Below, one piece after another: positions 1-64,000 of a DNA stretch of 64,000 nt. Under the pieces are notes generated by a model that searched no databases, was not told the DNA's origin, and worked only from the letters and a program-made list of their open reading frames with translations. Position numbers and translations under genes: made by a program. The DNA is from Pelagomonas calceolata. Its lineage: Eukaryota. The number at the start of each line of letters is the position of its first letter. The first letter of the stretch is position 1. The stretch lies in contig CAKKNE010000004.1 of the NCBI GenBank assembly GCA_918797485.1, forward strand, positions 248,001-312,000, written 5' to 3'.

Positions 1-285
1 CGGCGTCACGGCGCCGGCGTTTTGAATGGCCAGCGCCGAGACGCGCGCCTCGGCGCCCGGCGGGCCGTAGTATTCGCTGCCGCCGCCAATCAATCCTGCA
101 TCCGTGCGCGCGCCGATCGATGCGCAGGCGCGACTCGCGACCTTTGCTACGGCCGCGGTTTGTTGCGAGTCCGTCAGCCAGAGCAGCGCGTCCGGTTTCG
201 CCTCTTGGAGTTTAGCAGCGAACTTGGTGCAGAGCTGCTCGATGCTGGGTGCGGCTACTGCCAGGGATTTGATGCGTAGCGCCAT
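1..285 (-). CDS. 5' part of a hypothetical protein, possibly a FIST-N domain; runs off the left edge
   Basis: ATG at 285 is open to position 1: MALRIKSLAVAAPSIEQLCTKFAAKLQEAKPDALLWL...IGARTDAGLIGGGSEYYGPPGAEARVSALAI. Absent from the ORF track because there is no stop in the window. FIST resemblance is by eye only. Confidence 0.5.
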   Translation of the reverse strand, partial: MALRIKSLAVAAPSIEQLCTKFAAKLQEAKPDALLWLTDSQQTAAVAKVASRACASIGARTDAGLIGGGSEYYGPPGAEARVSALAIQNAGAVTP

Positions 286-474
286 TACTGCTGCAAAATT
301 TTGATGGCAAGCGACGTGCGGTAAGAAACAGCTTCTGTTCCAGAGAGATGCGGCAGCGCCGGTCGAGCAATGAGGCCGCGCACTCACAAAAAGTCGCCAC
401 TGCAGGCTGTGACGGGTTTTGAAGCTGCAATTGTGGACGATCTCTACTTAGGCAAGTTCGAAACGTAAGAATTG

Positions 475-1578
475 TTACTTCCTACCCGCGTCGATAGCGC
501 TCCGTCTCTCGCGCCGCCGACGCAACTCCCCCGTCTCGACATCGTAGAGAGATACGGTGTTGTCCCACGAGCCGATAGCGATGGTCGCGGAATCTGGGCT
601 GAACGCGACGGTGGGCACCGCGCCGCCGCGCCTCAGCACTCGGCGACAGATGAAGCGATCCCTCACGTCGAAGAGCGTCACGGCCCCGGTGAAGTCGCCC
701 ACCGCGAGCCAGCGCCCGCACCGCGAGAAGTCCGAGCTCTCGACGGAGCCGCCGAAATGGAGCGTGCGCAGTCGCGCGCCCGTCGCTGCGTCATATACGG
801 CGAGCATCATGAAACGGTTCCCGGCCACGACCATCGACGAGTCCGGAGAGAATTTGACGGTGAATATCAGGTTGCCGCCCGGCCTCTCCCACCTCATCGT
901 CGCTCCCGTGGCCAAATCATACACCGCCAATAAAGCGTCGTCGCCGCCGCAGGCCAGCAGTTGCCCGTCCGGACTGAATGCAACCGCGTTCACCTCTCCG
1001 TCGCGGAAGAGCTCCTTGCGCACCTCGTAGGTCGTCGTGTCGTACAAGGTAACCTTCTCGTCCTGACCGCCGGCGGCGAGCGTTGCGCCGCCCGGAGCGA
1101 ACGCCACGGCCCAGACGACGCCTTCGCGCTGCCACGTGTGCCGCAAGGCGCCGTCGACGTATAACGTGCAGAAATCAACGTTGCCCTCGTGATCAATACC
1201 GCCCGCTGCGAACGTCAGACCAGGCTCGTCCGAGAACGCGAGCGCCCGGACCTCGCGTCCCGTGCCCATGTCATAATTCGTCTGGCGATAACACAGCTGG
1301 CCCGTAGTTGAATCGTACACGCTAATATCGCGGCCGGCGTCCGTAGCCACATATCTCCCGTCGGACGAGTAGCACACGTTCCAGAGCTGTTTGCAGTCGC
1401 ACCCGCATCGGAGCACGAACGCCCGTCGCAGCGCCGCGTAGTCCTTGCAGATTCGCGCGACGCTCGCATCGTCGCGCTCGTCCAAAAAGCCGAGGACCGT
1501 GTACAAGATGCCCTCTTGGAGGGCCGGGCCGCGCAGGCGTGCCGCGCGGCGGCGTCCGGCACGAGTCGCGATGCGCAT
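475..1578 (-). CDS. WD40-repeat protein with possible N-terminal F-box-like segment
   Basis: Repeated V.AVAFSPDG..LA.GG.D..V.LYD units; N-terminal ILYTVLGFLD...ASVARICK. Confidence 0.8.
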   Translation of the reverse strand: MRIATRAGRRRAARLRGPALQEGILYTVLGFLDERDDASVARICKDYAALRRAFVLRCGCDCKQLWNVCYSSDGRYVATDAGRDISVYDSTTGQLCYRQTNYDMGTGREVRALAFSDEPGLTFAAGGIDHEGNVDFCTLYVDGALRHTWQREGVVWAVAFAPGGATLAAGGQDEKVTLYDTTTYEVRKELFRDGEVNAVAFSPDGQLLACGGDDALLAVYDLATGATMRWERPGGNLIFTVKFSPDSSMVVAGNRFMMLAVYDAATGARLRTLHFGGSVESSDFSRCGRWLAVGDFTGAVTLFDVRDRFICRRVLRRGGAVPTVAFSPDSATIAIGSWDNTVSLYDVETGELRRRRERRSAIDAGRK

Positions 1579-1886
1579 TGCAATTGATGCGGCGAGTTGG
1601 GCACTTCAGACACACAGCCTGATTTTGGCTCTATCTGCGCTTCCGCGGCGGCACGGATGCAACGCTCTCGTCGACGGCAGTGCCGCACAACCAGTAGTCA
1701 GTATGCGGGCGTCAGATTGAGATTGGCACCACCACCCTGGCCGTACGAGGCAGGAGGGCGCGGCGGGCGGCGCGCGGCGCGGGAGAGCAGCAAGAGCTGG
1801 ATAAGGAACCGAATTTGGCTCGACGCCATCGACGCGTCCCAAGGCCTCTTCTAAACCTCACTTTACGCCATGGGAACAACGCGTAC

Positions 1887-3410
1887 CTAGGGCTCCGTCA
1901 CGAGCGCCACGGCGTCCTGGGAAGGCCCGTCGTTCTCCGTCCGCGCGAGCCACGCCGACAACGCCGCGACCTGCTCCTTCTGGGCTCTGATGGACGTGCC
2001 GCCCTGCGCGTCCCGCGACTCCGCCGACCGGTCAAAGTCCCAGAGCGCCGCGACGTCCGCGTCGCTATCGTTCTCGAAGGCCGGGTGGAGAGTAGCTAAT
2101 TGAGCTTTGGACAACCCCGCGAGCGACGTGTTCTCCTTTTCAGCGAGCCGCACGGCGGCCCCAGCCACGTGGTGCGTCTCGCGGAAGGGCACGTTGTGCT
2201 TTCGCACCAGATGCTCGGCCAAATCGGTCGCGAGCATCGCCGGCTCCAGAGCGCTCCGCATGCGCTCGGGGTGGATCTCCGTCGTCGTGAGCACGCCCCG
2301 CGCCACCTCCAGAGCGACCCTCAACTGGTGCGCGGCGTCGAAGACGGGCTCCTTATCTTCTTGGAGGTCCTTGTTGTAGGCCGACGGGCACGACGCGAGG
2401 AGCGACGTGAGCGTCGCCTGGTGGCCCGCCAAGCGCGCGGCCTTGCCCCTCAAGAGTTCGAGCGCGTCGGGGTTGCGCTTCTGGGGCATGAGCGACGAGC
2501 CCGTCGAGTAGCGCTGCCCAAAGGACACGAACGCGAACTCTTTCGTCCCGTAAATAATCAAATCCTCGGCCCACCTCGACAGGTGCACGCCGAGCAACGC
2601 CGCCCACTGCGTGAACTCGACGGCGAAGTCGCGGTCCGAGACCGAGTCCATGGAATTGGGAGTGGGACCCCCGCCAAACTTGAGGGCATCGCTCAGCTTC
2701 CGGCGCTGCTCCTCGTCGAAGAAGGGGTGGCCCGCCAAAGCTCCCGAGCCGAGCGGGCACCGATCACTGCGCGCCCACAACGCGTCCAGCCGCTCCGCGT
2801 CGCGCGTCCACGCCCAGGCGTGGCTCATCAACCAGTGCGAATATCTCACCGGTTGGGCTCTCTGGAGATGCGTGTAGCCGGGCATGAGGGCGCCCTGCGC
2901 TTCGTCAGATCCGGCCACGTCTCTCGCATCTTCCACGAGGCCTCTGAGCAATGATCGCAACGCGTGCACCTCGGCCCGCAACCACAATCGCAGATCCGTG
3001 GCGACCTGATCATTTCTCGACCGGCCCGTGTGCAACCGGCCGGCGATGTCCGTGCCCACCAGATCACCTAATCGCCGTTCATTCGCGGTGTGAATGTCCT
3101 CGTCGCCCTCAATCTCCACAAATTTATTATCGGCCCACTCCTTGCGCACGTCGCTCAGTCCTTGGCGCATCTTGCTCGATTGGTCTGAATCAATGACGCC
3201 GGCCTCCGTGAGTGCAGCAGCGTAAGCTTTAGAGCCGGCAAGGTCCGCGGCCCAGAGCCTCTTGTCGAAGGGCAAGGAATCATTAAACAGCTCCATGGTC
3301 TTGTCCGTGGCCTCCCCGAAGGCGCCGCCCCAGAGCTTCGCCGGTTTCTTGGTCTCGCTCGACATGGCTCGGCCGGCGAGCCTTGCAGTGGTGCGGGAGA
3401 GGGCGCGCAT
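1887..3410 (-). CDS. argH: argininosuccinate lyase with N-terminal transit-peptide-like extension
   Basis: KLWGG, EDIHTANERRL, HTGRSRNDQVATDLRLW, MPGYTHLQRAQP and the fumarate-lyase signature GSSLMPQKRNPD. Confidence 0.97.
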   Translation of the reverse strand: MRALSRTTARLAGRAMSSETKKPAKLWGGAFGEATDKTMELFNDSLPFDKRLWAADLAGSKAYAAALTEAGVIDSDQSSKMRQGLSDVRKEWADNKFVEIEGDEDIHTANERRLGDLVGTDIAGRLHTGRSRNDQVATDLRLWLRAEVHALRSLLRGLVEDARDVAGSDEAQGALMPGYTHLQRAQPVRYSHWLMSHAWAWTRDAERLDALWARSDRCPLGSGALAGHPFFDEEQRRKLSDALKFGGGPTPNSMDSVSDRDFAVEFTQWAALLGVHLSRWAEDLIIYGTKEFAFVSFGQRYSTGSSLMPQKRNPDALELLRGKAARLAGHQATLTSLLASCPSAYNKDLQEDKEPVFDAAHQLRVALEVARGVLTTTEIHPERMRSALEPAMLATDLAEHLVRKHNVPFRETHHVAGAAVRLAEKENTSLAGLSKAQLATLHPAFENDSDADVAALWDFDRSAESRDAQGGTSIRAQKEQVAALSAWLARTENDGPSQDAVALVTEP

Positions 3411-3538
3411 CGATGGCGTGCTGCTTGCGTGCAGTCGGTTGCTGCGCTATCGAGTGCTCGCTGTGCAACGCTCAGCCTTTGAGATTGCTTCACGATGTCA
3501 AATGACAGCTGCAATCCTAGACGCTGCGTATGCGTTAT

Positions 3539-3559
3539 CTAGCGTAGCGACATACTAGC
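3539..3559 (-). promoter_or_regulatory. CTAG-bracketed promoter palindrome, variant
   Basis: GCTAGTATGTCGCTACGCTAG, ~130 nt upstream of argH. Confidence 0.45.
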
Positions 3560-3674
3560 GATGCACGGTGGGCCCGGGGGAGCGGAGGGGGTACGGGGGA
3601 CCCCGCGACGTGACTAGCCTGAGCCATAGTTTACTACACCCACTTGCTTACCTAGTACGGAAGGACCCCACGTC

Positions 3675-4600
3675 TCACGGCATCGTCAGCCCGCCGTCGA
3701 CGGAGAGGCTCTGGCCCGTGACGGCGTCGGACGCCGGCGCCGCGAAGAAGACGCACGCCGTCGCGAAGTCTTCGACGGTCGTCGTCTTGCGGAGGGGCGT
3801 CGCTCCGGCGACGTAGCCGAAGACCTCGTCCGTCGTTAGCGACGACGCGTCCGTGCGCTCGAGCAGCCCGCCCGCAACGAGGTTGACGCGCACGCCGAGC
3901 GGGCCGAGCTCGGCGGCCAGATTGCGTGTTACACTCACGAGCGCGGCCTTCGCTGCGGAGTAGTCGTAGTACCTGTGTGGAAATCAAATTTCGGGGCCCC
4001 ACGCGCGTCGATGCTGTCTCCGTCAACCTAACTCACTGGTTGATTTCAACGCAGCTAGTACGTCACGACGGGATTATAAACCAGGTTCGTGCCGACGTTA
4101 ACAATCTTGCCGTACTTGGTGGCCTCGAACGACGGCAGGCACGCCTGCGCGGCGTTGACGGCGCCCTGCACAGTGCCTCGCATCTGCGCGTCGATGCTCT
4201 CCCACGACACCGTTTTGAGCGAGGCCGACGCGGACGTCGGGTCGAACTTATATGATTGCAGCGCGTTGTTGACGAGGACCGAGACCTTGGCGCCGAAGTG
4301 GGCCTCGGCCGTCGCTACCAATGCATCCATGTCCGCTTTCACTCTTACATCTCCGTAGACCGCCAACGCCTGCTCGCCGATCTCGGCGACCACGGTTTCG
4401 GCCTTTTCCTTGCTCTGAAAGTAGTTCACGACGACCATGGCGCCCTCGCTCGCAAAGGTTCTCGCGAGCTCGGCGCCGACGCCACGCGAGGCACCGGTGA
4501 TCACGACGAGACGGCCCGCGAGCTGGCCGGCGGGAGCGGAGCACTCGTCCGCCGCCGACGACACGACGGCGGCCATCGATAATAACAGGCGAGTGAGCAT
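3675..4600 (-). CDS. short-chain dehydrogenase/reductase (FabG-like), 2 exons: 4600-4062 and 3972-3675
   Basis: TGASRGVG and VNNA motifs; splicing out 3973-4061 gives NPVVTYYDYSAAKAA (catalytic YxxxK) and the C-terminal VTGQSLSVDGG. Confidence 0.9.
3973..4061 (-). mobile_element. introner element forming an 89-nt GT-AG intron
   Basis: TIRs CTGTGTGGAAATC (3973) and GATTTCAACGCAG (to 4054); TSD GTACTA(C)G supplies the GT donor; removal restores the SDR frame. Confidence 0.9.
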
Positions 4601-4769
4601 GCTGAAGTGCAGTTTTGTGGCAACTTTTGTTGTGAGCCTTGCAAAGCCACACAACTTGTGGACAATGTGGCCTTCAATAAATGGTAGTTCGCAATTGCAG
4701 ATTTGAAAAACTATGCCTAATTCACGGCTAGCTCCTGAACCTTCACTGGCCACAAAAATCCTATAATCC

Positions 4770-4789
4770 CTAAGGTGTGACACACTAGC
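4770..4789 (-). promoter_or_regulatory. promoter palindrome, variant
   Basis: GCTAGTGTGTCACACCTTAG, 170 nt upstream of the SDR gene. Confidence 0.45.
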
Positions 4790-4879
4790 ACCGAGGCTGA
4801 GGCGTCGTTACGCAAACGACGCGCTGCTGATGGAGATACAATAAAGTTACCAAATAAAAGGAGAAAGCGAACGAGCGGC

Positions 4880-5956
4880 TCAAGAACGCCACCGCCGGAA
4901 CGGGTTCCAAGACGACGACGCCGCCGCCGGCCACGGCCGCTCGTTCGCCGCCTTCGCCGCGTCGTCGATCACCGCCAGGAGCGCCTCCATGAATTTCCCC
5001 GTCGCCGTGTTGTGGATGCTGTGACCGCCTTCCACGAACTCCCTTACCTGAACCGAAGGCAGGCGCTTCTGCATGTCCCGAATGCCGTCCGGTCCGTCCC
5101 AATCCGTCACCGTGCCTCCAAACGCCGTGGGCCCCGCGACCCAGAGGTGGACCGAGAACGGCAATGCTTTGTGCGAAGCGAGGGCGTCCCAATTGCGAGT
5201 CGCAGCATCGCAGGCCAGCACGTTCGCGCGCGCGAGCTGCTGCGCTTGCGGGTTCACGTCGCTCCAGTAGCCGCCGCCGGCGATGGGCCGGACCCGCGAC
5301 CCGAGCCAGCCCTGGACGCGGTCGGCCTCGTAGTGCTTCTCGAGGGCCGCGACCGCGTCCTTTTCACTCGCAAATTCCCTATCAAATTCTTCGATCTCCT
5401 CGGTCTCCTGGGGCCGCCGGCCCCACTTCTCGCGGTTCCGGCAGTCCATGTCCTCGACGACGACCGCCGCGAGGCGGTCGGGTGCTTCCCGCGCGGAAAT
5501 CGCCGCCACGGCCATGGCCACGCGGCCGCCCATGCTGTGGCCCACGAGGATCCAAGGTCTCTGAACGCCGTGCTGGACCTCGACGGCGTGGATCACGTCC
5601 CTCGCCAGCGCCTCCGTGGAAAAGCTCGCCGGATCACCGAGCGGGCTCTCGCCGTGGCCGCGCTGGTCGAGCGCCAGCGCGGGCAGGCCCGCCTCGTGCA
5701 GCTTCGGCAATACCTGGTGCCACGTCTGCTTGCTGCTGTCGAGGCCGTGTACCAATACAGTGGTGGGCGTGTTCCTGCCGCGTACGCTCGAGGCGAGCGG
5801 CACGCGCTTATCGCCGCCCAGCGAGAGCGCGCTCGACTGTTGTCCGAGCAGCGCTGCTGCCGGCGCCCATCTAGCAAGCTGCCACAGTCTTGGGCTGGCC
5901 ATGGTGATGAGTGCTACGAGATAGCCAACGAGAGCGCCGACGAGGAGCTGGCGCAT
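4880..5956 (-). CDS. alpha/beta hydrolase (ABHD11/YbfF-like)
   Basis: LVHGL, DQRGHGES, GHSMGG nucleophile elbow, C-terminal GGHSIH. Confidence 0.88.
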   Translation of the reverse strand: MRQLLVGALVGYLVALITMASPRLWQLARWAPAAALLGQQSSALSLGGDKRVPLASSVRGRNTPTTVLVHGLDSSKQTWHQVLPKLHEAGLPALALDQRGHGESPLGDPASFSTEALARDVIHAVEVQHGVQRPWILVGHSMGGRVAMAVAAISAREAPDRLAAVVVEDMDCRNREKWGRRPQETEEIEEFDREFASEKDAVAALEKHYEADRVQGWLGSRVRPIAGGGYWSDVNPQAQQLARANVLACDAATRNWDALASHKALPFSVHLWVAGPTAFGGTVTDWDGPDGIRDMQKRLPSVQVREFVEGGHSIHNTATGKFMEALLAVIDDAAKAANERPWPAAASSSWNPFRRWRS

Positions 5957-6039
5957 GTATTTCTATACAGCACTGCACGAATTTGGCGTACAAGCCGCAG
6001 CGAGCTCTGTCCGCAGCTTTTGCTGCCTTGCCAATGGTT

Positions 6040-6063
6040 GCTAGTGTCTTACAGGACGCTAGC
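6040..6063 (+). promoter_or_regulatory. promoter palindrome
   Basis: GCTAGTGTCTTACAGGACGCTAGC between divergent genes. Confidence 0.7.
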
Positions 6064-6311
6064 TGTCGAGGTTTGGCGCAGAGAGAAATCGGCGCGACGC
6101 AGGCCCCGTCCGCGTGACCGAGTGCCGATCTTCTTTTCTCCGGCGCGGCTTCCACCCGCGGGACCAAAATAAAGCGTTCCTCACCATTTCCTGTCAGTGA
6201 TATTTTCACAAATCAATCCAGCTCCGACGGTCGCTTGCGGGTTGCGTAAGCGCGAGAATAGACAGCCCCGCGCAAGAGAGAGTAGTTAAGCGGTCACGGA
6301 CCCTGCGCAAT

Positions 6312-7070
6312 ATGGGTGATTTCGCAACCCTCCGATTCGGCCCGAAAAACGCTAGTCGACGCGTCGTCTTCGGCCACGGCATCGGCGGGTTAGATAGATT
6401 CGCCAACACCTTCATTAAGGGCGCCGTGGAGCACTGGTCCACGGACCCGCGGCTCCGCCACGTCGAGTTCATCGTGCCGACGGCGCCGACGCGGGATATG
6501 AGTATGTTTGCAGCAGGCGCAACGGCGGATGTCAGAGAGATGCTAGGTGACGCGAAGCTGCCGGCCTGGTTTGACGCTGGACAGGACGCGTCACTACCTA
6601 ATGGCTGGCGACTCAACCGCGAACACATCGCGGAGTCGAAGCGGACGTACATCAATCTGGCGACGCAGGACGGCGCAACACTCGAGACCACGGTCTTCGG
6701 CGGGTTCTCGAACGGCGGCGCCCAGGCCTTGGTCACCGGCCTCCAGACCCCGTGCGCCGGGATCTTGTGCCTCTGTTCGTCGCTCTTTGGCTTTCGCGAA
6801 TTTGATGACAAAGACCTGCAAATCCCGAAGCCAGTTCTCTACTGCACCGGCGAGAAGGACCCGTACGTACCGCTCGAAGAAATCGAGAAGGACAAGGCGT
6901 TCCTCGCGGACCGCTCGGCATGCGACGTCCAGGTCCGAACGTTCAATATGGGCCACGAGTCCTGCGAGCAGGAGCTCGCGGTCTGCGCGAACTGGCTGGC
7001 GAAGGTGCTCGCGGTCGACGGCGACGACGACGCTTTGGGGGCCGCGGCGGGCGTGGACTTCATCAAGTAG
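6312..7070 (+). CDS. phospholipase/carboxylesterase (acyl-protein thioesterase-like)
   Basis: HGIGG, PTAP, PAWFD, GGFSNGG, GEKDPYVP, MGHES. Confidence 0.85.
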   Translation: MGDFATLRFGPKNASRRVVFGHGIGGLDRFANTFIKGAVEHWSTDPRLRHVEFIVPTAPTRDMSMFAAGATADVREMLGDAKLPAWFDAGQDASLPNGWRLNREHIAESKRTYINLATQDGATLETTVFGGFSNGGAQALVTGLQTPCAGILCLCSSLFGFREFDDKDLQIPKPVLYCTGEKDPYVPLEEIEKDKAFLADRSACDVQVRTFNMGHESCEQELAVCANWLAKVLAVDGDDDALGAAAGVDFIK

Positions 7071-7173
7071 ACGGCGCGGTGCGAATCTTGGGGTTCTGGT
7101 GATAGAGCTTGAATAATTATCAATCAATCGGGTTTGGAGGCAGATGCCTCTAGAGGGATGCCCAGGGGCTATG

Positions 7174-7197
7174 GCTAGTGTCTTACAGGCCGCTAGG
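7174..7197 (+). promoter_or_regulatory. promoter palindrome
   Basis: GCTAGTGTCTTACAGGCCGCTAGG upstream of the Hsp70-like gene. Confidence 0.7.
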
Positions 7198-7453
7198 CCA
7201 AAAAATATAAAGCCACGGCGAGCTGCAACTTTCAGCGTGCGACGACGACACTGAGTTGTTGAAGCATTGCGTGCAGTGCACAGTGCAAGGTTGCGTTGCG
7301 TGCAGCCAGAAGCAGCATCGCTGCGGAGCGTATCTTCTGAGCGAGTTGCACAACTCACCACAGAGCTGCTCCGCGTGGCATCCGCACGACAGCAAGATTC
7401 ACGCGATCGGAGCGCAATCGCGCACCAAGGCCTAGACAGCGACAGCAACAAGC

Positions 7454-8683
7454 ATGTCCGGCCACATCCTCATCCTCTTCGTGAGCGTGCTCGTCGCGGT
7501 GTCCGCGGTGCTCAGCGCGTTAGGATTCAAGGGAAGGGTGGAAGTCATCGGCGTCGACCTAGGAACCACGTACAGTGTGGCAGCAGTCTCGGAGAAGGGC
7601 CGGGTCCGAGTCTTCGAGGATCCGGTGCGGGGCAAATTGACAGCGTCGACCGTCGCCTTCCTCCAAGATGGGGGCGTCCTCGTGGGCAATGCCGCGAAGC
7701 GCCACGCGTTGAAGGACCCCAAGAACGTGATTTACGACGCGAAGCGCTTCATTGGCCGCAAGTACGACGACCCGACGGTCGCGGAACAGGCGAAAAAGTA
7801 CGCCTTTGCCGTCGTCGAGAACACGACGACGCACGACGCCGCCTTTCGGGTGCATGGTCGCACAATCGCACCAGCCGAAGTCGGCGCGGAGGTCGTGAAA
7901 GCGCTGCTGAAAACAGTGAACGAGGACCTCGGACACGAGAACGTCAAGCGAGCGGTCATAGCCGTCCCGGCGTCCTTTGGGGCCGCCCAGACCGCGGCGA
8001 CGGGCGAGGCTTTTAAAGCCGCCGGTTTGCGAGTGGCAAGAGTGATGCCGGAGCCGGTGGCCGCCGCTGTTGCTTATGGATTACACAAGAAGGAAAACGT
8101 CCATCATATACTGGTCTTTGACTTTGGCGGGGGTACCCTCGATGTGTCGATACTGTACGTCCAGAAAGGTAGCATAGAGGTCGTCGCGAACGGCGGCGAT
8201 AATGATTTAGGGGGTACCGACTTCGACGGCTGCATAGCGGACGACCTAACGAAGCAAGTCAATGCGGTAGCATCCTCAACGGACTGCGACGATTTCGTGA
8301 CGACGGAACCGTGCGAACCCCATGTGCTCCAGCAGCTCGCCGAGGAGATGAAGGTGCAGGTATCCTCGGTCGATACTGTACAAAGAAAGTGCGCCGCGCG
8401 CACGAAAAAGGGCTGCGAGGAGTTAGAACTCACTCTAACGAAGCAGCGCTTCGAGAAGACGTGTGCCCACCTCTTCCAGCGGGCCCTCAAAACCGTCGAC
8501 GACACGCTGACCAACGGCATGCTCACAAAAAAGGATGTGGACGAAGTGGTGCTGGTCGGCGGCACGAGTCGGGTCCCGCACATGAGGGAATTATTACGGA
8601 AGTCTATTGGAGTGTCCAAACTCAATCTAGAAATAGACCCGGACGTGACGGTCGCCGTCGGCGCGGCGAGCATCCTGGACTGA
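7454..8683 (+). CDS. truncated Hsp70 (HSPA13/STCH-like: signal peptide plus ATPase domain, no substrate-binding domain)
   Basis: Hydrophobic N-terminus, IGVDLGTTYS, EPVAAAVAYG, VFDFGGGTLDVS, VLVGGTSRVP; ends just after PDVTVAVGAA. Confidence 0.88.
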   Translation: MSGHILILFVSVLVAVSAVLSALGFKGRVEVIGVDLGTTYSVAAVSEKGRVRVFEDPVRGKLTASTVAFLQDGGVLVGNAAKRHALKDPKNVIYDAKRFIGRKYDDPTVAEQAKKYAFAVVENTTTHDAAFRVHGRTIAPAEVGAEVVKALLKTVNEDLGHENVKRAVIAVPASFGAAQTAATGEAFKAAGLRVARVMPEPVAAAVAYGLHKKENVHHILVFDFGGGTLDVSILYVQKGSIEVVANGGDNDLGGTDFDGCIADDLTKQVNAVASSTDCDDFVTTEPCEPHVLQQLAEEMKVQVSSVDTVQRKCAARTKKGCEELELTLTKQRFEKTCAHLFQRALKTVDDTLTNGMLTKKDVDEVVLVGGTSRVPHMRELLRKSIGVSKLNLEIDPDVTVAVGAASILD

Positions 8684-8804
8684 GTAAGTAGCTATGACTG
8701 GTAAAAAGTGCTCCTTAGAACCGGGAGGATGACTCCTCCGCGCGCTTCCGGCTGATGAGCGCCGCCGCGGGGCTCGACTTCCGCCGCGTCGCCGCGGCGC
8801 GCGC

Positions 8805-9047
8805 CTAGACGAAGTCGTCGTCGTCGTAGACCCTCTGCGGGTTGGACGGCCGGTAGAACCGCGCGCAGGCGCACTTGATCTCCCCGTCGTCGCGGTGCAG
8901 GCCCCCGTAGTCGTAGCGCTGCATGTAGTACGTGAGCACCACGAGGATGGTATAGAGGCCGGCGATCTGTAAAACCCGTTTTGTCCCTCGCAACTTACTC
9001 ACGCGAGCCGCGAGGGTGGGGAAGAGGGAAGGGAGGGAGTATTTCAT
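8805..9047 (-). CDS. small putative single-pass membrane protein
   Basis: 80-aa ATG ORF with hydrophobic IAGLYTILVVLTYY and GC3-rich codons; no family recognised. Confidence 0.4.
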   Translation of the reverse strand: MKYSLPSLFPTLAARVSKLRGTKRVLQIAGLYTILVVLTYYMQRYDYGGLHRDDGEIKCACARFYRPSNPQRVYDDDDFV

Positions 9048-9281
9048 TCAAGCCCACACGTCGTCGTCGACGCCTTGATGATTCGTGGGCTGAGCGCGGT
9101 CGGCAGAGCATCATCATGCCGGCCGGCAGCACGCCGTCGCCGCGGCGCCGTGACGATGCCGCGCAGTAGCGTGAAGCTGCTTAGCGGCTTTGGGCCGGAG
9201 AGCTCCTCGTAGACGAGCACTCGATCCGAACCAAATTCGCAGGTCGGCTGAAAGGAAGAACGAGGCACCACCATAAAACAT

Positions 9282-10343
9282 CTACGCCTCGGCCGGGTCC
9301 CAGAGCCGGATCGTGCCGTCCTCGGACCCCGTGGCGAAGCGGCCCGCCTTCGCGTCGGGGTGGAAGCGCACGCACCTCACGGGACCGCAGTGCCCCTTGC
9401 GCTCCAATGAAACCTTGCCCGTCTTCACGTCAATCACGTGGACGCAGAGGTCACTCCCGACGTCGCCTACTTTTTTCGCACCCTTCTCCACACCCAGGGC
9501 GCCCTGGCGCGACCCCCCATGTCTTCCACCACCGACGACGATCTCTTTGCCGTCGTTCCTGAGAGAAGCCCCTCCTTCTTCCCGGAAGTGGACCGGACAA
9601 TCGATGACCTTCTTCGTAGACGTCCAGCGCACGGCGTCGACCAAGTGGACCTGTTCGCCCGAACAGACCGTTAACGTAGGCCCGAGAGCCCCATTCGTCA
9701 GCTCGAGGTCCATCACAGCATCTTTACCAACATCGATAATAGCAATAGGGTCATCACCGTCCACGCGCGGATCTAAAACACTGACTTTCCCGTCCGCCGC
9801 GCCGCAGACCAGTAACCCGGCTTCGGTCCAAGCGCACTTGTTAACGGTAACTTTCCTGCCATCACTATCGTCTCTCGCTCCAAACAAGCGCTCCGGGCCC
9901 GAAGCACCGAGGCCCGCCTCGACGTCGAAGACGCGTGCCGCGCCTTCTTTGCCCACCGTCGCGAGCAGTCTTCGGTCACTCGAGAAGTCCACACATTTCA
10001 CGACGTGGCGATGATCCAACGTAGCGAGGCAGTTGCCCGTGACCGCGTCCCAGACCTTGGCGGAGAAGTCGCCGCTCCCCGTGGCGCACAAGCGGGCCTC
10101 GGAACACAACTTCGCGGACCACACAGCCCCTTTGTGCCCCGCGAACGTGCCGATCCAGTCGCCCGTCGTCGCGTCTCTCAGCATGGGCTGGCCGTCCAAG
10201 CAGGCGCTCACGAGGAAGTAGCCGTCGGGCGTCTCGGGGCTGAAGGAGACCTCCGCTAAGGGCCGCGTGTGGCCGGGGCAGACGATGGGCGGCGGGCCCT
10301 TGGAGGAGTGCTCGCTGAGCAGTTCTTGGAGGGCGGCGGCCAT
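9282..10343 (-). CDS. STRAP: serine-threonine kinase receptor-associated protein (STRAP/UNRIP), WD40
   Basis: CPGHTRP, YFLVSACLDGQPMLRDATTGDWIGTFAGHKGAVW, GHCGPVRCVRF...ATGSEDGTIRLW; ATG at 10343. Confidence 0.9.
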   Translation of the reverse strand: MAAALQELLSEHSSKGPPPIVCPGHTRPLAEVSFSPETPDGYFLVSACLDGQPMLRDATTGDWIGTFAGHKGAVWSAKLCSEARLCATGSGDFSAKVWDAVTGNCLATLDHRHVVKCVDFSSDRRLLATVGKEGAARVFDVEAGLGASGPERLFGARDDSDGRKVTVNKCAWTEAGLLVCGAADGKVSVLDPRVDGDDPIAIIDVGKDAVMDLELTNGALGPTLTVCSGEQVHLVDAVRWTSTKKVIDCPVHFREEGGASLRNDGKEIVVGGGRHGGSRQGALGVEKGAKKVGDVGSDLCVHVIDVKTGKVSLERKGHCGPVRCVRFHPDAKAGRFATGSEDGTIRLWDPAEA

Positions 10344-10545
10344 CTCTTTGTCGCGCCGGCGGCGTGCTGCGCGGATATGCTTGTGCAGCGAGTGTGCCTG
10401 GGGGGCTCGTAAAACGCAGCGGAAATGCTGTTTTTCGAGTGACCCTCGCAACAAGACGCTCACCGCTTATCCGCAACTTATTCCCACGCCGTGGTTCGCA
10501 GCGCTGGGGCTCAGCAAGCGAGCTGCCTCCTTTTTTGTCTGGCTT

Positions 10546-10569
10546 GCTAGTGTGTTACAGGCCGCTAGC
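10546..10569 (+). promoter_or_regulatory. promoter palindrome
   Basis: GCTAGTGTGTTACAGGCCGCTAGC upstream of STRAP. Confidence 0.7.
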
Positions 10570-10651
10570 CAAACTAGTGCTAGCTCCGTAAAAATATTAG
10601 CAAACGTCAGCACCGTAACAAGTCGGTTTTATAGTAAAAATTCACATCATA

Positions 10652-11992
10652 TTACGAACGCCGTCGCTGCGCCGGCCGCCGGCGCGCGACCTTCGCTTTT
10701 TTGGCGAAACCGCCGGGCGGCGCCTCGAGCAAACTCACGCTCGACCCCTTGCTCGTGGCGAAGGGACACCGGCCCGGCTCCTTGGCGCATTCGACAACGC
10801 ATTCTCGCGCTGCTAGATGGACATACGTCGCGTTCGGCCGGCCCCAGACGCAGTTCCTCGTGGGGCACGCCTCCTGGACGTGGTGCGGGCAGCCGACCGG
10901 ACACGAGAACGAGGGCTGGAAGGGCCGCGGGTTCGCCAGTAAGCATAGGGCCTCGTGCCGCCCGGCGGGCGCGTGGAACACGCCGTTGATCACCCTCGCA
11001 CGCGCCTGCTTGGGTTTTACGGAAACTCCCTTGGCGAGGCCGGAAACGCTGTCGAAGCTCGACGACGACGTCGTGTCCCGGACGGGGTGCATCAATTTGT
11101 GTGGAAACACCTTCTCGATCTCGTCGAAGACATCGGTGGAGATGGGCGGATCCAACAAGTAGTCGTTGATGCCGACCCAGCCTGCACTGATGTTTCCCAT
11201 CGTGCACCATTGGGTAATATTGCATAAAGTGGGCACGGCCGTCTCGGAGTGGCCGTAGGAGGGCGGGTCCGCCGCGCCGTCCTGGTCGAGCAACGCCGCG
11301 AATCTTGATGAAAAGCGCACGATCGCCCCGAACAAAATCGCGACCTCGGAATGGCCGCCGTGGCACGTGCTGAAGGGCCAGCCCCCCCGGTCGTTATGGA
11401 AACAGTCGAAGCGCGGGCCCTTCATCATGCCCGCGTTCCAGGCGCCGCCCTTGTGCGGCTTCGCATCTTTGGGCACCCACCCGACGCGCCACGCGAGCAG
11501 GTCCCTTGAATCATTCGCGTGGGCCTCGTAGAACCCGAGCCAGTTCCCGCCCGTGAGGGCGACGTCGTGCTCGACGCACCAGGCGTACTCGTAGTCCCTG
11601 CCCCGCAGCGCGTACGCATAAGCCAACTGCTGGTAGTGCGACTTCTTCAAGGCGGGCTGGCCTTTATTTTTGTGCATTTGGAGTTCTACATTTGGATAAT
11701 TCTCTTCAAACTCCTGGAGGCCGAACTTTATCGAGGACGCATCTTTGTGAAATTGCGCGCAGCACGTCGGCAGCGCGTCCGGGTCGTACAGGATGTGTAG
11801 ATCGTAGTTCTTCGCATTGTTCAGCGATGCGTGGAGCGATTTATAAATTCTTATGGTCAGAGCGTCGTCGACGTGCGTGCGGAAGAGCACGATCGACTTG
11901 AGGAGCCCGGCCCGCGCGCGCACGAACTGGGCCACCTCGTGGCCGCGGTTGCTGGCGCGCGCCGCGGCGGCGGCGAGGAGCAGCCTAAGCAT
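10652..11992 (-). CDS. secreted protein, possible GT-A-fold glycosyltransferase
   Basis: Signal peptide MLRLLLAAAAA; YEYAWCVEHDVALTGGNW (DxD-like); Cys-rich C-terminus. Confidence 0.65.
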   Translation of the reverse strand: MLRLLLAAAAARASNRGHEVAQFVRARAGLLKSIVLFRTHVDDALTIRIYKSLHASLNNAKNYDLHILYDPDALPTCCAQFHKDASSIKFGLQEFEENYPNVELQMHKNKGQPALKKSHYQQLAYAYALRGRDYEYAWCVEHDVALTGGNWLGFYEAHANDSRDLLAWRVGWVPKDAKPHKGGAWNAGMMKGPRFDCFHNDRGGWPFSTCHGGHSEVAILFGAIVRFSSRFAALLDQDGAADPPSYGHSETAVPTLCNITQWCTMGNISAGWVGINDYLLDPPISTDVFDEIEKVFPHKLMHPVRDTTSSSSFDSVSGLAKGVSVKPKQARARVINGVFHAPAGRHEALCLLANPRPFQPSFSCPVGCPHHVQEACPTRNCVWGRPNATYVHLAARECVVECAKEPGRCPFATSKGSSVSLLEAPPGGFAKKAKVARRRPAQRRRS

Positions 11993-12054
11993 GCTGCCTC
12001 TTACTGATGTGGGGCAGCATCTGTATGAATTGCGAGATGGCAGCCTGTGAGTTT

Positions 12055-12078
12055 GCTAGTGTCTTACAGGCCGCTAGC
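12055..12078 (+). promoter_or_regulatory. promoter palindrome (consensus copy)
   Basis: GCTAGTGTCTTACAGGCCGCTAGC between divergent genes. Confidence 0.7.
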
Positions 12079-12417
12079 GCCCGAATTTTAGCGAGACGCG
12101 TTGCGCACCCTTCTGACGACTAAAAGATTGAATGGGTTACGGATGCCTCGATCGAGCCAGGAAACTTTTCACTGCTTTGCTCTCCAAAAGCCCAAATCGA
12201 CTCGAGACTGCGAGGCGCGGCTCTCAATCGCATTCGCTTCCGCGTTGGCAAAAACTCAATTGACGCGACGATCCGGTTCAACAGACCGCAAACACTCGCG
12301 ATTTGAGCCATACAGCCGCGAGGCCGGGTCACCTCTCCGCGCGAGCGCTGGACAGTCGTGCGTGCCGCTTGACACTATTATTGTTGCCGCGGTGCTCGCA
12401 CGATCGGATTTGGAAGG

Positions 12418-13158
12418 ATGCGCAGCGCCGCCTGGCTCCTCGAGGCTCTCGTCGTCGCGTCGACCGCGCGAGGCGTCGCCGGAGTTACAGACGGAGCCGG
12501 CTGCGGCGCGACGTGCGGCGAGCGCGACGCGATCGTGGGGGCGGACGGTAAGTGGTCCGCGGTGCGCCGGGCGGTTCTCGACGACAACAAGGACTGGCCG
12601 ACGCGCGAGGAGAAACGCTTCGGCATCACGCTCCGTCTCCCGCGCGTGCCTGATGGATTTGATACGGACAAGACCCACGTCTCGCGTCCGGCGTTCTTTA
12701 GGACGGACGCGTTTAAATATTGTGTGGACGCGCGGCGGCCGTGGCCGACGGGCTGTAGCTCTATCGGTTCCTGGTCGCTGGTGCTGGAATTGACGTCCTA
12801 TGCCGCGACAATAACGTCAGCATTACTCTTCGCGTTCACGGGCGACTTCCTGGCGAACCGGAAGCTGTTTTCGCGGTTCTTGCTCTTCATCGCCTACGAA
12901 TGTCTGCTGGTCGCCGTGAAGGTGGCGTATCAATTGTTAAGGGACACGCCGCCGTTCGAAGTGAAGTTGCAAAGGAAGCGGGTGAATTTCTTAGGGAGGA
13001 AGATCGTCGCGGACGAGCCGGATGAAAGGAAGGAGGATAGTGATGATGAATCTGAAGAAGATGAAGCCCGACACCCGTTGATCGTGCACGACCGCGACCC
13101 GGAGCAGAACCTGGAAGCGTTACGGAACCCGGACGCGTACCGGCAGAACTTGGCCTAA
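12418..13158 (+). CDS. hypothetical membrane protein (signal peptide plus 2 TM)
   Basis: ATG ORF with signal peptide, two hydrophobic helices and an acidic tail; promoter palindrome upstream. Confidence 0.65.
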   Translation: MRSAAWLLEALVVASTARGVAGVTDGAGCGATCGERDAIVGADGKWSAVRRAVLDDNKDWPTREEKRFGITLRLPRVPDGFDTDKTHVSRPAFFRTDAFKYCVDARRPWPTGCSSIGSWSLVLELTSYAATITSALLFAFTGDFLANRKLFSRFLLFIAYECLLVAVKVAYQLLRDTPPFEVKLQRKRVNFLGRKIVADEPDERKEDSDDESEEDEARHPLIVHDRDPEQNLEALRNPDAYRQNLA

Positions 13159-13192
13159 GTATCTATTACCCCTACTTATACGCAGCAACTAC

Positions 13193-16100
13193 TCACTGCA
13201 TCTTCTTCTGCGCCAGCTGGCAGAGGAACTTGACGCCCTTCAGCCAGTCCTTGTGCGCCGCCCAGTGGCTGTTCACGAGCGCGACCTGGACGGCCGACGC
13301 CGTCGCGTAGTCGCGCTGGAGCACGGCCGACACGAGGCGGTTGCACTGCACGATGACGTCCTCCTCGACCTGGCCGTAGGTCAGCTTCTCTTTGAGCTTT
13401 TCCGCGGCCTTACTACCTTCCGCGAGCTGGCGCTTCTCGGAGCCGTTCAGCGGGCATTGCGAGAGGTGCTGCACGAGCTGCTGCAGGCCCTGGGCGACGG
13501 CCGTCGCCTCCGGCGACTGGGCCACGGGCGCCGGCGGCGGCGCGGGCGCGGGCGGCGGCGCCGGCGCCGGGGCCGGCGGCGGCGCCGGGGCCGGCGCGGC
13601 CGTGAACCCGGCGCTCGAATACTGTGGTTGTTGCGGCGGCGGCGCGGCCCCGAAGCTCTGGGCCGGCTGGTCGAAGCCCTGGCTCGTCACGGGAGCCGGC
13701 GGCGCGAGGTTCGGCACGGAGTTCTGGCGCACGTGCGTCGGCATCGGAACCGAAGGCGCTTGCGTGATGGGCATGGGCATGGGCGCGGGCGCCGGCGTTG
13801 GTTGGACCGGTGCCGTCCGCACGGGCATCGGGACCGCCGTAGTAGGTTGCGGCGAAAACGCTTGCGTCGGCTGCGGCGAAAAAGTCTGAGGCTGCGGCGA
13901 GAAGGGCTGCGCCTGGGCGTAGGGGTCCGGCTGCGCGGGCTGCGGCGCGAAGGGCATCGGCGCCGGCGCCGGCGCGGCCCGCGTGAACGCCTGGGCCGGC
14001 TGCGCAACGGGTTGGGGAGGCGGGTCCCAGCGCGTCTCGCCCGTGTCCGCGTTGGCGTAGTACGTTCTTCCACTGGAAGGATCGCTGTGGGCCTGCCAGG
14101 GGTGCGGCAAAGCACCATCAGCTGGTTGCGCCGGCACGATGCCCGTGATCGCGGAAGAAGGTCTGACATCAGTAACTGGAAAGGAGGGTTGCACGTGATC
14201 ATAGGCGTTCGACGCCGCGCGATGCAACCGATCTAGTAACAACCTTGATGAATCATCTTGCGCTCCACAATATTTCGTGGCTGCGGCGATCTCGCCCTCG
14301 GCCGCGAGCTTTTCAGAGTACTGCGTGAACAGGTCCACGACCTCCGGTCCTAATGATCCTAAGGCTTGCGTCGGGTCCTGGTTCGGGTTCGAATCGTCCC
14401 TCGCGAAGACCGTGACCTTTTCTACCAAGTCCTGTAGTCCTGCAGTGTTCTCCTGTTTCTTGTAGTCGCTAATCCAAAAACTGACAGTCTTGGCGACGTT
14501 GACGGCGCACATGTAGCACAGCGAGGCCGCCGTCTGGTCGCGCTTCTCGTTCTCCAGGCGTTGTCCTAGGGCCTCGCAGAGTTGCGGGAACTCCTCGCTT
14601 TTGCCGTAGGTAGATAAAATAGCCAGGGTCTCCTCCCACTTATTCAAATCCGCGGTCTGGACGAGCTGATCGAGCTCGTTCGTGATGATGGCCCGGACGA
14701 CGCCGAGGAAGGGTCGTTTCCGAGCCGCTTTCTCGAAGTATCTCGCCCTAGTTTTCTCCCAGAGCTCGGCACCGCCGCACGACGCCAGCAACAGAGCGTC
14801 GGCCAGCGCGCCGTTCTTGAAGCAGCCCTCGACGGCGGCGTCGAAGTTCCCTACCAGTAAAGCTCGCTTCACGTCCGCCTCGGCCGCAGGTGTAAGTGGA
14901 GACTTCTCCTCGATAGATCTGTCAGAAGAGATGGACAACGATTGCGTTCTAGTAGCAAAAACATCTTCCGCCGACGTGTCGTCAACTGCAGGAGACGACG
15001 GCGTCGACGAGGGCGGCGGCGGCGGTGCGAACTGCTGCGCTATTTTTTGGGCGTCATACCCTAAGCATTCGAGCAGCTTCTCGCGGGCGTTCGGCTCGAA
15101 GATGAGCGCCATGAAGGTCCAGGTCCTCTTGTCTGCTGAGGTCTTTGCGGTTGCGACTTTGGCGTCGCAGAAGGCCGCATAATCCTGGGACGCTAGAGCG
15201 GCTTCGAACGCGCGACTAGCGTTCACCAGCGATCGATCTTCGACGTGCCTTCCTAGCTTTACTTGGGCCTTGGATTTGGACGAGAAGGACGCTAAGCGAC
15301 CACCAAAGCCGAAGGCGACACCGGAAGGCCTTCGGAGCCACTTCGGGGCCGTCCCGGAACCCGACGAGATCGAATGGATCTGCACGCTGCGATCAAAAGC
15401 GCAGGTCGCCAGGACGCCTTGCTGGGACGGACTCCATGCCACTTGATACCTTCTTCCTGCTGCGGCCTTGCCGAAGCCCCCGTTGCCCGGGGCAGAACCA
15501 CCAAATAAATCGGACGCGCCAGAACCAGAAGCCGCGCCGAAGTTCGTCGCTTGGGGAGAGCCCGGTTCCGCGCCGCCGCCCGGCAGTTCGTAGACGGCCT
15601 GCTGCGTGGACAGGTCCCACAGCAGCGTCTTGTTGTCCCGCGCGCAGGACGCGAGTAACGCGGTGTCGTCCGGGCACCAGTCAATACTCAGAATACCTTG
15701 CGTGTGGCCCCGTAACGTGCCGAGGGGCATTGTTGTTGATGACCGTAAATCCCACAGCCGCACGACGGGGTTGCCGTCGTCTCCGGAGGCAGTGGCCAGA
15801 TGGAGACCTTCTAGTGGATTCCAGGCAACGTCACTCACAGGACTCCTGGAGGCCGCGTCCCGTAACTCGCACCAGGGCTTCTTCTGCCTTAAATCCCACA
15901 CAATCGTCGCCCCCGATTGACTGGCCGTGGCGAGGATGTGGGACACTTGCGAGTTCCAGGCGACCCTCGTCACTTCGGCCGAATGTTTTGCCGCGTTCGG
16001 GGGCGGCGCCGGCACGAAGACCGTCGGCGCCTCGGGCCGTTCTAACGATGCAACAAACACCTCCTTGTCGGCGCCTCCTGATGCTAATAAATGCGCAGAG

Positions 16101-16510
16101 GCAGAGTGCGGATTGAATTGCAATCCATTCACGGGTCCGGAGTGCCTCTGCACGCGCGAGACATGCGCTTGCGGGTGGCCCGCGACCATCTTCGCCGCGT
16201 CCCACACATCCACGGAGCCGTCGGACATGCCGCCCGCCACCAAGCCTAGGGAGAGAGCATCGGCGGAGGCCTTCCCGGGTAGGGCGGACCAGGCCAACGA
16301 CACAAATCTCGACGAGGTCTTCGCTACCGCCGCCGGTTTCGACGTCGCACTCTCGTCGGTGAGGTCCAACGCATGGAGTTCTAGGCGCGCCCCATAATCG
16401 TCGAACCCCGCTCCTGACGCCTCGGTCGTGCCCAACGCGACCATACTCTTGGGGCCGGGGTACCAGGCGAGCGTCGCGCCGACATCTTCCACCGTTTTGA
16501 GGACGGTCAT
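13193..16510 (-). CDS. SEC31: COPII coat protein SEC31 with an inserted WW domain
   Basis: N-terminal WD40 (WNSQVSHILATAS, WDLRQKK), APKWLRRPSGVAFGFGG, ALLVGNF, Pro-rich linker, C-terminal helical domain; WW-like LPHPWQAHSDPSSGRTYYANADTGETRWDPP. Confidence 0.95.
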   Translation of the reverse strand: MTVLKTVEDVGATLAWYPGPKSMVALGTTEASGAGFDDYGARLELHALDLTDESATSKPAAVAKTSSRFVSLAWSALPGKASADALSLGLVAGGMSDGSVDVWDAAKMVAGHPQAHVSRVQRHSGPVNGLQFNPHSASAHLLASGGADKEVFVASLERPEAPTVFVPAPPPNAAKHSAEVTRVAWNSQVSHILATASQSGATIVWDLRQKKPWCELRDAASRSPVSDVAWNPLEGLHLATASGDDGNPVVRLWDLRSSTTMPLGTLRGHTQGILSIDWCPDDTALLASCARDNKTLLWDLSTQQAVYELPGGGAEPGSPQATNFGAASGSGASDLFGGSAPGNGGFGKAAAGRRYQVAWSPSQQGVLATCAFDRSVQIHSISSGSGTAPKWLRRPSGVAFGFGGRLASFSSKSKAQVKLGRHVEDRSLVNASRAFEAALASQDYAAFCDAKVATAKTSADKRTWTFMALIFEPNAREKLLECLGYDAQKIAQQFAPPPPPSSTPSSPAVDDTSAEDVFATRTQSLSISSDRSIEEKSPLTPAAEADVKRALLVGNFDAAVEGCFKNGALADALLLASCGGAELWEKTRARYFEKAARKRPFLGVVRAIITNELDQLVQTADLNKWEETLAILSTYGKSEEFPQLCEALGQRLENEKRDQTAASLCYMCAVNVAKTVSFWISDYKKQENTAGLQDLVEKVTVFARDDSNPNQDPTQALGSLGPEVVDLFTQYSEKLAAEGEIAAATKYCGAQDDSSRLLLDRLHRAASNAYDHVQPSFPVTDVRPSSAITGIVPAQPADGALPHPWQAHSDPSSGRTYYANADTGETRWDPPPQPVAQPAQAFTRAAPAPAPMPFAPQPAQPDPYAQAQPFSPQPQTFSPQPTQAFSPQPTTAVPMPVRTAPVQPTPAPAPMPMPITQAPSVPMPTHVRQNSVPNLAPPAPVTSQGFDQPAQSFGAAPPPQQPQYSSAGFTAAPAPAPPPAPAPAPPPAPAPPPAPVAQSPEATAVAQGLQQLVQHLSQCPLNGSEKRQLAEGSKAAEKLKEKLTYGQVEEDVIVQCNRLVSAVLQRDYATASAVQVALVNSHWAAHKDWLKGVKFLCQLAQKKMQ

Positions 16511-16813
16511 CTTGCTAACCCTTGCGCGCGCGCACGCGCCGCGTGGCAGACAGGCCTCCTTGGGAGTTTGGCTGCGGCCGCGTTTCTCTGGTGCAGCGCT
16601 CGACTACTGGCTGCACGCGTCGTGAAGGCAGCGCTACGCTATTTTCTTAGCACAATGGAGCAATGCTCCAGTCGTAATGGCCAAAGCGAGAGGCGGCGGC
16701 TTTGCTTATTTTTAGAGGCAGGCGAGATGGACCAATCGATTTCCCTTCACTGAGTAGCGCAGGCGTCCGGAGAGCTCTGTCTTGACTCGTCATCACCCTC
16801 TTTGTTATATTGA

Positions 16814-16832
16814 GCTAGTTATAACACACTAG
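16814..16832 (-). promoter_or_regulatory. promoter palindrome, short variant
   Basis: CTAGTGTGTTATAACTAGC between SEC31 and the LRR gene (divergent). Confidence 0.5.
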
Positions 16833-17028
16833 AGATCCCCCAAAACAGCACTGTTGTGCCGCTAGATCACTGCAGTAGCCGGTGCAGACGCATACGGTGC
16901 GAGATATTACTTGTTGGGACAGCTGCGTCCGGTGCGCAAAGCAGGAGCTGCTAGTTTTGGCGCCCTGCACTGTTCACAGCAGTCTCAGCCAGGGCAGCGC
17001 TATCTGCGCAAGCGCTATCACTGCAGCA

Positions 17029-18600
17029 ATGAACGGCACACCGCCAAAACCGCCGCAATCGGCAGAAAAATGGCGCAAAAAGCGCGACGACGCCCGGCAA
17101 AAGAAGCAAGACCTCGACAGCGACGTCGCAACCGCGACCACCGTCCCGCTAAAAAACGTCTTCGCCACCTTAGCACCGACGACGGCAGAACGCATCAAGC
17201 GCATGCAAGCGAAGGCCGCACCGTCCAGTCCACCTCCTCCGCCGCCGCCGCGCCGGAGCATCGATCCGGCCGCGTGCGCAAGGCGGGAGGCCCGCGTCGC
17301 GTCCTTAGTGAGGTCGTCGCGCGACGCCTCGCCCGTGTCGAGCGTGGCGTCGACGCCGGTCAAAGTGCCGGTCGAGTCCGAGGCGCTGACGACGACGAGC
17401 CCCGACGTCGTGTCCGCCGCCGCCGCGTCGCTCCGCCGCGCGCCCGCGCGCTTCGCCACGGACGATTCGCCGGACGCCAAGACCGTGAACTCCGCCGCCG
17501 CGGCGCTCGCGGCGCTTTCGGTGCACGACAAAGCTGTTGCCGCGGGCGTCGTCGCCCACGCGGCCGCGGTCGACGCGGAGAAGCGCGACTCCACCGAGTC
17601 CTGGGACCAGTCGCCGCCGCAGCAACTAAGGGTCTGGCGGGGCGGCGGCGTCGGCGGGACAGGAAGAAGTGGCGTCGGCCGCGTCGGCCGCGAACCCGTG
17701 GAGCGGTCCCGGGCCCTCACGGCGCGATCCCGGGCGCCGCGGACCCCGATCCACGGCGCGCCGCGGAAACGAGCTTTGCCTCGCAGGAAGAAGGGCGATC
17801 CCGGCTTGGATGCGGCCGCCGAAGCCTACGCGGACTACTTCTGGCCCTGGCGGCGGAAGAAGCGGGAGGCGGCTTTTGATGAAGACATCATACCGAGAAA
17901 CTGGGACGTGGTCGGCGAGGGCGACTGCGACGACGGCGCGTGGCGGGCAAGATGGCGCACGCTGCGCATCGTCACGCAGAACTACCACGAGGGCGACGCC
18001 GTCGACGTGCGGGTCCCGCCGCCGGATTCTCATTTAGTAGAGACGGCGGGGCGGCCCTGGGCCGACGCCGTGGGCCGGGCCGCGAAGGACGCGACGTCGT
18101 TGGACGACTCGCGGCCGCTCGTCGCCGTGTCCTGCGTGGCGACGACGCAGAGCGACGCGGACGGCGTAGCTGCTCTATTTAGGGGATTGGACGCGGGGCC
18201 GCGCCTACCCTGGCGCGTGTCGCTGCGCTGCGTGTCTTTGGTGGGCCTCGGACTCGGCGACGAGAAAAGTCTCGGGGCGACGCTCCATGCGCTCACGAAG
18301 CTGCGGTGCCTGGACCTGTCGCGGAATTGTTTGCGGAGCGCGCCGCCGCAGCTGCCCGCGGGGTTGGTGCGATTGGCGCTCGCGGAGAATCGACTCAAGA
18401 GTTGCGTGCGGCTGGAGCAGCTGGCGTCGTTACGTGTACTAGATGTAGCGGGCAACCCGATCACGTCGACGCGCGCCTTCTTTCCGCTGGTGCTGTGCCG
18501 GATGACGCTGGTGGAGCTGCGCGTGCGCGACCTGAGGACGTGGGAGCCGTGCTGGCGGCGCAAGGTGAAGGACCTGTTTCCGAAGGCGACGGTGTTGTAA
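17029..18600 (+). CDS. leucine-rich repeat protein with disordered N-terminus
   Basis: LRCLDLSRNCL, LVRLALAENRL, LRVLDVAGNPI; ATG at 17029. Confidence 0.75.
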   Translation: MNGTPPKPPQSAEKWRKKRDDARQKKQDLDSDVATATTVPLKNVFATLAPTTAERIKRMQAKAAPSSPPPPPPPRRSIDPAACARREARVASLVRSSRDASPVSSVASTPVKVPVESEALTTTSPDVVSAAAASLRRAPARFATDDSPDAKTVNSAAAALAALSVHDKAVAAGVVAHAAAVDAEKRDSTESWDQSPPQQLRVWRGGGVGGTGRSGVGRVGREPVERSRALTARSRAPRTPIHGAPRKRALPRRKKGDPGLDAAAEAYADYFWPWRRKKREAAFDEDIIPRNWDVVGEGDCDDGAWRARWRTLRIVTQNYHEGDAVDVRVPPPDSHLVETAGRPWADAVGRAAKDATSLDDSRPLVAVSCVATTQSDADGVAALFRGLDAGPRLPWRVSLRCVSLVGLGLGDEKSLGATLHALTKLRCLDLSRNCLRSAPPQLPAGLVRLALAENRLKSCVRLEQLASLRVLDVAGNPITSTRAFFPLVLCRMTLVELRVRDLRTWEPCWRRKVKDLFPKATVL

Positions 18601-18617
18601 GTTTTGTTGTTTGGTTT

Positions 18618-19262
18618 TTACGCGACGCTCCCCGGGGGGTGGGGAGTTTTGCTGGGTCTGGAGCGCTCGCATGTGAGTGGTGTGCCTCGCCGGGGAGGCT
18701 TCGCGCCGGGCGCGTTGATTTTCTTGTTCAGGCTACGATGCAGTTGCACGAGTTGTTGCACGTACCGTTGGCCTTCGCCAGCGCTTTCACTAACTCCTCG
18801 TTGACTGCGTTTTGTCCTTGAGAGCCGGACGGGGGCGCGCGGTCGGTGTTGGACGCTGTAGGTGAGCTCCGTCAAGGCTCCGAGCTTGCCGATCGAATCC
18901 GGTAGCACTGTGATGACTGCGCGAGATAACCGGAACTTCATCAGCTTCGTAAGCTTGCCGATCGCCTCTGGTAGCTCGGTGAGACTTCCGCATTGGAGCA
19001 TGTTGAGCTCCCTCAGCGCGCCGAGCTCGCCGATCGCGTCCGGCAGCGCGACGAGGCTCGAGCACTTGTACAAGTCGAGCTCCGTCACCCGACCGTCCTC
19101 TACCGTGACAATTGTATCTCCATCGGGCTGTTTCCACTCGCGCGGGTCCTCGTCGCCCCCGAAGTACTCCTTGAGCGCACCGCTCTCGTCGTCGTCGCGC
19201 AGTTTTCGCAGAGCGACGAAGTCGGCCTCTAGCGCCGGCGGAATCTCGTCAGACGACGCCAT
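18618..19262 (-). CDS. LRR protein (plant-type LxxLPxxIGxL repeats), apparently 3'-truncated
   Basis: Three repeats LPDAIGELGAL / LPEAIGKLTKL / LPDSIGKLGAL, after which coding quality is lost near 18860. Confidence 0.6.
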   Translation of the reverse strand: MASSDEIPPALEADFVALRKLRDDDESGALKEYFGGDEDPREWKQPDGDTIVTVEDGRVTELDLYKCSSLVALPDAIGELGALRELNMLQCGSLTELPEAIGKLTKLMKFRLSRAVITVLPDSIGKLGALTELTYSVQHRPRAPVRLSRTKRSQRGVSESAGEGQRYVQQLVQLHRSLNKKINAPGAKPPRRGTPLTCERSRPSKTPHPPGSVA

Positions 19263-19497
19263 TACGCCGTCGCCGCCGCCGCTCGCTTGGAAACTCAGCA
19301 GTGGTGAATTAATGCAGTGAGAGCACTCACAGCCACTGAGCTCTGCAACGCAACGCAGGGCCTTTCAGGCGTATCGCAAGACGTCCAATAACGCGATTTA
19401 TCTAGCACAGGTCGCGGGCCGCCGCAAAGCCTCGTGCGCTGCGTAAAAGGCAGTGGAAAACCCGCTCGAAACACAGTAATTACGCCCCCAGGAGATA

Positions 19498-22400
19498 TCA
19501 CTCCCCACACTTCAACACATACCAGTCGGGACAACACCCGTCCGGGTCGTTCCCCGCCGTCACGTACACTCTCAAATTGCGCACCGCGGCGAACTCGTCG
19601 ACGGCATCTTTCACGCCGAAGGTCACGCCCGCGGCCGCGACGTGGCCCGTGTAGTAGTCGTTGCCCGCGAAAAGGCCGCCCACTTTCACCTTCGGCCACC
19701 AGTCGATGAGGTCCGCGCGGCAGTTGCGGTAGTCGTGCGAGGCGTCGACGTACACGAAGTCCAAGCTCTGGTCCTCGAAGCTCTTGGCCGCGTCGCTCGT
19801 CCAGTTCCGGTGGACGCGCGTCCTCGCCTTATATGGTGCAACCGCCTGTAAAGTTTCCGCATACGCATCGTCCTGCTTCTCCACGGATTGATAGATGTCG
19901 ACCGGCTCCCACGAGTCGACCAGGTGGAGCGTGAGGTCGGGGAGCTCGCTCAGCAGGCGCCGCGAGTAGGAACCTTTCCAGACCCCGAGCTCGGCTCCCA
20001 CTCTATCTAAGCCGAGATCTCGCAATAGCGAAGGCAGCTCGTGTCGGTGCGGGATGATCCGGAGCAGTGGCGTCGCCCGCGCGGCGGGGTCCGGCGAGTG
20101 CTGCGCGACCGCTAAATTGGAAGCGGGCCCGCCGTGGTGCGCTTGTAGTATCGGGTGATCAAAACACGCGTCGCGCCGCGACGCCGGTAGATCTCCTCGT
20201 TCCGCGTCGTAGCCGGCCGCGGATGCCCGCGTCGTGGCGTCGCGCACGCCGTCGGCCCGGCGCTTTGCCGCATTCAACGCGTCCTTCACGCCATCGAACG
20301 CCTCTTCCAGTGCGGCTCGCTGCGGACCGTCCACGGCGTCGACGGCTCTCCTCAACGCGTCGAGCGCGTCCGTCGGTTTCGAGGACGCCCACGCGGCGTG
20401 GGCCTCGAGCCGCTCCGTGCGCCGGTCGCGCTCCCCCTGCACGTGTTGTATCAGATGCGCTTTGGACCTGCGTCGACGGCGTGACAACTCGAAGGTGAAC
20501 GGGACGCTGCAAGACAAACGCGTCGTCGACGGCGTCCCGCACATCAGCATCATCAATCTCCGCGAGGAACGCCTCCACGCTCTCCTCGGCGGACTGCGCG
20601 CCGTAGACGCTCATCGTCCAGCGCCCGCAGTTGTCGGCAGAGCACAGATCCACGGGCACGTGGAAGAGGGCCTGTTCGTTGGACGACGATAACGGCTTCC
20701 GCGTGGCGTCGAAGGGCGAGCCCAGGACTCCCCCATCCGTCACGAGCGCCGCTCGCCTGCCAGGCGCGTTGTACGCAACAGCTGGCTTGCCCCGCGCGTG
20801 ATAGAACGCCGACAGCTCCTGGAAGAACGAGGACCACGTGTTGCCCGCCACCACGTCCGCTTGCTCGCAGACCGCCATATCTAACGCCGCGCGAGCGAGT
20901 AAGTGGTCGGCCTCCGGGTCCCAGGCGTCGCTCAGTACTGATAAAGAAGTGAGGTTCTTTCGGTTGAGCAGGGGCGCACCATTTAATGAAGAAGGCGGTG
21001 GCGTATCGGTGTCGTTGCCCACCGCGAGAAACACGACATCGACGTTGGCGAAGGCAGGATGGGCCGCCACTCTTCTGACCGCCTCATCCCCGTCCACCCA
21101 GTACAGATTGTCGTGGGGCACCTGCGTCGCCTTCCCCAGGGATATGGCGTGCGACTTCCAGTCGTTCTCGACCCGCAGGTGCAAGCAGCCGAGCCGCGGG
21201 CCGTGTAATCTTCTAGCCTCTGAAGCCAACTCCGACGCCCTCACCGAAATCTTCGCGGACCAGCGGAAGGCGTCCCGGATTTTTGGCAGTCGGATTGGCT
21301 CATCGAAGAGATTCAGCATGGTCGTCTGCGAGTAGGTCCCCGCCGGCCAGACGACATGAAGGAATTCATCTGTCACAGCACCCATCCGCTCTTTGTAAAA
21401 ATCTTCGCCCACGTCGGGGTCCGGACTACAATCCCTCTCCGCGATCTCATTTCGTTTATGCGCGGCGATGGACCGATTTCTTGTGATGATCTCAGGCTCC
21501 GCACTCACGCCCAACGAAGACAGCGTCGCAATAAAGTAGTCTTCATCATAGATCTCCCCGAAATCCAAAAAGCGCATCTTCGAGCCGTCCTCGCCATACG
21601 TGAAGAGGAAGGGCAGCACGAACTTTCTCCGGAGAACGTTCGCAATGAGGACCATGGTGGCGATGTCCCGTCTCTGGTTCGACAGGCCGTTCGGCGGGCT
21701 CCGGAAGCTCACGTACCTGTTCCCAGAAGGCATCTCGGAGGAGAAGTCCCGGAAGGGCTGGAGCTCGCTCTGTCCCGTCCACTCCGCGAGCGCGAGAAAC
21801 AGCGCCTCCGACGCCCTAGCTTCTTCATGATAGCCGTTCCGCCGCAACACTTCCGCCCTTCCGGGTAACTGCCAGGGCCGCTGGAGGTACCAGGTCTTCG
21901 CCGCGTTGCCATCTTCATGAGATGGGAAGGCGTCGCTCGCCGCCTTGCCCTCATTCCCTTGCAGCTCGCACCGGAAGGTCGCCCTTATCGGTTCCGCCAA
22001 CGGCCGGCCGCTCCCGTCCAGAATCACGACAAACAACGAATGGGTCCCGACGGCCATCCTCAAATACCCGAAGACCGGTAGCGAATCCGCGTCTCGCGGA
22101 TACCTAGATATTGACCAAGTGTACAAATCAACCGAAGTAGCGATGGTGGCGTTCAAGTCGAGATCGTCCCGCAACACGTCCATGAAGTCCCTCGACGACC
22201 CGTCGGCGTTCCGTATTCGTAATGAGGGAGAAAATGTGCCTCGCTGCAGCGTCGGTTGGTACGTCGCGCCGTCCCTCGGCTCGTCGACAAACAGGTAGGC
22301 GCCCTCGCAGTAGGCCGAGTTTTGTGAAGGTCCATTGGGACCACATAGCGACGGCGTCAGAGGAATATCATTACCTCTCTCGTCGAAATCAAAACTCTTG

Positions 22401-22822
22401 AGTAAACGCCCTTGCGCCGGGACGCTCTCGGCCTTCGACGGGTCGTGGACGCACCATTCATCGGGCCGGTTCTCGCGGGCGATCTGTTTTAAACTTCGAC
22501 ATTCAAACCCATTCAAATTACGTTTCTCGCACAGATCGGCCGCGGCTAAGGACGCGGGCAATTCGGGAGCCATGAGCACGGGCCAGACCGGCGCCGAGTC
22601 GTTCTGCTGGACCAAGCGCGGGTGTCGATGGGACACGCGGAGCTGCGACCAGTCCTCGGTTAAAACTTGCCGGAAGCCGCAGCTCGTCGTGTTGCACTTG
22701 GCCTCGATCTGCGGTGCCAGTTCCGCATTGACGTCGATTGCTACGTCAAGGTACTCATAGGAGCTTCGCACGCAGTCCTGGGCGGCCGCGATCGCTGCTA
22801 GCCCGCATAGGAGGCGTGCCAT
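19498..22822 (-). CDS. secreted fusion: O-fucosyltransferase-like domain plus C-terminal class I SAM methyltransferase (Methyltransf_24-like); one short intron with acceptor at 20468
   Basis: Signal peptide at ATG 22822; GLSNQR, CLHLRVENDW, ALDMAVCEQADVVAGNTWSSF; second ORF with GAELGVWKG, LVDSW, DFVYVDASHDY, GGLFAGNDY; in-frame splice from a phase-2 donor at 20519 (GT) or 20540 (GC) to CAG at 20468. Confidence 0.75.
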
Positions 22823-23078
22823 GGGGCAGCCTCCTCTATGAATGCGTCGTTTGCCGTGCGCAAGCACGTGCGCTCGGATGAATGCGATCTATGCGCGATG
22901 CGTGCAGGGCGGCGTTGCGTTGCGCGCCGCTCGCACGCGTTTGTTTCCGCTGCCCAGTGTGGTGAGATGTCGGAGACGAGCGGTCATTGGGGGAAAGACC
23001 AGTCCAGTGAGGTCTCCTGGAAGCCTGGAAGAGAAATATCTCCGCCGGAATACTCGAATCCAGACAAAACGGGTTTGA

Positions 23079-23098
23079 CTAGTATGTTGCTACACTAG
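23079..23098. promoter_or_regulatory. promoter palindrome, variant
   Basis: CTAGTATGTTGCTACACTAG between divergent genes. Confidence 0.45.
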
Positions 23099-23271
23099 AT
23101 GATCAGCCCAAAAATCGCGGCTTTGGCTGTCTGCGCCAATATCGCTGCCTTCCGCGGCTCTATAATACGCTCAGACATTCATAAATCACAGCGCTGCAAC
23201 GTGAGAGCACCGCGCTGCAAGCCGCATAGCTTTTAAGCAGCAGCCTCGCCTCGCCGACGCCGCGCGCCGCC

Positions 23272-24966
23272 ATGTCGCTCTTCGACACGAAGGCCACGAA
23301 CTGGGGTGATGATGAAGACGAAGAAAAGAAGGACGCCAGCAAGCTAAGCGCAAATGCACCTACATTCTCCTTCGGCGCGCCCCCACCAGCGGCGGCGGCC
23401 CCCACAACCTTCAGCTTCGACGCGCCCAAGGAGCCCGTGAGAACAGCGACGGAGCGCACGACGTCGAACCAGTCGTCCGTTGGTGGTATTACTGAAACTT
23501 TATCAAAACAAGCTGTATCAGTAGTGGAAACGGTACAAACGGCCGAGGGCGACACGATTCAAGTGCAGCGCGCCGACGGCGCCGCGGCGCTCGTGGCCGC
23601 GCGGACCTGGGAGGAGCTCAATCTGGATCCGGCGTTGCTGAAGGGCGTCTACCTGGCGAACTTTGCCAAACCCTTTAAGATCCAGGAGGCGGCCTTACCT
23701 TTGATTTTAGATGGGTTCAAGAAGACGCCGGTGCGCGAGAATTTGTTGGCGCAGGCCAAGTCCGGGTCGGGCAAGACGGCGGCCTTTGCGTTAGGGATGT
23801 TGCAGAATGTTGACCTGACGAAGCCTCATGTCCAGGGGCTGTGTGTCTGTCCTACGCGGGAATTGGCCACACAGAACGCCGCGGTGGTGCGGTTGATCGG
23901 GAAGACGCTGGTGGAGGAGAAGGGTCTCGTAGTTGCGTTGGCTCTGTCGGAAGGTCCCTCAGGAGGTAGGGGACGGGGCGGTCGCGGTCGAGGCCGAGGA
24001 GCAAGGCAGGAGCCGATCAGAGGTCATATTGTCGTAGGGACACCGGGCCGGACGCTCCAATTGATCAAAGCGCGAGCGTTAGATACGCGGGGCATCAGTA
24101 TGTTAGTCCTTGATGAGGCGGACGAAATGGACGCGAGGGGTCATAGGGATGATACCCGATCATTGAGGAAAGCCTTACCGGACGCCTGCCAGGTCCTTTG
24201 TTTCTCGGCTACCTACACCGATGAAGTGGTCAAAGACATCGAGACGTCGGTCTTCAAGCGGCACCCGTCCTCGAAAGTACTCATCGCGGCCACCGATGAA
24301 GATAGATCAGCATTAATGGTCCACGAGATTGCTCATGTGTGGTGCGACGCGAAGGAGCACCCCCAGGGCAAGATTGGGATCGTGGAGGACATTTATGATT
24401 TACTGTCAGCACAACAATCGATCATTTTTGTGAACACTCGAAAAGACGTGTCGAGCATCACGCAAGTGCTCAAAGCAAAAAACTTCTCGGTGGAGGATTT
24501 GACGGGTGGTCGAGGAAGTACGGGCATGGACGCGAACGAACGCGATAGAGTGATGGCGGCGTTCCGCGATGGCAAGGTCAAAGTACTTATCACGACAAAT
24601 GTCATCGCTAGGGGTATCGATGTCCCAGGAGTGAATATTGTCATAAACTACGACTTGCCCGTGGTCATTGATTATAGCATACCGCGCGGCGCCTCGCAAA
24701 AGCCGCCGGAGCCCGACTCCGATACTTACATACATAGGGTGGGCCGGACGGGTAGAGCGGGCGCTCGAGGTGTAGCCATCAATCTGGTGGACCAAGCTCA
24801 ATCAAATAACCAGGACCTCGCCGTTTTGGCAGCGCTGGAGACGCGGTGCTTCGGCGCCCAAAAAGCGCCGTGGACGATGATCCAGAAGGTGCCCGACGCG
24901 TCGGACGTCGAGGCCATCAAGGACATGGTGCGGAAGAAGATGGCCTCTTCTTCTTCGGATAAGTAG
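23272..24966 (+). CDS. DBP5: DEAD-box RNA helicase DBP5/DDX19
   Basis: Q motif KPFKIQE, AQAKSGSGKTAAF, PTRELA, DEADEM, FSAT, ARGIDVP, YIHRVGRTGRAG. Confidence 0.92.
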   Translation: MSLFDTKATNWGDDEDEEKKDASKLSANAPTFSFGAPPPAAAAPTTFSFDAPKEPVRTATERTTSNQSSVGGITETLSKQAVSVVETVQTAEGDTIQVQRADGAAALVAARTWEELNLDPALLKGVYLANFAKPFKIQEAALPLILDGFKKTPVRENLLAQAKSGSGKTAAFALGMLQNVDLTKPHVQGLCVCPTRELATQNAAVVRLIGKTLVEEKGLVVALALSEGPSGGRGRGGRGRGRGARQEPIRGHIVVGTPGRTLQLIKARALDTRGISMLVLDEADEMDARGHRDDTRSLRKALPDACQVLCFSATYTDEVVKDIETSVFKRHPSSKVLIAATDEDRSALMVHEIAHVWCDAKEHPQGKIGIVEDIYDLLSAQQSIIFVNTRKDVSSITQVLKAKNFSVEDLTGGRGSTGMDANERDRVMAAFRDGKVKVLITTNVIARGIDVPGVNIVINYDLPVVIDYSIPRGASQKPPEPDSDTYIHRVGRTGRAGARGVAINLVDQAQSNNQDLAVLAALETRCFGAQKAPWTMIQKVPDASDVEAIKDMVRKKMASSSSDK

Positions 24967-24999
24967 ATTTTAGCCTAGTCATGGTGGTGATGCTTACGC

Positions 25000-25552
25000 T
25001 CAGGACGCGACGACCGTCACGTCCGCCGGCCCGTCGACCTCCCTTACGAACAAGACCTCGTCGCCCCGCAACGCCAGCAACAGGTCGCCGACGACGGCCT
25101 TGACGGAAGTCCACGTCTCCGTCGACACGTCCTCGACGAGAATGCGCGGCGTCGACGCCGTGCAGCCACTCACGACCTTGCAGCTCACGGGGCAGTGCGG
25201 CCGCATCCACGTCGGGTTGTTCTTGCACTCTCCTAATTTGGACCATGGTCCACATGACTCGTGGCGATCAACGCACGTCTCGTTGCCGTGGAGCCATCCC
25301 AGCTTGAGGTTGGGCTCCTTCGTCTGGACGCGGACCCTCACGACCTCGGCGTCCGGGGTTAATGAAGCGCCCTTGGCGAGCGATCGCCACCCATCTAAGA
25401 CGTCGTGGTAGCCCCGCGTCACGAGCAAAGCGTCTCTATAAGTCCTCGAAGGCCGCTTGCCGCACGAAGCGCTGGTGCTGCTCCTCCCAATTTGTTATTC
25501 TTGTTTGGGCGCTCGCGGCGGCGGCGAGGAGAAGGAGTAGGCTCTGTCGCAT
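25000..25552 (-). pseudogene. secreted ShKT-domain protein interrupted by a 1-nt frameshift near 25440 (pseudogene or assembly error)
   Basis: ATG 25552 MRQSLLLLLAAAASAQ...AAFEDL*; deleting one T gives ...FEDYRDALLVTRGY... continuing into CVDRHESCGPWSKLGECKNNPTWMRPHCPVSCKVC-type ShKT. Confidence 0.6.
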
Positions 25553-25762
25553 CGCGTTCGTCTCCTGACGCCGCGACGCCGGCCGTTCCTAGTCTGACCA
25601 ATGCAAACTTGATTGGTACTCTCGGCGACGTGTGACTCGCTCCGTGCTTAGTGACACGTCAAGTCGTATCACAACTGACTACGAGACAATACTACGACGT
25701 ATAACCGTGTACCTACGGCGGAGGACTGGGCTTTTGTCTGTCGGCGCCGCGGCTTTGTGTGT

Positions 25763-25786
25763 GCTAATGTCTTACAGGCCACTAGG
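25763..25786 (+). promoter_or_regulatory. promoter palindrome
   Basis: GCTAATGTCTTACAGGCCACTAGG between divergent genes. Confidence 0.65.
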
Positions 25787-26202
25787 CCAGAGCAAGTCAC
25801 AGAGGGGGAGATTGGATGTTGAACGAGTGCTTTCGACGGCGTTCGAAAAATCGTGCGGGGCCTCGCTGTCAAACCTGCATGCAGAATCGAGAGCCGCGCG
25901 TGCCCTAAAGACGGCCGCGACAGCCGATAAAGCAGCCAAAGCGAGGTGAGCAAGCCGCCATGCATCCCCAGTCCCGGACTGCAACTTCACGCCGTTCGCG
26001 CAAGCGCGTGGCATAAACAATAGCTGCTGCACCAAGCACTGTTTGCATGCATGCGCGGCGCTCAGCCGCCGACAGATTTCGCGACCGCACCCCCGCGGAA
26101 CGACACACCTGCAAAATACACGCGCGCAACCGAAACCCTGCAAACGCCGTCGACGCGCGCGCGTTCGAACACCCGGCCGCGCTTCCGCAGGCAAAAGCAA
26201 GC

Positions 26203-27706
26203 ATGGCCCAGCCCTACGAGCCCGTCGACGGCTCCGCCTCGCCGCGGCGCAAGCGTATTCTGGTGGCACTGGCCGCCACAGCAGTCCTCTTCGTCGGGGC
26301 CGTCGCGGTGTATGGTACTCCTTCCAGTACTCTAGAAGACTTCAAGAAGGACAAGGAGAAGATGTGGGCGCCGGAGCTCGAGAAGCAGTACCGCGAGTGC
26401 GCCACGGCTCAAAGATACAGAAACGAGCACGTGAAGGCGGTTCACGACTCGCCCGTCGCGTCACTCTTCGAGTACTCAACTCTCAAGGGCGAGGCGAAGT
26501 TCGAGGCCTCCGACGTCGTTCGTATTGGAGAGCACTTCTACTCCATTTGTGATTCCTCGTGGGCCGTGCTGCGCGTGCACGAGTCGCTGCCGATGCGGAG
26601 CAAGCTGAACGCGCATATGGGCGACCCCCAGCACGGCTTCGCGGAAAGGGAATCGGGCTTCGAGGGCATCTTCCACGACAAGACCCAGGACGGCATGTAC
26701 GTCGTCCGCGAGGCGGTCGACATCTCCGGCGGGCGGCGGCGCGGTAACTTTCAGCAAGGTGCCTTCCCAGGGTCGCGTCGACGGCGTCGGCGCGTCGCGT
26801 CGACGGCGTGGTGGCGTCGGCGCGTCGCCTCGATGGCGTGAGGCGGACACAATCGATCGAGCCACGCCCTCGACGCGACTGCGGCGGCTCGACGGCGTGG
26901 CGCGTGGCGCGTGCGCTCCGCGACTTTCAGGCAGCTTACGCCATCGACGCGAGGCGTGAATCGCGTCCCGCGCAGGCGAGTACGCCGACGACACGAACCG
27001 GAGGCGCCTGGGATTGCCGCCCGTGACGGATCATCCCAAGTACCACGCCATCGTCATGCAGATCCTGTTGCCTCCTCCCGATAGTGATGATACGGATTAT
27101 GCGGTCTTAGATAGCTGCCCGTCGGAGATGCTCTTTGACGGTGACTCGAAGGGTTTTGAAGGTGCTCGTAGCATCCGAGGCGCGGACGGCGTCTTATATG
27201 TGCTAGGATTGTGCGAGGGCAACCACTGCTCGTCGCAGACGGGCAAGGACGTGGGCCACGGCAAGGTGATTGTCATGGCGCGCGAGGACGAGGGCGGGCC
27301 GACGGGCGGTTGTTACTGGAAGACGGTCCGAACGATTGATTTACCGATGAAGGAGTTTGTGGACTATTCGGCGCTGGCGATTCATCATCGCACGAAGGCC
27401 GTGGCCATCACGTCGCAGGAGAACAGTCAAGTGTGGGTCGGGGAGTTATCTACCGGTAGTGATGGCGAGTTCGACCCCATGACGGCGGAATTCAGCAAGG
27501 GCAAGGTCTACGACTTCCCGCGCGCCGCGACGTGCGCCGTCCAGTACTGCAACATCGAGGGTATCGAGTGGGTCGACGATGGCGGGGCCGACGAAGATGC
27601 TCCTAGAACTCTCGTTGGTGTTTCGGACAAGATGAAGGGCAAGGGCAAGCAGCCGTTCACCTGCCTCGAGAAGGACCAGTCCTTCCACCTCTTCCAGCTG
27701 CCCTGA
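26203..27706 (+). CDS. type II membrane protein with probable beta-propeller/hydrolase-like ectodomain; one intron ~26744-26975
   Basis: TM ILVALAATAVLFVGAVAVY; repeats FEASDV, FEGI, FEGA, YSALA, IEGI; G|GTAAC donor and CGCAG acceptor join the two ORFs in phase 1. Confidence 0.75.
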
Positions 27707-27849
27707 TCGCTCAGGGCACTGGCTCAGAATTCTCCTCGTGCGCGCGCCTATTCCCGCTGACGGCTGCGCCGCCTCCCCCTCTAAGTTTATCACTCGTAAC
27801 TTGACGTGCGTCGATGGCGTGCTTTGGCTGTTCCTGCGGTTTCATCGCT

Positions 27850-27872
27850 GCTAGTGTCTTAGTCCGCTTAGC
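27850..27872 (+). promoter_or_regulatory. promoter palindrome, variant
   Basis: GCTAGTGTCTTAGTCCGCTTAGC upstream of ORF 28131. Confidence 0.55.
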
Positions 27873-28130
27873 TAAAGAGAGGGACAAGATCACGTGAAGC
27901 AGGCCAGCAACTGGCCATTCGACGAACGGCGAAGGACAAAAAACGGGCAGTCGTCCCTGCTGAGGCGCCTCGTGAGTTCGCGAGAATTTCAGCCCGCGCG
28001 ACGCCCTAGAACTGGTGAATTCTTGTTTCGCTAGATATCCTCGTTCTCCGGCCAGAGCGCGCCCGCCCGCGCACCCGCGTAACTCTCTGCGGGCGTGTAA
28101 GCCTGTAAGCGACCGCGACTGTCCTCCACC

Positions 28131-28538
28131 ATGGCCTCGTCCGCCGACGGCATGATCCTCGACAACGACGACTCGCGCGACGGCGACGGCAGCGTCTTGT
28201 CGGCGACGCCGGCCCCGACCCCGGCCCAGACGCCGTCGCCGCCTATGCCTTTGCGGGCGCCGCTCCACTCCGATCCGCCGCCGCCGCGCGTCTGCCAGCC
28301 CTGTGCGAACGACGAAAGCGGACCCCCGGTACAGTCCGTGAGGTACGAGCGCTCCTTCAGCAGCGATTCTGCCGTGATGACGGAATTGCCGACGCCTCCC
28401 TCCCGACCGCGGACTTCTGAAACGGAGTACCTCAACCGCGTCGCGGAGGCACTGGGCGTCCGCGGCTTCGGCACCTACCGGCCGCCGATGCCTCCCGTGC
28501 CGGCCGTACCGCCCAGGCCGGCCTCCCCGACGGAATGA
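28131..28538 (+). CDS. Pro-rich hypothetical protein
   Basis: ATG in CACCATGG context; variant promoter palindrome at 27850; no family recognised. Confidence 0.45.
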   Translation: MASSADGMILDNDDSRDGDGSVLSATPAPTPAQTPSPPMPLRAPLHSDPPPPRVCQPCANDESGPPVQSVRYERSFSSDSAVMTELPTPPSRPRTSETEYLNRVAEALGVRGFGTYRPPMPPVPAVPPRPASPTE

Positions 28539-28689
28539 ACCACGTGTGCAGAACCCGATGGTCGCTGGCCCCTATCGTAAAAATATCGTGTCATCGTGAG
28601 AGCTTGCTCTTAGCTAGCGAGGATTTTTCCGTATCAAAGTTAGTAGAGAAAGGAAGCTACTTATGCTTCAAGCGTGTAGGGGAAGGAGC

Positions 28690-31578
28690 TCAGGCGGCGT
28701 GCGCCTTGAGGAGCTCGAGGAGGAAGAGCCGCTTGTCGAGCACGCGGCCGTCCGGCAGCAAGATGACGAAGTCGACGCCGGCCCAGATCGTGTAGGTGTG
28801 GTTGTGTCGGCACTCGACCGTCGGATCGAAGACCTCCAGGAGCGAAGAAGGCCCCGGCGCGACCTCGCGGATGTCCATCCCGCGGAAGATCAGCGCCGCG
28901 CCGGCCGCTAGCGCGCGCAGCGTCTTGGACTCGAAGACCCAGTCGGGCACGGGGTCCCAGTACTTGCGATTGAGCTCCGGCATGACCGTCGCGAAGTCGT
29001 CGACGAGGAACCAGTCCGTGAGCTTCGAAGAGTTCGGCTTGTGGAAGCGGATGTAGAAGTAAGGCACCGACACCGAGAGTGGGGACCCGAGCTGCGAAGA
29101 CAGGAGCGCCGAGCCGCGCCGCGCGCACGTCGGGAACGAGGAGAAATCGATGGCCGCGTAGTCGACGCCCGCCGAAAAGAGCGACGACACCGCATCAGAA
29201 GAGCCGCCCGCCGCCGAAGACCGCACGACCGCCCGCGAGCGCGTCGCGTCGCGCGTCGCGACGAGGGAGCCGGGGTCGACGCCGGCCACGGTGAGCGCGA
29301 ACGCCGGGACCACGGCGGTGGTGCCGACGAGGCCGGCGCAGGTGGCGTTCCAGAGCAAGCACTTGCAGTCGAAGAACAAGCCGTTCGACCGCTGCAGGAG
29401 CTCCTTGATCACCGCGGTCGACTCGAAGCGCAGGCCCCGCGGGAACACGACGCGGACCCACGACGGCAGCAGGTGCAGGTCCTCGGGGCGTATCTCCAAA
29501 GGAACCCAGAGCAGCGGCAGCCGCATCTTCATCGCGTCCAGCATCGTCTTTCTGCCCAACCATAAGAATTTTGCGAGGGCGTAGCGGCCGAAGACGCACC
29601 GGAAGATGCTGATGCCAGTGTCACCGAAGCAGACGTCCCCGAAGATGAGAGCCATCTGCGCCGCGAACAAGAGGATCTTGTAGATGTACCACCGAGCAGG
29701 GTTTCTACTACCCGTCTCCTTCCGCTTCTCCTGGTCTAACTCCTCCAAATCGTCAATCATAGAACCCCCGCCGACCGTGCACGTCCCCTTGATGACCGCA
29801 AATAAATTGAAGCGCAGTAACAGGGCCGCGAGGCAGCTCGAAGGCGTCTTCCCCGGCGGTAGATCGTTCAGGGCCTTCCGAGCCTCTGGAGTCTTGGGCT
29901 TCGCCCCGGCGTTGCGCACCGCCGCCGTGAGGGGGTCGTCGACATCATCATCATCATCGTCGTCGGCGCGTCGCAGTGGAGGCATGGGCGCGTCCGAGCC
30001 GCTGAAGGCCGCCGATTCAGCCGCACCGCGATCCAGGGAAGGCCCATCTAACGAAGCGACAGGCGCGCCGCGCTGAGAAGACGCCGAGGCGTCCGAAGCA
30101 GCAAGCGCGCGGAGCCCGCGCGACGGCAACGAGCGCAACGCGTCGTCAGAGGCGCCCGCCGTCGGATCATCTAAAGCGTCGAGCGTGCGGGCACCATCGA
30201 GTAGATCGGCGCGGGGCTTCTCGGGCGGCACGTCGCCGCCCGCAGCACCGCCAAACGCCGAAGCCGCGACGACGCGCGGCGCCGCGGGCTGCACGGCGCG
30301 CATCTCCACATCACCATCTAAAGCGGCGCCGGCCGACGCGACGTCGTCGACGGGCAGCGCGCCGCGCGCGTCGCCGCAGGTCGCCGCGGCCGACGCGGCG
30401 ACGGCGTTCACGTCGCCGAGCGGCACGCGCCGCGCCGACGCTTCGGCGGCGAGCTTCTCGTCGCGCTCCTTCCGCAGCTCGGCCTCGAGCTTCTCCTTGG
30501 CCTGCGCGGAGAACCGTCAGCGTGAACGCGTCGCGTCGATGGCGTGAAGGTCGACGCGCCGCTACCGTTTCAGGCTGAAGAGTTCGGACTCGGAAGCACA
30601 CGATCATAATGTGCACGCGCGTCGTCTCCGCGGCGACCGTCAGACACCGACTCAGGGTGCGCATGAGGCCCCGCAGCTTCGTCTCCCGCGACATGCCGTC
30701 CGTCCAGGCGATTTTGATGAACTCGGTCCCGAACAGGGCCCAATCTTCCTTGGACATCTTCTCCAACAAGACCTCGAAGATGGCCTCGCAGTCGGCGTCG
30801 CCCCAGCCCCAGTAATGGCTCTTCACGCCGTCGGGGTTGCCGAAGGGCACCAGGCCGTCGTGCTTGTTCTTGTCGTCATCTGGATGATAGAAGTCCGTCG
30901 GCGTGCCTGCGGGGACGTCGACCAGTGGACGAGGGCCACGCAGTCGAGCGGACGTCGCGTCGATGGCGCGGAGGTCGACGCGATGCTTCAACGACCGTAA
31001 TTCTAGGACGCCGCGTGAGTACAATCGCGGTCCGATCTCCACAATTCGCCGCTCGCCTTGGCCTTCGCGACCATCGCGTCGGCCCGCTCCCTACTGAGTG
31101 CCTTCCAGTAATTTCCACCAATGCCGCCGGTGCGCGCGAGGAAGTCGGTCTTGCCGATCCTCAACTCGAACGAGTCCGGATCCACGAGCGCCTCGCGCCA
31201 CTTGACCTTCCGCCCCAGGTCGTCGAGGCTCTTGAACTCGAGGTCGAGCTTGCCGTCCTCCCGTAACTTGGCGCGCTTCTCTTCCTTGGCGCCGGCTTCG
31301 TCCGGCTGCGCGGCGCGCGCGAGCCGGTCCCTGAGACGCTGCCTCACGGCCGTGCGGTTCGTGCCGCGCCCGCCGTCGCCCGGACCGAGGTCCTTCAAAT
31401 CTTCTTGCGCGAGGCCCGCGAGCGGCACGTCGTCGACGTTCGACGCGTCGATGCTCGCTAAGAAGCCCTGGTGCCCGCGGGGCAGCAGCTCCGTCGGCCC
31501 GCCGTACTCGTCCGCAATCGCCTTGCGCTGCAGCTCGATGCTTCGTTCATTTTTTGTTCTATTCTCCGGACTCAGCAT
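28690..31578 (-). CDS. large hypothetical protein, 3 exons (introns 30907-31049 GC-AG and 30502-30565 GT-AG)
   Basis: Three consecutive minus ORFs join in frame (KAKAS|GTPTDF and LQPET|AKEKLEAE); both introns carry the CGCGTCGATGGCG motif; start codon uncertain. Confidence 0.55.
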
Positions 31579-32795
31579 GCCACCGGCAGCTGCGAGCCGC
31601 GCTTCTTGCCCGCCGGCATGCTGCCGGCGTCGACGGATGCGTGCGTCTGAAGGTGTTTTCGAGCGTCGTGGCGGCCTCGAGAGGCGTCTCGGACTCCAAT
31701 CGGCGCGAGAGTAACGCAGCGGCAACGGGCGGCGTAGCAGTGTACCGAAGCGGCGGTTGAGAGACCGAATGACGTGCAGTGTCCGCGAGCGCACGAAATC
31801 AAGGCACTAACAGCAAATAGCTGCACAGCAGCAAATGAAGCGCACTGGTCGTACTGGTGGACGCGTTCGCTTGCGATCGCGCGCAGTGAGCTATTCCAAC
31901 TGTGCAACGAGTTTACGCGGCGTCGCAGCACAAATTGGGGCTGTAGCAGCAAGGGGCACAGGCTTGGCAGCTTGGCCTTTTGGAGCGGGTTTTTTTCGTT
32001 TTTCGAGCAAGGCGAGCGAAGTTCGGCGAGAACGGCATTTACGGAAACGACATCACAATAAAACACAGCAACCGCGGCCTGGCTGTCAGAATCAAGCCGC
32101 GGCCGCGTGTTATCGATGTGCGCGTCGACGAGCCGCGTCCATCGTCTGCGCCCGGCGAAAGCCCGCGACGTCGCGGCCCACCGCGCGCGGCGGCTGCGCT
32201 GTCTATCGTGACCCCAGCGCGCGGCTCTGCCGCTGGGGCTCCAGCGGGAGCCCATGGGGCAGCATCTGATGAGACAGCACGCCAGGACTAGGCACGCCCG
32301 CGCTCGCGGCGCTGCGGCGATGGCGTCGAGACGCTGCCGCACTCCCATTATGTCGGGCCCCCGGCTGCGCACAGGCGCTGCGTGTTGCCGCAGCAACGAA
32401 TTTCAGCTCGGCCTGAATTGTTTTTTAGTGTGCACGCGTCCGCGCGGCACGCACCAGAGGCAGGCAGCCACTCGCTCCGAGAAGTCTAATATGGAATAGT
32501 TGTGGATAGATACACACACACAACTGAGTTAAGAATGACACATCTGGGTGTCGCCACCGGTGCTGCACACTCCTCCACCACGCGACGGCACTCCTCGGCG
32601 TACGACGCTTGATGAGGGAAGGACCAGTCGTGGTCCCAGAAGCCCGTGAGTCGGAAGCCCCCGGGTCCGAAGCGCCGCGACTGTCGCGCGTCGAGGACGA
32701 CGAAGTCAGGCAGCTCGTGCTGAACAGCTGCCGCGACATCGACGGGATCGTCGGCGTCGCAAGGAGCTCGATTGTCGTGTCGAGGGCTTCGGCAC

Positions 32796-32993
32796 CTGTG
32801 TGGAAATCAAATTTACGGCGCGTTCGTCCTGAATAGCCGCGTCGATCTCCACGCCATCGACGCGATGCCTGCTCGATGGCGTGGCGATGCCGGTTCCTCA
32901 CCGCTCGACGGAGCCAGCGCGGCCACGTCATCGTCGAGAAATGACTTAGTGAAGAATTATCGGCACCCGACGCACTGGTTGATTTCCACACAG
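32796..32993. mobile_element. introner element, 198 bp, long subfamily
   Basis: Perfect TIRs CTGTGTGGAAATC/GATTTCCACACAG; perfect 8-bp TSD TTCGGCAC (32788-32795, 32994-33001), reading GTGCCGAA on the minus strand; closely similar to 45140-45340. Confidence 0.92.
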
Positions 32994-33149
32994 TTCGGCA
33001 CTCGTCGCAGCGATCAGTCCCCGCCGACGGAGTGAACCGGGCTCGACTAGACCGCCGCGCGCGAAGCGCGACCGGCCACGTGTGCAGAACCCGGACGGTC
33101 ATACGGTCCACCTCTCGGTCCCCCAGCGGCTCCGACTGGCTCCTCGACC

Positions 33150-33425
33150 CAGGGCCCTTGCATACGCACGTATGTCCAAACTCGTACCCCTACATGCGTA
33201 CTTCTGAGATCGCTCCCGCATGCGCGTCTGCATACGTGGGCCGTAGTAGGGGGGTAAATGGTTCAAGTTCAACATCGACCTTCAACTAGGGTATACCCCC
33301 CAGCAAAGAAAACGCCCCCAGACCCACAAAAAATACGATGGTAAGGGTCCTAGAAAAACACCAAATACGCGCCTGCATGCGGCGCATACGGAGGTATGCG
33401 AGCGTCTGTGTATGCAAGGGCCCTG
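33150..33425. mobile_element. 276-bp MITE, hAT-like
   Basis: Perfect 16-bp TIR CAGGGCCCTTGCATAC; perfect 8-bp TSD CCTCGACC (33142-33149, 33426-33433); no convincing coding content. Confidence 0.92.
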
Positions 33426-33437
33426 CCTCGACCTGCT

Positions 33438-33606
33438 CACACGCCATCGAGCCGCACATCGCGTCATGGGGCGCCCGAAATTTGATTTCCACACAGGCGC
33501 CGTGCCGGGCGGTGTCTTGAATAACGGAGATCGCGTCGAGTACCGCGTCGCCGTGTTCAACGAACGCCCGCGCGCCAAGGACGTCCGGGTGCTGAAGCGT
33601 GCCTGA
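33438..33606 (+). pseudogene. truncated introner (right TIR ends at 33496) followed by an orphan 3' exon resembling the C-terminal half of a cold-shock domain
   Basis: GATTTCCACACAG|GC GCC GTG...: AVPGGVLNNGDRVEYRVAVFNERPRAKDVRVLKRA*; no left TIR or 5' exon found. Confidence 0.45.
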
Positions 33607-33672
33607 GGACTACGCTACGACTCTTCTCCCCTTCTAAACCCCCGTATTATTCCAGATTAACAGACAAACAAC

Positions 33673-34743
33673 TCACAACATCGAAGCCACCGCCTCGGCG
33701 CACCGCGCCGGCTTCGCCGTCACCACGCTCCATCCCCTCTCGCCCGCGAGCGCCTCCGCGCGCGCCGCGGCGTCGGGCGACGCCCCAGGCGTGACGAGCA
33801 CCACCGCACGCCTATCGACGCGATGCGCGGCACTCGCGTCGGGATCGGGCGCGGCCACGACGTCCGCCCGCAGATGCGCCGCGGTGAGCGCAGCGCGTGC
33901 CCGGTCCGCGGCCGCAGTGGGTCCCACCACCAACACAAGGGTCGGCGCCGGCACGAAGCTGGGAGGCGCGCCAGCATGAGTGTCGACCGAGGCTGGCGCC
34001 CAATGCCCCCGCGGCGGCGTGTCGTCTTCAAACACACCGCACGCGCAGACCACCACGGGCGCTCTTGGCTTTTCGTCGCCCTCGCCGGCGACGGCCTCCA
34101 CGGCGCGCACGACGTCCATGCCCGCGATGACGCGCCCAAAGACGACGTGCTTCCCGTCGAGCTGCGGAACCGGCGCGAGCGTGACGAAGAACTGCGAGGA
34201 GTTGGAATTTTTGCCCGAGTTGCCCATCGAGAGCACGCCAGGCGCGTCATGCTGGAGCCGCAGGCCCTTGGTCTCATCTTTGAACTTTTTGCCGAAGCAG
34301 CTCGCGCCGCCCGAGCCGTTGCCTTTCACAATGTCGCCGCCCTGCATAACGAATCCCTTCACGACGCGGTGTACGGGACAATTCGCATAGTGCAGTTTCA
34401 CGCCGCTGCCCTTGTCCACGCCGCGGTCGCCGCGGCACAGCGCTAGGAAGTTCTCCACCGCGAGCGGCGCAATGTTCCCATACAGCTCGAACACGACGCG
34501 GCAGTTCGGCTGCGGCCGCGCCCGCATCGGGCCTTTCGAACTCCACTCGTAGTCGTTCGCGTAGAGCTCGGGCAGACGTAGAACCTCGCCTCCGCCCAAC
34601 TCGTCGATCTTCTTCGACGACAGCGCGTACTTCAGATCGCAGCTCTCGACGAAGTGCGACGCGCGCTTAAATTTCGCGCAGGCGTCGTCGACGTCGAAGT
34701 CGAGGTAGGCGCGTGGCCTATCCTTTGCGAGCTGAGCAGCCAT
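33673..34743 (-). CDS. cyclophilin-type peptidyl-prolyl isomerase
   Basis: APLAVENFLALC, HRVVKGFVMQGGD, LSMGNSGKNSNSSQFFVT, LDGKHVVFGRV. Confidence 0.93.
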   Translation of the reverse strand: MAAQLAKDRPRAYLDFDVDDACAKFKRASHFVESCDLKYALSSKKIDELGGGEVLRLPELYANDYEWSSKGPMRARPQPNCRVVFELYGNIAPLAVENFLALCRGDRGVDKGSGVKLHYANCPVHRVVKGFVMQGGDIVKGNGSGGASCFGKKFKDETKGLRLQHDAPGVLSMGNSGKNSNSSQFFVTLAPVPQLDGKHVVFGRVIAGMDVVRAVEAVAGEGDEKPRAPVVVCACGVFEDDTPPRGHWAPASVDTHAGAPPSFVPAPTLVLVVGPTAAADRARAALTAAHLRADVVAAPDPDASAAHRVDRRAVVLVTPGASPDAAARAEALAGERGWSVVTAKPARCAEAVASML

Positions 34744-34753
34744 TGCTTGAACC

Positions 34754-34819
34754 GCCTCCGTTCGAGCGCTGCGGCCAGTATCGCTTGCCTCCGTTCGAGC
34801 GCTGCGGCCAGTATCGCTT
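34754..34819. repeat. exact 33-bp tandem duplication just upstream of the cyclophilin ATG
   Basis: GCCTCCGTTCGAGCGCTGCGGCCAGTATCGCTT x2. Confidence 0.9.
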
Positions 34820-34995
34820 GCAATGGGCTATTTTGCTGCAGGCAGCACTGCAGGCAGCGCTGCGTCCCTGGTAGCCGCACGGATGGCGCCGACGGCTGCA
34901 GGGGTCTCAAGCGCACCGCTGGCTGCGTCTCGCACCACGTATACGTGCACGACTGCTTGCTATGGCCTGGTGAGCCCTTTTGTGAAGACGGCCGA

Positions 34996-35019
34996 GCTAG
35001 CGGCATGTGAGACACTAGC
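34996..35019 (-). promoter_or_regulatory. promoter palindrome
   Basis: GCTAGTGTCTCACATGCCGCTAGC upstream of the cyclophilin. Confidence 0.7.
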
Positions 35020-35834
35020 AAGGAAACTCGGAACGACATGCAGCCGTTTAAGCATCGTTCAGTTTGCTGTTGTTCCAAAGACATCAATGGGGCACTTACT
35101 GGGGGGCGAAAAAAATAATTTTTTTAATTCGCGATATTGACGACGCCACCATGGCGGCTGCGCCGGTGGAAACCTGTCAATTCGTGGCCCCGAGGTCCCC
35201 CTGGTGTCGCCTAGGGTCGATACAAGTCACGTGCAATCGCCTACGCCGCGTACGCGGGCGCTTCCAGAATAATATACATCTCCCAAGGTGCTTTGCGCTA
35301 TACCTCTATTGGCCATTTTTTTTTTTTTTTTAATGTTTAGGCCATGATTTGCCACAGATTTCGATCCAGAGCTCTCTGGAGAGCCCCAAGAACCGGCGCA
35401 TGCGGCGTAGGGGACCACCCGACCTTAGACCTATCCCGTAGGGCGTCTGCGAGCCGATCTGCATCCGAAAAAAGTAAATAATTTGGACCCGATGGTGCCT
35501 CGTCCCCGTTAAAAACGTCAATTACCCGAGGGCCCCCAGGCCGAACTTCTCGGACCTGCGCGGCGCGTGCACGTTTTACGCGGGAGACGCGGCTCCACGG
35601 CGGCGTTTTGTTTCGTCGCGCCAACGGCACCGCCTCTTCCACGGCGCGGCCACAAGTAACTTACACTGCTGGTTCACATATCAGCTTTTGGTGGTTCACT
35701 CGTCTGAGGAGGCTCGGTTTCCGCCATTGCCATAGACGTTCTCGTTGAAGATATTGTGCTTACGAGGCTCACGACCGTGGCAATTAACCTGAACGTCCAG
35801 GAGCCGCGGAAAAAATTTGGCCGGAGTATAATGA

Positions 35835-35858
35835 GCTAGCGTCTTGTAAGACACTAGC
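35835..35858 (-). promoter_or_regulatory. promoter palindrome (near-perfect dyad)
   Basis: GCTAGTGTCTTACAAGACGCTAGC upstream of the glycosyltransferase. Confidence 0.7.
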
Positions 35859-36085
35859 AAAGCATTTTGGAGGCCAATGCTGCGTATACGACAAACGCGA
35901 CAATCTCACACGTGCCTGAGGTCAGGATTTAAGCATAGAATCGCAGCGCTGCAACGTCGCAATCGCTGCGGCTAAACTCGCATCGCTGCGGTAGATCTGC
36001 TATATCTGCCAGTCTCCAGCGTAGGCCTCAAAGCTCAGTGAACGCACCGAAGCGCTGGACGAATCACAGAAGAACAAGCGCACAA

Positions 36086-37541
36086 ATGAAGCAACGCCGC
36101 AGACGCACGAGTTGTGCTACCGCGAAGCTCGTCGCCGCCGTCGCCGTCGCCCTCTACGTCTACGTCATCATCAGACTCCACCCACACACTCCGCGCCACT
36201 ACGACGGGCCGCAGCTCGGCGAGACGGGCGACGGCTTCGACGCCACGGGCGAAACTGATGACGACGCCGACGCCATCCACCTCGTCTTCTCGACGGACTG
36301 CGGGGGCTACCAGCACTGGCAGGCCATTTCGAGCTGGTACGCGTCGCTGGCGGCGGGCCACCGCGGGCCCGTCACGAGGATCGCGAGCGGCTGCTCCGCC
36401 GAGCAGGCGGCGAAAATCCGGGCGGAGTTCGCGCGCATCGACAAGACGGGCCGCCTCCGCCTCCATGCGGCACCGTCCACAGCAATCGGCGGCTACAAGT
36501 ACAGCAACAAGCCCGGCGGCCTCGTGCACTTTTTGCAGCACGCGCCCGTCGACGCTAGGTTCGTGGCCCTCGTGGATCCCGACATGCTCATGATCAAGCC
36601 GCTGACGTTGGATGTGGGGCGGGGGACGCGGCGGCCGCGCGGCACGAAGCTGACGGAATACGTCGTCGACGGCGTCGCGGCGGCGCTGAGCGTCTTTGGG
36701 GATTTGCCGGGGCATGTGGCCCACGGCGCGCCCGCGGGCCAGCACTTCGGCGTCGGCGGCGCGTGGCAGCGTGCGGGCCCCGGCGCGCGGCCGGCCTGGG
36801 CGGGCTTCAGCAAGGCCGCCGTCTGTGGCGCGGGCGCGCCGTGCACGCCTGTGTGGAAATCAACCAGTGAGTTAGGTTACGGGGACAACGTCGCGTCGAT
36901 GGCGTGGGGCGTCCGAAAGTTGATCTCCACACAGGTGCACGCGGACGACGGCGAAGGAGGCCGACGAGAAATTTGCCGTGGGACCGGTTTATATTGCTCA
37001 CGTCGACGACTGGAAAAATCTAGCGCCGGCGTGGTGGGCGGCCATGCCTAGAGTTCATGAGCAGTACCCGCATCTCCTCGCCGAAATGTATGCGTTAACG
37101 ATGAGCGCCGCAAACATGACGACACCGTGGTCGCAGCTGTCGTCATATATGGTGAGTGACCCTCGGACCATGTCTCCGACCGAGGCCTGGGCGTGGATCG
37201 ACGATTTAGCGACGCGCGAGGGGCCGGGAGCCGTCTGCGCCGGCGCCACGGCGACGACGCTGCCCGCCGCGACGCGCGACCGGTCGCGCGTCGCGCTGCC
37301 AGTGTTCCTGCACTTTTGCCAAAGATACGAGCTCGCGGGGTATTTCTTCGCCAAGAGGCGGCTTGACCACGGCTTCTTTGGGTGTGGGAGTGAACCACTC
37401 CGATTTGATGCTGACGCGATCATCGGCGGCCTCGGGGGCTCCCCGTCGACCACTGCGGTTCGAACGGCCTTTATGCTCTGCCACATCATCCCGATGATGA
37501 ATTCATTTCTAGCCTCGTACAAACGGGACGCCTGTGATTAA
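36086..37541 (+). CDS. peptidyl-serine galactosyltransferase / hydroxyproline arabinosyltransferase-like glycosyltransferase; intron 36841-36934
   Basis: TM anchor, HLVFSTDC..YQHWQ, GPVTRIASGC, YSNKPGGL, LVDPDM, GPVYI, LLAEMYA, LHFCQRY. Confidence 0.85.
36841..36934 (+). mobile_element. introner element forming a 94-nt GT-AG intron
   Basis: Perfect TSD GTGCACGC (36841-36848, 36935-36942); TIRs at 36849 and 36934; removal restores the frame (APCTRTTAKEADEKFAVGPVY). Confidence 0.95.
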
Positions 37542-37561
37542 GTGATTAGTTGTTACAAAAC

Positions 37562-38478
37562 TTAGAGTGGCGTCATATCCTGGACGGCGCGAAGATCCTC
37601 GGCGAACCACCAGTTGTGCGGCGCTTCGACATGCATGAACGGCGACGACTCGACGACGGCGACGGCCGCGGGCACGGACCAGCTCAGCCTGGGCGGCGGC
37701 CTTTCGGGCACGTGGGACCCAAATTTCGTGTAGACCCGCTCCGGCGGCTTCTCGTCCACCACCACATCATCAGGCGCAAACCGCGGGCCGGCGATTTGCT
37801 CGAACGCCGCCTTCGCAGCGTCGCGGTCGTTCGGCTCCGCCGCCCACCGCATGACGGTGCAGTGGCAGATGTCCGGCAGATGCGGTGCAGGATCATCAGC
37901 CGCGCACACCGACGGCGGCCTCCCTTTGCTCCGGTCGCCACCGCCCACGACCTATGTAAAAATCAAAGTTCAAGGCACCGCACGCCATCGACGCGAGATC
38001 GGTTGATTTCCACGCCGCCTGCGACAGCGTGGCCGCCCCGCGCCCGGATCGACAGCTCGAGCGCGGACCGCATCGCCGCGATGGCCCCGTCCTCGTCGCT
38101 AATGTCCAGCGTCGCGCAGCCGCCCCGAAACGTCGCGCCCGTGACACGCAGCCGGAAGGGCGACGGCGGCCAGCCCTGAGAAATTTTTGCGCCGTCCAGG
38201 ATGTGCCGCCACTCGTCCAGCGTCACCTCGCGGTCCGCGGGATTCAGTTTCGCCGCGTCGTATCGTCTAAGCGTCGCGATCGTCACGTGGAGGTGCTCCG
38301 GCGGCATCCAATAGGCGCCGTTAAGCCGGTGGTCGCGTTCGAGTGTTGCACGCGCCTGCGCCCACTCATTTCTCAGCTCGTCGGAGACCGGGTACGCCAA
38401 GAGCAGCAGCCCGAAGTGGTCGTCGGACGCCTCGCCCTTCTTCAGGGCGGCGGCGTCTGCTGAGGCCCAGGCGCTCAT
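37562..38478 (-). CDS. 2H phosphoesterase superfamily protein; intron 37952-38025
   Basis: Two HxT motifs, HLHVTIA and ICHCTV, one in each exon. Confidence 0.8.
37952..38025 (-). mobile_element. degenerate introner, 74-nt GT-AG intron
   Basis: TSD GTCGCAGG/GTCGTGGG (6/8); eroded TIRs CGGCGTGGAAATC...GATTTTTACATAG. Confidence 0.8.
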
Positions 38479-38565
38479 CACTGGCACAGATGCTTATGTT
38501 ATACAGCTTCCGTTTGAATTATAACCCACGATCAAAGCAAAAAAGCGTTTTGGGCAGCCAGGATA

Positions 38566-38589
38566 GCTAGCGGCATGTAACACACTAGC
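38566..38589 (-). promoter_or_regulatory. promoter palindrome
   Basis: GCTAGTGTGTTACATGCCGCTAGC, centred in a ~210-bp divergent gap. Confidence 0.7.
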
Positions 38590-38690
38590 AAGCTGCCAAC
38601 TAAACTTGGGCAGCCCAAAAACGGAAGCCATGCATTGCATTCGAGACGAGGCTGCCCCAAACGCATGCCCTAATATGCCATAACACACCA

Positions 38691-40400
38691 ATGCGTCGAC
38701 CGCGCGACCCAAGACGCAACAAGAAGCAGCGCCCGGTCGCCGCCCTCGCTGGGGCAGCATTGATCGTCGTCGTGTCGGTTCCCTACGTGGCCCTGCACCT
38801 GCCGCAGCAACGAACGCAGCGCACGGAAGCGACACCTATCATACCCGACGAGCTCCACGACCAGCCATTCGCGATTTATGACTCTTTCGTATCCGCCAAG
38901 GATCGCTGCTCGACAGCGACAGTGATAGCGCAGCTCGACGGCGGGCCGAGCCGCCGGCTCGCCGTGCTGCGCGCCGCGGGTTTAGAGGAATGGAACAATA
39001 AAAGACAGGAGCTGCGGCGGTCGCTCGACGGCTGCGAGGCCTGCGTGGCCGGGCGCATGCGCGTGCGGCCGGCCGTGAAGGAGGCGGCCGCCGCGCACCT
39101 GGCGAAGCTGGGCGGTTTGCCGCAAAGTCTGGAGTGCGGCTTTGGCGATGAGAGGTGGGTCGCCGCGGCGGAGCATCTCGAGCGGAGTGCCAATAAAGGA
39201 CTCGAGCGGAAGGCCACGTTGATCGTCGAGTGTCCCGTGCCGCGCGATTTGATGGAGGCGGCGTGCGCCGGGCGCTTGACGATTGCGTTGAGAACGCCTG
39301 GTAGGTTGAGACCACACCCGGCGGTCCCGCTCCACGTGCAACGCCAGGCGACGCCAACGTTTTTAGGCGCGTGCCTCTGGGCGACGGGCGACGCGTTTGC
39401 GGAACGATCCAAGCGCGTCGGCACCGCCACGGCTAAGAGTGAAGAGGAGGTGGCAACGTGGCTCGCGCTGCACGAGGTCGCGGGCGTCGAGCGCTTTCTG
39501 GTGTTTGATAATAGTAAAGGCGTCCACGCGCGAGCCTTGAAAGGGCAATTCCAGTCGCCCCTCGACGCCGTCTACGCGCCCTTTATTCAGAGAGGTATGC
39601 TGGAGGTTGTCCCGTGGCCTGACGAGCGTTTTTTGGACGAGCGCGTCCAGGCCGCGACGGAGGGGAACCTGACCGCCCAAACCTTCTTCGGACGACCGTC
39701 GCAGTTCGCTGCTATAAACAGCTGCCACCGGCGCATGCTCGCACAAAGTGTCGAGTGGGTCTTACATGCGGACGCGGACGAGTACGCTCTGCCATCCGTC
39801 CCGAGCGAGTCGCTACAGGATGTGCTGAGGAGGCAACCGCCAGCAACGGCCTACGCCATGCCGTCGATCTTCTACGCGCCCTGTGAAGGCTCGAACGATG
39901 GGTTGAAATCACTGACCTGCGCCGGCCGGGCCGTCATGCACCGCCGGAAGATCATCGCGCATGCACGTCAGGCGCGGCTCCTCCACCCGCACGGCGTGGC
40001 GATTGGGGGAGAGGCTGCGGAGCTGGACCCATCGAAAGACGCGCGCCTCGTCCACGCGCGGCGGGGCTACAGCTTCGATGACGCGTACGTCGCGCGCGCG
40101 GTCATGGGCACGCGGGAAGGCGGCGCGTCGAGGAGGGACACGGCTCGTTTTGACGAGCTCGTGCGGCCGCGCCTCGCGGGTCCCGGGACGGTGCCCTGCG
40201 TGGACGCGCCGGCGGGGCGCGTGACGTCAAAGGCGCTCCCTGGTGAAAGGCGCGTCGAGATGTGGACGCGGCGCCGCGACGCCATGGAGGTCTGCGACAG
40301 CGCGGACAAGAGTTGGAGGTGGTGCTGGTGCGTCGATTCTGATGTTGCGACGGCGTGGGCGCCGCGCGTCGAGGCGGCGCGGCGGCGGCTTTATGGCTAA
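38691..40400 (+). CDS. type II membrane glycosyltransferase (GT92/DUF23-like)
   Basis: TM anchor, WLALHEVAGVERFLVFDN, QFAAINSC, WVLHADADEY. Confidence 0.78.
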   Translation: MRRPRDPRRNKKQRPVAALAGAALIVVVSVPYVALHLPQQRTQRTEATPIIPDELHDQPFAIYDSFVSAKDRCSTATVIAQLDGGPSRRLAVLRAAGLEEWNNKRQELRRSLDGCEACVAGRMRVRPAVKEAAAAHLAKLGGLPQSLECGFGDERWVAAAEHLERSANKGLERKATLIVECPVPRDLMEAACAGRLTIALRTPGRLRPHPAVPLHVQRQATPTFLGACLWATGDAFAERSKRVGTATAKSEEEVATWLALHEVAGVERFLVFDNSKGVHARALKGQFQSPLDAVYAPFIQRGMLEVVPWPDERFLDERVQAATEGNLTAQTFFGRPSQFAAINSCHRRMLAQSVEWVLHADADEYALPSVPSESLQDVLRRQPPATAYAMPSIFYAPCEGSNDGLKSLTCAGRAVMHRRKIIAHARQARLLHPHGVAIGGEAAELDPSKDARLVHARRGYSFDDAYVARAVMGTREGGASRRDTARFDELVRPRLAGPGTVPCVDAPAGRVTSKALPGERRVEMWTRRRDAMEVCDSADKSWRWCWCVDSDVATAWAPRVEAARRRLYG

Positions 40401-40427
40401 CTTAAACTGTTATGTGTCACAAAATTA

Positions 40428-41378
40428 CTAAACAAAGGCGCCGAGCCGCACCCGCTCGCGGTCGAGGGCCTGGAACGCCACCTTGGCGACGACGAGGGCC
40501 GGATCCAATGGGGGCGGCGCATCCGCGGCTGCAATCGCGCGGTCGTCGCCGGCCCGCCGTTCCACATATGTTGAGGCGGCCGAACCGTCACTCGCGTAGG
40601 CGTCCTCGGCGGCGCCGAACGGCCACCAACGGCGGTGCGGCCTCCACGCCCGCACGACGCTCGCGACGGTGCAGGGAAGTCCATGGTTTGACCGCCACGT
40701 CGTTTGCGTGACACCAGGCAGCTTCACGCGTACACAGGTATAACCACAGGGCGTGTCGAACGCGTCTGCTACATCAAAAAATGAGGTCCTTGGCCGCGGC
40801 GCGAGACTTGCTGTGGCGCCAGCACCGCGTCGTACAGATACTACGCCGCTTGGCGAGCGCTCGGCCGTCGCCACATCGCGTCCGAAGAGCGACACGCGCA
40901 ATTTGTCGTCTCGATCCGCTTCGACGGATCCGATGACGCGATCGCCGTGCCTGAGACGGAGTAGTGGCCCCACCACCCCGTGATTCCTTTCGTCGAGCTC
41001 GAACTCTTTCGGAAATTCGTCCGCCCCCGCGACTCGAAGCGTGTCTGGATCAACGCGGAGCTCCGGTCCGGTCCGCGCGCGCTCGAACGCCGCCGCAAGC
41101 TCCTCATCAAGTGAGCGAATGGTGCGGTGCGCCACAGCGCGTGCGTCGGTGGTATGACTCGGTTGCGGAGCGGCGCGTGGCGGCACGTATGACGGCTGCG
41201 ATTCCGGTCGCAGGAGCAGATCGGCCGCGTCGCGCGCAGCCAAGAATTGAGTAGCGGAGCCACCCTTACGGTCCGGGTGCGTCTCCAGGGCCTTTTTGCG
41301 GAAGGCGGCTTGTATGTGCCGTGAGCTTGCGTTGGGTGCCACGCCTAGCAGGCGTGCAGCGCTGGTGCGACAGGCCAT
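40428..41378 (-). CDS. DnaJ-domain protein
   Basis: LLGV...IQAAFRKKALETHPDRKGG. Confidence 0.8.
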   Translation of the reverse strand: MACRTSAARLLGVAPNASSRHIQAAFRKKALETHPDRKGGSATQFLAARDAADLLLRPESQPSYVPPRAAPQPSHTTDARAVAHRTIRSLDEELAAAFERARTGPELRVDPDTLRVAGADEFPKEFELDERNHGVVGPLLRLRHGDRVIGSVEADRDDKLRVSLFGRDVATAERSPSGVVSVRRGAGATASLAPRPRTSFFDVADAFDTPCGYTCVRVKLPGVTQTTWRSNHGLPCTVASVVRAWRPHRRWWPFGAAEDAYASDGSAASTYVERRAGDDRAIAAADAPPPLDPALVVAKVAFQALDRERVRLGAFV

Positions 41379-41464
41379 CACACTACGGCTCTCTCCCGGC
41401 AGTTTCTGGCACCACTAAGGCGGCTATGGCCATAGATGGCCCGCTGAGCTTGGGCCGTGGATTT

Positions 41465-41489
41465 CCTAGTGTCTTTACAGGACGCTAGC
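41465..41489 (+). promoter_or_regulatory. promoter palindrome
   Basis: CCTAGTGTCTTTACAGGACGCTAGC, centred in a ~195-bp divergent gap. Confidence 0.7.
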
Positions 41490-41572
41490 CGCGGAGAGCG
41501 GCCAAAAAAAGGGCCTAGAACTCAAATTTACAGGCAGTTTTTGCACCATAACACGGTCTGGGTTCGTTATTT

Positions 41573-44500
41573 ATGCAGCAGCAGTCGTCGCCGGCTGTGG
41601 GAGCCGGCGCGGCGCCGCGCGTCGCGGTAGAAACTGCAGGAGAGCGCTTGGCGCCCGCGGCTCAAAATGCCGCCTTGCCGCCGGCCTACGCCGCACAACA
41701 CGCGCTCGTAGCCGCGCCGCAGCACCCAGCTGCGTGGGGCGCGGTTCCGCCGGCCGTATACGCGCCACAACACGCACTGGTCGCCGCGCCGTACGGCTTC
41801 CCACCGGTCGCGGCGGCGCCGCCGCCATACCCAGCAGTAGCGCCGGACAACGCGCTGACGGCACTGGAGCTCGCCCTCGCCCCGAAAGTAGAACCGACGC
41901 CCGCGTTTCTCGAGCTCGGGCGCTGGGTCGAGGCCCACGTCGCGAACGTTGAGAGAAGACGGAGCGTCCTCGACGCCGCCGAGTCGCTCGAAGACCTGAA
42001 GGCGTGCGACGCCGAAGAACTGGAGGAGATCCTCGACCTGAACACGTGGCCGCGCCTCGCGCGGCAGCGCTTCCTGGGCGCGTGGCGCGAGCTGAAAGGC
42101 GAGGCTCAGGAGGAGGAGGTCGAGGAAGGCGCTTTGGTCCCCTTCGCGCTGCCGACATTCGCCGTCGGCGCACTCGTCGACGCGGATTTTCAGGCGCGGG
42201 GCCACTACTTCCCGGCCATAATCGACGCGGCCCACGGCGACGGATCGTACCGCGTCGTTTTTGATGACGGAGCCGTCGAAGAGCGTACGGATCGCGTGCG
42301 GGCCTCGCCGTGGCGGCGGGACGGGAACCGGTGGGACGGCCGGCCGCTCCTCTGCCCGTGGGGGCGGATTGGCGCTTCGAATTGTACCTGTGCCGCGGCG
42401 CTCGTGAAGTGGCTCCCGGCGGACGGCAACACGCCGGCGCTCTACCGTGTCGAGTGCCGCGGCGTGCACGCCGGCGCGCGCATGGATCTACAAGCTGCCG
42501 CGTTAGAATCTTGTGTGAGGGCCTACCGACCGCCGCCGCCGCGCGCGCCGTTAGCCCTCGCCGCGGCGCCGCTCGCCCTCGACCCCGACCGCGCCGCGTT
42601 GGCCGAGCGCGTCGCGCGGGCCGGGCGGGACGCCATGGACGTCGACGGCGGCGACGTGGCCGCGCCAGTCCAGGACGATGATGATATCGAGGCGCCGCCG
42701 CCGGCCGCCGACGAGGATGATGACGCCGACATGACCGGCGAAGCCACGAATCGCGAGTCCGAGCCAGACGAGCCCATAGACGGCGAGGCGAGCGACGACG
42801 AGCCCGTCGATGGCGCGGCGTCGTTTCCGGTGGGGTCTTGGGTGCGCCACGCCACGACGGGTGCGAAGGCTGTCGTCATCAGAGTCATCAATGGGCGCAG
42901 CCGCGCCGTCCGCTGCGTCGAGGGCCAGAGTGAAGAGAAATGGAGTCTGACGCAGATTGATATCGCACCAGGCACCCCACCTGCCGCCCTCGTCCGCGAA
43001 GCCGCGGCGTATAGCGCAAAGCGCGGAGCTTGGGTGCGCGACACTGAAACCGGCACGTGCGGATTTCTCGTCGATATCAGCCAAACTGGCTGGAGAACCA
43101 TCCTCTGCGACGACGGCGAAGAGTTAAAGCGGTTTCCACGCTTTTTCCGCCTCGCCGATGGTTCCGCACCGGCGGGCCTCGTCGCCAAGGCCGCGGCGTG
43201 GCGCAAGTCTACGAAGAAAAAGGCCCCCCCGCCGCCGCCTCTGCGGAAACGCGCGGCGCCGGCCGACGCCGAGTCCTCGGAAGAAGAGGACGAAGAGCAG
43301 TCAGAAGAGAGCGCCGCGCCGAAGCGCGCGCGAGCGCCGAGGAAATCTGGCGACGCCGTGTCTTTCCCAGTGGGGTCGTGGGTACGGGACGCCAAGGCCA
43401 TGCGGGGTCCGGGGGACAATCCCATCGGCGGGACCGGTGCCGACGGCATCGTCGTTCAAATCACTGGAGGCTGGAGGACCATCCTCTGCGCCGACGGCAC
43501 TACACTAAAAAGGCACCAGCCCTCGCTCCAGCCCGCGCCCGGCTCGCCGCCCGCCGCCCTCGTAGCTAAAGCCGCCAAGTGGCAAGCACCGGCGACGCCG
43601 AAGCCGCCTCCTCGCGCCACGGCGCCTCCGCGCACGGCACCTCCGCGCGCGGCGCGCGCCGATGCTCCGCCGCGAGCCCAGCAGCCGCGCCCGAAGGGGG
43701 CCCCGGAAGGCGCCGTCTTCGACCACGCGGTGAAGTGGCTCGGCGAATGGCGGTCGCCGACGTCAAGCAGCAATAATCGCATTCGGCCCTTGTGGTGCGT
43801 CTGGCGACCTGGTATTCGCCTGCTGGACGACGACGAGTTAGATACACCGATGCGGAAGAAGGGTGCCTGGGAGGTTCGGTGGGCGGACCGTACGGAAAGC
43901 TTCGTGGCGCGCTCGGACGTGAGGGTCTGCGTCCCGACGCGCGAGCGCCTCAAGGCCGAGGCCCAAGCACTGGCGCCACCTCCACCAAAGCGGGCTCGAC
44001 GCGTAACCGAGTCGCCGCAGCCGCCGCGGCGGCCGCCGTCGCCCCAGGACCACGACCCGCCGGCGCCGCGCCGCTGCGAAAAACGGAACGCCAGCGCCGA
44101 CACGCGCGCGCTCGCCGAGTACTTACGGGTCTGCGGCGCCCAAGACCCAGAGAAGCTTGCCTCTGGCTGGACTTTTTCTTACAAGACGCGCATGTTCGGT
44201 AACACGGCGGGGACCGGAGATAGATACTTTCATCCGCCGGACGGCGGAAAGCAGCTGAGAAGCATGGCCGAGGTCGCACGCTGGCATGGCCTCGCGGCGG
44301 CGACGTCGCGCGGCGGACCAGGCAAAATTCTCTCCGAAGAGGAGAAGCGCGAGCTAGAAGAACGACGAGCTATGGCCAAGGAAGACGGGCGGGCCGCGTC
44401 GCGCACCGGCCATCCGCCGGAAAAGCGCGACTGGTACGCGGTCGCGGGCGGCAAGAAGAAAGATTATACCCCTGCAGCGGACGGCCTCATCACGAAAATA

Positions 44501-46032
44501 CGTAACCAGAGGGGCCAGGCAGGTGGCGTATATGCTCGGTTAGCCGTCGGTGGAGTTTTCCTGCAGTCGCGCTTTGACGCACCAAGGATCGCAGAGTGCG
44601 CCCTAAAAGTCGCTGCCATGGCCCAGCGCTGCGTGTGCGGTAGGAGCGAGGGTGGCGACTACGTGAAGTGTGCTGGCGGCGGGCGCTGTCACGGGTTCGT
44701 GCATCGTCGCTGCGTCGGATTAAAAGCTGACGAAGATGTTCCTGAAGGTTGGCTCTGCCCTTTGTGCGACACGAGCGGTGTTGCCGCGAAGCTCTCGGTT
44801 CACGGCGACGGCCCGCTGGCCAAATCTTCGCCTCTCATCGGTCGGGTCCTACTTCAGGCGCAAGGTGACGACGACGACGACGGCGCCGCTCAGGCGCCAC
44901 TGTTGTTGCGTGCGGTCGGCGCGAGAAAACAGCGCGGCGGAGAAGTTCTAGTGCGCTGCGTAGCCCTCTTCGGCGAGGGCGATGAGACGTATGAAATTAG
45001 CGAGGCGACCGCTCGCCGCGCTGCAATTAGGCGCGAGACGGCTGAAGCGCAGGCCATGGTGGCGATGCACGCCAGGGGCGGCAAGTACACCTTCCACACG
45101 ACTACGGAAGATTGCAATGTGTGCGCGCATTGCCTTGGCCTGTGTGGAAATCAAAATTTTACGGCGCGTTCGTGCTGAATCATCGCGTCGTCCTCCACGC
45201 CATCGACACGACGCCTGCTCGATGGCGTGGCGATGCCGGTTCCTCGCCGCTCGACCGAGCCAGGTCGGCCGCGTCATCGCCGAGAAATGACTTAGTGACG
45301 AATTGTCGTGCACCCGACACACTGATTGATTTCCACACAGGCCTCGATAAACCTAGCAATGGCGGCACCGGCACCCTTAAACGAGCGTGCATAGCGAAAG
45401 ATGATGAGCGCGCCGTAGCATTATTGTATCTCGCCTCGGGCGCGCCACCGCCGGGCGGAGGTCAGTGGGCAACGCACGGCGCCGCGCCGCCGCCGGCCAC
45501 GACACCGCAGCGCAAACACGTCTACTGGGACAATGATCGCGGGGAGCCCGACGACTCGGACGATGAAGAAGGCTTCGTCAAGAAGGATGCGCGCGTCGTC
45601 GCACCCTGGATCGACGGGCAGTGGTATTCTGCGACGATCGTACACGTGGGTCACCGGACCGCTCGCGTGGCGTTCGAAGATGGAACGATTCACACTGTGC
45701 AGCGCTCCGAGCTCCTCGAGGACGACCGCTCCTCGCGACGAAGCGTCGCAAAAAAGGTCGTCACTCCGGCCAAGCCGCGGCCCGCGCCACCGCCTCCGCC
45801 GCCGCCGCCGCCGCCGCCGCGGCCGACGGGGCCGTGCGCGATCTGCATGTCGACGATCGACGACGGCGCGCACGTGCTGCAGTGCGGCCACGCCTTCCAC
45901 GCGAGCTGCCTGCGCGACATGTCGGATGTTGTGCGCATCGCGTCGGCCACGAGACGCTCCCGAGGGGTCGCGTGCCCGCTCTGCCGCAAGGTGACGCGCG
46001 CCGAAGTAGGCGTCGACGCCGACGAGGCCTAG
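41573..46032 (+). CDS. multidomain chromatin protein: SAM-like, Tudor, MBD, PHD, partial CXXC, Tudor, RING; intron 45132-45340
   Basis: Tudor VGALVDADFQ..HYFPAII...YRVVFDDG; MBD LASGW...DRYFHPPDGGKQLRSMAEV; PHD CVC...C..C...H..C...WLCPLC; DCNVCAHCLDKPSNGG; RING-H2 CAIC...CGHAFHASC...CPLCR. Confidence 0.85.
45132..45340 (+). mobile_element. introner element forming a 209-nt GC-AG intron
   Basis: TIRs at 45140 and 45340; eroded TSD GCCTTGGC/GCCTCGAT; spliced HCLDKPSN matches intron-less HCLDAPRN in the neighbouring paralogue. Confidence 0.9.
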
Positions 46033-46171
46033 GCTGTGCCCTGTTAAGTATAACGTATGAAAATCGATCTTCTAGGTGACGCAATTCCTTAAGTCGCGGA
46101 ATGGAATCCGGGCCGAGGCTGAGGCTGAGGCTAGTTACGTCGCAGGGCTCCCCGTACCCCTCCCGCTCCTT

Positions 46172-46193
46172 GCTAGTGTCTTACGGCCGCTAG
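46172..46193 (+). promoter_or_regulatory. promoter palindrome
   Basis: GCTAGTGTCTTACGGCCGCTAG upstream of the second PHD/RING gene. Confidence 0.7.
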
Positions 46194-46361
46194 ATCTGCT
46201 CTCAGGTCGAGAGAGAGCAGCGGTCCCGCAGGGCGAAAAACGAAGCGCGGAGGGTACCGAACAAACCAAATCATAGTCCATCTCGAGCGCTGCTGCGGCG
46301 CGAACCTAGCAGCTTCAGGCAGCTGGGTTTTTTGCATTGCTTTTACAGAGGCAGAGGCGAA

Positions 46362-49300
46362 ATGCACAGCGAAGGCGAGCAAGCCGTGCCGGTCGATGCG
46401 GATCAAGCCGTGCCGCCGGTGAACGCGGAGCAAGCTATGCCGCCGGTGATTCACGCGCAGCCTCCGCCGCGCTCGGCAGGCGAGCCGGTGATTCACGCGC
46501 AGCCTCCGCTAAGCTCGGCGGCAGGCGAGGCTCTCCAAGCGCGGCTCGACGAGGTGATCTGCGTTCACATCTTGGACCGCAATCCGGCAGGAGGAATGCA
46601 AGTCATTAGGAATCGCTTCACATCTTGCGACGGCACGGCAATGCGACAGTTCGTCGTGACCTCGACGGGCGGCGTCCGGTGCGCCATCTGCTGCGACAAC
46701 GACGCGCCATTCGTACTGTCTTCGCGGACTCCATTAGTGACGCAGTTGCATGATATGAAGAAGCACTGCGGCCAGTACGAGTCCGAACGGGGTCAGCCTC
46801 AGACGCGGACCCACCTCCAACTACTTCGCCTGCTGCTTGAGGGCGCGCTGCACGAGGCGCCCGCCGAGGCGCCCGTCGAGCCCGAGGCGCCCGTCGAGCC
46901 CGAGGCGCCCGCCGAGGCGCCTATTCCTGAACCGGTCGCGGCCGACGACTCCGACGCGGATGACGAGGGACCCTGGCCGCAGCCGGGCCAGGTCGTCGAG
47001 GTCGTCTGGACCAAGGGGACGACGCTCGAGAACCCGGGCGAAGACGGCGTGGATGGCGTGGATAGGTGTGTGGTAGAATCGATCTGGGGTCTCAAACCAC
47101 AAAAGCGCCGCGGTTCAGGCTACCAGTGCTACGCGAAGCTGCAGTCGCTCATCAGGCTCGCGGGCGACGCGGACGAGCCGTACAAGATCGTGTCGGCGGA
47201 TGATCCGCGGCCGAAGCACGTCCACCTGAAGCACAAATTAGTAGATGCCGGCGAAGGGCGGACGTGGCGCATCCTCGCGCCCGCGACCGCCAACGAGTTA
47301 CTCGACCGCGTTGCTTCAAGTGCTGCCGCGGTGTCCGACGAGGCGCCGCTCCCTCCACCGGAAGACGTCGACGTCGTGGCGCCTCCAGTCGCTGAGATGG
47401 CGATCGAGGCGATGCCCGAGGAGCCGGCGGCCGCCGCTGAGGCGACGCCCGCCCCGGCGCGGCCGCCGAAGCGCGCGCGCGAGGAGAGCGAGTCCGACAC
47501 CGAAGCGCCGGCCGAGCCCGACGTTTCTGGGGACGACGAGCCCGTTGATGGCGCGGCATCGTTTCCCGTGGGGTCTTGGGTGCGGCATGCAACGACGGGA
47601 GCGAAGGGCGTCGTCGTCAGCGTCTACGATGGGAAAAGGTCTGTCCTCTGCGACGACAAGGCGCACAACTGGGGCCTAGGCATGATCCAGTCTGCGCCGG
47701 GCGCCCCGCCGGAGGCCATCGCCGCTGTGGCAGCGGCACGCTACGCAAAGCGAGGTGATTGGGTGCGCGACGAACAGACGGGGAAGAAGGGCGTCATCGT
47801 CGAGATCATTCCAAAGGGCCGGCGGACCATCCTCTGCGACAACGACGAAGAGTTGAAGCGGACTACCTCCGAGTTCCGCATCGCCAGCGGCGCCCCGCCC
47901 GCGGCCCTCGTCGCCAAGGCTGCCGCGTGGCGCAAAACAGCAAAGAAAAAAATGGCCCCACCGCCACCGCGGAAGCGCGCCGCGCCGGCCGACGCCGAGT
48001 CCTCGCGGCCACCTCCGCAGCGGCCGACGCCGCAGCATCCGTTCGCCGTCGGTGAGCTCGTCGCGGACATTGACGCGCCGGAGCACGCGCTCGAGGTCGT
48101 CTCCGTCGACGGCGGCACGTACACGCTCAAGTATCGCGACGCTGGCGCCTGGCGGGGCCAGGAGGTGTCGCGAGGGCGGGAAAATCTCGCCGCCTTCGGG
48201 TCCGCGCTGCCGCGGCGGCGGCGTGTGGCAGCGCCCCCCGCGCCGAAGGCGAAGCCGCCGCCGCCAGCGCCGACGAAGAAGAAGAAGCCGGCGGCGAAGA
48301 AGGCGCGGCGCGTCACGCAACCGCCCGCCGCGGCCAGACCGGCGAACGCTCCTGAAGGGGCCGTCTTCGACCACGCGGCGCAACTGCACGGAAAGTGGGT
48401 GTCACCGTGGCGCCGGGGCGGACCCAAGGGCCCGGCGCCGCTCTGGTGTAAATGGCACGACGACATGGACCTCGCGGAGGACGACGACGCGGACACGCCG
48501 CTCGGGAGAGGCTGTTGGGAGGTGCAGTGGTCGGATCGTACCGCGTCGTATCTCGCTCGAGACGACGTGCGCGTGTGCGTGCCGACGCGCGAGCGCCTCA
48601 AGGCCGAGGCCCAAGCGCCGACCCCGACTTCTACAAAGCGCGCGCGCCGCGTGACCGAGTCGCCGCAAGCGCCGCCGCCACGTCCGCGGCCGCCGACGCC
48701 CCCACCTGCGCCGGCGCCCGAGCCGGCGACGGACGATGACGAGTCCTACGACGAGTTCGGGCCCGGAGCCAAGGTCGTCGCGCCCGCCAGCGACGGAAAA
48801 GTCTACCGCGCGACCGTCGTCCAAGCGTACAAAAATGCGTTACGAGTACAGTGGGAGGACGGCGCCATCGACAGCGCGCCGCGCGAGGAGTGCGAACTCC
48901 TCGAGCGGGCGCCGAAGCGGGTCCGCATCACGGACGAGGACAAGCGCGAGCGGCGCCGCGAGCAGCAGGAGCTCCGCGACATGGCCCAGCACGACACGCC
49001 CGCTCTTTTATTATTATTGGAGCGGCGCGCGATGGCGCTACATGACAAGCCGCGCCAGCGGGCGGCGGCTTTGCGCGCCGCGCGACCTGTCGAGCGCCGC
49101 GACTGGTATGGCGACATCACGGCGGTGAAAGACGGCCTCATCGTCCGCGCGCGCAAGGAGGACGAGAACGTGAATGGATGCTGCGTGCGCCTCGCCGTCG
49201 GCGGCGTCTTCCTGTCGTCGCAGTTCAGTTCCGCGAAAGAGGGCGAGGCGGCGCTAGTCGCGGCGGCCACGGCGCAGCGCTGCGTCTGCGGCCGACACGA

Positions 49301-50705
49301 TACAGGCGGCGGCGATTACGTGAAGTGCGCCGGAGGCGCGACCGGTCGCTGCCGCGGCTTCGTGCACCGCCGCTGCGTCGGGCTGAAAGCTGACGCGATT
49401 GTGTCGGAAGATTGGCTTTGCCCGCTGTGTGACGATAGCGTTGCGACCAGGCTCTCGGTCCACGGCGGCCCGCTGGCGACACCGCTCATCGGACGCGTCC
49501 TTCTGCAGACGCCTGGTGCCACCATGGCTGCCCCGTCAGCGCCTCTACTGTTACGCGCCGTCGGCGCGAGGACGCGGCCCGAGGCCGTGACCGCTGATGC
49601 GACCAAGTCGCCTCCGTCCGGCAGCCGCGTCGCTGTGACGTTCGACTGCGGTGAAGAATACGAAGGGACGGTGGACGACGTGCTTGATGACAAAAGTGCC
49701 ATGATAGATTTCGACGACGGCCAGAGCGAGAAGGTGAACTTTACGGAGGGAGGCGTGCGACTGATCTCGGGCAACGATGTCGTCGTGCGGTGCGTGGCGC
49801 TCGTCGGCGACGGCGACGAGTCGTGGGAATTAAGCGAGGCGGCCGCGCGGCACGCGGCCCTCCGGCGCGAGACGGCCGAGCTCCAATCGCAAATGGCCAT
49901 GCTGTCGCGGGGTGGGAAATATGTTTTCCATACCACGACGCCCAACTGCGAGTGCTGTGCTCACTGCCTTGACGCGCCGCGGAACGGCGGGCCTGGAACG
50001 CTAAAAAAGGCCTGCATCGAGAAGGACGGCGAGCGCGCAATCGCGCTCTTGCACCTCGCGAGCGGCGCGCAGCCACCGGGCGGCGGGCGCTGGCTCACGC
50101 ACAACCTCAAGGCGCCGAATAAACCGCGGCCGGCGAAGTCGCCGTCGCGAGCGTTCGACCCGAACAGCCTGCCAGTCTTCGATCCGAATGACGAGGACGT
50201 TTTCGGGCGCGGTGCCAAGGTCGTGGCGCCGTATACCGATGGGCACTGCTACCGAGCCACTGTTGTCCGTGCTCAACAAAACTGTGTTCGCGTGATCTTC
50301 GAGGACGGGACGCCGCATACCTGCCAGCGATCGGAGCTCGATTTGGACGACAGCCCTGTGGGCGGCGGCGGGGGCGACGCGGACGACGCGGGCGACGACG
50401 AGAAGGCGACGCCGCCTCCAAAGAGTGCGACGCGGCCGAAGAAGCGTCCGAAGCTGTCAGCCCCTACGCCGCCGCCTCCTCCTGCACGGGTGGCGCCGTC
50501 GGAGCCGTGCGCCATCTGCATGTCGATGATCGACGCCGACGAGGCGCATGTGCTCCAATGTTCTCACGCCTTTCACGCCGACTGCCTTCGTCAGATGGCG
50601 GGCCACGTGCGGCTCTCGTCGCATACGCGGCGTTCGATCACGGTGAGCTGTCCGCTCTGCCGGAAAGTGACGCGCGCGGAAGTGGGCGTCGACGCCGAGG
50701 CCTGA
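46362..50705 (+). CDS. tandem paralogue of the preceding gene: Tudor repeats, PHD, partial CXXC, RING; no MBD recognised
   Basis: Shares DDEPVDGAASFPVGSWVRHATTGAK, VRVCVPTRERLKAEAQA, PHD and C-terminal CPLCRKVTRAEVGVDA; ATG at 46362. Confidence 0.88.
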   Translation: MHSEGEQAVPVDADQAVPPVNAEQAMPPVIHAQPPPRSAGEPVIHAQPPLSSAAGEALQARLDEVICVHILDRNPAGGMQVIRNRFTSCDGTAMRQFVVTSTGGVRCAICCDNDAPFVLSSRTPLVTQLHDMKKHCGQYESERGQPQTRTHLQLLRLLLEGALHEAPAEAPVEPEAPVEPEAPAEAPIPEPVAADDSDADDEGPWPQPGQVVEVVWTKGTTLENPGEDGVDGVDRCVVESIWGLKPQKRRGSGYQCYAKLQSLIRLAGDADEPYKIVSADDPRPKHVHLKHKLVDAGEGRTWRILAPATANELLDRVASSAAAVSDEAPLPPPEDVDVVAPPVAEMAIEAMPEEPAAAAEATPAPARPPKRAREESESDTEAPAEPDVSGDDEPVDGAASFPVGSWVRHATTGAKGVVVSVYDGKRSVLCDDKAHNWGLGMIQSAPGAPPEAIAAVAAARYAKRGDWVRDEQTGKKGVIVEIIPKGRRTILCDNDEELKRTTSEFRIASGAPPAALVAKAAAWRKTAKKKMAPPPPRKRAAPADAESSRPPPQRPTPQHPFAVGELVADIDAPEHALEVVSVDGGTYTLKYRDAGAWRGQEVSRGRENLAAFGSALPRRRRVAAPPAPKAKPPPPAPTKKKKPAAKKARRVTQPPAAARPANAPEGAVFDHAAQLHGKWVSPWRRGGPKGPAPLWCKWHDDMDLAEDDDADTPLGRGCWEVQWSDRTASYLARDDVRVCVPTRERLKAEAQAPTPTSTKRARRVTESPQAPPPRPRPPTPPPAPAPEPATDDDESYDEFGPGAKVVAPASDGKVYRATVVQAYKNALRVQWEDGAIDSAPREECELLERAPKRVRITDEDKRERRREQQELRDMAQHDTPALLLLLERRAMALHDKPRQRAAALRAARPVERRDWYGDITAVKDGLIVRARKEDENVNGCCVRLAVGGVFLSSQFSSAKEGEAALVAAATAQRCVCGRHDTGGGDYVKCAGGATGRCRGFVHRRCVGLKADAIVSEDWLCPLCDDSVATRLSVHGGPLATPLIGRVLLQTPGATMAAPSAPLLLRAVGARTRPEAVTADATKSPPSGSRVAVTFDCGEEYEGTVDDVLDDKSAMIDFDDGQSEKVNFTEGGVRLISGNDVVVRCVALVGDGDESWELSEAAARHAALRRETAELQSQMAMLSRGGKYVFHTTTPNCECCAHCLDAPRNGGPGTLKKACIEKDGERAIALLHLASGAQPPGGGRWLTHNLKAPNKPRPAKSPSRAFDPNSLPVFDPNDEDVFGRGAKVVAPYTDGHCYRATVVRAQQNCVRVIFEDGTPHTCQRSELDLDDSPVGGGGGDADDAGDDEKATPPPKSATRPKKRPKLSAPTPPPPPARVAPSEPCAICMSMIDADEAHVLQCSHAFHADCLRQMAGHVRLSSHTRRSITVSCPLCRKVTRAEVGVDAEA

Positions 50706-50809
50706 ACTGTGCCCTGTGCTTAAGTATTACAAGACCCATAATTTGCCCGACGGCGTTGGAGGGAGAAATTCCATGTTACGACGAAAAACAAAATGGACGA
50801 GCCCGTACG

Positions 50810-51729
50810 CTAGTCCTCCTTCCGCGGCGCGTACGCCCGGATCTGCCAGGCCAGCATTCCGTTCAACGTGAACGACGCTCCATACCCCAGCAGCAGCACC
50901 GCGTCGGCGCTCTCTACCGCTGTCGTGAACAAGCGCGCGGCGTTGCCGAGGAGGCGCATTTGAACCTGTGGTGGAAATCAACCAGTGAGTAGGTGCACAG
51001 TAATTTCTCGGCGACAGCGCGGCCGTGATGACTGCATCAAGAGGGATGTAAGACCCACACCGCCACGCCATCGAGCAGACATCGCGTCGATGGCGTGGAG
51101 GCATGATTCAGCCGTATGCGAGAAGCGCCGCGAAGTTTGATTTCCACACGCGTCCGCGCCGTCGCGGCCGAGAGCGCGCCGGTCTCTTGCCGCCGCCGGT
51201 TCTTCAGGATCTGCGGCACGAGCGAGCCGATATTCGCGACGAGGGACACGGACGACAGGACCCACGCGTAGGCCAGGGGCGTCGCGGCGCAGAGGGCGAC
51301 CGCGCCGGCGCCGAGCGCCGCGCTCATGACGCCGCGCGTCCCATTCTTCTCGAACCCGTAGGCCAGCAAACATAAGACCACGTTCTGGATGAGTACGAGC
51401 ACCTGCTCGCCGTAGCTGTGCAACGAATAGCTCAGCTTCACAGAGTACGCGATCGACGCGATGAAAACGAGGACGTCGAGCTCGAGCGACAGCAAGGAGA
51501 GGCCGTCGGCGCTCTTGGCTTTCAGTACGTTGAGGATCTGGGGCACTTTGAGCAACGCGGCGCCGGCCACGATGCAGAGGGACGCGGCTCGGCTGACGGC
51601 GTCCAACGCGCACGGCAGGTAGTAGTCCAGTTTTCGCACGCAGCCGACCGGGTCCAGCTCCACGAAAAGTTGTTTGAGGCCTTCGAGGAAGATCGGCCAG
51701 CACTCGTCGCTGAAGACGAGGAGAGGCAT
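50810..51729 (-). CDS. MPDU1: mannose-P-dolichol utilization defect 1-like PQ-loop protein; intron 50966-51159
   Basis: LLKVPQILNV..KSADGLS, YGE, VPQILKN...TGALSAAT|VQMRLLGNAARLFTT. Confidence 0.88.
50966..51159 (-). mobile_element. introner element forming a ~194-nt GC-AG intron
   Basis: TIR remnants at 50966 (CTGTGGTGGAAATC) and ~51151; TSD no longer recognisable; splice restores the MPDU1 alignment. Confidence 0.8.
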
Positions 51730-51946
51730 GGTGATCTGTTCAATCAATGCGGGCTGTGCGAGGGCTGTGCAGGCTGTCAGGCTGCAGGAGGCTGAGCAGT
51801 CTATACGGGGGAGCGGCGACGGCGTCTAGTTTGCAGCTGTCGAACGCTTGTCAGCTGGCAGCTGTATGCGATCGTTGGGTGCACTTCAGCGCTCCCACGA
51901 CGATTACAAGCTCGCAAAGCAGCGCATCCTTGCTTGCTAGGGAATG

Positions 51947-51970
51947 CCTAGTGTCTTACAGGGCGCTAGC
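51947..51970 (+). promoter_or_regulatory. promoter palindrome
   Basis: CCTAGTGTCTTACAGGGCGCTAGC between divergent genes. Confidence 0.7.
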
Positions 51971-52317
51971 TCAAGGGCGTTGACTCAAAATGCATTGTAG
52001 CAGTGGTCAAGGAGGCAGCTGAAACGCAGCCGTGCTTGGATCGATGCGTTGCCGGCGCCGAGGCCGACTTGGAATTGTTGTCGAATTGGCCCGATTTTTT
52101 TGCTGCCTCCGCAGCAAAGACGTGCAACCAAGCCCATACAATCCTTCACCGCGTGCTCAGCGACGCAGACCCTTCACCCCTTGAAGGACAGGGTCCGTCC
52201 ATAGCAACAACATCAGCAAGCTCTCCCTCCCTGTTGCTGCAGTTACGCGCGCGCGCATCGATTGATTGATCCAATTACGCCATCACCACACTCCCACGTA
52301 AAGCACAACAAGCCACC

Positions 52318-53227
52318 ATGTCACAGTACCCCGTTGCCCAGGTCGTCGGCGGACAGCAGGGCGGCGTCGTCGGAGTAGTGAGCCAGCCCTCGGACGTGAA
52401 CCTAGATATCGGCGGCCGCGTGGAACGGATGCAGAACGAGCTCGACGTGCCGGAGCAGATCGTGCGCGATTTGTTGAGCGTGGCGGGCGCGGACATCGTC
52501 GTGATCGCCGACGACAGTGGCTCGATGGGCGCCGTCGCGAACTACGTCACGCGGTCGACGCGGTGGACGGAGTCGGGAGCCGTGTGGAAACCAAATGTCG
52601 CGACGTGGGCCCGGTAGCTGGCATAACATAACTCACCGGTTGATTCCACACAGGTTGCGCGATACGCTCCAGAAGCTCGCGCACATGCTTTTGGTCGTGG
52701 ACCACACGGACGGCTTCCACATCCAGTTCTTGAACGATCCGACGTGGCACGAGATCCGCAGCGGCTCCCAGGTCGAGACGCTGTTCTACGGGCGGCAGCC
52801 CAAGGGCCGGACGCCGCTCGCGACGCGACTGAGACCGCTCCTCAGCGGCCAGTGGCACCCCAAGGGCCACGGCGCCGAGACGGACTTGATATTACTGATC
52901 ATGACGGACGGCGAGCCGTCGGACTGCTCCTTTTCGGAACTTAGGCAGTTAGTCGGCCAGAAGTCCCCGAAAGTGTACTGCACGTTCATGATGTGCACCG
53001 AGGAGGACGACGTCGTCGAGCAGTACAACAAGTCGCTGGACCGCCTGCCCGGCGTGGACATCACCGACGATTATGTGAGCGAGAAGAAGGAGGTGGAGAA
53101 GCTGGGCAACAAGCTGAGCTACTACAAGTGGATGGCCAAGGCCGTGCTCGGCGGTAAGATGCCGAAATACGACCACATGGACGAGAAGCGGGCCGGCGGC
53201 GGCGGGGCGTGCTGCGTGATCGCGTGA
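52318..53227 (+). CDS. von Willebrand factor A domain protein with C-terminal CaaX (CCVIA); intron 52572-52653
   Basis: MIDAS DDSGSM, GRTPL, IMTDGEP; spliced TRWTE|LRDTL. Confidence 0.85.
52572..52653 (+). mobile_element. degenerate introner, 82-nt GT-AG intron
   Basis: GT plus 6 nt, then CCGTGTGGAAACC...GATTCCACACAG; TSD eroded (GTCGGGAG/GTTGCGCG). Confidence 0.85.
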
Positions 53228-53601
53228 GGCTTCCGTCCTATTTTTTTTATCGCGGGCGGCGGCGGCGGCGCTGCGCATCGGCTGAGGCTTTCTTTCATCA
53301 TCTAGGCCGTAAGCAACTTCTCGGGAGGTGTCGCCGCGTAGTCGCCGCGCGTTCGGCTCAGGCTTTCTTTTCATCTGGGCCGTGAGTTCACTTCTCGGAG
53401 GGGTCCTTGTAGTTCTTTAGAAGGCCGCGCGTTGCGCGTCCGATGCGAAGTGTGCCTCGACTGCGCGCAGAGCATTGCAAAGCAGTCAAGCACCATTGAC
53501 CAAAGAGCACACATCCGTGTGAAAAGAGAGGCCTCCTAAGTTTCATACTTCCCGTCGAATTCTACTTATGCGCGCGGCCCGCGCCAGAAGAGTCATAATA
53601 A

Positions 53602-54378
53602 TTAGTCCTCGGCGGCGGCAGGAGGAGGAGGCTTCTTCCCGTGCAGGTCCCCCGCGACCTCGGCCGGCAGCTCGAACGTGGGATCGGACGGCAGCCGCTC
53701 CGTCCGCCATTTATAGGTCGTGTGGTCCTGGCCCTCGGGGTAGAACGGCGCGACCGGGCACTGGCGCAGCTCTTCCTCTTCGTCGGCCTCGGCCTTGAGC
53801 GCCGCTTCGGCGATCTGGGCCATCGCAGCTTCAACAATTTCGGGGTCGGTCCCGAGTTCGGCAGAAGCGCCGTGCAGGGCCAGGCCCTCGCGTTTGACAC
53901 ACTCAAGCACGAGGTCGCGGTTCGCCCGCAGCTCGTCCGACGCGTACTTCAGGGCCCGCGGCGCCTGCCCCACGGCCGCCCGCACAATCTCCTCGTCACT
54001 GCGGAACGAAACAGGCGCCCGCGCGAGCGCGAACCCGTCCCGTTGGACAGCCTTCAGCACCACATCGCGGTCGTCCGCCAGCAGAGGTGTTGTCGAAGGC
54101 TCGTCCTCGTAGGGGCGCTCCCCCTCGCAGAGGGTCATTTCTTCTTTCTCCTCAATTGCTTTGCGCAGCGCCTCGTTCTTCGCGACGTGGTCGGCGACCC
54201 ATGCCGGCTCGCCACTAGCTTCCGACTTCTTTTTGTCTGCACCGTACATACTGTCGAGCCATTCTCTCGTGGGCCGCTTGAGCTCCGGCTGGTCCTTCGA
54301 GAGTCGCGGCGGCGGCGCGTTCTCCATGAGCTGCGTCATGCGCGCGAGGGCGTCGCTTGCGTCGAGGATGGCGGCCAT
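53602..54378 (-). CDS. DUF4116-repeat protein
   Basis: DRDVVLKAVQRDGFAL, DEEIVRAAVGQAPRALKYASDELRANRDLVL. Confidence 0.8.
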   Translation of the reverse strand: MAAILDASDALARMTQLMENAPPPRLSKDQPELKRPTREWLDSMYGADKKKSEASGEPAWVADHVAKNEALRKAIEEKEEMTLCEGERPYEDEPSTTPLLADDRDVVLKAVQRDGFALARAPVSFRSDEEIVRAAVGQAPRALKYASDELRANRDLVLECVKREGLALHGASAELGTDPEIVEAAMAQIAEAALKAEADEEEELRQCPVAPFYPEGQDHTTYKWRTERLPSDPTFELPAEVAGDLHGKKPPPPAAAED

Positions 54379-54522
54379 GGTTTGCTGGGGCAGCTTGGGG
54401 AGGTGTCGTGGGTGGCAGCCTCGCGGCGCGGGACAGCGTCGACGGCGTCAAGGAGACGTGTGCGTGCTCCCTGGCGGGCTCGGGCGGCGATGGCAGGCGT
54501 TCGAGTCGATTATGCTGCTCTC

Positions 54523-54546
54523 GCTAGAGTCTTACATGACGCTAGC
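54523..54546 (+). promoter_or_regulatory. promoter palindrome
   Basis: GCTAGAGTCTTACATGACGCTAGC between divergent genes. Confidence 0.7.
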
Positions 54547-54803
54547 TCAGTTTGCGGGCGCCGACGCCGCAAGACGCCATACAGCAGGAACTGTACCGGG
54601 TGGGTGGCAGAAAGTAGCTATCGTTCAGCCACTTCGGCACGAGCTTGTCTTCAGCGGCACACGCGACGCCACCGTAGAGCAACAGCTAGCTCCGCCAGCG
54701 GGAGCGGAGCGACGCGAGGCACCGAGTGCGCGCGAGGCGCACCGGACACCGATAAAAAACGAGGCGTTCCCACACGCACCCCGCGCCGCAGCAGGGGGGG
54801 ACC

Positions 54804-56072
54804 ATGGCGTCGCGGCGGCGCGGCGGCGGCAACTCGAATCGTTTTGGCGGAGGCCGAAGCAATAACAACAACTTCGGAGGGAGCAGGAACCGGAACCAGC
54901 AGCAGCAGCAGAACCAGGGCGGCCACGAGCAGCCCGACGCGCGGCTGTGCAAGTTCTTTTTGCTGGGCGGGGCGCAGCAGTGCCAGAGCGGCCATAAAAG
55001 TGGAGGCTGCCAGTTCGCGCATTCTTTACAACGGGTCGCCGACGTGTTGGTGGCGAAGAACACGGGCCAGAGAGGTCGGGGCGGGTCAGCTTCAAACGCC
55101 GTGACGGCCGTCTGCTCGCATAAAGACGAAAGTGGCGGAGTCAGAGTCTTTACGGGTACGAAAGACGGCCACTGGCGCATGTGGAACGCTTTGAGTTGGC
55201 AATTGGAGCAGGACGTGGCCATGGAGGGCGAGGTCCACGCTCTCGAGGTTGCTGCGGGTTTCCTGGTTTGCGGTTATGAAGGGCCCACACCTACTCTGCC
55301 TGGAGTTACGGTCGGCTTGGTGCGGGCCTGGAACCTCGCGAACCCCGCGACGCCCTACGACTTCCATATTAGTACAGAAATGCCCTTCGCTCATTTACAG
55401 AGGACTTACTCCGTCCAGCTGAAAATTGATGCCTCTCCAGAGGTCTACACCGGTTCGCACGACGGCGCGATCCACTGCTGGGGCTTCGATGCCGCTCAAA
55501 ATAAATTTCATTTGAAGCAGAAGCTCGAGGGCCACGTGCTTGGGGTCACTTCCTTATCGCTATTCACGTCCGGAGGAACATTTTTATTGAGTGGTAGTAT
55601 GGACCGGAGTGTCAGAGTCTGGTCCGTGGACAGCGACCCGAAGGCCTGCCAGGGTCTACTGACGAAGAACAACTCGGGCCATTCAGATGTGGTGACGTCG
55701 GTGACCACCCTGTCGATGGGTGAAGCGCAATATTTCCTCACTGGTTCCATGGACCGGCACGTCAAGGTCTGGAACTCTTCCGGGGGTTGTGACCACGACC
55801 AACAATGTGGTGGGCCCGTGCTTTCGCTTTGTACGACGGTGGATCCCGGCCAGAAACAGATCGTGCTCGTTGGTTTAGTTGATGGTACCATAGAACTGAG
55901 GCAGCCGGACCTGGGCTTTCGGTTGCGGGCCACGCTCAGTAATAGGTTCAGCGTGGGCCACCCGGACCAGCTCAAGGCGTTGTGCGCCGGCGACGGCTAC
56001 TTTTGTAGCGGCGGCGCTGACGCGAAGCTGATGGTCTGGCAGTGGGTCGGGCCGCTGCCGCCGGGGCGCTGA
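54804..56072 (+). CDS. CCCH zinc finger plus WD40 protein (ZFWD-like)
   Basis: LCKFFL...C...CQFAH followed by WD40 repeats (LSGSMDRSVRVW, TGSMDRHVKVW). Confidence 0.85.
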   Translation: MASRRRGGGNSNRFGGGRSNNNNFGGSRNRNQQQQQNQGGHEQPDARLCKFFLLGGAQQCQSGHKSGGCQFAHSLQRVADVLVAKNTGQRGRGGSASNAVTAVCSHKDESGGVRVFTGTKDGHWRMWNALSWQLEQDVAMEGEVHALEVAAGFLVCGYEGPTPTLPGVTVGLVRAWNLANPATPYDFHISTEMPFAHLQRTYSVQLKIDASPEVYTGSHDGAIHCWGFDAAQNKFHLKQKLEGHVLGVTSLSLFTSGGTFLLSGSMDRSVRVWSVDSDPKACQGLLTKNNSGHSDVVTSVTTLSMGEAQYFLTGSMDRHVKVWNSSGGCDHDQQCGGPVLSLCTTVDPGQKQIVLVGLVDGTIELRQPDLGFRLRATLSNRFSVGHPDQLKALCAGDGYFCSGGADAKLMVWQWVGPLPPGR

Positions 56073-56154
56073 GGGGTGGTTTGGCGAGTAACGGGGGCAC
56101 TTTAGTTTTTCGTCGCGGCGATGGCGTGCTGTGGTGGGGTTAGTCTAGACGTAC

Positions 56155-56325
56155 TTATGATTCCTCGCGGGCGCGGAGGCTTGCTCGCGCGGCTGGCAAG
56201 ACCCATTCAATTTGCTCTGTGAGGGGATGTGTGCCGCCGAACACCCGCCGCGCGATCCGTCTCGCGTCCTCTAGCGTCGTCACGGCCTCGCGGAGATCGT
56301 CGAGGGTGGGGCCGGTGTCCTGGCA
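56155..56325 (-). pseudogene. 3' fragment of a TPR-like repeat gene, homologous to the end of the adjacent plus-strand fragment
   Basis: DTGPTLDDLREAVTTLEDARRIARRVFGGTHPLTE...*; no ATG start and no promoter palindrome. Confidence 0.7.
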
Positions 56326-56349
56326 CTGCCAGTGGCAGAGCACCCGCCC

Positions 56350-57143
56350 GTCACGTTTCGTGTCTGGCGGAACAGGCGAAGATTTTGGTCGCAGAGGCCC
56401 TGGAGAACAATTTGAGTGACAAGGCGTTGAATGAGAGGTGGGATCGGTGGCAGACGTGTAGCCTGTGCGGGCAAGACTATCACGGCGTCGTGGAGTGCGC
56501 GCTCGCGTGGGCGTGCTGGAAGACGTACGTGGGTCGGCCGGAGGGGGACCACCTGCGGTACCCTGCGATGACCCTGCTTGGCAACGGTTTATCCAATGCA
56601 GGCCACAGCGAGGAGGCGTTGTCCGTGTACGAGGCCGAGTTGTCTATGAAACGGCGCATTGGCGTATCAGAAGAAAGCATTCTTGTCACGCAGAGTAATC
56701 TTGCGGTCACGTACGAAAAAATTGGACGTCATGAGTGCGCCCTGCGCTTACGGCACGATGTATACTCCGGACGTGTTGGGCTCCACGGCGAGAAAGCGAC
56801 AGAGACCCTCGTACCGGCCTACAACTACGCGGTGTCCCTTAAAGACCTACAGCGCTTCGAAGAGGTCAAGTCGGTGCTCCGCAGAGCAATACCCGTGTCG
56901 CGACGCACTCTTGGAGAGGGGTGTGATTCCACGCTCTCGATGCGGTCGCTTTACGCGGAGGCGCTCTGCAGGGACCCCGGCGCCACACTCGACGATTTCC
57001 GCGAGGCCGTGGCGACGCTCGCGGAGATTGAACGGACCGCACGGCGCGTGTTCGGTGGCACGCACCCGCTCACAGAAGGGTTTGGGCACAATCTGTCCGA
57101 GGCTCGAGGCGCGCTCCGCGCCCGCGAAAGGCTAGACGCATAA
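56350..57143 (+). pseudogene. 5'-truncated RINGv-remnant plus TPR-like repeat gene
   Basis: Begins at HVSCLAEQAK...WQTCSLC (half RING), then MTLLGNGL, TQSNLAVTY, AYNYA repeats; ATG context and N-terminus missing. Confidence 0.65.
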
Positions 57144-57219
57144 GTATTCTACAAGACGCCACCCCGCAGACGACAAAGTTTAAATTCGATTGATCAATTT
57201 ACCCCACAGACACGCGTCG

Positions 57220-58911
57220 TCACCGGACCGGCCCCCCGGACGGATCGAAGCGCGAGTGCGGGTTCTCCTTCGACACGCCGTCGCGGAGCCACTGCGTCAC
57301 GACCCACTTCGACCCCTCCCTCACGGGGCAGCCGGAATGCTCCGTGTGCCAGTCCTCCATGAGGCCTTCGGAATCCGAACTCCGAAAGCTGAAGTAGACG
57401 GCCTGGCCCCTTTTGGGAACGACGTGCACGCCGGCGTTCGGAAAGGCCGTGCCGCCGCCGTCCGCCGCGGCGCAGTACATCAAGACGGTCGCTAACCTAC
57501 CACCACTGACGAAGGGCGTGCCGTCGCACGAGCCGTCGCAATGCAGCATGTACTGCTGGCCCGGGTTGTACTGGACCGCCATCAAATCTTCTTGCCCATC
57601 TAACTGTAATGTGTAATTTGAGAGGTGGTTCGCCATGGCCACGGACCGAGCTTTGAGCCTCGCTATCGGGTCGCTCAGGTCGCGCTCGTTCTTCCGACCG
57701 CCTTCGGGCCTCACGGTCGCCTGCTGGCTGTCGCGCGCTTTAGAAACATGGCTCAAATCGCCCTCGTGGGCGTGCGTCGCCCGCGCGAGTCGCGGCGTGG
57801 CCTGAGTCTGCACCGCATCGCACTCCTCATCGCTAATAAAATCATCAATAACGATAATCTGCGCATCTATACTTGAAGGATCAAATAAATAACGAATCGC
57901 CCGATCCGGTTCGGCGGGGCCCTTCTTGTCCGGTGCGGTACCGGCCCATATATCAGAAGTGTAAGGGTCATATTTCCAAATCTTCTCGACGACCGGCGAA
58001 TGGGGAGAGACGTCTTCGTGGTTTCTACAGGTCGCGTTCCGGACGTCGTGGCGCCGCGCCCGTGTGGCCTTTCGTAGCGTACCGATGGTACTCGTGAGGA
58101 ACACAGTCTCATGCGTCGCCTTGTCCCGCAAACACTCTCTAGCACCGTCGGGGCACGCTTCCGATAGATCCGTCTCCTTCGACGCCCGCTCGATGTCTCT
58201 ATAGAGCTTGGGCAGGTCCTCGCTGTACGCAGCACCCTTCGCGTCCGGATCAGGCGTCGCCTTCGGCGCGATTTTCAGGGCATGGTCGAACAAAAACTTC
58301 TCTATCGATAGTTCATCTCGTTTCGGGGCGAAGAACGTCTGCAATTCGTCAGAAACACATTGCACGGTAGCCTCACCACAAGTTGGTGCTCCATCTTCGT
58401 GCGTCGCACTACAAGCGTCCAAAGCACTTGCAACTGCTTTCTGGGCGTCGTGCGCCGGTCCTGTTCGAACGACCTCCCAGACGCCGTCGTTGTCGACGAT
58501 CGACACCGTTTCTCTATTATCAGCGACGGCGAAAATTGCCTTCAGCTCGCCGTTGTTCTTCTTCTTCCCTTCATTATTACAAGCGTTGGCACACGTAACC
58601 AACATATAACCCGGGTTCGCGGCGCACTCCCCCACAGAAGCCCAGAACTCGCAGCTTTCGTGTCCGTCCGGCTTTTCTACATATTTTTCTGCTGCGGCGT
58701 CGTAGACGATGAACTCGTGCGTCGCGAAGGAGTCGATGGACATGACGCTGCTATTTGTTAGTGGTTTCGCCTGCTGCGGGATCCTTTTTCGCGGCTCCGG
58801 GCCGGGCTGGAGCCACGCCACTATCACATCTCTTCCCACCAAATTCCTTACTGCTACTGGTACGCCGGCTAGGGTCGCTTGGAGGAGCGCTAGTATTGCT
58901 AGGGCGCGCAT
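57220..58911 (-). CDS. prolyl 4-hydroxylase alpha-like 2OG-Fe(II) dioxygenase with ShKT domain and signal peptide
   Basis: IDDFISDEEC, QYNPGQQYMLHCD, RLATVLMY, GGGTAFP, HSGCPVREGSKWVVTQW; CEFWASVGECAANPGYMLVTCANAC. Confidence 0.92.
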   Translation of the reverse strand: MRALAILALLQATLAGVPVAVRNLVGRDVIVAWLQPGPEPRKRIPQQAKPLTNSSVMSIDSFATHEFIVYDAAAEKYVEKPDGHESCEFWASVGECAANPGYMLVTCANACNNEGKKKNNGELKAIFAVADNRETVSIVDNDGVWEVVRTGPAHDAQKAVASALDACSATHEDGAPTCGEATVQCVSDELQTFFAPKRDELSIEKFLFDHALKIAPKATPDPDAKGAAYSEDLPKLYRDIERASKETDLSEACPDGARECLRDKATHETVFLTSTIGTLRKATRARRHDVRNATCRNHEDVSPHSPVVEKIWKYDPYTSDIWAGTAPDKKGPAEPDRAIRYLFDPSSIDAQIIVIDDFISDEECDAVQTQATPRLARATHAHEGDLSHVSKARDSQQATVRPEGGRKNERDLSDPIARLKARSVAMANHLSNYTLQLDGQEDLMAVQYNPGQQYMLHCDGSCDGTPFVSGGRLATVLMYCAAADGGGTAFPNAGVHVVPKRGQAVYFSFRSSDSEGLMEDWHTEHSGCPVREGSKWVVTQWLRDGVSKENPHSRFDPSGGPVR

Positions 58912-59116
58912 CGTTGTGTTGCCGCTGCGATGGCGTCCACGTGGGCTAGGCAGCCTCTCCCAGCTGCTTTGAGGCGTTTCAGTGTCCGTGCAGCCGCGTG
59001 TCGCTGCTGTGGGCTGCCAGGGACTTGTGGAACAGCTCTCACAGCAACGCTCTTGCTGTGAGCTCCGCTATCTTGTATAATAGCTGCGCCGACAAAATTT
59101 TCACAAAGGCTGAATT

Positions 59117-59138
59117 GCTAGTGTCTTACAGCCGCTAG
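59117..59138 (+). promoter_or_regulatory. promoter palindrome
   Basis: GCTAGTGTCTTACAGCCGCTAG, 206 nt upstream of the P4H gene. Confidence 0.7.
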
Positions 59139-59461
59139 ATAATGCATCTTGGCGACCCTTAGGAGCCGATGCGCTTTGATATATCCAGGCGCTTTAGGTC
59201 GAGAATTATTGGTAGCGTGTCTACGTACGGGTTGAACGATGGTCACGCCACGGCCCCACAAGGCGCTGGCAGTCGTTGTAACGACGTCCGCCGGCACCGG
59301 AAGAACTCGTCCATGGAGAGTGGCATTGCTCTCAGACGATTTTTTATTCTTCGGAGATCGACCAGTCGGATTCGCGCTTGAGTGAGCGCGCACAGATAGC
59401 GCCAAATCGTTTCAGTCTACCGCCGAAACGCCGCCAAAAAACGCAAAAATACCGATAAAAA

Positions 59462-59481
59462 CCTAGCGGTAAGACACTAGC
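59462..59481 (-). promoter_or_regulatory. promoter palindrome, short variant
   Basis: GCTAGTGTCTTACCGCTAGG, 207 nt upstream of ORF 59688. Confidence 0.65.
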
Positions 59482-59687
59482 AAGCTCTGCGATCCGGCGC
59501 CTTCTGGCTGCCCCGGACGCGTAGGGCCAGCTGGACGCGCGCCAGACACGTGCGGCAAGCGAGGAGGCGTCTGCCAGACACGAGTTCATTGGGGCTGCAA
59601 AGGGGCAGCGTAACGATTTCATACATTACACCTGCTGCCTGCTGCCTTGGCTGCGGCCAGGCTGCCAGCCACAGCCACACAGCATAG

Positions 59688-60167
59688 ATGGCCGTCTGCT
59701 GCTGCTTTCACCGGACACCGAAGAGCCGGCTTTGTAGCCTCCTATTCACATTGGCAATTGTCGTCGCGCTGCACGTGTTCGCGTTCTTCGCGAAATTCCA
59801 CGCCAGTCGGCAAGTGCACCATTGCAACAATTACGGCTGCGGGTCCAAGGAACATTTTTACCTAGCAGTCATCGTGATGTGTTTCGTCGCGGAGTTTCTT
59901 TATCTCCTCGCGTTTGCCTTCCCCAAGTACATTTGCCCGGTCGACCCCCGCGAAGAGCCGCCGACAATTCCGGCCACGAGCGACGAGGTCCGCGCGATCT
60001 ACCGACCGATGGCCGCGTGGTATCGGGCGCCGGCGCGCGACGCGCTGCGGAGGCATAACGGCGAGTTTCCGCCGACGTCCGAGGCGCTCTTGGCCTGGAA
60101 GTCGTTCGAAGCCGTGACGACGGCGTTCCTCGAAGATCAGCCTGCGGGCGCCGCCGCCCGAGTTTGA
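59688..60167 (+). CDS. hypothetical 2-TM membrane protein
   Basis: Two hydrophobic helices; promoter palindrome about 207 nt upstream. Confidence 0.6.
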   Translation: MAVCCCFHRTPKSRLCSLLFTLAIVVALHVFAFFAKFHASRQVHHCNNYGCGSKEHFYLAVIVMCFVAEFLYLLAFAFPKYICPVDPREEPPTIPATSDEVRAIYRPMAAWYRAPARDALRRHNGEFPPTSEALLAWKSFEAVTTAFLEDQPAGAAARV

Positions 60168-60209
60168 TACCGTTTCATGGCGTTCCGTCGCCTTCACTAC
60201 GTAAATTCA

Positions 60210-60629
60210 TTATTGCCTAGCCTCCGCCTTCAGCCGCTCCCGCAGGATCTCGACGATCGCCTTCTGCGTCCGCTTCCGGAGGACCTCGGCGCGCGGCTCG
60301 AGGTCGCGCTTCAGGTCCCAGTTCGGGTCGCGGGGCACGACGTTCAGCGCGCCCTCGGGCTCGTCCGCTTGAATGCGACTGAGCTCCGCGTCGAAGGCGC
60401 TCGGCGCCGGCGCCGGCGCCGCCGGCGTGTCTCCGTCGTCCTCGTCCGCAACCGGCGGCGGCGGCGGCGCCTGGAGCTCGGGGAGCGGCGGCGGCTCGAA
60501 GGCCGGGGCGAGTTCCTCGGACTGCGGCAGATAATTGCGGAACTTCAGCTTCTTCTCGCCGCCGACCTTGTCGTCGCGCGCGGCCCGCAAAGCCTTGAGC
60601 CTCGCTTTCCGCTCGGCGGCGGACTCCAT
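60210..60629 (-). CDS. CWF18: pre-mRNA splicing factor Cwf18/CCDC12
   Basis: AAERKARLKALR, LKFRNYLP, PRDPNWDLKRDLE...LRKRTQKAIVEILRER; ATG at 60629. Confidence 0.9.
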   Translation of the reverse strand: MESAAERKARLKALRAARDDKVGGEKKLKFRNYLPQSEELAPAFEPPPLPELQAPPPPPVADEDDGDTPAAPAPAPSAFDAELSRIQADEPEGALNVVPRDPNWDLKRDLEPRAEVLRKRTQKAIVEILRERLKAEARQ

Positions 60630-61116
60630 GCCTGCGTGAGCGGGGGACGTTAGGACGGCGCGGCAGGCGGTCGCTCCCGCGCCGTCAGACATATGCACCC
60701 CCGACAATTGGTCTCCCCCGCCTTTGACAACCGAGTAAGACCACAGAAAGGCCAAAAACGGATAACACTGGACGGGGTCTGCTGCTGTGCGGGCGCTCGG
60801 ATTAGCTTGGCCAGTACGATCACAACACATACAGTGTTCATATGACACGCATGAATGAAGTTGTGGGCATTTGTCTTCATCGCGCTTTTCGCAGCAGTGT
60901 TTTGGGGTGACGTCTTCTCTGGTTTGCGGACGCGGCGGCGCGCCGCGGCGACGGCGTGAGGCTGTGCTGCAGCAGTGGGCGAGCCGTCCGCGCCGGCCCG
61001 AGCGATGCGTGCAGTGCGCGGCAGCGCTTCAGAACGACGAATCAACGTATGCGGTCGCGCCTTGCGCAACAAAGCCCGTCGCGCCGGCGCTTTTTGGCAA
61101 TTATTTTTGGTGGCGA

Positions 61117-61139
61117 GCTAGCGGCCTGAAGACACTAGC
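61117..61139 (-). promoter_or_regulatory. promoter palindrome
   Basis: GCTAGTGTCTTCAGGCCGCTAGC between CWF18 and myosin (divergent). Confidence 0.7.
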
Positions 61140-61403
61140 AAAGCAGGCGAAAAATTGATCTGGTGCTTCGGACGCCAACGATAGCTATTGTTGGTCACCT
61201 CATGACTCCTGGGCCCCGCTTGAGTAGCCTCTACTCCAGTGTCTAGTGACTGAATTTCACACAAAATTTGGATGTAAGCGTCGAGCGCGCGGCGGAACCG
61301 ATGCAGCCCAGCCAGCAGCGATCGCCGTGAGCCGCCCACGCATACCTACGAAGCAGCCCCAGCAAGTAAAGGGCAGCCCGCGCACGGCTAGCACCGGAAG
61401 ACA

Positions 61404-64000
61404 ATGTCGGGCTGGGCCTCAGGCGAGAGATGCCTCGTGAAGGACCAGGACCACGGCTGGGCCACGGCCGTCGTCACGGGGTCGCAAGGTATTGGTTCGC
61501 AAGCGACGCTGAAGCTGCGACTGGACGACGGCGGCGTGCTGCTCGAGAGGCTCGGTAGCGACGTCGAACGCTTGACAAATGATAAAACACTGGAAGAAAC
61601 GGAGGACATGGCCGCGCTCGAGAACCTGAGCGAGGCGACGATGCTCGAGTGTTTGCGGCGGAGGTATCGGCGGGATCGCATTTATAGTTCTCTCGGAGGG
61701 GTGGTCGTCGCGATAAACCCGTTCCGGAAAATTGAGCGGTTGTATGACGATGGGTATGCGCGCTTCGGCGCCGGCGACGATGCGAATTTGTTGAAACCCC
61801 ACCCTTATGCTCTTGCTGAATCCGCTGTCCGAGGCGTCGTGAGAGATAGGACCTCCCAATCTTTGTTGGTGAGCGGCGAGAGTGGTGCGGGCAAGACAGA
61901 AACCGTAAAAATCATGCTCGGGTACATCGCCAAACGAAGTCATCGGGCCAAAGGCACGTCCGCCTCTCCGGGCGTCGACGATGCGTTAATTGCCGCCAAT
62001 CCTTTACTGGAGGCCTTCGCGAACGCGACCACGGTACGGAACGGCAACTCCAGTCGTTTTGGGAAGTTCGTGCGAGTCTTCGTCGATCGGCTGTCGGGGA
62101 CCGTTGCCAGCGCCACGGTCGACCACTACTTGCTGGAAAAAACGAGGTGCGTTTCACTGAATGAAGGCGAGCGGAACTTTCACGTTTTTTATCAATTAGT
62201 AGCGGATTCTCATTTGAGGGCGGACGACCGGCGTTTGTTAAATCTTGGGAATCGCGTTCACCCGCCGCGCGACCAGCCGGACGATTATCAAGAGACCCTG
62301 CGGTCGATGCGCGCTCTCTCGGTTCCGGAAGATGTGATCAAGGACATCTCATCGACTTTAAAAGGCATTTTAGCTGTCGGCGAGGCCCACTTCGAGAGCG
62401 TAGAAATCCCGGGCCAAGATGCGGGTAGCAGGATGGCCAACGTGACGAGTGACGCGTCGAAGTGTCTGGGCGTGGCGTCCGACGACTTGGCGGAAGCTTT
62501 TGTAGCGAGACGCGTCGCTGGTGTGCGCGTACCTAACAGCAGTAAGCAGGCCGAGGACGCCCGTGACGGGTTACTCAAAGCTTTGTATGCTAGGTTGTTC
62601 GACAAGATCGTAGCGTTGGTGAACAGCGCTCTGGGTGATGACAGTTCAAAGCCGAACATGGGGAAGGACGAACGGTTGTTCGTGGGGTTACTTGACATCT
62701 TTGGCTTTGAATCATTTGTTTCGAATAGTCTGGAGCAACTGTTAATTAACTACGCGAATGAACGGTTGCAAGCCCACTTCAACAACTTCGTCTTCGAGAC
62801 GGAGGCGAAGTTGTATACGCAGGAGGACATACCGGTACCCCCGACGGCCTATGTAGATAACGCCGGGGTCGTCGCATCTCTCGAAGATGGCGTGCTGCGG
62901 TTGTTGGACGAAGAATGCGCTTTACGGAGAGGTTCGGATCAACAGTTCGTGGCGAAATTGGATCGGGTCTCTGATGGGGATGTGCTAGCACCTTATAGGG
63001 GTACCGCGAGAACTGGAGGGGAACTCGTAGGGAGAGCCTTTATCATCTCTCATTTCGCGGGCAAGGTCACCTATACGACGGATGGCTTCGTGGCCAAGAA
63101 TAGAGATGCTCTCCCCGATGCGGGCGCGTCAACACTCGCCGCGTCCTCGAACCCGCTCGTAGCATCCCTCTTCGCAACATCGGTCGCTGTTGAGCGCAAA
63201 GGTGCTAGAGCGGCTAGACGAGGGAATAGACGAAGGGAGTGCGTCGCCAAGGCCTTCGGGAAATCACTAAAAGAGCTCACGCGGACGGTGGAGAGTACGA
63301 GACCGCAGTTCGTCCGCTGCGTGAAACCGAACGCCGACCAAGCGCCGGCGTCCTGGCGCGGCGCGCTGGTCTTGGAGCAATTAAGATATATGGGCCTCCT
63401 GCAAGTCGTCGAGGCTCGTAGAAGAGGCTACCCGCGACGGTACTCCTATGAAGCCTTTTTGAAAAGGTTCGGGAAACTCTGCGACATGACGCATTCTCCC
63501 AACCGGGAGGGCGCCGTGTGTTTGGTGGATGCTCTAGCGTCATCTTTATCTCTAGAGAGGGATGCCATTGTGGTCGGTCGTACGAAAGTGTTCCTAAGGG
63601 CAAGAGCGGAGGCTCTGATCGAAGGGGCACGGGACAAAGCCTTGCGCAAGTCGGCCCTCAAGGAGTTGGAAACGGCCATCGAGATGGAAAATGTGGATGC
63701 GTTGGAGGCGGCGGTCGCCATCGCTACCGAGTTGCGATTGGACGGGTCCGTGCTAGATAGAGCTAGAAGTAGAGTAGCGGTTCTGAGGTTCCGGAAGCAC
63801 ACCGCAAGCTTCAAGGAGGTCATGAAAGCTATACTGCCGGACATGCACCGCGACGTCTTGAAAGATATTTACAAGAATGCTTCTGTTTGTTTGGACGACG
63901 CCGCGCGTGTTGCGCAAGCGGAGACCACGGCGGCGTGGGCGATGGCCGCAGATATTGATACGTTTAAGCAGATCTTGCGGAGGTTGCGACGTAAATTGCG
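61404..64000 (+). CDS. myosin heavy chain (motor domain), partial; runs off the right edge
   Basis: Not in the ORF track. Translated from ATG 61404: SH3-like N-terminus, VAINPF, GESGAGKTET, AFANATTVRNGNSSRFGKF, ERNFHVFYQ, LLDIFGFESF, QFVRCVKPN, GRTKVFL. Confidence 0.95.
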   Translation, partial: MSGWASGERCLVKDQDHGWATAVVTGSQGIGSQATLKLRLDDGGVLLERLGSDVERLTNDKTLEETEDMAALENLSEATMLECLRRRYRRDRIYSSLGGVVVAINPFRKIERLYDDGYARFGAGDDANLLKPHPYALAESAVRGVVRDRTSQSLLVSGESGAGKTETVKIMLGYIAKRSHRAKGTSASPGVDDALIAANPLLEAFANATTVRNGNSSRFGKFVRVFVDRLSGTVASATVDHYLLEKTRCVSLNEGERNFHVFYQLVADSHLRADDRRLLNLGNRVHPPRDQPDDYQETLRSMRALSVPEDVIKDISSTLKGILAVGEAHFESVEIPGQDAGSRMANVTSDASKCLGVASDDLAEAFVARRVAGVRVPNSSKQAEDARDGLLKALYARLFDKIVALVNSALGDDSSKPNMGKDERLFVGLLDIFGFESFVSNSLEQLLINYANERLQAHFNNFVFETEAKLYTQEDIPVPPTAYVDNAGVVASLEDGVLRLLDEECALRRGSDQQFVAKLDRVSDGDVLAPYRGTARTGGELVGRAFIISHFAGKVTYTTDGFVAKNRDALPDAGASTLAASSNPLVASLFATSVAVERKGARAARRGNRRRECVAKAFGKSLKELTRTVESTRPQFVRCVKPNADQAPASWRGALVLEQLRYMGLLQVVEARRRGYPRRYSYEAFLKRFGKLCDMTHSPNREGAVCLVDALASSLSLERDAIVVGRTKVFLRARAEALIEGARDKALRKSALKELETAIEMENVDALEAAVAIATELRLDGSVLDRARSRVAVLRFRKHTASFKEVMKAILPDMHRDVLKDIYKNASVCLDDAARVAQAETTAAWAMAADIDTFKQILRRLRRKL

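What the first reader, a model, noticed from the sequence alone, without database searches (positions are those of the whole stretch)
3539..61139. A ~24-bp quasi-palindrome (GCTAGTGTCTTACAGGCCGCTAGC) marks most promoters in the window
Seen: about 20 copies, at 3539, 4770, 6040, 7174, 10546, 12055, 16814, 23079, 25763, 27850, 34996, 35835, 38566, 41465, 46172, 51947, 54523, 59117, 59462 and 61117. Each lies ~60-270 nt upstream of its nearest start codon. I saw none in CDS or in convergent (3'-3') gaps such as 13158-13193, 40400-40428, 50705-50810 and 53227-53602. Short divergent gaps carry one copy, centred in the two shortest (38566, 41465), while long divergent gaps can carry one per gene (34996+35835; 59117+59462, both ~206 nt from their ATG). 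Either orientation occurs. The GCTAGTGTCTTAC half is strongly conserved, while the spacer to the second CTAG varies by a few nt. It is missing before the pseudogene-like loci (19262, 56350) and also before ORFs starting at 285, 1578, 9047 and 31578. Inference: a lineage-specific, long core-promoter or nucleosome-depletion element serving functionally unrelated genes, probably bound by a dimeric factor and possibly a domesticated transposon relic. I know of no description of it, but cannot search the literature.
Basis: partly seen in the sequence, partly recalled or inferred. Interest (0 to 1): 0.9.

Follow-up and report, generated by a model that had tools for sequence, protein, structure and literature searches.

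The report
Two-way promoter box of Pelagomonas genes
A two-part DNA word of about 28 bases sits in front of most genes in this stretch of an abundant ocean alga, with RNA 5' ends about 10-30 bases beyond its edges. It therefore likely serves as the alga's main transcription start signal, working in both directions, and I found no description of it in the papers I could search.

Summary
Fifteen copies of (c)TTGCTAGTGTCTTAC(a)-N2-3-CGCTAGC(t) are unmistakable. One more (27850) is supported, two are marginal (4770, 16814), and two (3539, 23079) are not found by a profile. All 20 lie outside my gene models. All 11 divergent gaps carry one, against 1 of 10 convergent gaps.

A metagenome scan gave 120 further non-redundant loci with 137 copies. 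One copy is genic and two are in convergent gaps. The median distance to a start codon is 175 nt. Unselected flanking positions are conserved, and the sequence beyond them is unrelated. Proteins on those loci are 90-99.8% identical to Pelagomonas calceolata proteins.

RNA data add the new result. Seventeen 5'-end estimates at 8 copies lie 9-42 nt (median 22) beyond a motif edge. At 38566 they lie on both sides, 56 bp apart.

Best reading: a core-promoter element at about -30 that works in both directions, read by an unknown factor. I found no evidence for a transposon relic. The dimeric-factor and nucleosome-depletion ideas could not be tested. My paper searches found no description of the motif.

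The parts
6040..6063 (+). Clear motif copy in a divergent gap (83 / 248 nt to the ATGs)
   Evidence: Profile score 36.0 bits. Pile-up of minus-strand RNA fragment ends at 6011, 29 nt from the left edge (run X22).
7174..7197 (+). Clear motif copy in a tandem gap, 256 nt before ATG 7454
   Evidence: 32.9 bits. Transcript contigs begin at 7216 (X1) and 7219 (X3), 19-22 nt beyond the right edge.
10546..10569 (+). Clear motif copy in a tandem gap, 202 nt before ATG 10343 (minus-strand gene)
   Evidence: 32.8 bits. Contigs end at 10527 and 10536; read-end pile-ups at 10524 and 10537. These lie 9-22 nt from the left edge.
12055..12078 (+). Clear motif copy centred in a 150-nt divergent gap (62 / 64 nt)
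   Evidence: 36.9 bits. Both flanking genes are transcribed, but their 5' ends were not among the rows listed.
25763..25786 (+). Clear motif copy before a + strand gene whose first intron is 25944-26188
   Evidence: 24.8 bits. Intron supported by 25 reads. 5' end not resolved.
27850..27873 (+). Partial copy (box A only), before the small + ORF 28131-28538
   Evidence: 12.6 bits, E 0.0084, not in the training set. Weak + strand RNA downstream.
34996..35019 (-). Clear motif copy, 252 nt before ATG 34743 (minus-strand gene); first of two in a 1342-nt divergent gap
   Evidence: 32.9 bits. 5' end not resolved: the contig stops at 34783 at low depth.
35835..35858 (-). Clear, nearly perfectly palindromic copy, 227 nt before ATG 36086
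   Evidence: 33.1 bits. X1 contig begins at 35875, 17 nt beyond the right edge.
38566..38589 (-). Clear motif copy centred in a 212-nt divergent gap; best case of two-way use
   Evidence: 32.6 bits. The minus-gene contig ends at 38544 and there is a read-end pile-up at 38524. The plus contig begins at 38600. The contig 5' ends are 56 bp apart and flank the motif.
41465..41489 (+). Motif copy with a 1-nt insertion in box A, centred in a 194-nt divergent gap
   Evidence: 20.1 bits. The contig ends at 41441, 24 nt from the left edge.
46172..46194 (+). Clear motif copy, 167 nt before ATG 46362
   Evidence: 30.4 bits. No RNA was laid here.
51947..51970 (+). Clear motif copy in a divergent gap
   Evidence: 29.8 bits. 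No RNA was laid here.
54523..54546 (+). Clear motif copy in a divergent gap
   Evidence: 29.4 bits. No RNA was laid here.
59117..59139 (+). Clear motif copy, 205 nt before ATG 58911 (minus-strand gene); first of two in a 776-nt divergent gap
   Evidence: 30.6 bits. No RNA was laid here.
59462..59481 (-). Short-spacer copy, 206 nt before ATG 59688
   Evidence: 21.3 bits. No RNA was laid here.
61117..61139 (-). Motif copy in a divergent gap (286 / 264 nt)
   Evidence: 24.7 bits. No RNA was laid here.
3539..3562 (.).
   Evidence: Absent at E <= 10. Even so, argininosuccinate lyase (ASL) gene RNA ends pile up at 3507 and 3517, and + strand spliced contigs begin at 3582 and 3594.
4770..4793 (-). 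Degenerate copy, marginal
   Evidence: E 1; 2 mismatches in the 13-mer and no second CTAG.
16814..16837 (-). Degenerate copy, marginal
   Evidence: E 1.3. The X1 contig of the + gene begins at 16855, 18 nt beyond. Contigs of the minus gene stop 116-151 nt short.
23079..23102 (.).
   Evidence: Absent at E <= 10. The minus-gene contig ends at 22950, 129 nt away.

Best explanation
The motif is likely a core-promoter element centred about 30 bp upstream of transcription start sites. An as yet unknown sequence-specific factor would read it and would place RNA polymerase II on either side of it.

Shown here:
- It is a two-part word. Box A is (c)TTGCTAGTGTCTTAC(a). A spacer of mostly 2-3 free bases follows. 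Box B is CGCTAGC(t). Box B is the inverted copy of the first 7 bases of box A.
- It lies only in gaps that contain a gene's 5' end.
- It occurs in either orientation with respect to the gene.
- RNA 5' ends lie about 10-30 nt beyond its edges, and at one clear copy they do so on both sides.

Inferred:
- A protein binds it.
- It positions the initiation complex in the way a TATA box with its flanking TFIIB sites does.
- Stable RNA appears only where a gene follows.
For: 1. Placement in the window. 0 of 20 copies are genic. 11 of 11 divergent gaps, 6 of 15 tandem gaps and 1 of 10 convergent gaps carry one. The profile scan gives no credible hit in coding sequence.

2. Placement in other DNA. Among 137 copies on 120 non-redundant metagenome loci (252.6 kb, 62% predicted genic), 1 is genic, 2 are in convergent gaps, 29 in divergent gaps and 21 in tandem gaps. 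The other 84 sit on contigs too short to classify. In loci of 3 kb or more, gaps that lack an exact pattern match still carry a looser copy in 4 of 11 divergent gaps, 4 of 11 tandem gaps and 0 of 27 convergent gaps.

3. Tie to the 5' end. The median distance to an ATG is 175 nt (n = 112), with a mode of 150-200 nt. In 21 tandem gaps the distance to the downstream ATG is tight (116-289 nt in 20 of 21). The distance to the upstream stop ranges from 40 to 673 nt.

4. RNA 5' ends. The data are stranded polyA reads (X21, X22) and contigs from two other studies (X1, X3). Seventeen estimates at 8 copies lie 9-42 nt from the nearer motif edge, median 22. Measured from the motif centre they lie 20.5-53.5 nt away, median 33.5. 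At 38566 the contig ends are 38544 (minus strand) and 38600 (plus strand), 56 bp apart. Contigs stop short of the motif, not inside it, so the breaks are not assembly breaks at a repeat. Pile-ups of raw-read ends agree with them.

5. Selection on the word. Positions that the scan pattern did not fix are conserved. CG precedes the second CTAG in 123 of 136 copies, C follows it in 85%, and T occupies positions -1 and -2 in 76% and 69%. Beyond that, composition is at background. Loci whose proteins are only about 90% identical to the reference proteins (L024, L065) keep the exact word.

6. TATAAA occurs only 4 times in 64 kb.
Against: - No experiment or footprint ties any protein, or polymerase II placement, to the motif.
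- The 5' ends come from ordinary RNA-seq and assembled contigs, not cap-selected data. They are lower bounds on transcript length and good to perhaps 10-20 nt.
- Only 8 of 20 copies were resolved, and 2 of those 8 (3539, 16814) are degenerate copies.
- Five contig ends lie 116-242 nt from the nearest copy: 16663 and 16698, 22950 and 22837, and 34783. Most belong to contigs that are plainly fragments. The contig ending at 22950 spans the whole coding region, yet it sits 129 nt from the copy at 23079, which is itself degenerate.
- Four copies inside the laid regions gave no listed 5' end (4770, 12055, 25763, 27850).
- I found no base-composition difference between flanks that face a gene (141) and flanks that do not (44). 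What sets the productive direction is therefore unexplained.
- About a quarter to two fifths of my gene models have no clear copy.
- My gene map comes from ORFs and codon scores, and it splits some intron-bearing genes.
Confidence: 0.6

Rival explanations
1. The motif is the site of a general regulatory or barrier factor, in the manner of yeast Reb1 or Abf1. The factor would keep promoters free of nucleosomes and insulate neighbouring genes. Start sites would then be set by something else and only happen to lie at the edge of the open region.
For: The placement data fit this reading equally well. Also in its favour are the lack of any orientation rule (8 forward against 13 reverse in tandem gaps, counted), the spread of 5' ends over 9-42 nt, and the absence of a direction signal in the flanks.
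Against: The 5' ends hug the motif, with a median of 22 nt from the edge. At 38566 the two start regions are only 56 bp apart. That leaves no room for a separate core promoter between the site and the start. From what I recall, sites of such factors in yeast lie further upstream, about 60-150 bp.
Confidence: 0.22
2. The motif is the site of an ordinary gene-specific activator that controls one co-regulated set of genes.
For: It is a long, specific word with inverted-repeat ends, as many transcription-factor sites are.
Against: It stands before 22 (clear copies) to 28 (all copies) of my 37 gene models. These have unrelated functions: an Hsp70-like protein, a DEAD-box helicase, a Sec31-like WD40 protein, glycosyltransferases and RING/Tudor proteins. 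Expression levels of motif-bearing genes range from silent to high within a single run.
Confidence: 0.08
3. The motif is the relic of a mobile element, such as a solo terminal repeat or a very short MITE, that accumulated in promoters and has no function of its own.
For: High copy number and inverted-repeat ends.
Against: - Nothing is conserved beyond about 4 nt on either side.
- Only 4 locus pairs share more than 300 bp.
- No target-site duplication exceeds shuffled pairings for k = 2-8.
- Exclusion from convergent gaps and coding sequence is near complete.
- The word stays exact in loci whose proteins differ by 10%.
Confidence: 0.04
4. The motif acts in RNA, as a 5'-UTR hairpin or a processing signal.
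For: The inverted-repeat ends could pair.
Against: At 8 copies the transcripts begin beyond the motif. Typical copies fold no better than shuffles (z -0.03 to -0.8). There is no Rfam match in the window.
Confidence: 0.02

Closest known systems
TATA box with flanking TFIIB recognition elements (general eukaryotic core promoter; recalled knowledge)
   Same: The centre lies about 30 bp upstream of the RNA 5' ends (median 33.5 nt). The total length of 24-28 bp is close to the stretch covered by a TATA box plus both TFIIB elements.
   Different: - It has no TATA-like sequence. It is GC-rich with two CTAG cores.
- It has two parts separated by a spacer of variable length.
- It is used in either orientation, and at one copy on both sides.
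- It stands before roughly 60-75% of gene models here, which I recall is more than the usual share of TATA promoters.
CGCG element TCTCGCGAGA of vertebrate TATA-less CpG-island promoters (PMC6192621; I read the abstract and section 27)
   Same: It is a palindromic promoter element that drives divergent transcription. Predominant start sites lie 28 and 51 nt from the element on its two sides, and none lie within it.
   Different: It is 10 bp long against about 28 bp here, and the sequence is unrelated. It serves a subset of housekeeping and ribosomal-protein genes. It is methyl-sensitive. Its sufficiency was shown by reporters, and nothing of that kind has been done here.
HomolD box of fission-yeast ribosomal-protein genes (listed among elements able to direct initiation in PMC8871863, passages read; the rest recalled)
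   Same: A non-TATA word that takes the place of the TATA box in TATA-less promoters and directs assembly of the initiation complex.
   Different: It is an 8-bp word limited to one gene class. As I recall, it is bound by Rrn7. It is not known to work in both directions.
Oomycete initiator plus flanking promoter region (INR-FPR); recalled, not read here
   Same: A long, lineage-specific core-promoter word in another stramenopile.
   Different: As I recall, it overlaps the start site and does not lie upstream of it. The sequence is unrelated.
Early-promoter words of giant viruses (for example AAAATTGA of mimivirus; recalled)
   Same: A single word in front of a large share of the genes of a compact genome.
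   Different: Those words are AT-rich and short, and a viral polymerase reads them. Here the genes are cellular, contain introns, and lie on a contig of 5.3 Mb. The 4 matches in viral contigs are chance hits that lack box B.

Membership tests
TATA box | Consensus TATAWAWR | tested here: not met
   The motif holds no such word. TATAAA occurs 4 times in 64 kb.
TATA box | Lies about 25-35 bp upstream of the start site | tested here: met
   Distance from motif centre to RNA 5' end is 20.5-53.5 nt, median 33.5, from 17 estimates at 8 copies (using). The ends come from RNA-seq, not cap-selected data.
TATA box | Bound by TBP | not testable with these tools
   No binding data, and no genome is held from which to examine TBP.
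Palindromic two-way core-promoter element (CGCG-element type) | Divergent start sites on both sides, none inside the element | tested here: met
   At 38566 the contig ends are 38544 (minus) and 38600 (plus). At the degenerate copy 3539 the ends are 3507/3517 and 3582/3594. Only these two loci gave both directions.
Palindromic two-way core-promoter element (CGCG-element type) | Sufficient to drive transcription in a reporter | not testable with these tools
   Needs an experiment.
Palindromic two-way core-promoter element (CGCG-element type) | Consensus TCTCGCGAGA | tested here: not met
   The consensus is unrelated.
MITE or other transposon relic | Conserved body between terminal repeats, or a longer parent repeat | tested here: not met
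   Composition is at background beyond about 4 nt on either side. Loci share no longer repeat.
MITE or other transposon relic | Target-site duplications | tested here: not met
   131 copies, k = 2-8, offsets 0-4: no more matches than in shuffled pairings.
Transcribed 5'-UTR element | Lies inside the transcript | tested here: not met
   At 8 copies the RNA 5' ends lie beyond the motif.
General regulatory / barrier factor site | Lies in a nucleosome-free promoter region and depletes nucleosomes | not testable with these tools
   No chromatin data were available.
General regulatory / barrier factor site | Separate core promoter between the site and the start | tested here: inconclusive
   The median of 22 nt from motif edge to 5' end leaves little room. 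The precision of the ends is limited.

The most novel reading that the evidence does not exclude
In Pelagomonas one two-part word of about 28 bp has taken over the role of the TATA box for most polymerase II genes. A lineage-specific factor reads it and nucleates initiation complexes on both sides. The compact genome would thus run largely on a single shared, intrinsically two-way core promoter that is kept letter for letter across diverged relatives.
Probability: 0.45. Interest if true: 0.85.

Novelty: new variant of a known kind. Interest (0 to 1): 0.8.

Why it matters
[quoted passage not shown] None of the three Pelagomonas papers I examined mentions a promoter or a motif in its main text.

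If the reading holds, it would matter in several ways:
- A single long word at most promoters would be an unusual way to organise a eukaryotic core promoter.
- It would make the factor behind it directly fishable by DNA pull-down.
- It would give a ready minimal two-way promoter for genetic tools in a group that, as far as I know, has none.
- It would let start sites and gene boundaries be called from sequence alone, in genomes and in ocean metagenomes.
- It bears on how compact genomes manage shared divergent promoters.

Tried and rejected
- Whole genome: none is held for this window, so I made no genome-wide count.
- Earlier notes of this scan: nothing on this genome or on this word.
- Cruciform or hairpin reading: rejected.
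- RNA families and tRNA genes in the window: none found.
- Direction signal in the flanks: none seen in 5-nt bins of base composition, comparing 141 gene-facing with 44 non-facing flanks. No initiator consensus is evident at the 17 5'-end estimates, though these are too few and too imprecise to rule one out.
- Orientation rule: none. In tandem gaps 8 copies point forward and 13 reverse (counted).
- Viral contigs: 4 matches, all at 40-43% GC and lacking CGCTAGC. I take them as chance hits, and they serve as a negative control.
- Footprint between the related loci L033 and L070: the regions did not align.
- Orthologues of window genes among the fetched loci: none. I therefore could not test conservation of a copy's position at one and the same promoter.
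- Protein atlas look-up of the argininosuccinate lyase: gave no taxon.
- Paper searches that found nothing relevant: the motif string and its reverse complement (only chance primer matches); Pelagomonas with promoter and motif; Pelagomonas with transcription start site (one preprint checked, which has no motif); pelagophyte with core promoter; Aureococcus with promoter motif (viral promoters only); palindromic motif with bidirectional promoter and microalga (a chloroplast study); Pelagomonas with cis-regulatory (no paper).

Full report
**What the window is.** The window is 63% G+C and densely packed with eukaryotic genes: argininosuccinate lyase, an Hsp70-like protein, a DEAD-box helicase, a Sec31-like WD40 protein, glycosyltransferases and RING/Tudor proteins. 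The genes have a few short introns, seen as spliced reads. No whole genome is held for it.

Two window proteins are on record letter for letter on a contig of 5,314,222 bp and in the MMETSP transcriptome collection. Proteins encoded on the motif-bearing metagenome loci fall in 90%-identity clusters with proteins named Pelagomonas calceolata. Those proteins lie on contigs of 3.9-6.28 Mb, and the pairwise identity is 90.0-99.8% in 7 pairs. The genome paper gives six nuclear contigs and 63% G+C (PMC9481584, passages). That the window itself is P. calceolata is an inference, not something a call states.

**Is the motif real?** Yes.
- The 13-mer GCTAGTGTCTTAC has 16 matches at up to 2 mismatches, against 0.75 expected (0 of 100 shuffles reach 16).
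- With a second CTAG required within 11 nt, there are 17 hits at 16 places, against 0.36 in shuffles.
- CTAG as such is under-represented, at 132 against 217 expected from base composition. Seventy-four of the 132 lie in the 23% of the window that is intergenic.
- A sequence profile built from 148 aligned copies (alignment A2, model R1) was run over the whole window without filters. It finds 15 copies at E <= 3.5e-5, all of which were among the 148 training sequences. It finds 27849 at E 0.0084, which was not in the training set. Copies 4776 and 16815 score only E 1 and 1.3. Copies 3539 and 23079 are not found at all. Five further hits at E 0.7-6.6 lie in coding sequence and are noise.

**Anatomy.** After I dropped three redundant loci (L008, L064, L098), 120 loci remain, totalling 252,641 bp. 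None overlaps the window except at an unrelated dispersed repeat. They hold 137 copies at up to 2 mismatches.

Positions that the pattern did not fix are nevertheless conserved:
- CG stands before the second CTAG in 123 of 136 copies.
- C follows it in 85% of copies, and T follows that in 54%.
- T occupies position -1 in 76% and position -2 in 69%; C occupies -3 in 49% and G occupies -4 in 56%.
- Beyond these positions the composition is at background.

The second CTAG starts 5 nt (40 copies) or 6 nt (77 copies) after the 13-mer, more rarely 4 (7) or 7 (8).

The word is therefore (c)TTGCTAGTGTCTTAC(a), then 2-3 free bases, then CGCTAGC(t). Box B is the inverted copy of the first seven bases of box A. 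The rest is asymmetric. As single-stranded DNA, typical copies fold no better than shuffles. The four matches in viral contigs have 40-43% G+C and none has CGCTAGC. They show what chance matches look like.

**Where it lies.** I made a rough map of 37 gene models from ORFs, a codon score and the RNA evidence. On that map:
- 0 of 20 copies lie in the 49 kb of genic sequence.
- 11 of 11 divergent gaps carry at least one copy.
- 6 of 15 tandem gaps carry one.
- 1 of 10 convergent gaps carries one. That is 27850, which precedes a small + strand ORF.

Some tandem 'gaps' without a copy are in fact introns (26842-27055), or they lie beside a transposon-like repeat. Clear copies stand before 22 of the 37 models, and all 20 copies stand before 28 of them.

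In the metagenome loci, 1 copy is genic, 2 are in convergent gaps, 29 in divergent gaps and 21 in tandem gaps. The other 84 are on contigs too short to classify. Gaps in loci of 3 kb or more that lack an exact pattern match still carry a looser copy in 4 of 11 divergent, 4 of 11 tandem and 0 of 27 convergent cases.

The median distance to an ATG is 175 nt (n = 112). In tandem gaps the distance to the downstream ATG is tight (116-289 nt in 20 of 21), while the distance to the upstream stop ranges from 40 to 673 nt. Single copies serve divergent gaps of 176-456 nt. In tandem gaps the orientation is forward in 8 and reverse in 13 (counted).

**Where transcripts begin.** Runs that hold the window include stranded polyA RNA reads (X21, X22) and contigs from other studies (X1, X3). 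Reads whose first mate lies on the + strand come from minus-strand RNA. The depth over gene 9282-10343 and the strand of the spliced introns both show this.

5' ends relative to clear copies:

| Copy | 5' ends seen | Distance from motif edge |
|---|---|---|
| 7174-7197 | contigs begin at 7216 and 7219 | 19-22 nt |
| 10546-10569 | contigs end at 10527 and 10536; read-end pile-ups at 10524 and 10537 | 9-22 nt |
| 6040-6063 | pile-up at 6011 | 29 nt |
| 35835-35858 | contig begins at 35875 | 17 nt |
| 38566-38589 | minus contig ends at 38544 (pile-up at 38524); plus contig begins at 38600 | 22 (42) and 11 nt |
| 41465-41489 | contig ends at 41441 | 24 nt |

Two degenerate copies behave alike:
- At 3539-3562 there are pile-ups at 3507 and 3517, and + strand spliced contigs begin at 3582 and 3594.
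- At 16814-16837 a contig begins at 16855.

Together these are 17 estimates at 8 copies. They lie 9-42 nt from the edge (median 22), or 20.5-53.5 nt from the centre (median 33.5).

Against the reading:
- Contig ends at 16663/16698, 22950/22837 and 34783 lie 116-242 nt from the nearest copy. Most belong to contigs that also stop inside the coding region at their other end, so they are fragments.
- Copies 4770, 12055, 25763 and 27850 gave no listed 5' end.
- No RNA was laid beyond 41800.

The contigs stop short of the motif, not inside it, and raw-read pile-ups agree. The ends are therefore not assembly breaks at a repeat. These are ordinary RNA-seq ends, not capped 5' ends.

**Mechanism.** The data fit an element centred about 30 bp upstream of the start, the position of a TATA box. 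It can serve both directions, and at 38566 the two start regions are only 56 bp apart. TATAAA is rare, at 4 in 64 kb. At 7174 a TATAAA lies between the motif and the contig start, too close to that start to act as a -30 box.

I infer that a sequence-specific protein or complex binds box A and box B and positions polymerase II on either side. I also infer that stable RNA is seen only where a gene follows. The flanks show no base-composition signal that would set direction. I put this reading at 0.6.

The main rival, at 0.22, is a barrier or nucleosome-depleting factor site with start sites set otherwise. I rate a gene-specific activator site, a transposon relic and an RNA element as unlikely, for the reasons given under the rivals.

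**Comparison with what is known.** The element works most like the vertebrate CGCG element TCTCGCGAGA. That element is palindromic and sufficient for divergent transcription, with predominant starts 28 and 51 nt away and none inside it (PMC6192621, abstract and section 27). It also resembles non-TATA words that replace the TATA box, such as the fission-yeast HomolD box (PMC8871863, passages). It is a member of none of these, because the sequences are unrelated. It is also much longer, has two parts with a flexible spacer, and stands before most genes and not just one class.

**Novelty.** My paper searches turned up no description of the motif. The main texts of the genome paper and of two transcriptome papers on this alga do not contain the words motif, promoter, palindrom or upstream. 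Subscription journals and supplementary files were not covered. I rate it a new variant of a known kind (core-promoter elements) and of high interest.

Noticed in passing
window 3971-4054, 32795-32993, 36849-36936, 45139-45340, 51058-51149: A dispersed repeat of 85-200 bp with terminal inverted repeats of about 15 bp (CTGTGTGGAAATCAA ... TTGATTTCCACACAG). It also occurs in metagenome loci L040 and L041. The copy at 3971-4054 coincides with an intron (3966-4054, GT..AG) spliced out in contigs of X1 and X3. The copy at 36849-36936 (88 nt) lies where ORF 36086-37051 gives way to ORF 37044-37541 in another frame. It looks like an 'introner', a transposon that creates introns. I recall these being described in the pelagophyte Aureococcus, but I did not read that here. 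Reads from many other copies pile up on these places.
   Followed up: partly
window 3582-4733, + strand: A spliced + strand transcript starts about 20-32 nt beyond the degenerate motif copy at 3539. It runs antisense across the minus-strand ORF 4055-4600, which is silent in runs X21 and X22.
   Followed up: no
window 41573-45178 and 46362-50705: Two long neighbouring + strand genes share several segments of 73-79% nucleotide identity, and both give weak Tudor-domain hits. They are likely tandem paralogues, each with its own motif copy (41465, 46172).
   Followed up: no
Part of it also matches locus L029.
   Followed up: no
window 34754-34821: A perfect 35-nt direct repeat offset by 33 nt, just upstream of ATG 34743.
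   Followed up: no
window 7206-7211: One of only four TATAAA words in the window lies between motif copy 7174 and the contig starts at 7216/7219. It is therefore about 5-13 nt from the RNA 5' end, too close for a classical -30 TATA box.
   Followed up: partly

What the first reader, a model, noticed from the sequence alone, without database searches (positions are those of the whole stretch)
3973..52653. Introner transposon family generating introns, visible at several stages of decay
Seen: seven complete copies (3973, 32796, 36849, 37952, 45140, 50966, 52580) and one truncated copy (to 33496) share the TIR CTGTGTGGAAATC...GATTTCCACACAG. The TIR supplies the acceptor AG. The donor is the first two bases of an 8-bp TSD (perfect at 36841/36935 and 32788/32994, progressively eroded elsewhere), so splicing restores the host frame exactly. 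There are two size classes (~75-95 and ~195-210 nt). Established: this is the mechanism described for Aureococcus introner elements, non-autonomous DNA transposons with one carried and one co-opted splice site. The introns explain several apparently split ORFs in the track.
Basis: partly seen in the sequence, partly recalled or inferred. Interest (0 to 1): 0.75.

Follow-up and report, generated by a model that had tools for sequence, protein, structure and literature searches.

The report
Introner transposons making introns in Pelagomonas
Small mobile DNA elements in the ocean alga Pelagomonas calceolata sit inside genes and are cut out of the RNA as introns, using one splice signal that they carry and one taken from the 8-base duplication that their insertion likely made; this way of making introns is already described for this group of algae.

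Summary
The inverted-repeat end CTGTGTGGAAATC occurs 12 times against 0.89 expected. It bounds seven complete copies (66-201 nt) and one truncated copy at the stated coordinates.

RNA-seq joints show five copies spliced out exactly as "8 nt + element": 36841-36934, 37952-38025(-), 45132-45340, 50966-51159(-) and 52572-52653. Homology supports a sixth, 3973-4061(-). The acceptor AG is the last two bases of the repeat. The donor is GT in four copies and GC in two.

In 66 further copies from ocean metagenomes only an 8-bp duplication fits: 29 of 66 are perfect. The duplication starts with GT or GC on the coding strand in 51 of 56 cases.

The copy at 32796 was not shown to be spliced. A simple decay series is not statistically supported.

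The window is Pelagomonas calceolata. About 956 putative introner elements with GT/GC donors, AG acceptors and inverted repeats are already published for this species. Verdict: real, correctly read, already known; moderate-to-low interest.

The parts
3973..4061 (-). Short copy (element 3973-4054, 82 nt) plus a 7-nt remnant of the upstream TSD copy. Together they form an inferred 89-nt GT-AG intron in a short-chain dehydrogenase gene.
   Evidence: Sequence. Pfam adh_short_C2 positions 1-129 lie on the upstream exon and 142-236 on the downstream exon. The spliced product is gapless across the junction against 9 of 11 aligned relatives. No RNA reads were laid here.
32788..33001 (-). Long copy (element 32796-32993, 198 nt) with a perfect 8-bp TSD that starts with GT on the minus strand. 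It lies in a weakly transcribed stretch without a convincing coding frame.
   Evidence: 8/8; E 1.6e-68. Frames. Minus-strand RNA depth beside it is about 2.5. No joint for it is among the joints listed, so splicing is not shown.
33440..33496 (+). Truncated copy: the 3' part of the element, ending in the intact TIR.
   Evidence: exact TIR at 33484-33496. (short model positions 41-85, E 3e-6; long model positions 111-197, E 0.003).
36841..36934 (+). 94-nt GT-AG intron: 8-nt upstream TSD copy plus short copy 36849-36934. The TSD is perfect.
   Evidence: Joint 36840>36935 (GT..AG, 8 letters fit either side) in one transcript contig of run X1. There were 0 raw reads at the low depth of this gene. 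Removal joins 902 and 604 nt of open frame with coding-like GC3.
37952..38025 (-). 74-nt GT-AG intron on the minus strand: short copy 37952-38017 plus 8 nt. The host gene has a LigT-like phosphoesterase domain.
   Evidence: Joint 37947>38022 (CT..AC at cut +4). Raw reads: 11 (X21), 12 (X22), 1 (X23), all with first mate on +. Also contigs of X1, X6, X5 and X8. Pfam.
45132..45340 (+). 209-nt GC-AG intron: 8 nt plus long copy 45140-45340, in a PHD/Tudor/RING gene (41552-46029).
   Evidence: Joint 45131>45341 (GC..AG): 19 raw reads (18 with first mate on -) and contigs of X1, X6 and X11. The spliced product aligns without a gap across the junction to the intronless tandem paralogue 46194-50702.
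50966..51159 (-). 194-nt GC-AG intron on the minus strand: long copy 50966-51151 plus 8 nt, in a PQ-loop gene. It is the most diverged long copy.
   Evidence: Joint 50964>51159 skips 194, with 2 letters fitting either side. At cut +1 it reads GC..AG on the minus strand. 28 raw reads (first mate on +) and contigs of X1, X6 and X11. Sequence, Pfam. Identity to the subfamily majority is 0.64 and the TSD is 3/8.
52572..52653 (+). 82-nt GT-AG intron: 8 nt plus short copy 52580-52653.
   Evidence: Joint 52571>52654 (GT..AG): 70 raw reads (first mate on -) and contigs of X1, X6 and X11.
30907..31046 (-). Decayed copy of about 140 nt. The present 116-nt GT-AG intron (30907-31022) ends at the decayed TIR, but its donor lies about 24 nt inside the element's other end. 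That end therefore appears to be coding now (inferred).
   Evidence: nhmmer core match 30935-31001, E 4.3e-10. End-to-end alignment with family members. Joint 30905>31022 (CT..AC at cut +1): 4 and 18 raw reads plus 2 contigs. The public P. calceolata protein P0121 has the same junction.
26729..26975 (+). 247-nt GC-AG intron holding several copies of the family's core motif. It is possibly a strongly decayed or related element.
   Evidence: Joint 26727>26975 (4 letters fit either side; GC..AG at cut +1): 32 and 16 raw reads plus 2 contigs. Three core-motif hits lie inside it. The nhmmer match is only E 0.005. Membership is not established.

Best explanation
The window holds seven complete copies, one truncated and at least one decayed copy of a 66-201-nt element with terminal inverted repeats that is removed from mRNA as an intron: the acceptor AG is the last two bases of the repeat and the donor GT or GC is the first two bases of the upstream copy of an 8-bp target-site duplication; the element was likely inserted by a DNA transposase acting in trans, which was not found.

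Shown here:
- The splice boundaries of five copies by RNA and of a sixth by homology.
- The 8-bp duplication.
- The excess of G-Y at its first two bases on the coding strand.
- Use of the element in both orientations.
- Exact restoration of the reading frame.

Because both ends are the same inverted repeat (CTGTG...CACAG), either orientation offers an AG. The only further need is G-T or G-C at the start of the duplicated 8-mer on the transcribed strand.

Inferred:
- Cut-and-paste or copy-in DNA transposition as the origin of the TIR plus TSD.
- Survival in genes mainly of those insertions whose duplication happens to give a donor.
- Pairing of the repeats in young copies, which would bring donor and acceptor together in the pre-mRNA.

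The organism is Pelagomonas calceolata.
For: Family and ends: 12 matches against 0.89 expected; alignments; models.

RNA, (one raw polyA RNA run plus three contig sets):
- 36840>36935: one contig.
- 37947>38022: 11 reads plus 2 contigs.
- 45131>45341: 19 reads plus 3 contigs.
- 50964>51159: 28 reads plus 3 contigs.
- 52571>52654: 70 reads plus 3 contigs.
Mate strands fit each host gene's strand. (two other raw runs, two contig sets) repeats 37947>38022.

Homology: 3973 copy; 45140 copy against the intronless paralogue.

TSD: 66 paired elements from 62 metagenome loci. Mean identity 0.80 and 29 of 66 perfect at k=8; 0.21-0.32 and at most 6 perfect at every other k from 2 to 12.

Donor:
- G-Y at the TSD start on at least one strand in 63 of 66, against 0.324 of 36,152 background 8-mers.
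- Among the 56 of 66 with one callable coding strand, 51 have G-Y on that strand (38 GT, 13 GC); 15 have it on the other strand.
- TSD positions 3-8 show no base above 28 of 56.

Orientation relative to the coding strand: 25 forward, 29 reverse.

Folds: the repeats close the element in the two young copies tested, z -2.4 and -5.2.

No transposase domain was found in 43 translated stretches of the window.

Organism.
Against: - The 32796 copy, which has a perfect TSD, has no listed splice joint and no coding frame. So not every copy is shown to be an intron.
- The 36849 joint rests on one contig of one run. The raw run showed 0 such reads, and no such joint is among the 15 listed.
- The three contig sets are labelled only as guessed RNA.
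- No autonomous element and no empty site in DNA was seen, so transposition itself is inferred from TIR plus TSD.
- The metagenome copies were fished with an exact 15-nt repeat end, which favours young copies. Their coding strand was called from composition and open frames, not from RNA.
- Folds of three older copies are no better than shuffles (z -0.17, -0.10, +0.38), so repeat pairing is not needed for splicing.
- TSD matches do not track element divergence (rho -0.06, 0.24, 0.52; p 0.71, 0.29, 0.10). Copy 45140 is 96% like its subfamily majority yet has only 5 of 8 TSD matches.
Confidence: 0.93

Rival explanations
1. The G-Y at the start of the duplication reflects the transposase's own target preference, not survival of spliceable insertions. 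The element would then insert only at G-Y sites and be spliceable from the start.
For: 63 of 66 copies have G-Y on at least one strand, including 9 of the 10 copies for which no coding strand could be called. Position 7 of the TSD is a purine in 38 of 56, a weak hint of a symmetric target.
Against: A symmetric target would give G-Y equally on both strands. Instead it is 51 of 56 on the coding strand and 15 of 56 on the other. Position 8 is C in only 22 of 56. The 10 copies without a call mostly have short flanks and may still be genic.
Confidence: 0.2
2. The family spreads through RNA (reverse splicing of excised introns followed by reverse transcription), as proposed for fungal introner-like elements, not through DNA transposition.
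For: All confirmed copies are introns, and element sequence is abundant in polyA RNA (depth peaks over the copies).
Against: Reverse splicing would not create a fixed 8-bp duplication. It needs no inverted repeats and would insert in one orientation only, whereas both occur about equally. Copies 32796 and 33440-33496 lie outside coding frames.
Confidence: 0.02
3. The shared sequences are ordinary introns copied along with duplicated genes, or chance GC-rich repeats, and not mobile elements.
For: The window contains a tandem gene duplication (41552-46029 and 46194-50702).
Against: The host genes are unrelated: dehydrogenase, LigT-like, PHD/RING, PQ-loop and two without a family. The paralogue lacks the intron. 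12 repeat ends were found against 0.89 expected. Sixty-six further copies lie in unrelated flanks.
Confidence: 0.01

Closest known systems
Putative introner elements of Pelagomonas calceolata (Guerin et al. 2022, PMC9481584 and its preprint; passages and Supplementary Note 3 seen)
   Same: Same organism. The paper reports 956 putative elements, an intron-length peak near 210 nt, GT and GC donors, AG acceptors in all, and conserved inverted repeats at the ends. All of this fits what is seen here.
   Different: The passages I saw give no element sequence, no TSD length and no statement on orientation. A search of the held supplements for the repeat end found nothing, and one PDF supplement could not be read. 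Identity of the family with theirs is therefore inferred, not checked by sequence.
Aureococcus anophagefferens introner elements (Huff, Zilberman and Roy 2016, Nature 538:533). The paper is not held and is known here only through citing papers.
   Same: Non-autonomous DNA elements in a pelagophyte. One splice site is carried and the other recruited from the TSD. They insert in both orientations. Families with TSD and TIR average 200 nt, beside families of about 76 nt (Gozashti Table S6). An 8-bp TSD is given for an Aureococcus sp. family.
   Different: Different genus. Sequence homology to the Aureococcus families was not tested because no Aureococcus element was available. GC donors are 13 of 51 here, against 2.0% and 2.8% in the two roughly 200-nt A. 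anophagefferens families.
Pelagomonas sp. ocean-MAG introner families (Gozashti et al. 2022, PMC9860276, Table S6 rows seen)
   Same: Families averaging 80, 85, 177.5 and 186 nt, with 54.5-64.6% GC, in Pelagomonas genomes from ocean samples.
   Different: TSD and TIR are entered as '?' for all four families and donors as 100% GT, on 7-33 copies each. Here the TSD (8 bp), the TIR and the GC donors are resolved.
Symbiodinium and Polarella introner-like elements (10.1101/2020.10.14.339549, passages seen; Gozashti Fig. 2B legend)
   Same: [quoted passage not shown]
   Different: The TSD is 4 nt with general sequence GHNN, intron creation works in one orientation only, and the lineage (dinoflagellates) is unrelated.
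hAT-superfamily miniature inverted-repeat elements (general knowledge, recalled)
   Same: 8-bp target-site duplication, short terminal inverted repeats, no coding capacity.
   Different: The recalled hAT end motif (YARNG) does not fit CTGTG. No transposase was found, so the superfamily is unassigned.

Membership tests
Introner elements of the DNA-transposon type (Aureococcus/Pelagomonas kind) | Many similar copies that coincide with spliceosomal introns of unrelated genes | tested here: met
   Seven complete copies in the window. Six coincide with introns. Host genes belong to different Pfam families or to none. 66 further copies lie in unrelated flanks.
Introner elements of the DNA-transposon type (Aureococcus/Pelagomonas kind) | Terminal inverted repeats | tested here: met
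   A 13-15-nt inverted repeat lies at both ends. It closes the predicted fold of the young copies.
Introner elements of the DNA-transposon type (Aureococcus/Pelagomonas kind) | Target-site duplication of fixed length | tested here: met
   8 bp. Mean identity 0.80 and 29 of 66 perfect at k=8; no other k from 2 to 12 exceeds 0.32. Two of seven window copies are perfect.
Introner elements of the DNA-transposon type (Aureococcus/Pelagomonas kind) | One splice site carried by the element, the other co-opted from the duplication | tested here: met
   RNA joints at five copies end at the repeat's AG and start at base 1 of the 8-mer. G-Y lies on the coding strand in 51 of 56 metagenome copies.
Introner elements of the DNA-transposon type (Aureococcus/Pelagomonas kind) | Splicing restores the pre-insertion coding sequence | tested here: met
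   Gapless alignment across the junction to an intronless paralogue and to 9 of 11 relatives. Open coding-like frames are joined at the other four.
Introner elements of the DNA-transposon type (Aureococcus/Pelagomonas kind) | Non-autonomous: mobilised by a transposase encoded elsewhere | tested here: inconclusive
   The elements are 61-207 nt, too short to encode a protein. No transposase domain was found in 43 translated stretches of the window. The whole genome is not held, so the partner could not be sought.
Introner elements of the DNA-transposon type (Aureococcus/Pelagomonas kind) | Recent mobility (presence/absence differences between relatives) | tested here: inconclusive
   A 91%-identical environmental orthologue of the dehydrogenase (P0003) carries a long copy, read through by the gene caller, at a site that is uninterrupted in the window. 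The tandem paralogue lacks the 45140 intron. No empty site of a window copy was seen in DNA.
Introner elements of the DNA-transposon type (Aureococcus/Pelagomonas kind) | Preferential insertion in nucleosome linkers | not testable with these tools
   No chromatin data. The feature is known from citing papers only.
Fungal-type introner-like elements (no TIR, no TSD, RNA-based spread proposed) | Absence of TIR and TSD; sense orientation only | tested here: not met
   TIR and an 8-bp TSD are present. Both orientations occur, 25 and 29.
hAT superfamily MITE | 8-bp TSD, YARNG-type ends, related hAT transposase | tested here: inconclusive
   8-bp TSD met. The end CTGTG does not fit the recalled YARNG motif. 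The transposase could not be sought.

The most novel reading that the evidence does not exclude
The family is still mobile in wild Pelagomonas and its close relatives, so intron gain can be followed as presence/absence polymorphism in ocean metagenomes of one of the most abundant picoeukaryotes. Beyond G-Y the donor needs no sequence of its own: any 8-mer that starts with GT or GC works, in either orientation of the element. The constant repeat just downstream would then define the 5' splice site.
Probability: 0.4. Interest if true: 0.5.

Novelty: already known. Interest (0 to 1): 0.25.

Why it matters
Introner elements are the only documented route by which thousands of spliceosomal introns arise in a short time, and pelagophytes are one of the two lineages where the mechanism was worked out.

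This window is a compact worked example in P. calceolata. It shows exact RNA boundaries, an intronless paralogue as an internal control, GC donors in about a quarter of copies, equal use of both orientations, and older copies whose ends have drifted.

It adds detail that the passages I read did not state for this species: the 8-bp duplication, two long subfamilies sharing one repeat end, and near-random donor positions 3-8. It adds no new principle.

Practical point: gene callers that ignore these introns put truncated proteins or proteins with translated element sequence into public protein sets (P0001, P0003, P0007, P0123-P0126).

Tried and rejected
- Whole-genome search for more copies and an autonomous partner: no genome is held for this window.
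- Huff et al. 2016: not held under DOI, PMC id or PubMed id.
- The repeat end as a text string: 0 papers and 0 hits in the supplements of PMC9481584.
- Earlier notes of this scan: nothing by place, sequence or words.
- RNA evidence for the 32796 copy: depth over it is dominated by reads from other copies, the neighbouring depth is about 2.5, and no matching joint was among those listed. It stays undecided.
- Orthologous empty or filled sites: blastn of all 121 metagenome loci against the window gave only element-to-element matches, none in the flanks.
- A decay clock: TSD matches against identity to the majority sequence gave no significant correlation. All 36 long copies: rho -0.06. Subfamily A (21 copies): 0.24. 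Subfamily B (11 copies): 0.52.
- The strong internal GTGAGT 19 nt inside the forward end was considered as the real donor. I rejected it because no listed joint uses it and it would leave 26 nt and break the frame.
- Placing the intron between 30906 and 28693 from open frames alone gave 45 possible pairs. The public protein P0121 settles it as 30502-30601; my first guess was 15 nt off.
- The 52-nt intron (20468-20519) and the 245-nt intron (25946-26190) were considered as relics because they hold a core-like motif. I did not claim them, since the motif also occurs outside introns.

Full report
**Observation**

The repeat end CTGTGTGGAAATC occurs 12 times with up to 2 mismatches, against 0.89 expected; the largest of 100 shuffles gave 4.

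Reading the sequence confirms complete copies at:
- 3973-4054
- 32796-32993
- 36849-36934
- 37952-38017
- 45140-45340
- 50966-51151
- 52580-52653

There is also a 3' fragment ending at 33496.

The repeat is really 15 nt long. Inside it the element is asymmetric. One end continues with a motif containing GTGAGT, the other with an A/T-rich stretch, and a palindromic core lies in the middle.

Profile searches built from these copies find nothing else complete in the window. They do pick up core matches at 30935-31001 (E 4.3e-10), 30515-30564 (E 5.7e-6) and 26861-26902 (E 0.005).

**RNA evidence**

A run search gave polyA RNA-seq raw reads and several contig sets of one cultured organism.

On 32725-52724 the listed joints include five that match "8 nt + element" to the base:

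| Joint | Length and ends | Support |
|---|---|---|
| 36840>36935 | 94 nt, GT..AG | one contig only; 0 raw reads at low depth |
| 37947>38022 | 74 nt, minus-strand GT..AG | 11 reads, 2 contigs |
| 45131>45341 | 209 nt, GC..AG | 19 reads, 3 contigs |
| 50964>51159 | 194 nt, minus-strand GC..AG when the 2-letter ambiguity is resolved | 28 reads, 3 contigs |
| 52571>52654 | 82 nt, GT..AG | 70 reads, 3 contigs |

The strand of the first mates agrees with the strand of each host gene as judged from codon-position GC content.

On 20001-40000 with other runs, the 37947>38022 joint recurs with 12 and 1 reads and 2 contigs. Four further introns appear: 30907-31022, 26729-26975, 25946-26190 and 20468-20519.

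No joint for the 32796 copy is among the 15 joints listed in either call. One search left 151 joints unlisted and one search left 98. The transcript depth next to this copy is only about 2.5.

**Homology controls**

- The 3973 copy interrupts a short-chain dehydrogenase. Pfam profile positions 1-129 lie on one side and 142-236 on the other.
- Removing 89 nt (the element plus a 7-nt remnant of the 8-mer) gives a product that aligns without a gap across the junction to 9 of 11 relatives, from haptophytes to bacteria. Of the other two, one is a gene call truncated in the intron. The other has a 38-residue insertion there that looks like translated element core.
- The 45140 copy interrupts the first of two tandem paralogues. 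The second (46194-50702) is one open frame, and the spliced first gene aligns to it without a gap across the junction.

**The duplication and the donor, on independent copies**

In them I found 66 elements with both ends and at least 20 nt of flank, in 62 loci.

- Comparing k bases before with k bases after gives mean identity 0.80 and 29 of 66 perfect at k=8. For every other k from 2 to 12 it gives 0.21-0.32.
- The 8-mer starts with GT or GC on at least one strand in 63 of 66, against 0.324 of background 8-mers.
- For 56 of the 66, exactly one strand carries a coding-like open frame across the excised junction. On that strand the 8-mer starts with G-Y in 51 (38 GT, 13 GC). On the opposite strand it does so in 15.
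- Positions 3-8 are close to random.
- Two of the five exceptions have the GT shifted by one base, like the window's 3973 copy.
- The element lies forward in 25 and reverse in 29 relative to the coding strand.

Caveats: the scan favours copies with intact ends, and strands were called from composition, not from RNA.

**Mechanism**

The symmetric ends give an AG acceptor in either orientation. The staggered cut that makes the 8-bp duplication places a second copy of the target 8-mer upstream. If that 8-mer begins with GT or GC, the pre-mRNA can be cut there, and the mRNA regains the original sequence exactly.

- The strong strand asymmetry of G-Y argues that genic insertions without a donor are lost, rather than that the enzyme targets G-Y. 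This step is inferred.
- In the two young copies tested, the repeats pair and close the whole element, leaving donor and acceptor at the base of the stem (z -2.4 and -5.2).
- Three older copies do not fold better than shuffles and are still spliced. Pairing is therefore at most a help.
- No transposase is encoded in the window, and the genome could not be searched.

**Decay**

Qualitatively the window shows a range:
- Intact ends and perfect duplications: 32796, 36849.
- Drifted ends and duplications: 37952, 52580, 50966.
- A copy at 30907-31046 that aligns end to end with the family, with many T-to-C and A-to-G changes.

In the 30907-31046 copy the intron still ends at the decayed repeat, but the donor now lies about 24 nt inside the other end. 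That end therefore seems to be translated (inferred). The same junction is in the public P. calceolata protein P0121. Four environmental orthologues carry translated core sequence at this site, so this intron is old.

As a clock the idea fails. TSD matches do not correlate significantly with divergence from the majority sequence. Copy 45140 is 96% like its subfamily yet has 5 of 8 TSD matches.

The long copies fall into at least two subfamilies that share only the ends: 21 copies including all three window copies, and 11 copies.

**Identity and literature**

A 96-residue exon is 100% identical to an NCBI protein of Pelagomonas calceolata on a 5.31-Mb contig. The window's 63% GC fits the published 63.6%.

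- Guerin et al. 2022 (passages and Supplementary Note 3) report 956 putative introner elements. They describe an intron-length peak near 210 nt, GT and GC donors, AG acceptors and conserved inverted repeats.
- Gozashti et al. 2022 (passages and table rows) list Pelagomonas MAG families with TSD and TIR undetermined. They also list Aureococcus families of about 200 and about 76 nt, one with an 8-bp TSD.
- A 2020 preprint and a 2023 review summarise the Aureococcus mechanism as one carried and one TSD-derived splice site, with insertion in both orientations.
- The original 2016 paper could not be read.

**Verdict**

It is an instance of a published phenomenon in the species where it is published. 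What is added here is detail, not principle.

Noticed in passing
window 6041-6062, 7175-7196, 10547-10568, 12056-12077, 25764-25785, 34997-35018, 35836-35857, 38567-38588, 51948-51969, 54524-54545: A 22-nt motif (CTAGTGTCTTACAGGCCGCTAG, up to 3 mismatches) occurs 10 times against 0 expected. It always lies between genes, often between divergently transcribed ones and close to RNA 5' ends (for example 38567-38588 beside read ends at 38524-38529). It may be a promoter or transcript-boundary element.
   Followed up: partly
window 41552-46029 and 46194-50702: Tandem paralogues encoding large PHD/Tudor/RING proteins, 52-59% identical in the aligned blocks. Only the first carries the element-derived intron.
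   Followed up: yes
window 3410, 5580, 20287, 27811 and inside the element copies: The element's core motif CACGCCRTCGA occurs 18 times against 0.27 expected. Four hits lie outside any recognisable copy, two of them in upstream or intergenic DNA. The motif may have a role of its own, or these may be relics.
   Followed up: partly
proteins P0001, P0003, P0007, P0123-P0126: Public protein sets hold gene calls that stop in, or read through, these elements. The read-throughs give recurring peptides such as ...RVDLHAIDA... and ...LVDFHTG. P0003, a 91%-identical orthologue, carries a long copy at a site that is intact in the window.
   Followed up: partly
window 20468-20519, 25946-26190, 30502-30601: Three further introns: 52 nt in a fucosyltransferase-like gene, 245 nt in a 5' untranslated region (RNA joints), and 100 nt (from the public protein). 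Two hold the core motif or a close variant, but no family ends were recognised.
   Followed up: partly
window 24476: An extra A after this position appears in 18 of 62 and 17 of 72 RNA reads of two runs, but in none of the contigs. It lies inside the DEAD-box helicase gene. It could be an allele, a homopolymer error or a slip.
   Followed up: no
window 37549-37568: Transcripts of the minus-strand gene 37565-38493 end within about 15 nt of its stop codon (contig ends at 37549-37555, read ends at 37568). One transcript contig runs across three neighbouring genes on both strands. The gene spacing is extremely tight.
   Followed up: no
metagenome copies L087, L035 and window 45140: Copies 94-97% identical to their subfamily majority have poor duplications (2, 5 and 5 of 8 matches). 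Possible causes are recombination between copies, gene conversion of the elements, or change of the intronic 8-mer. This is unexplained.
   Followed up: no
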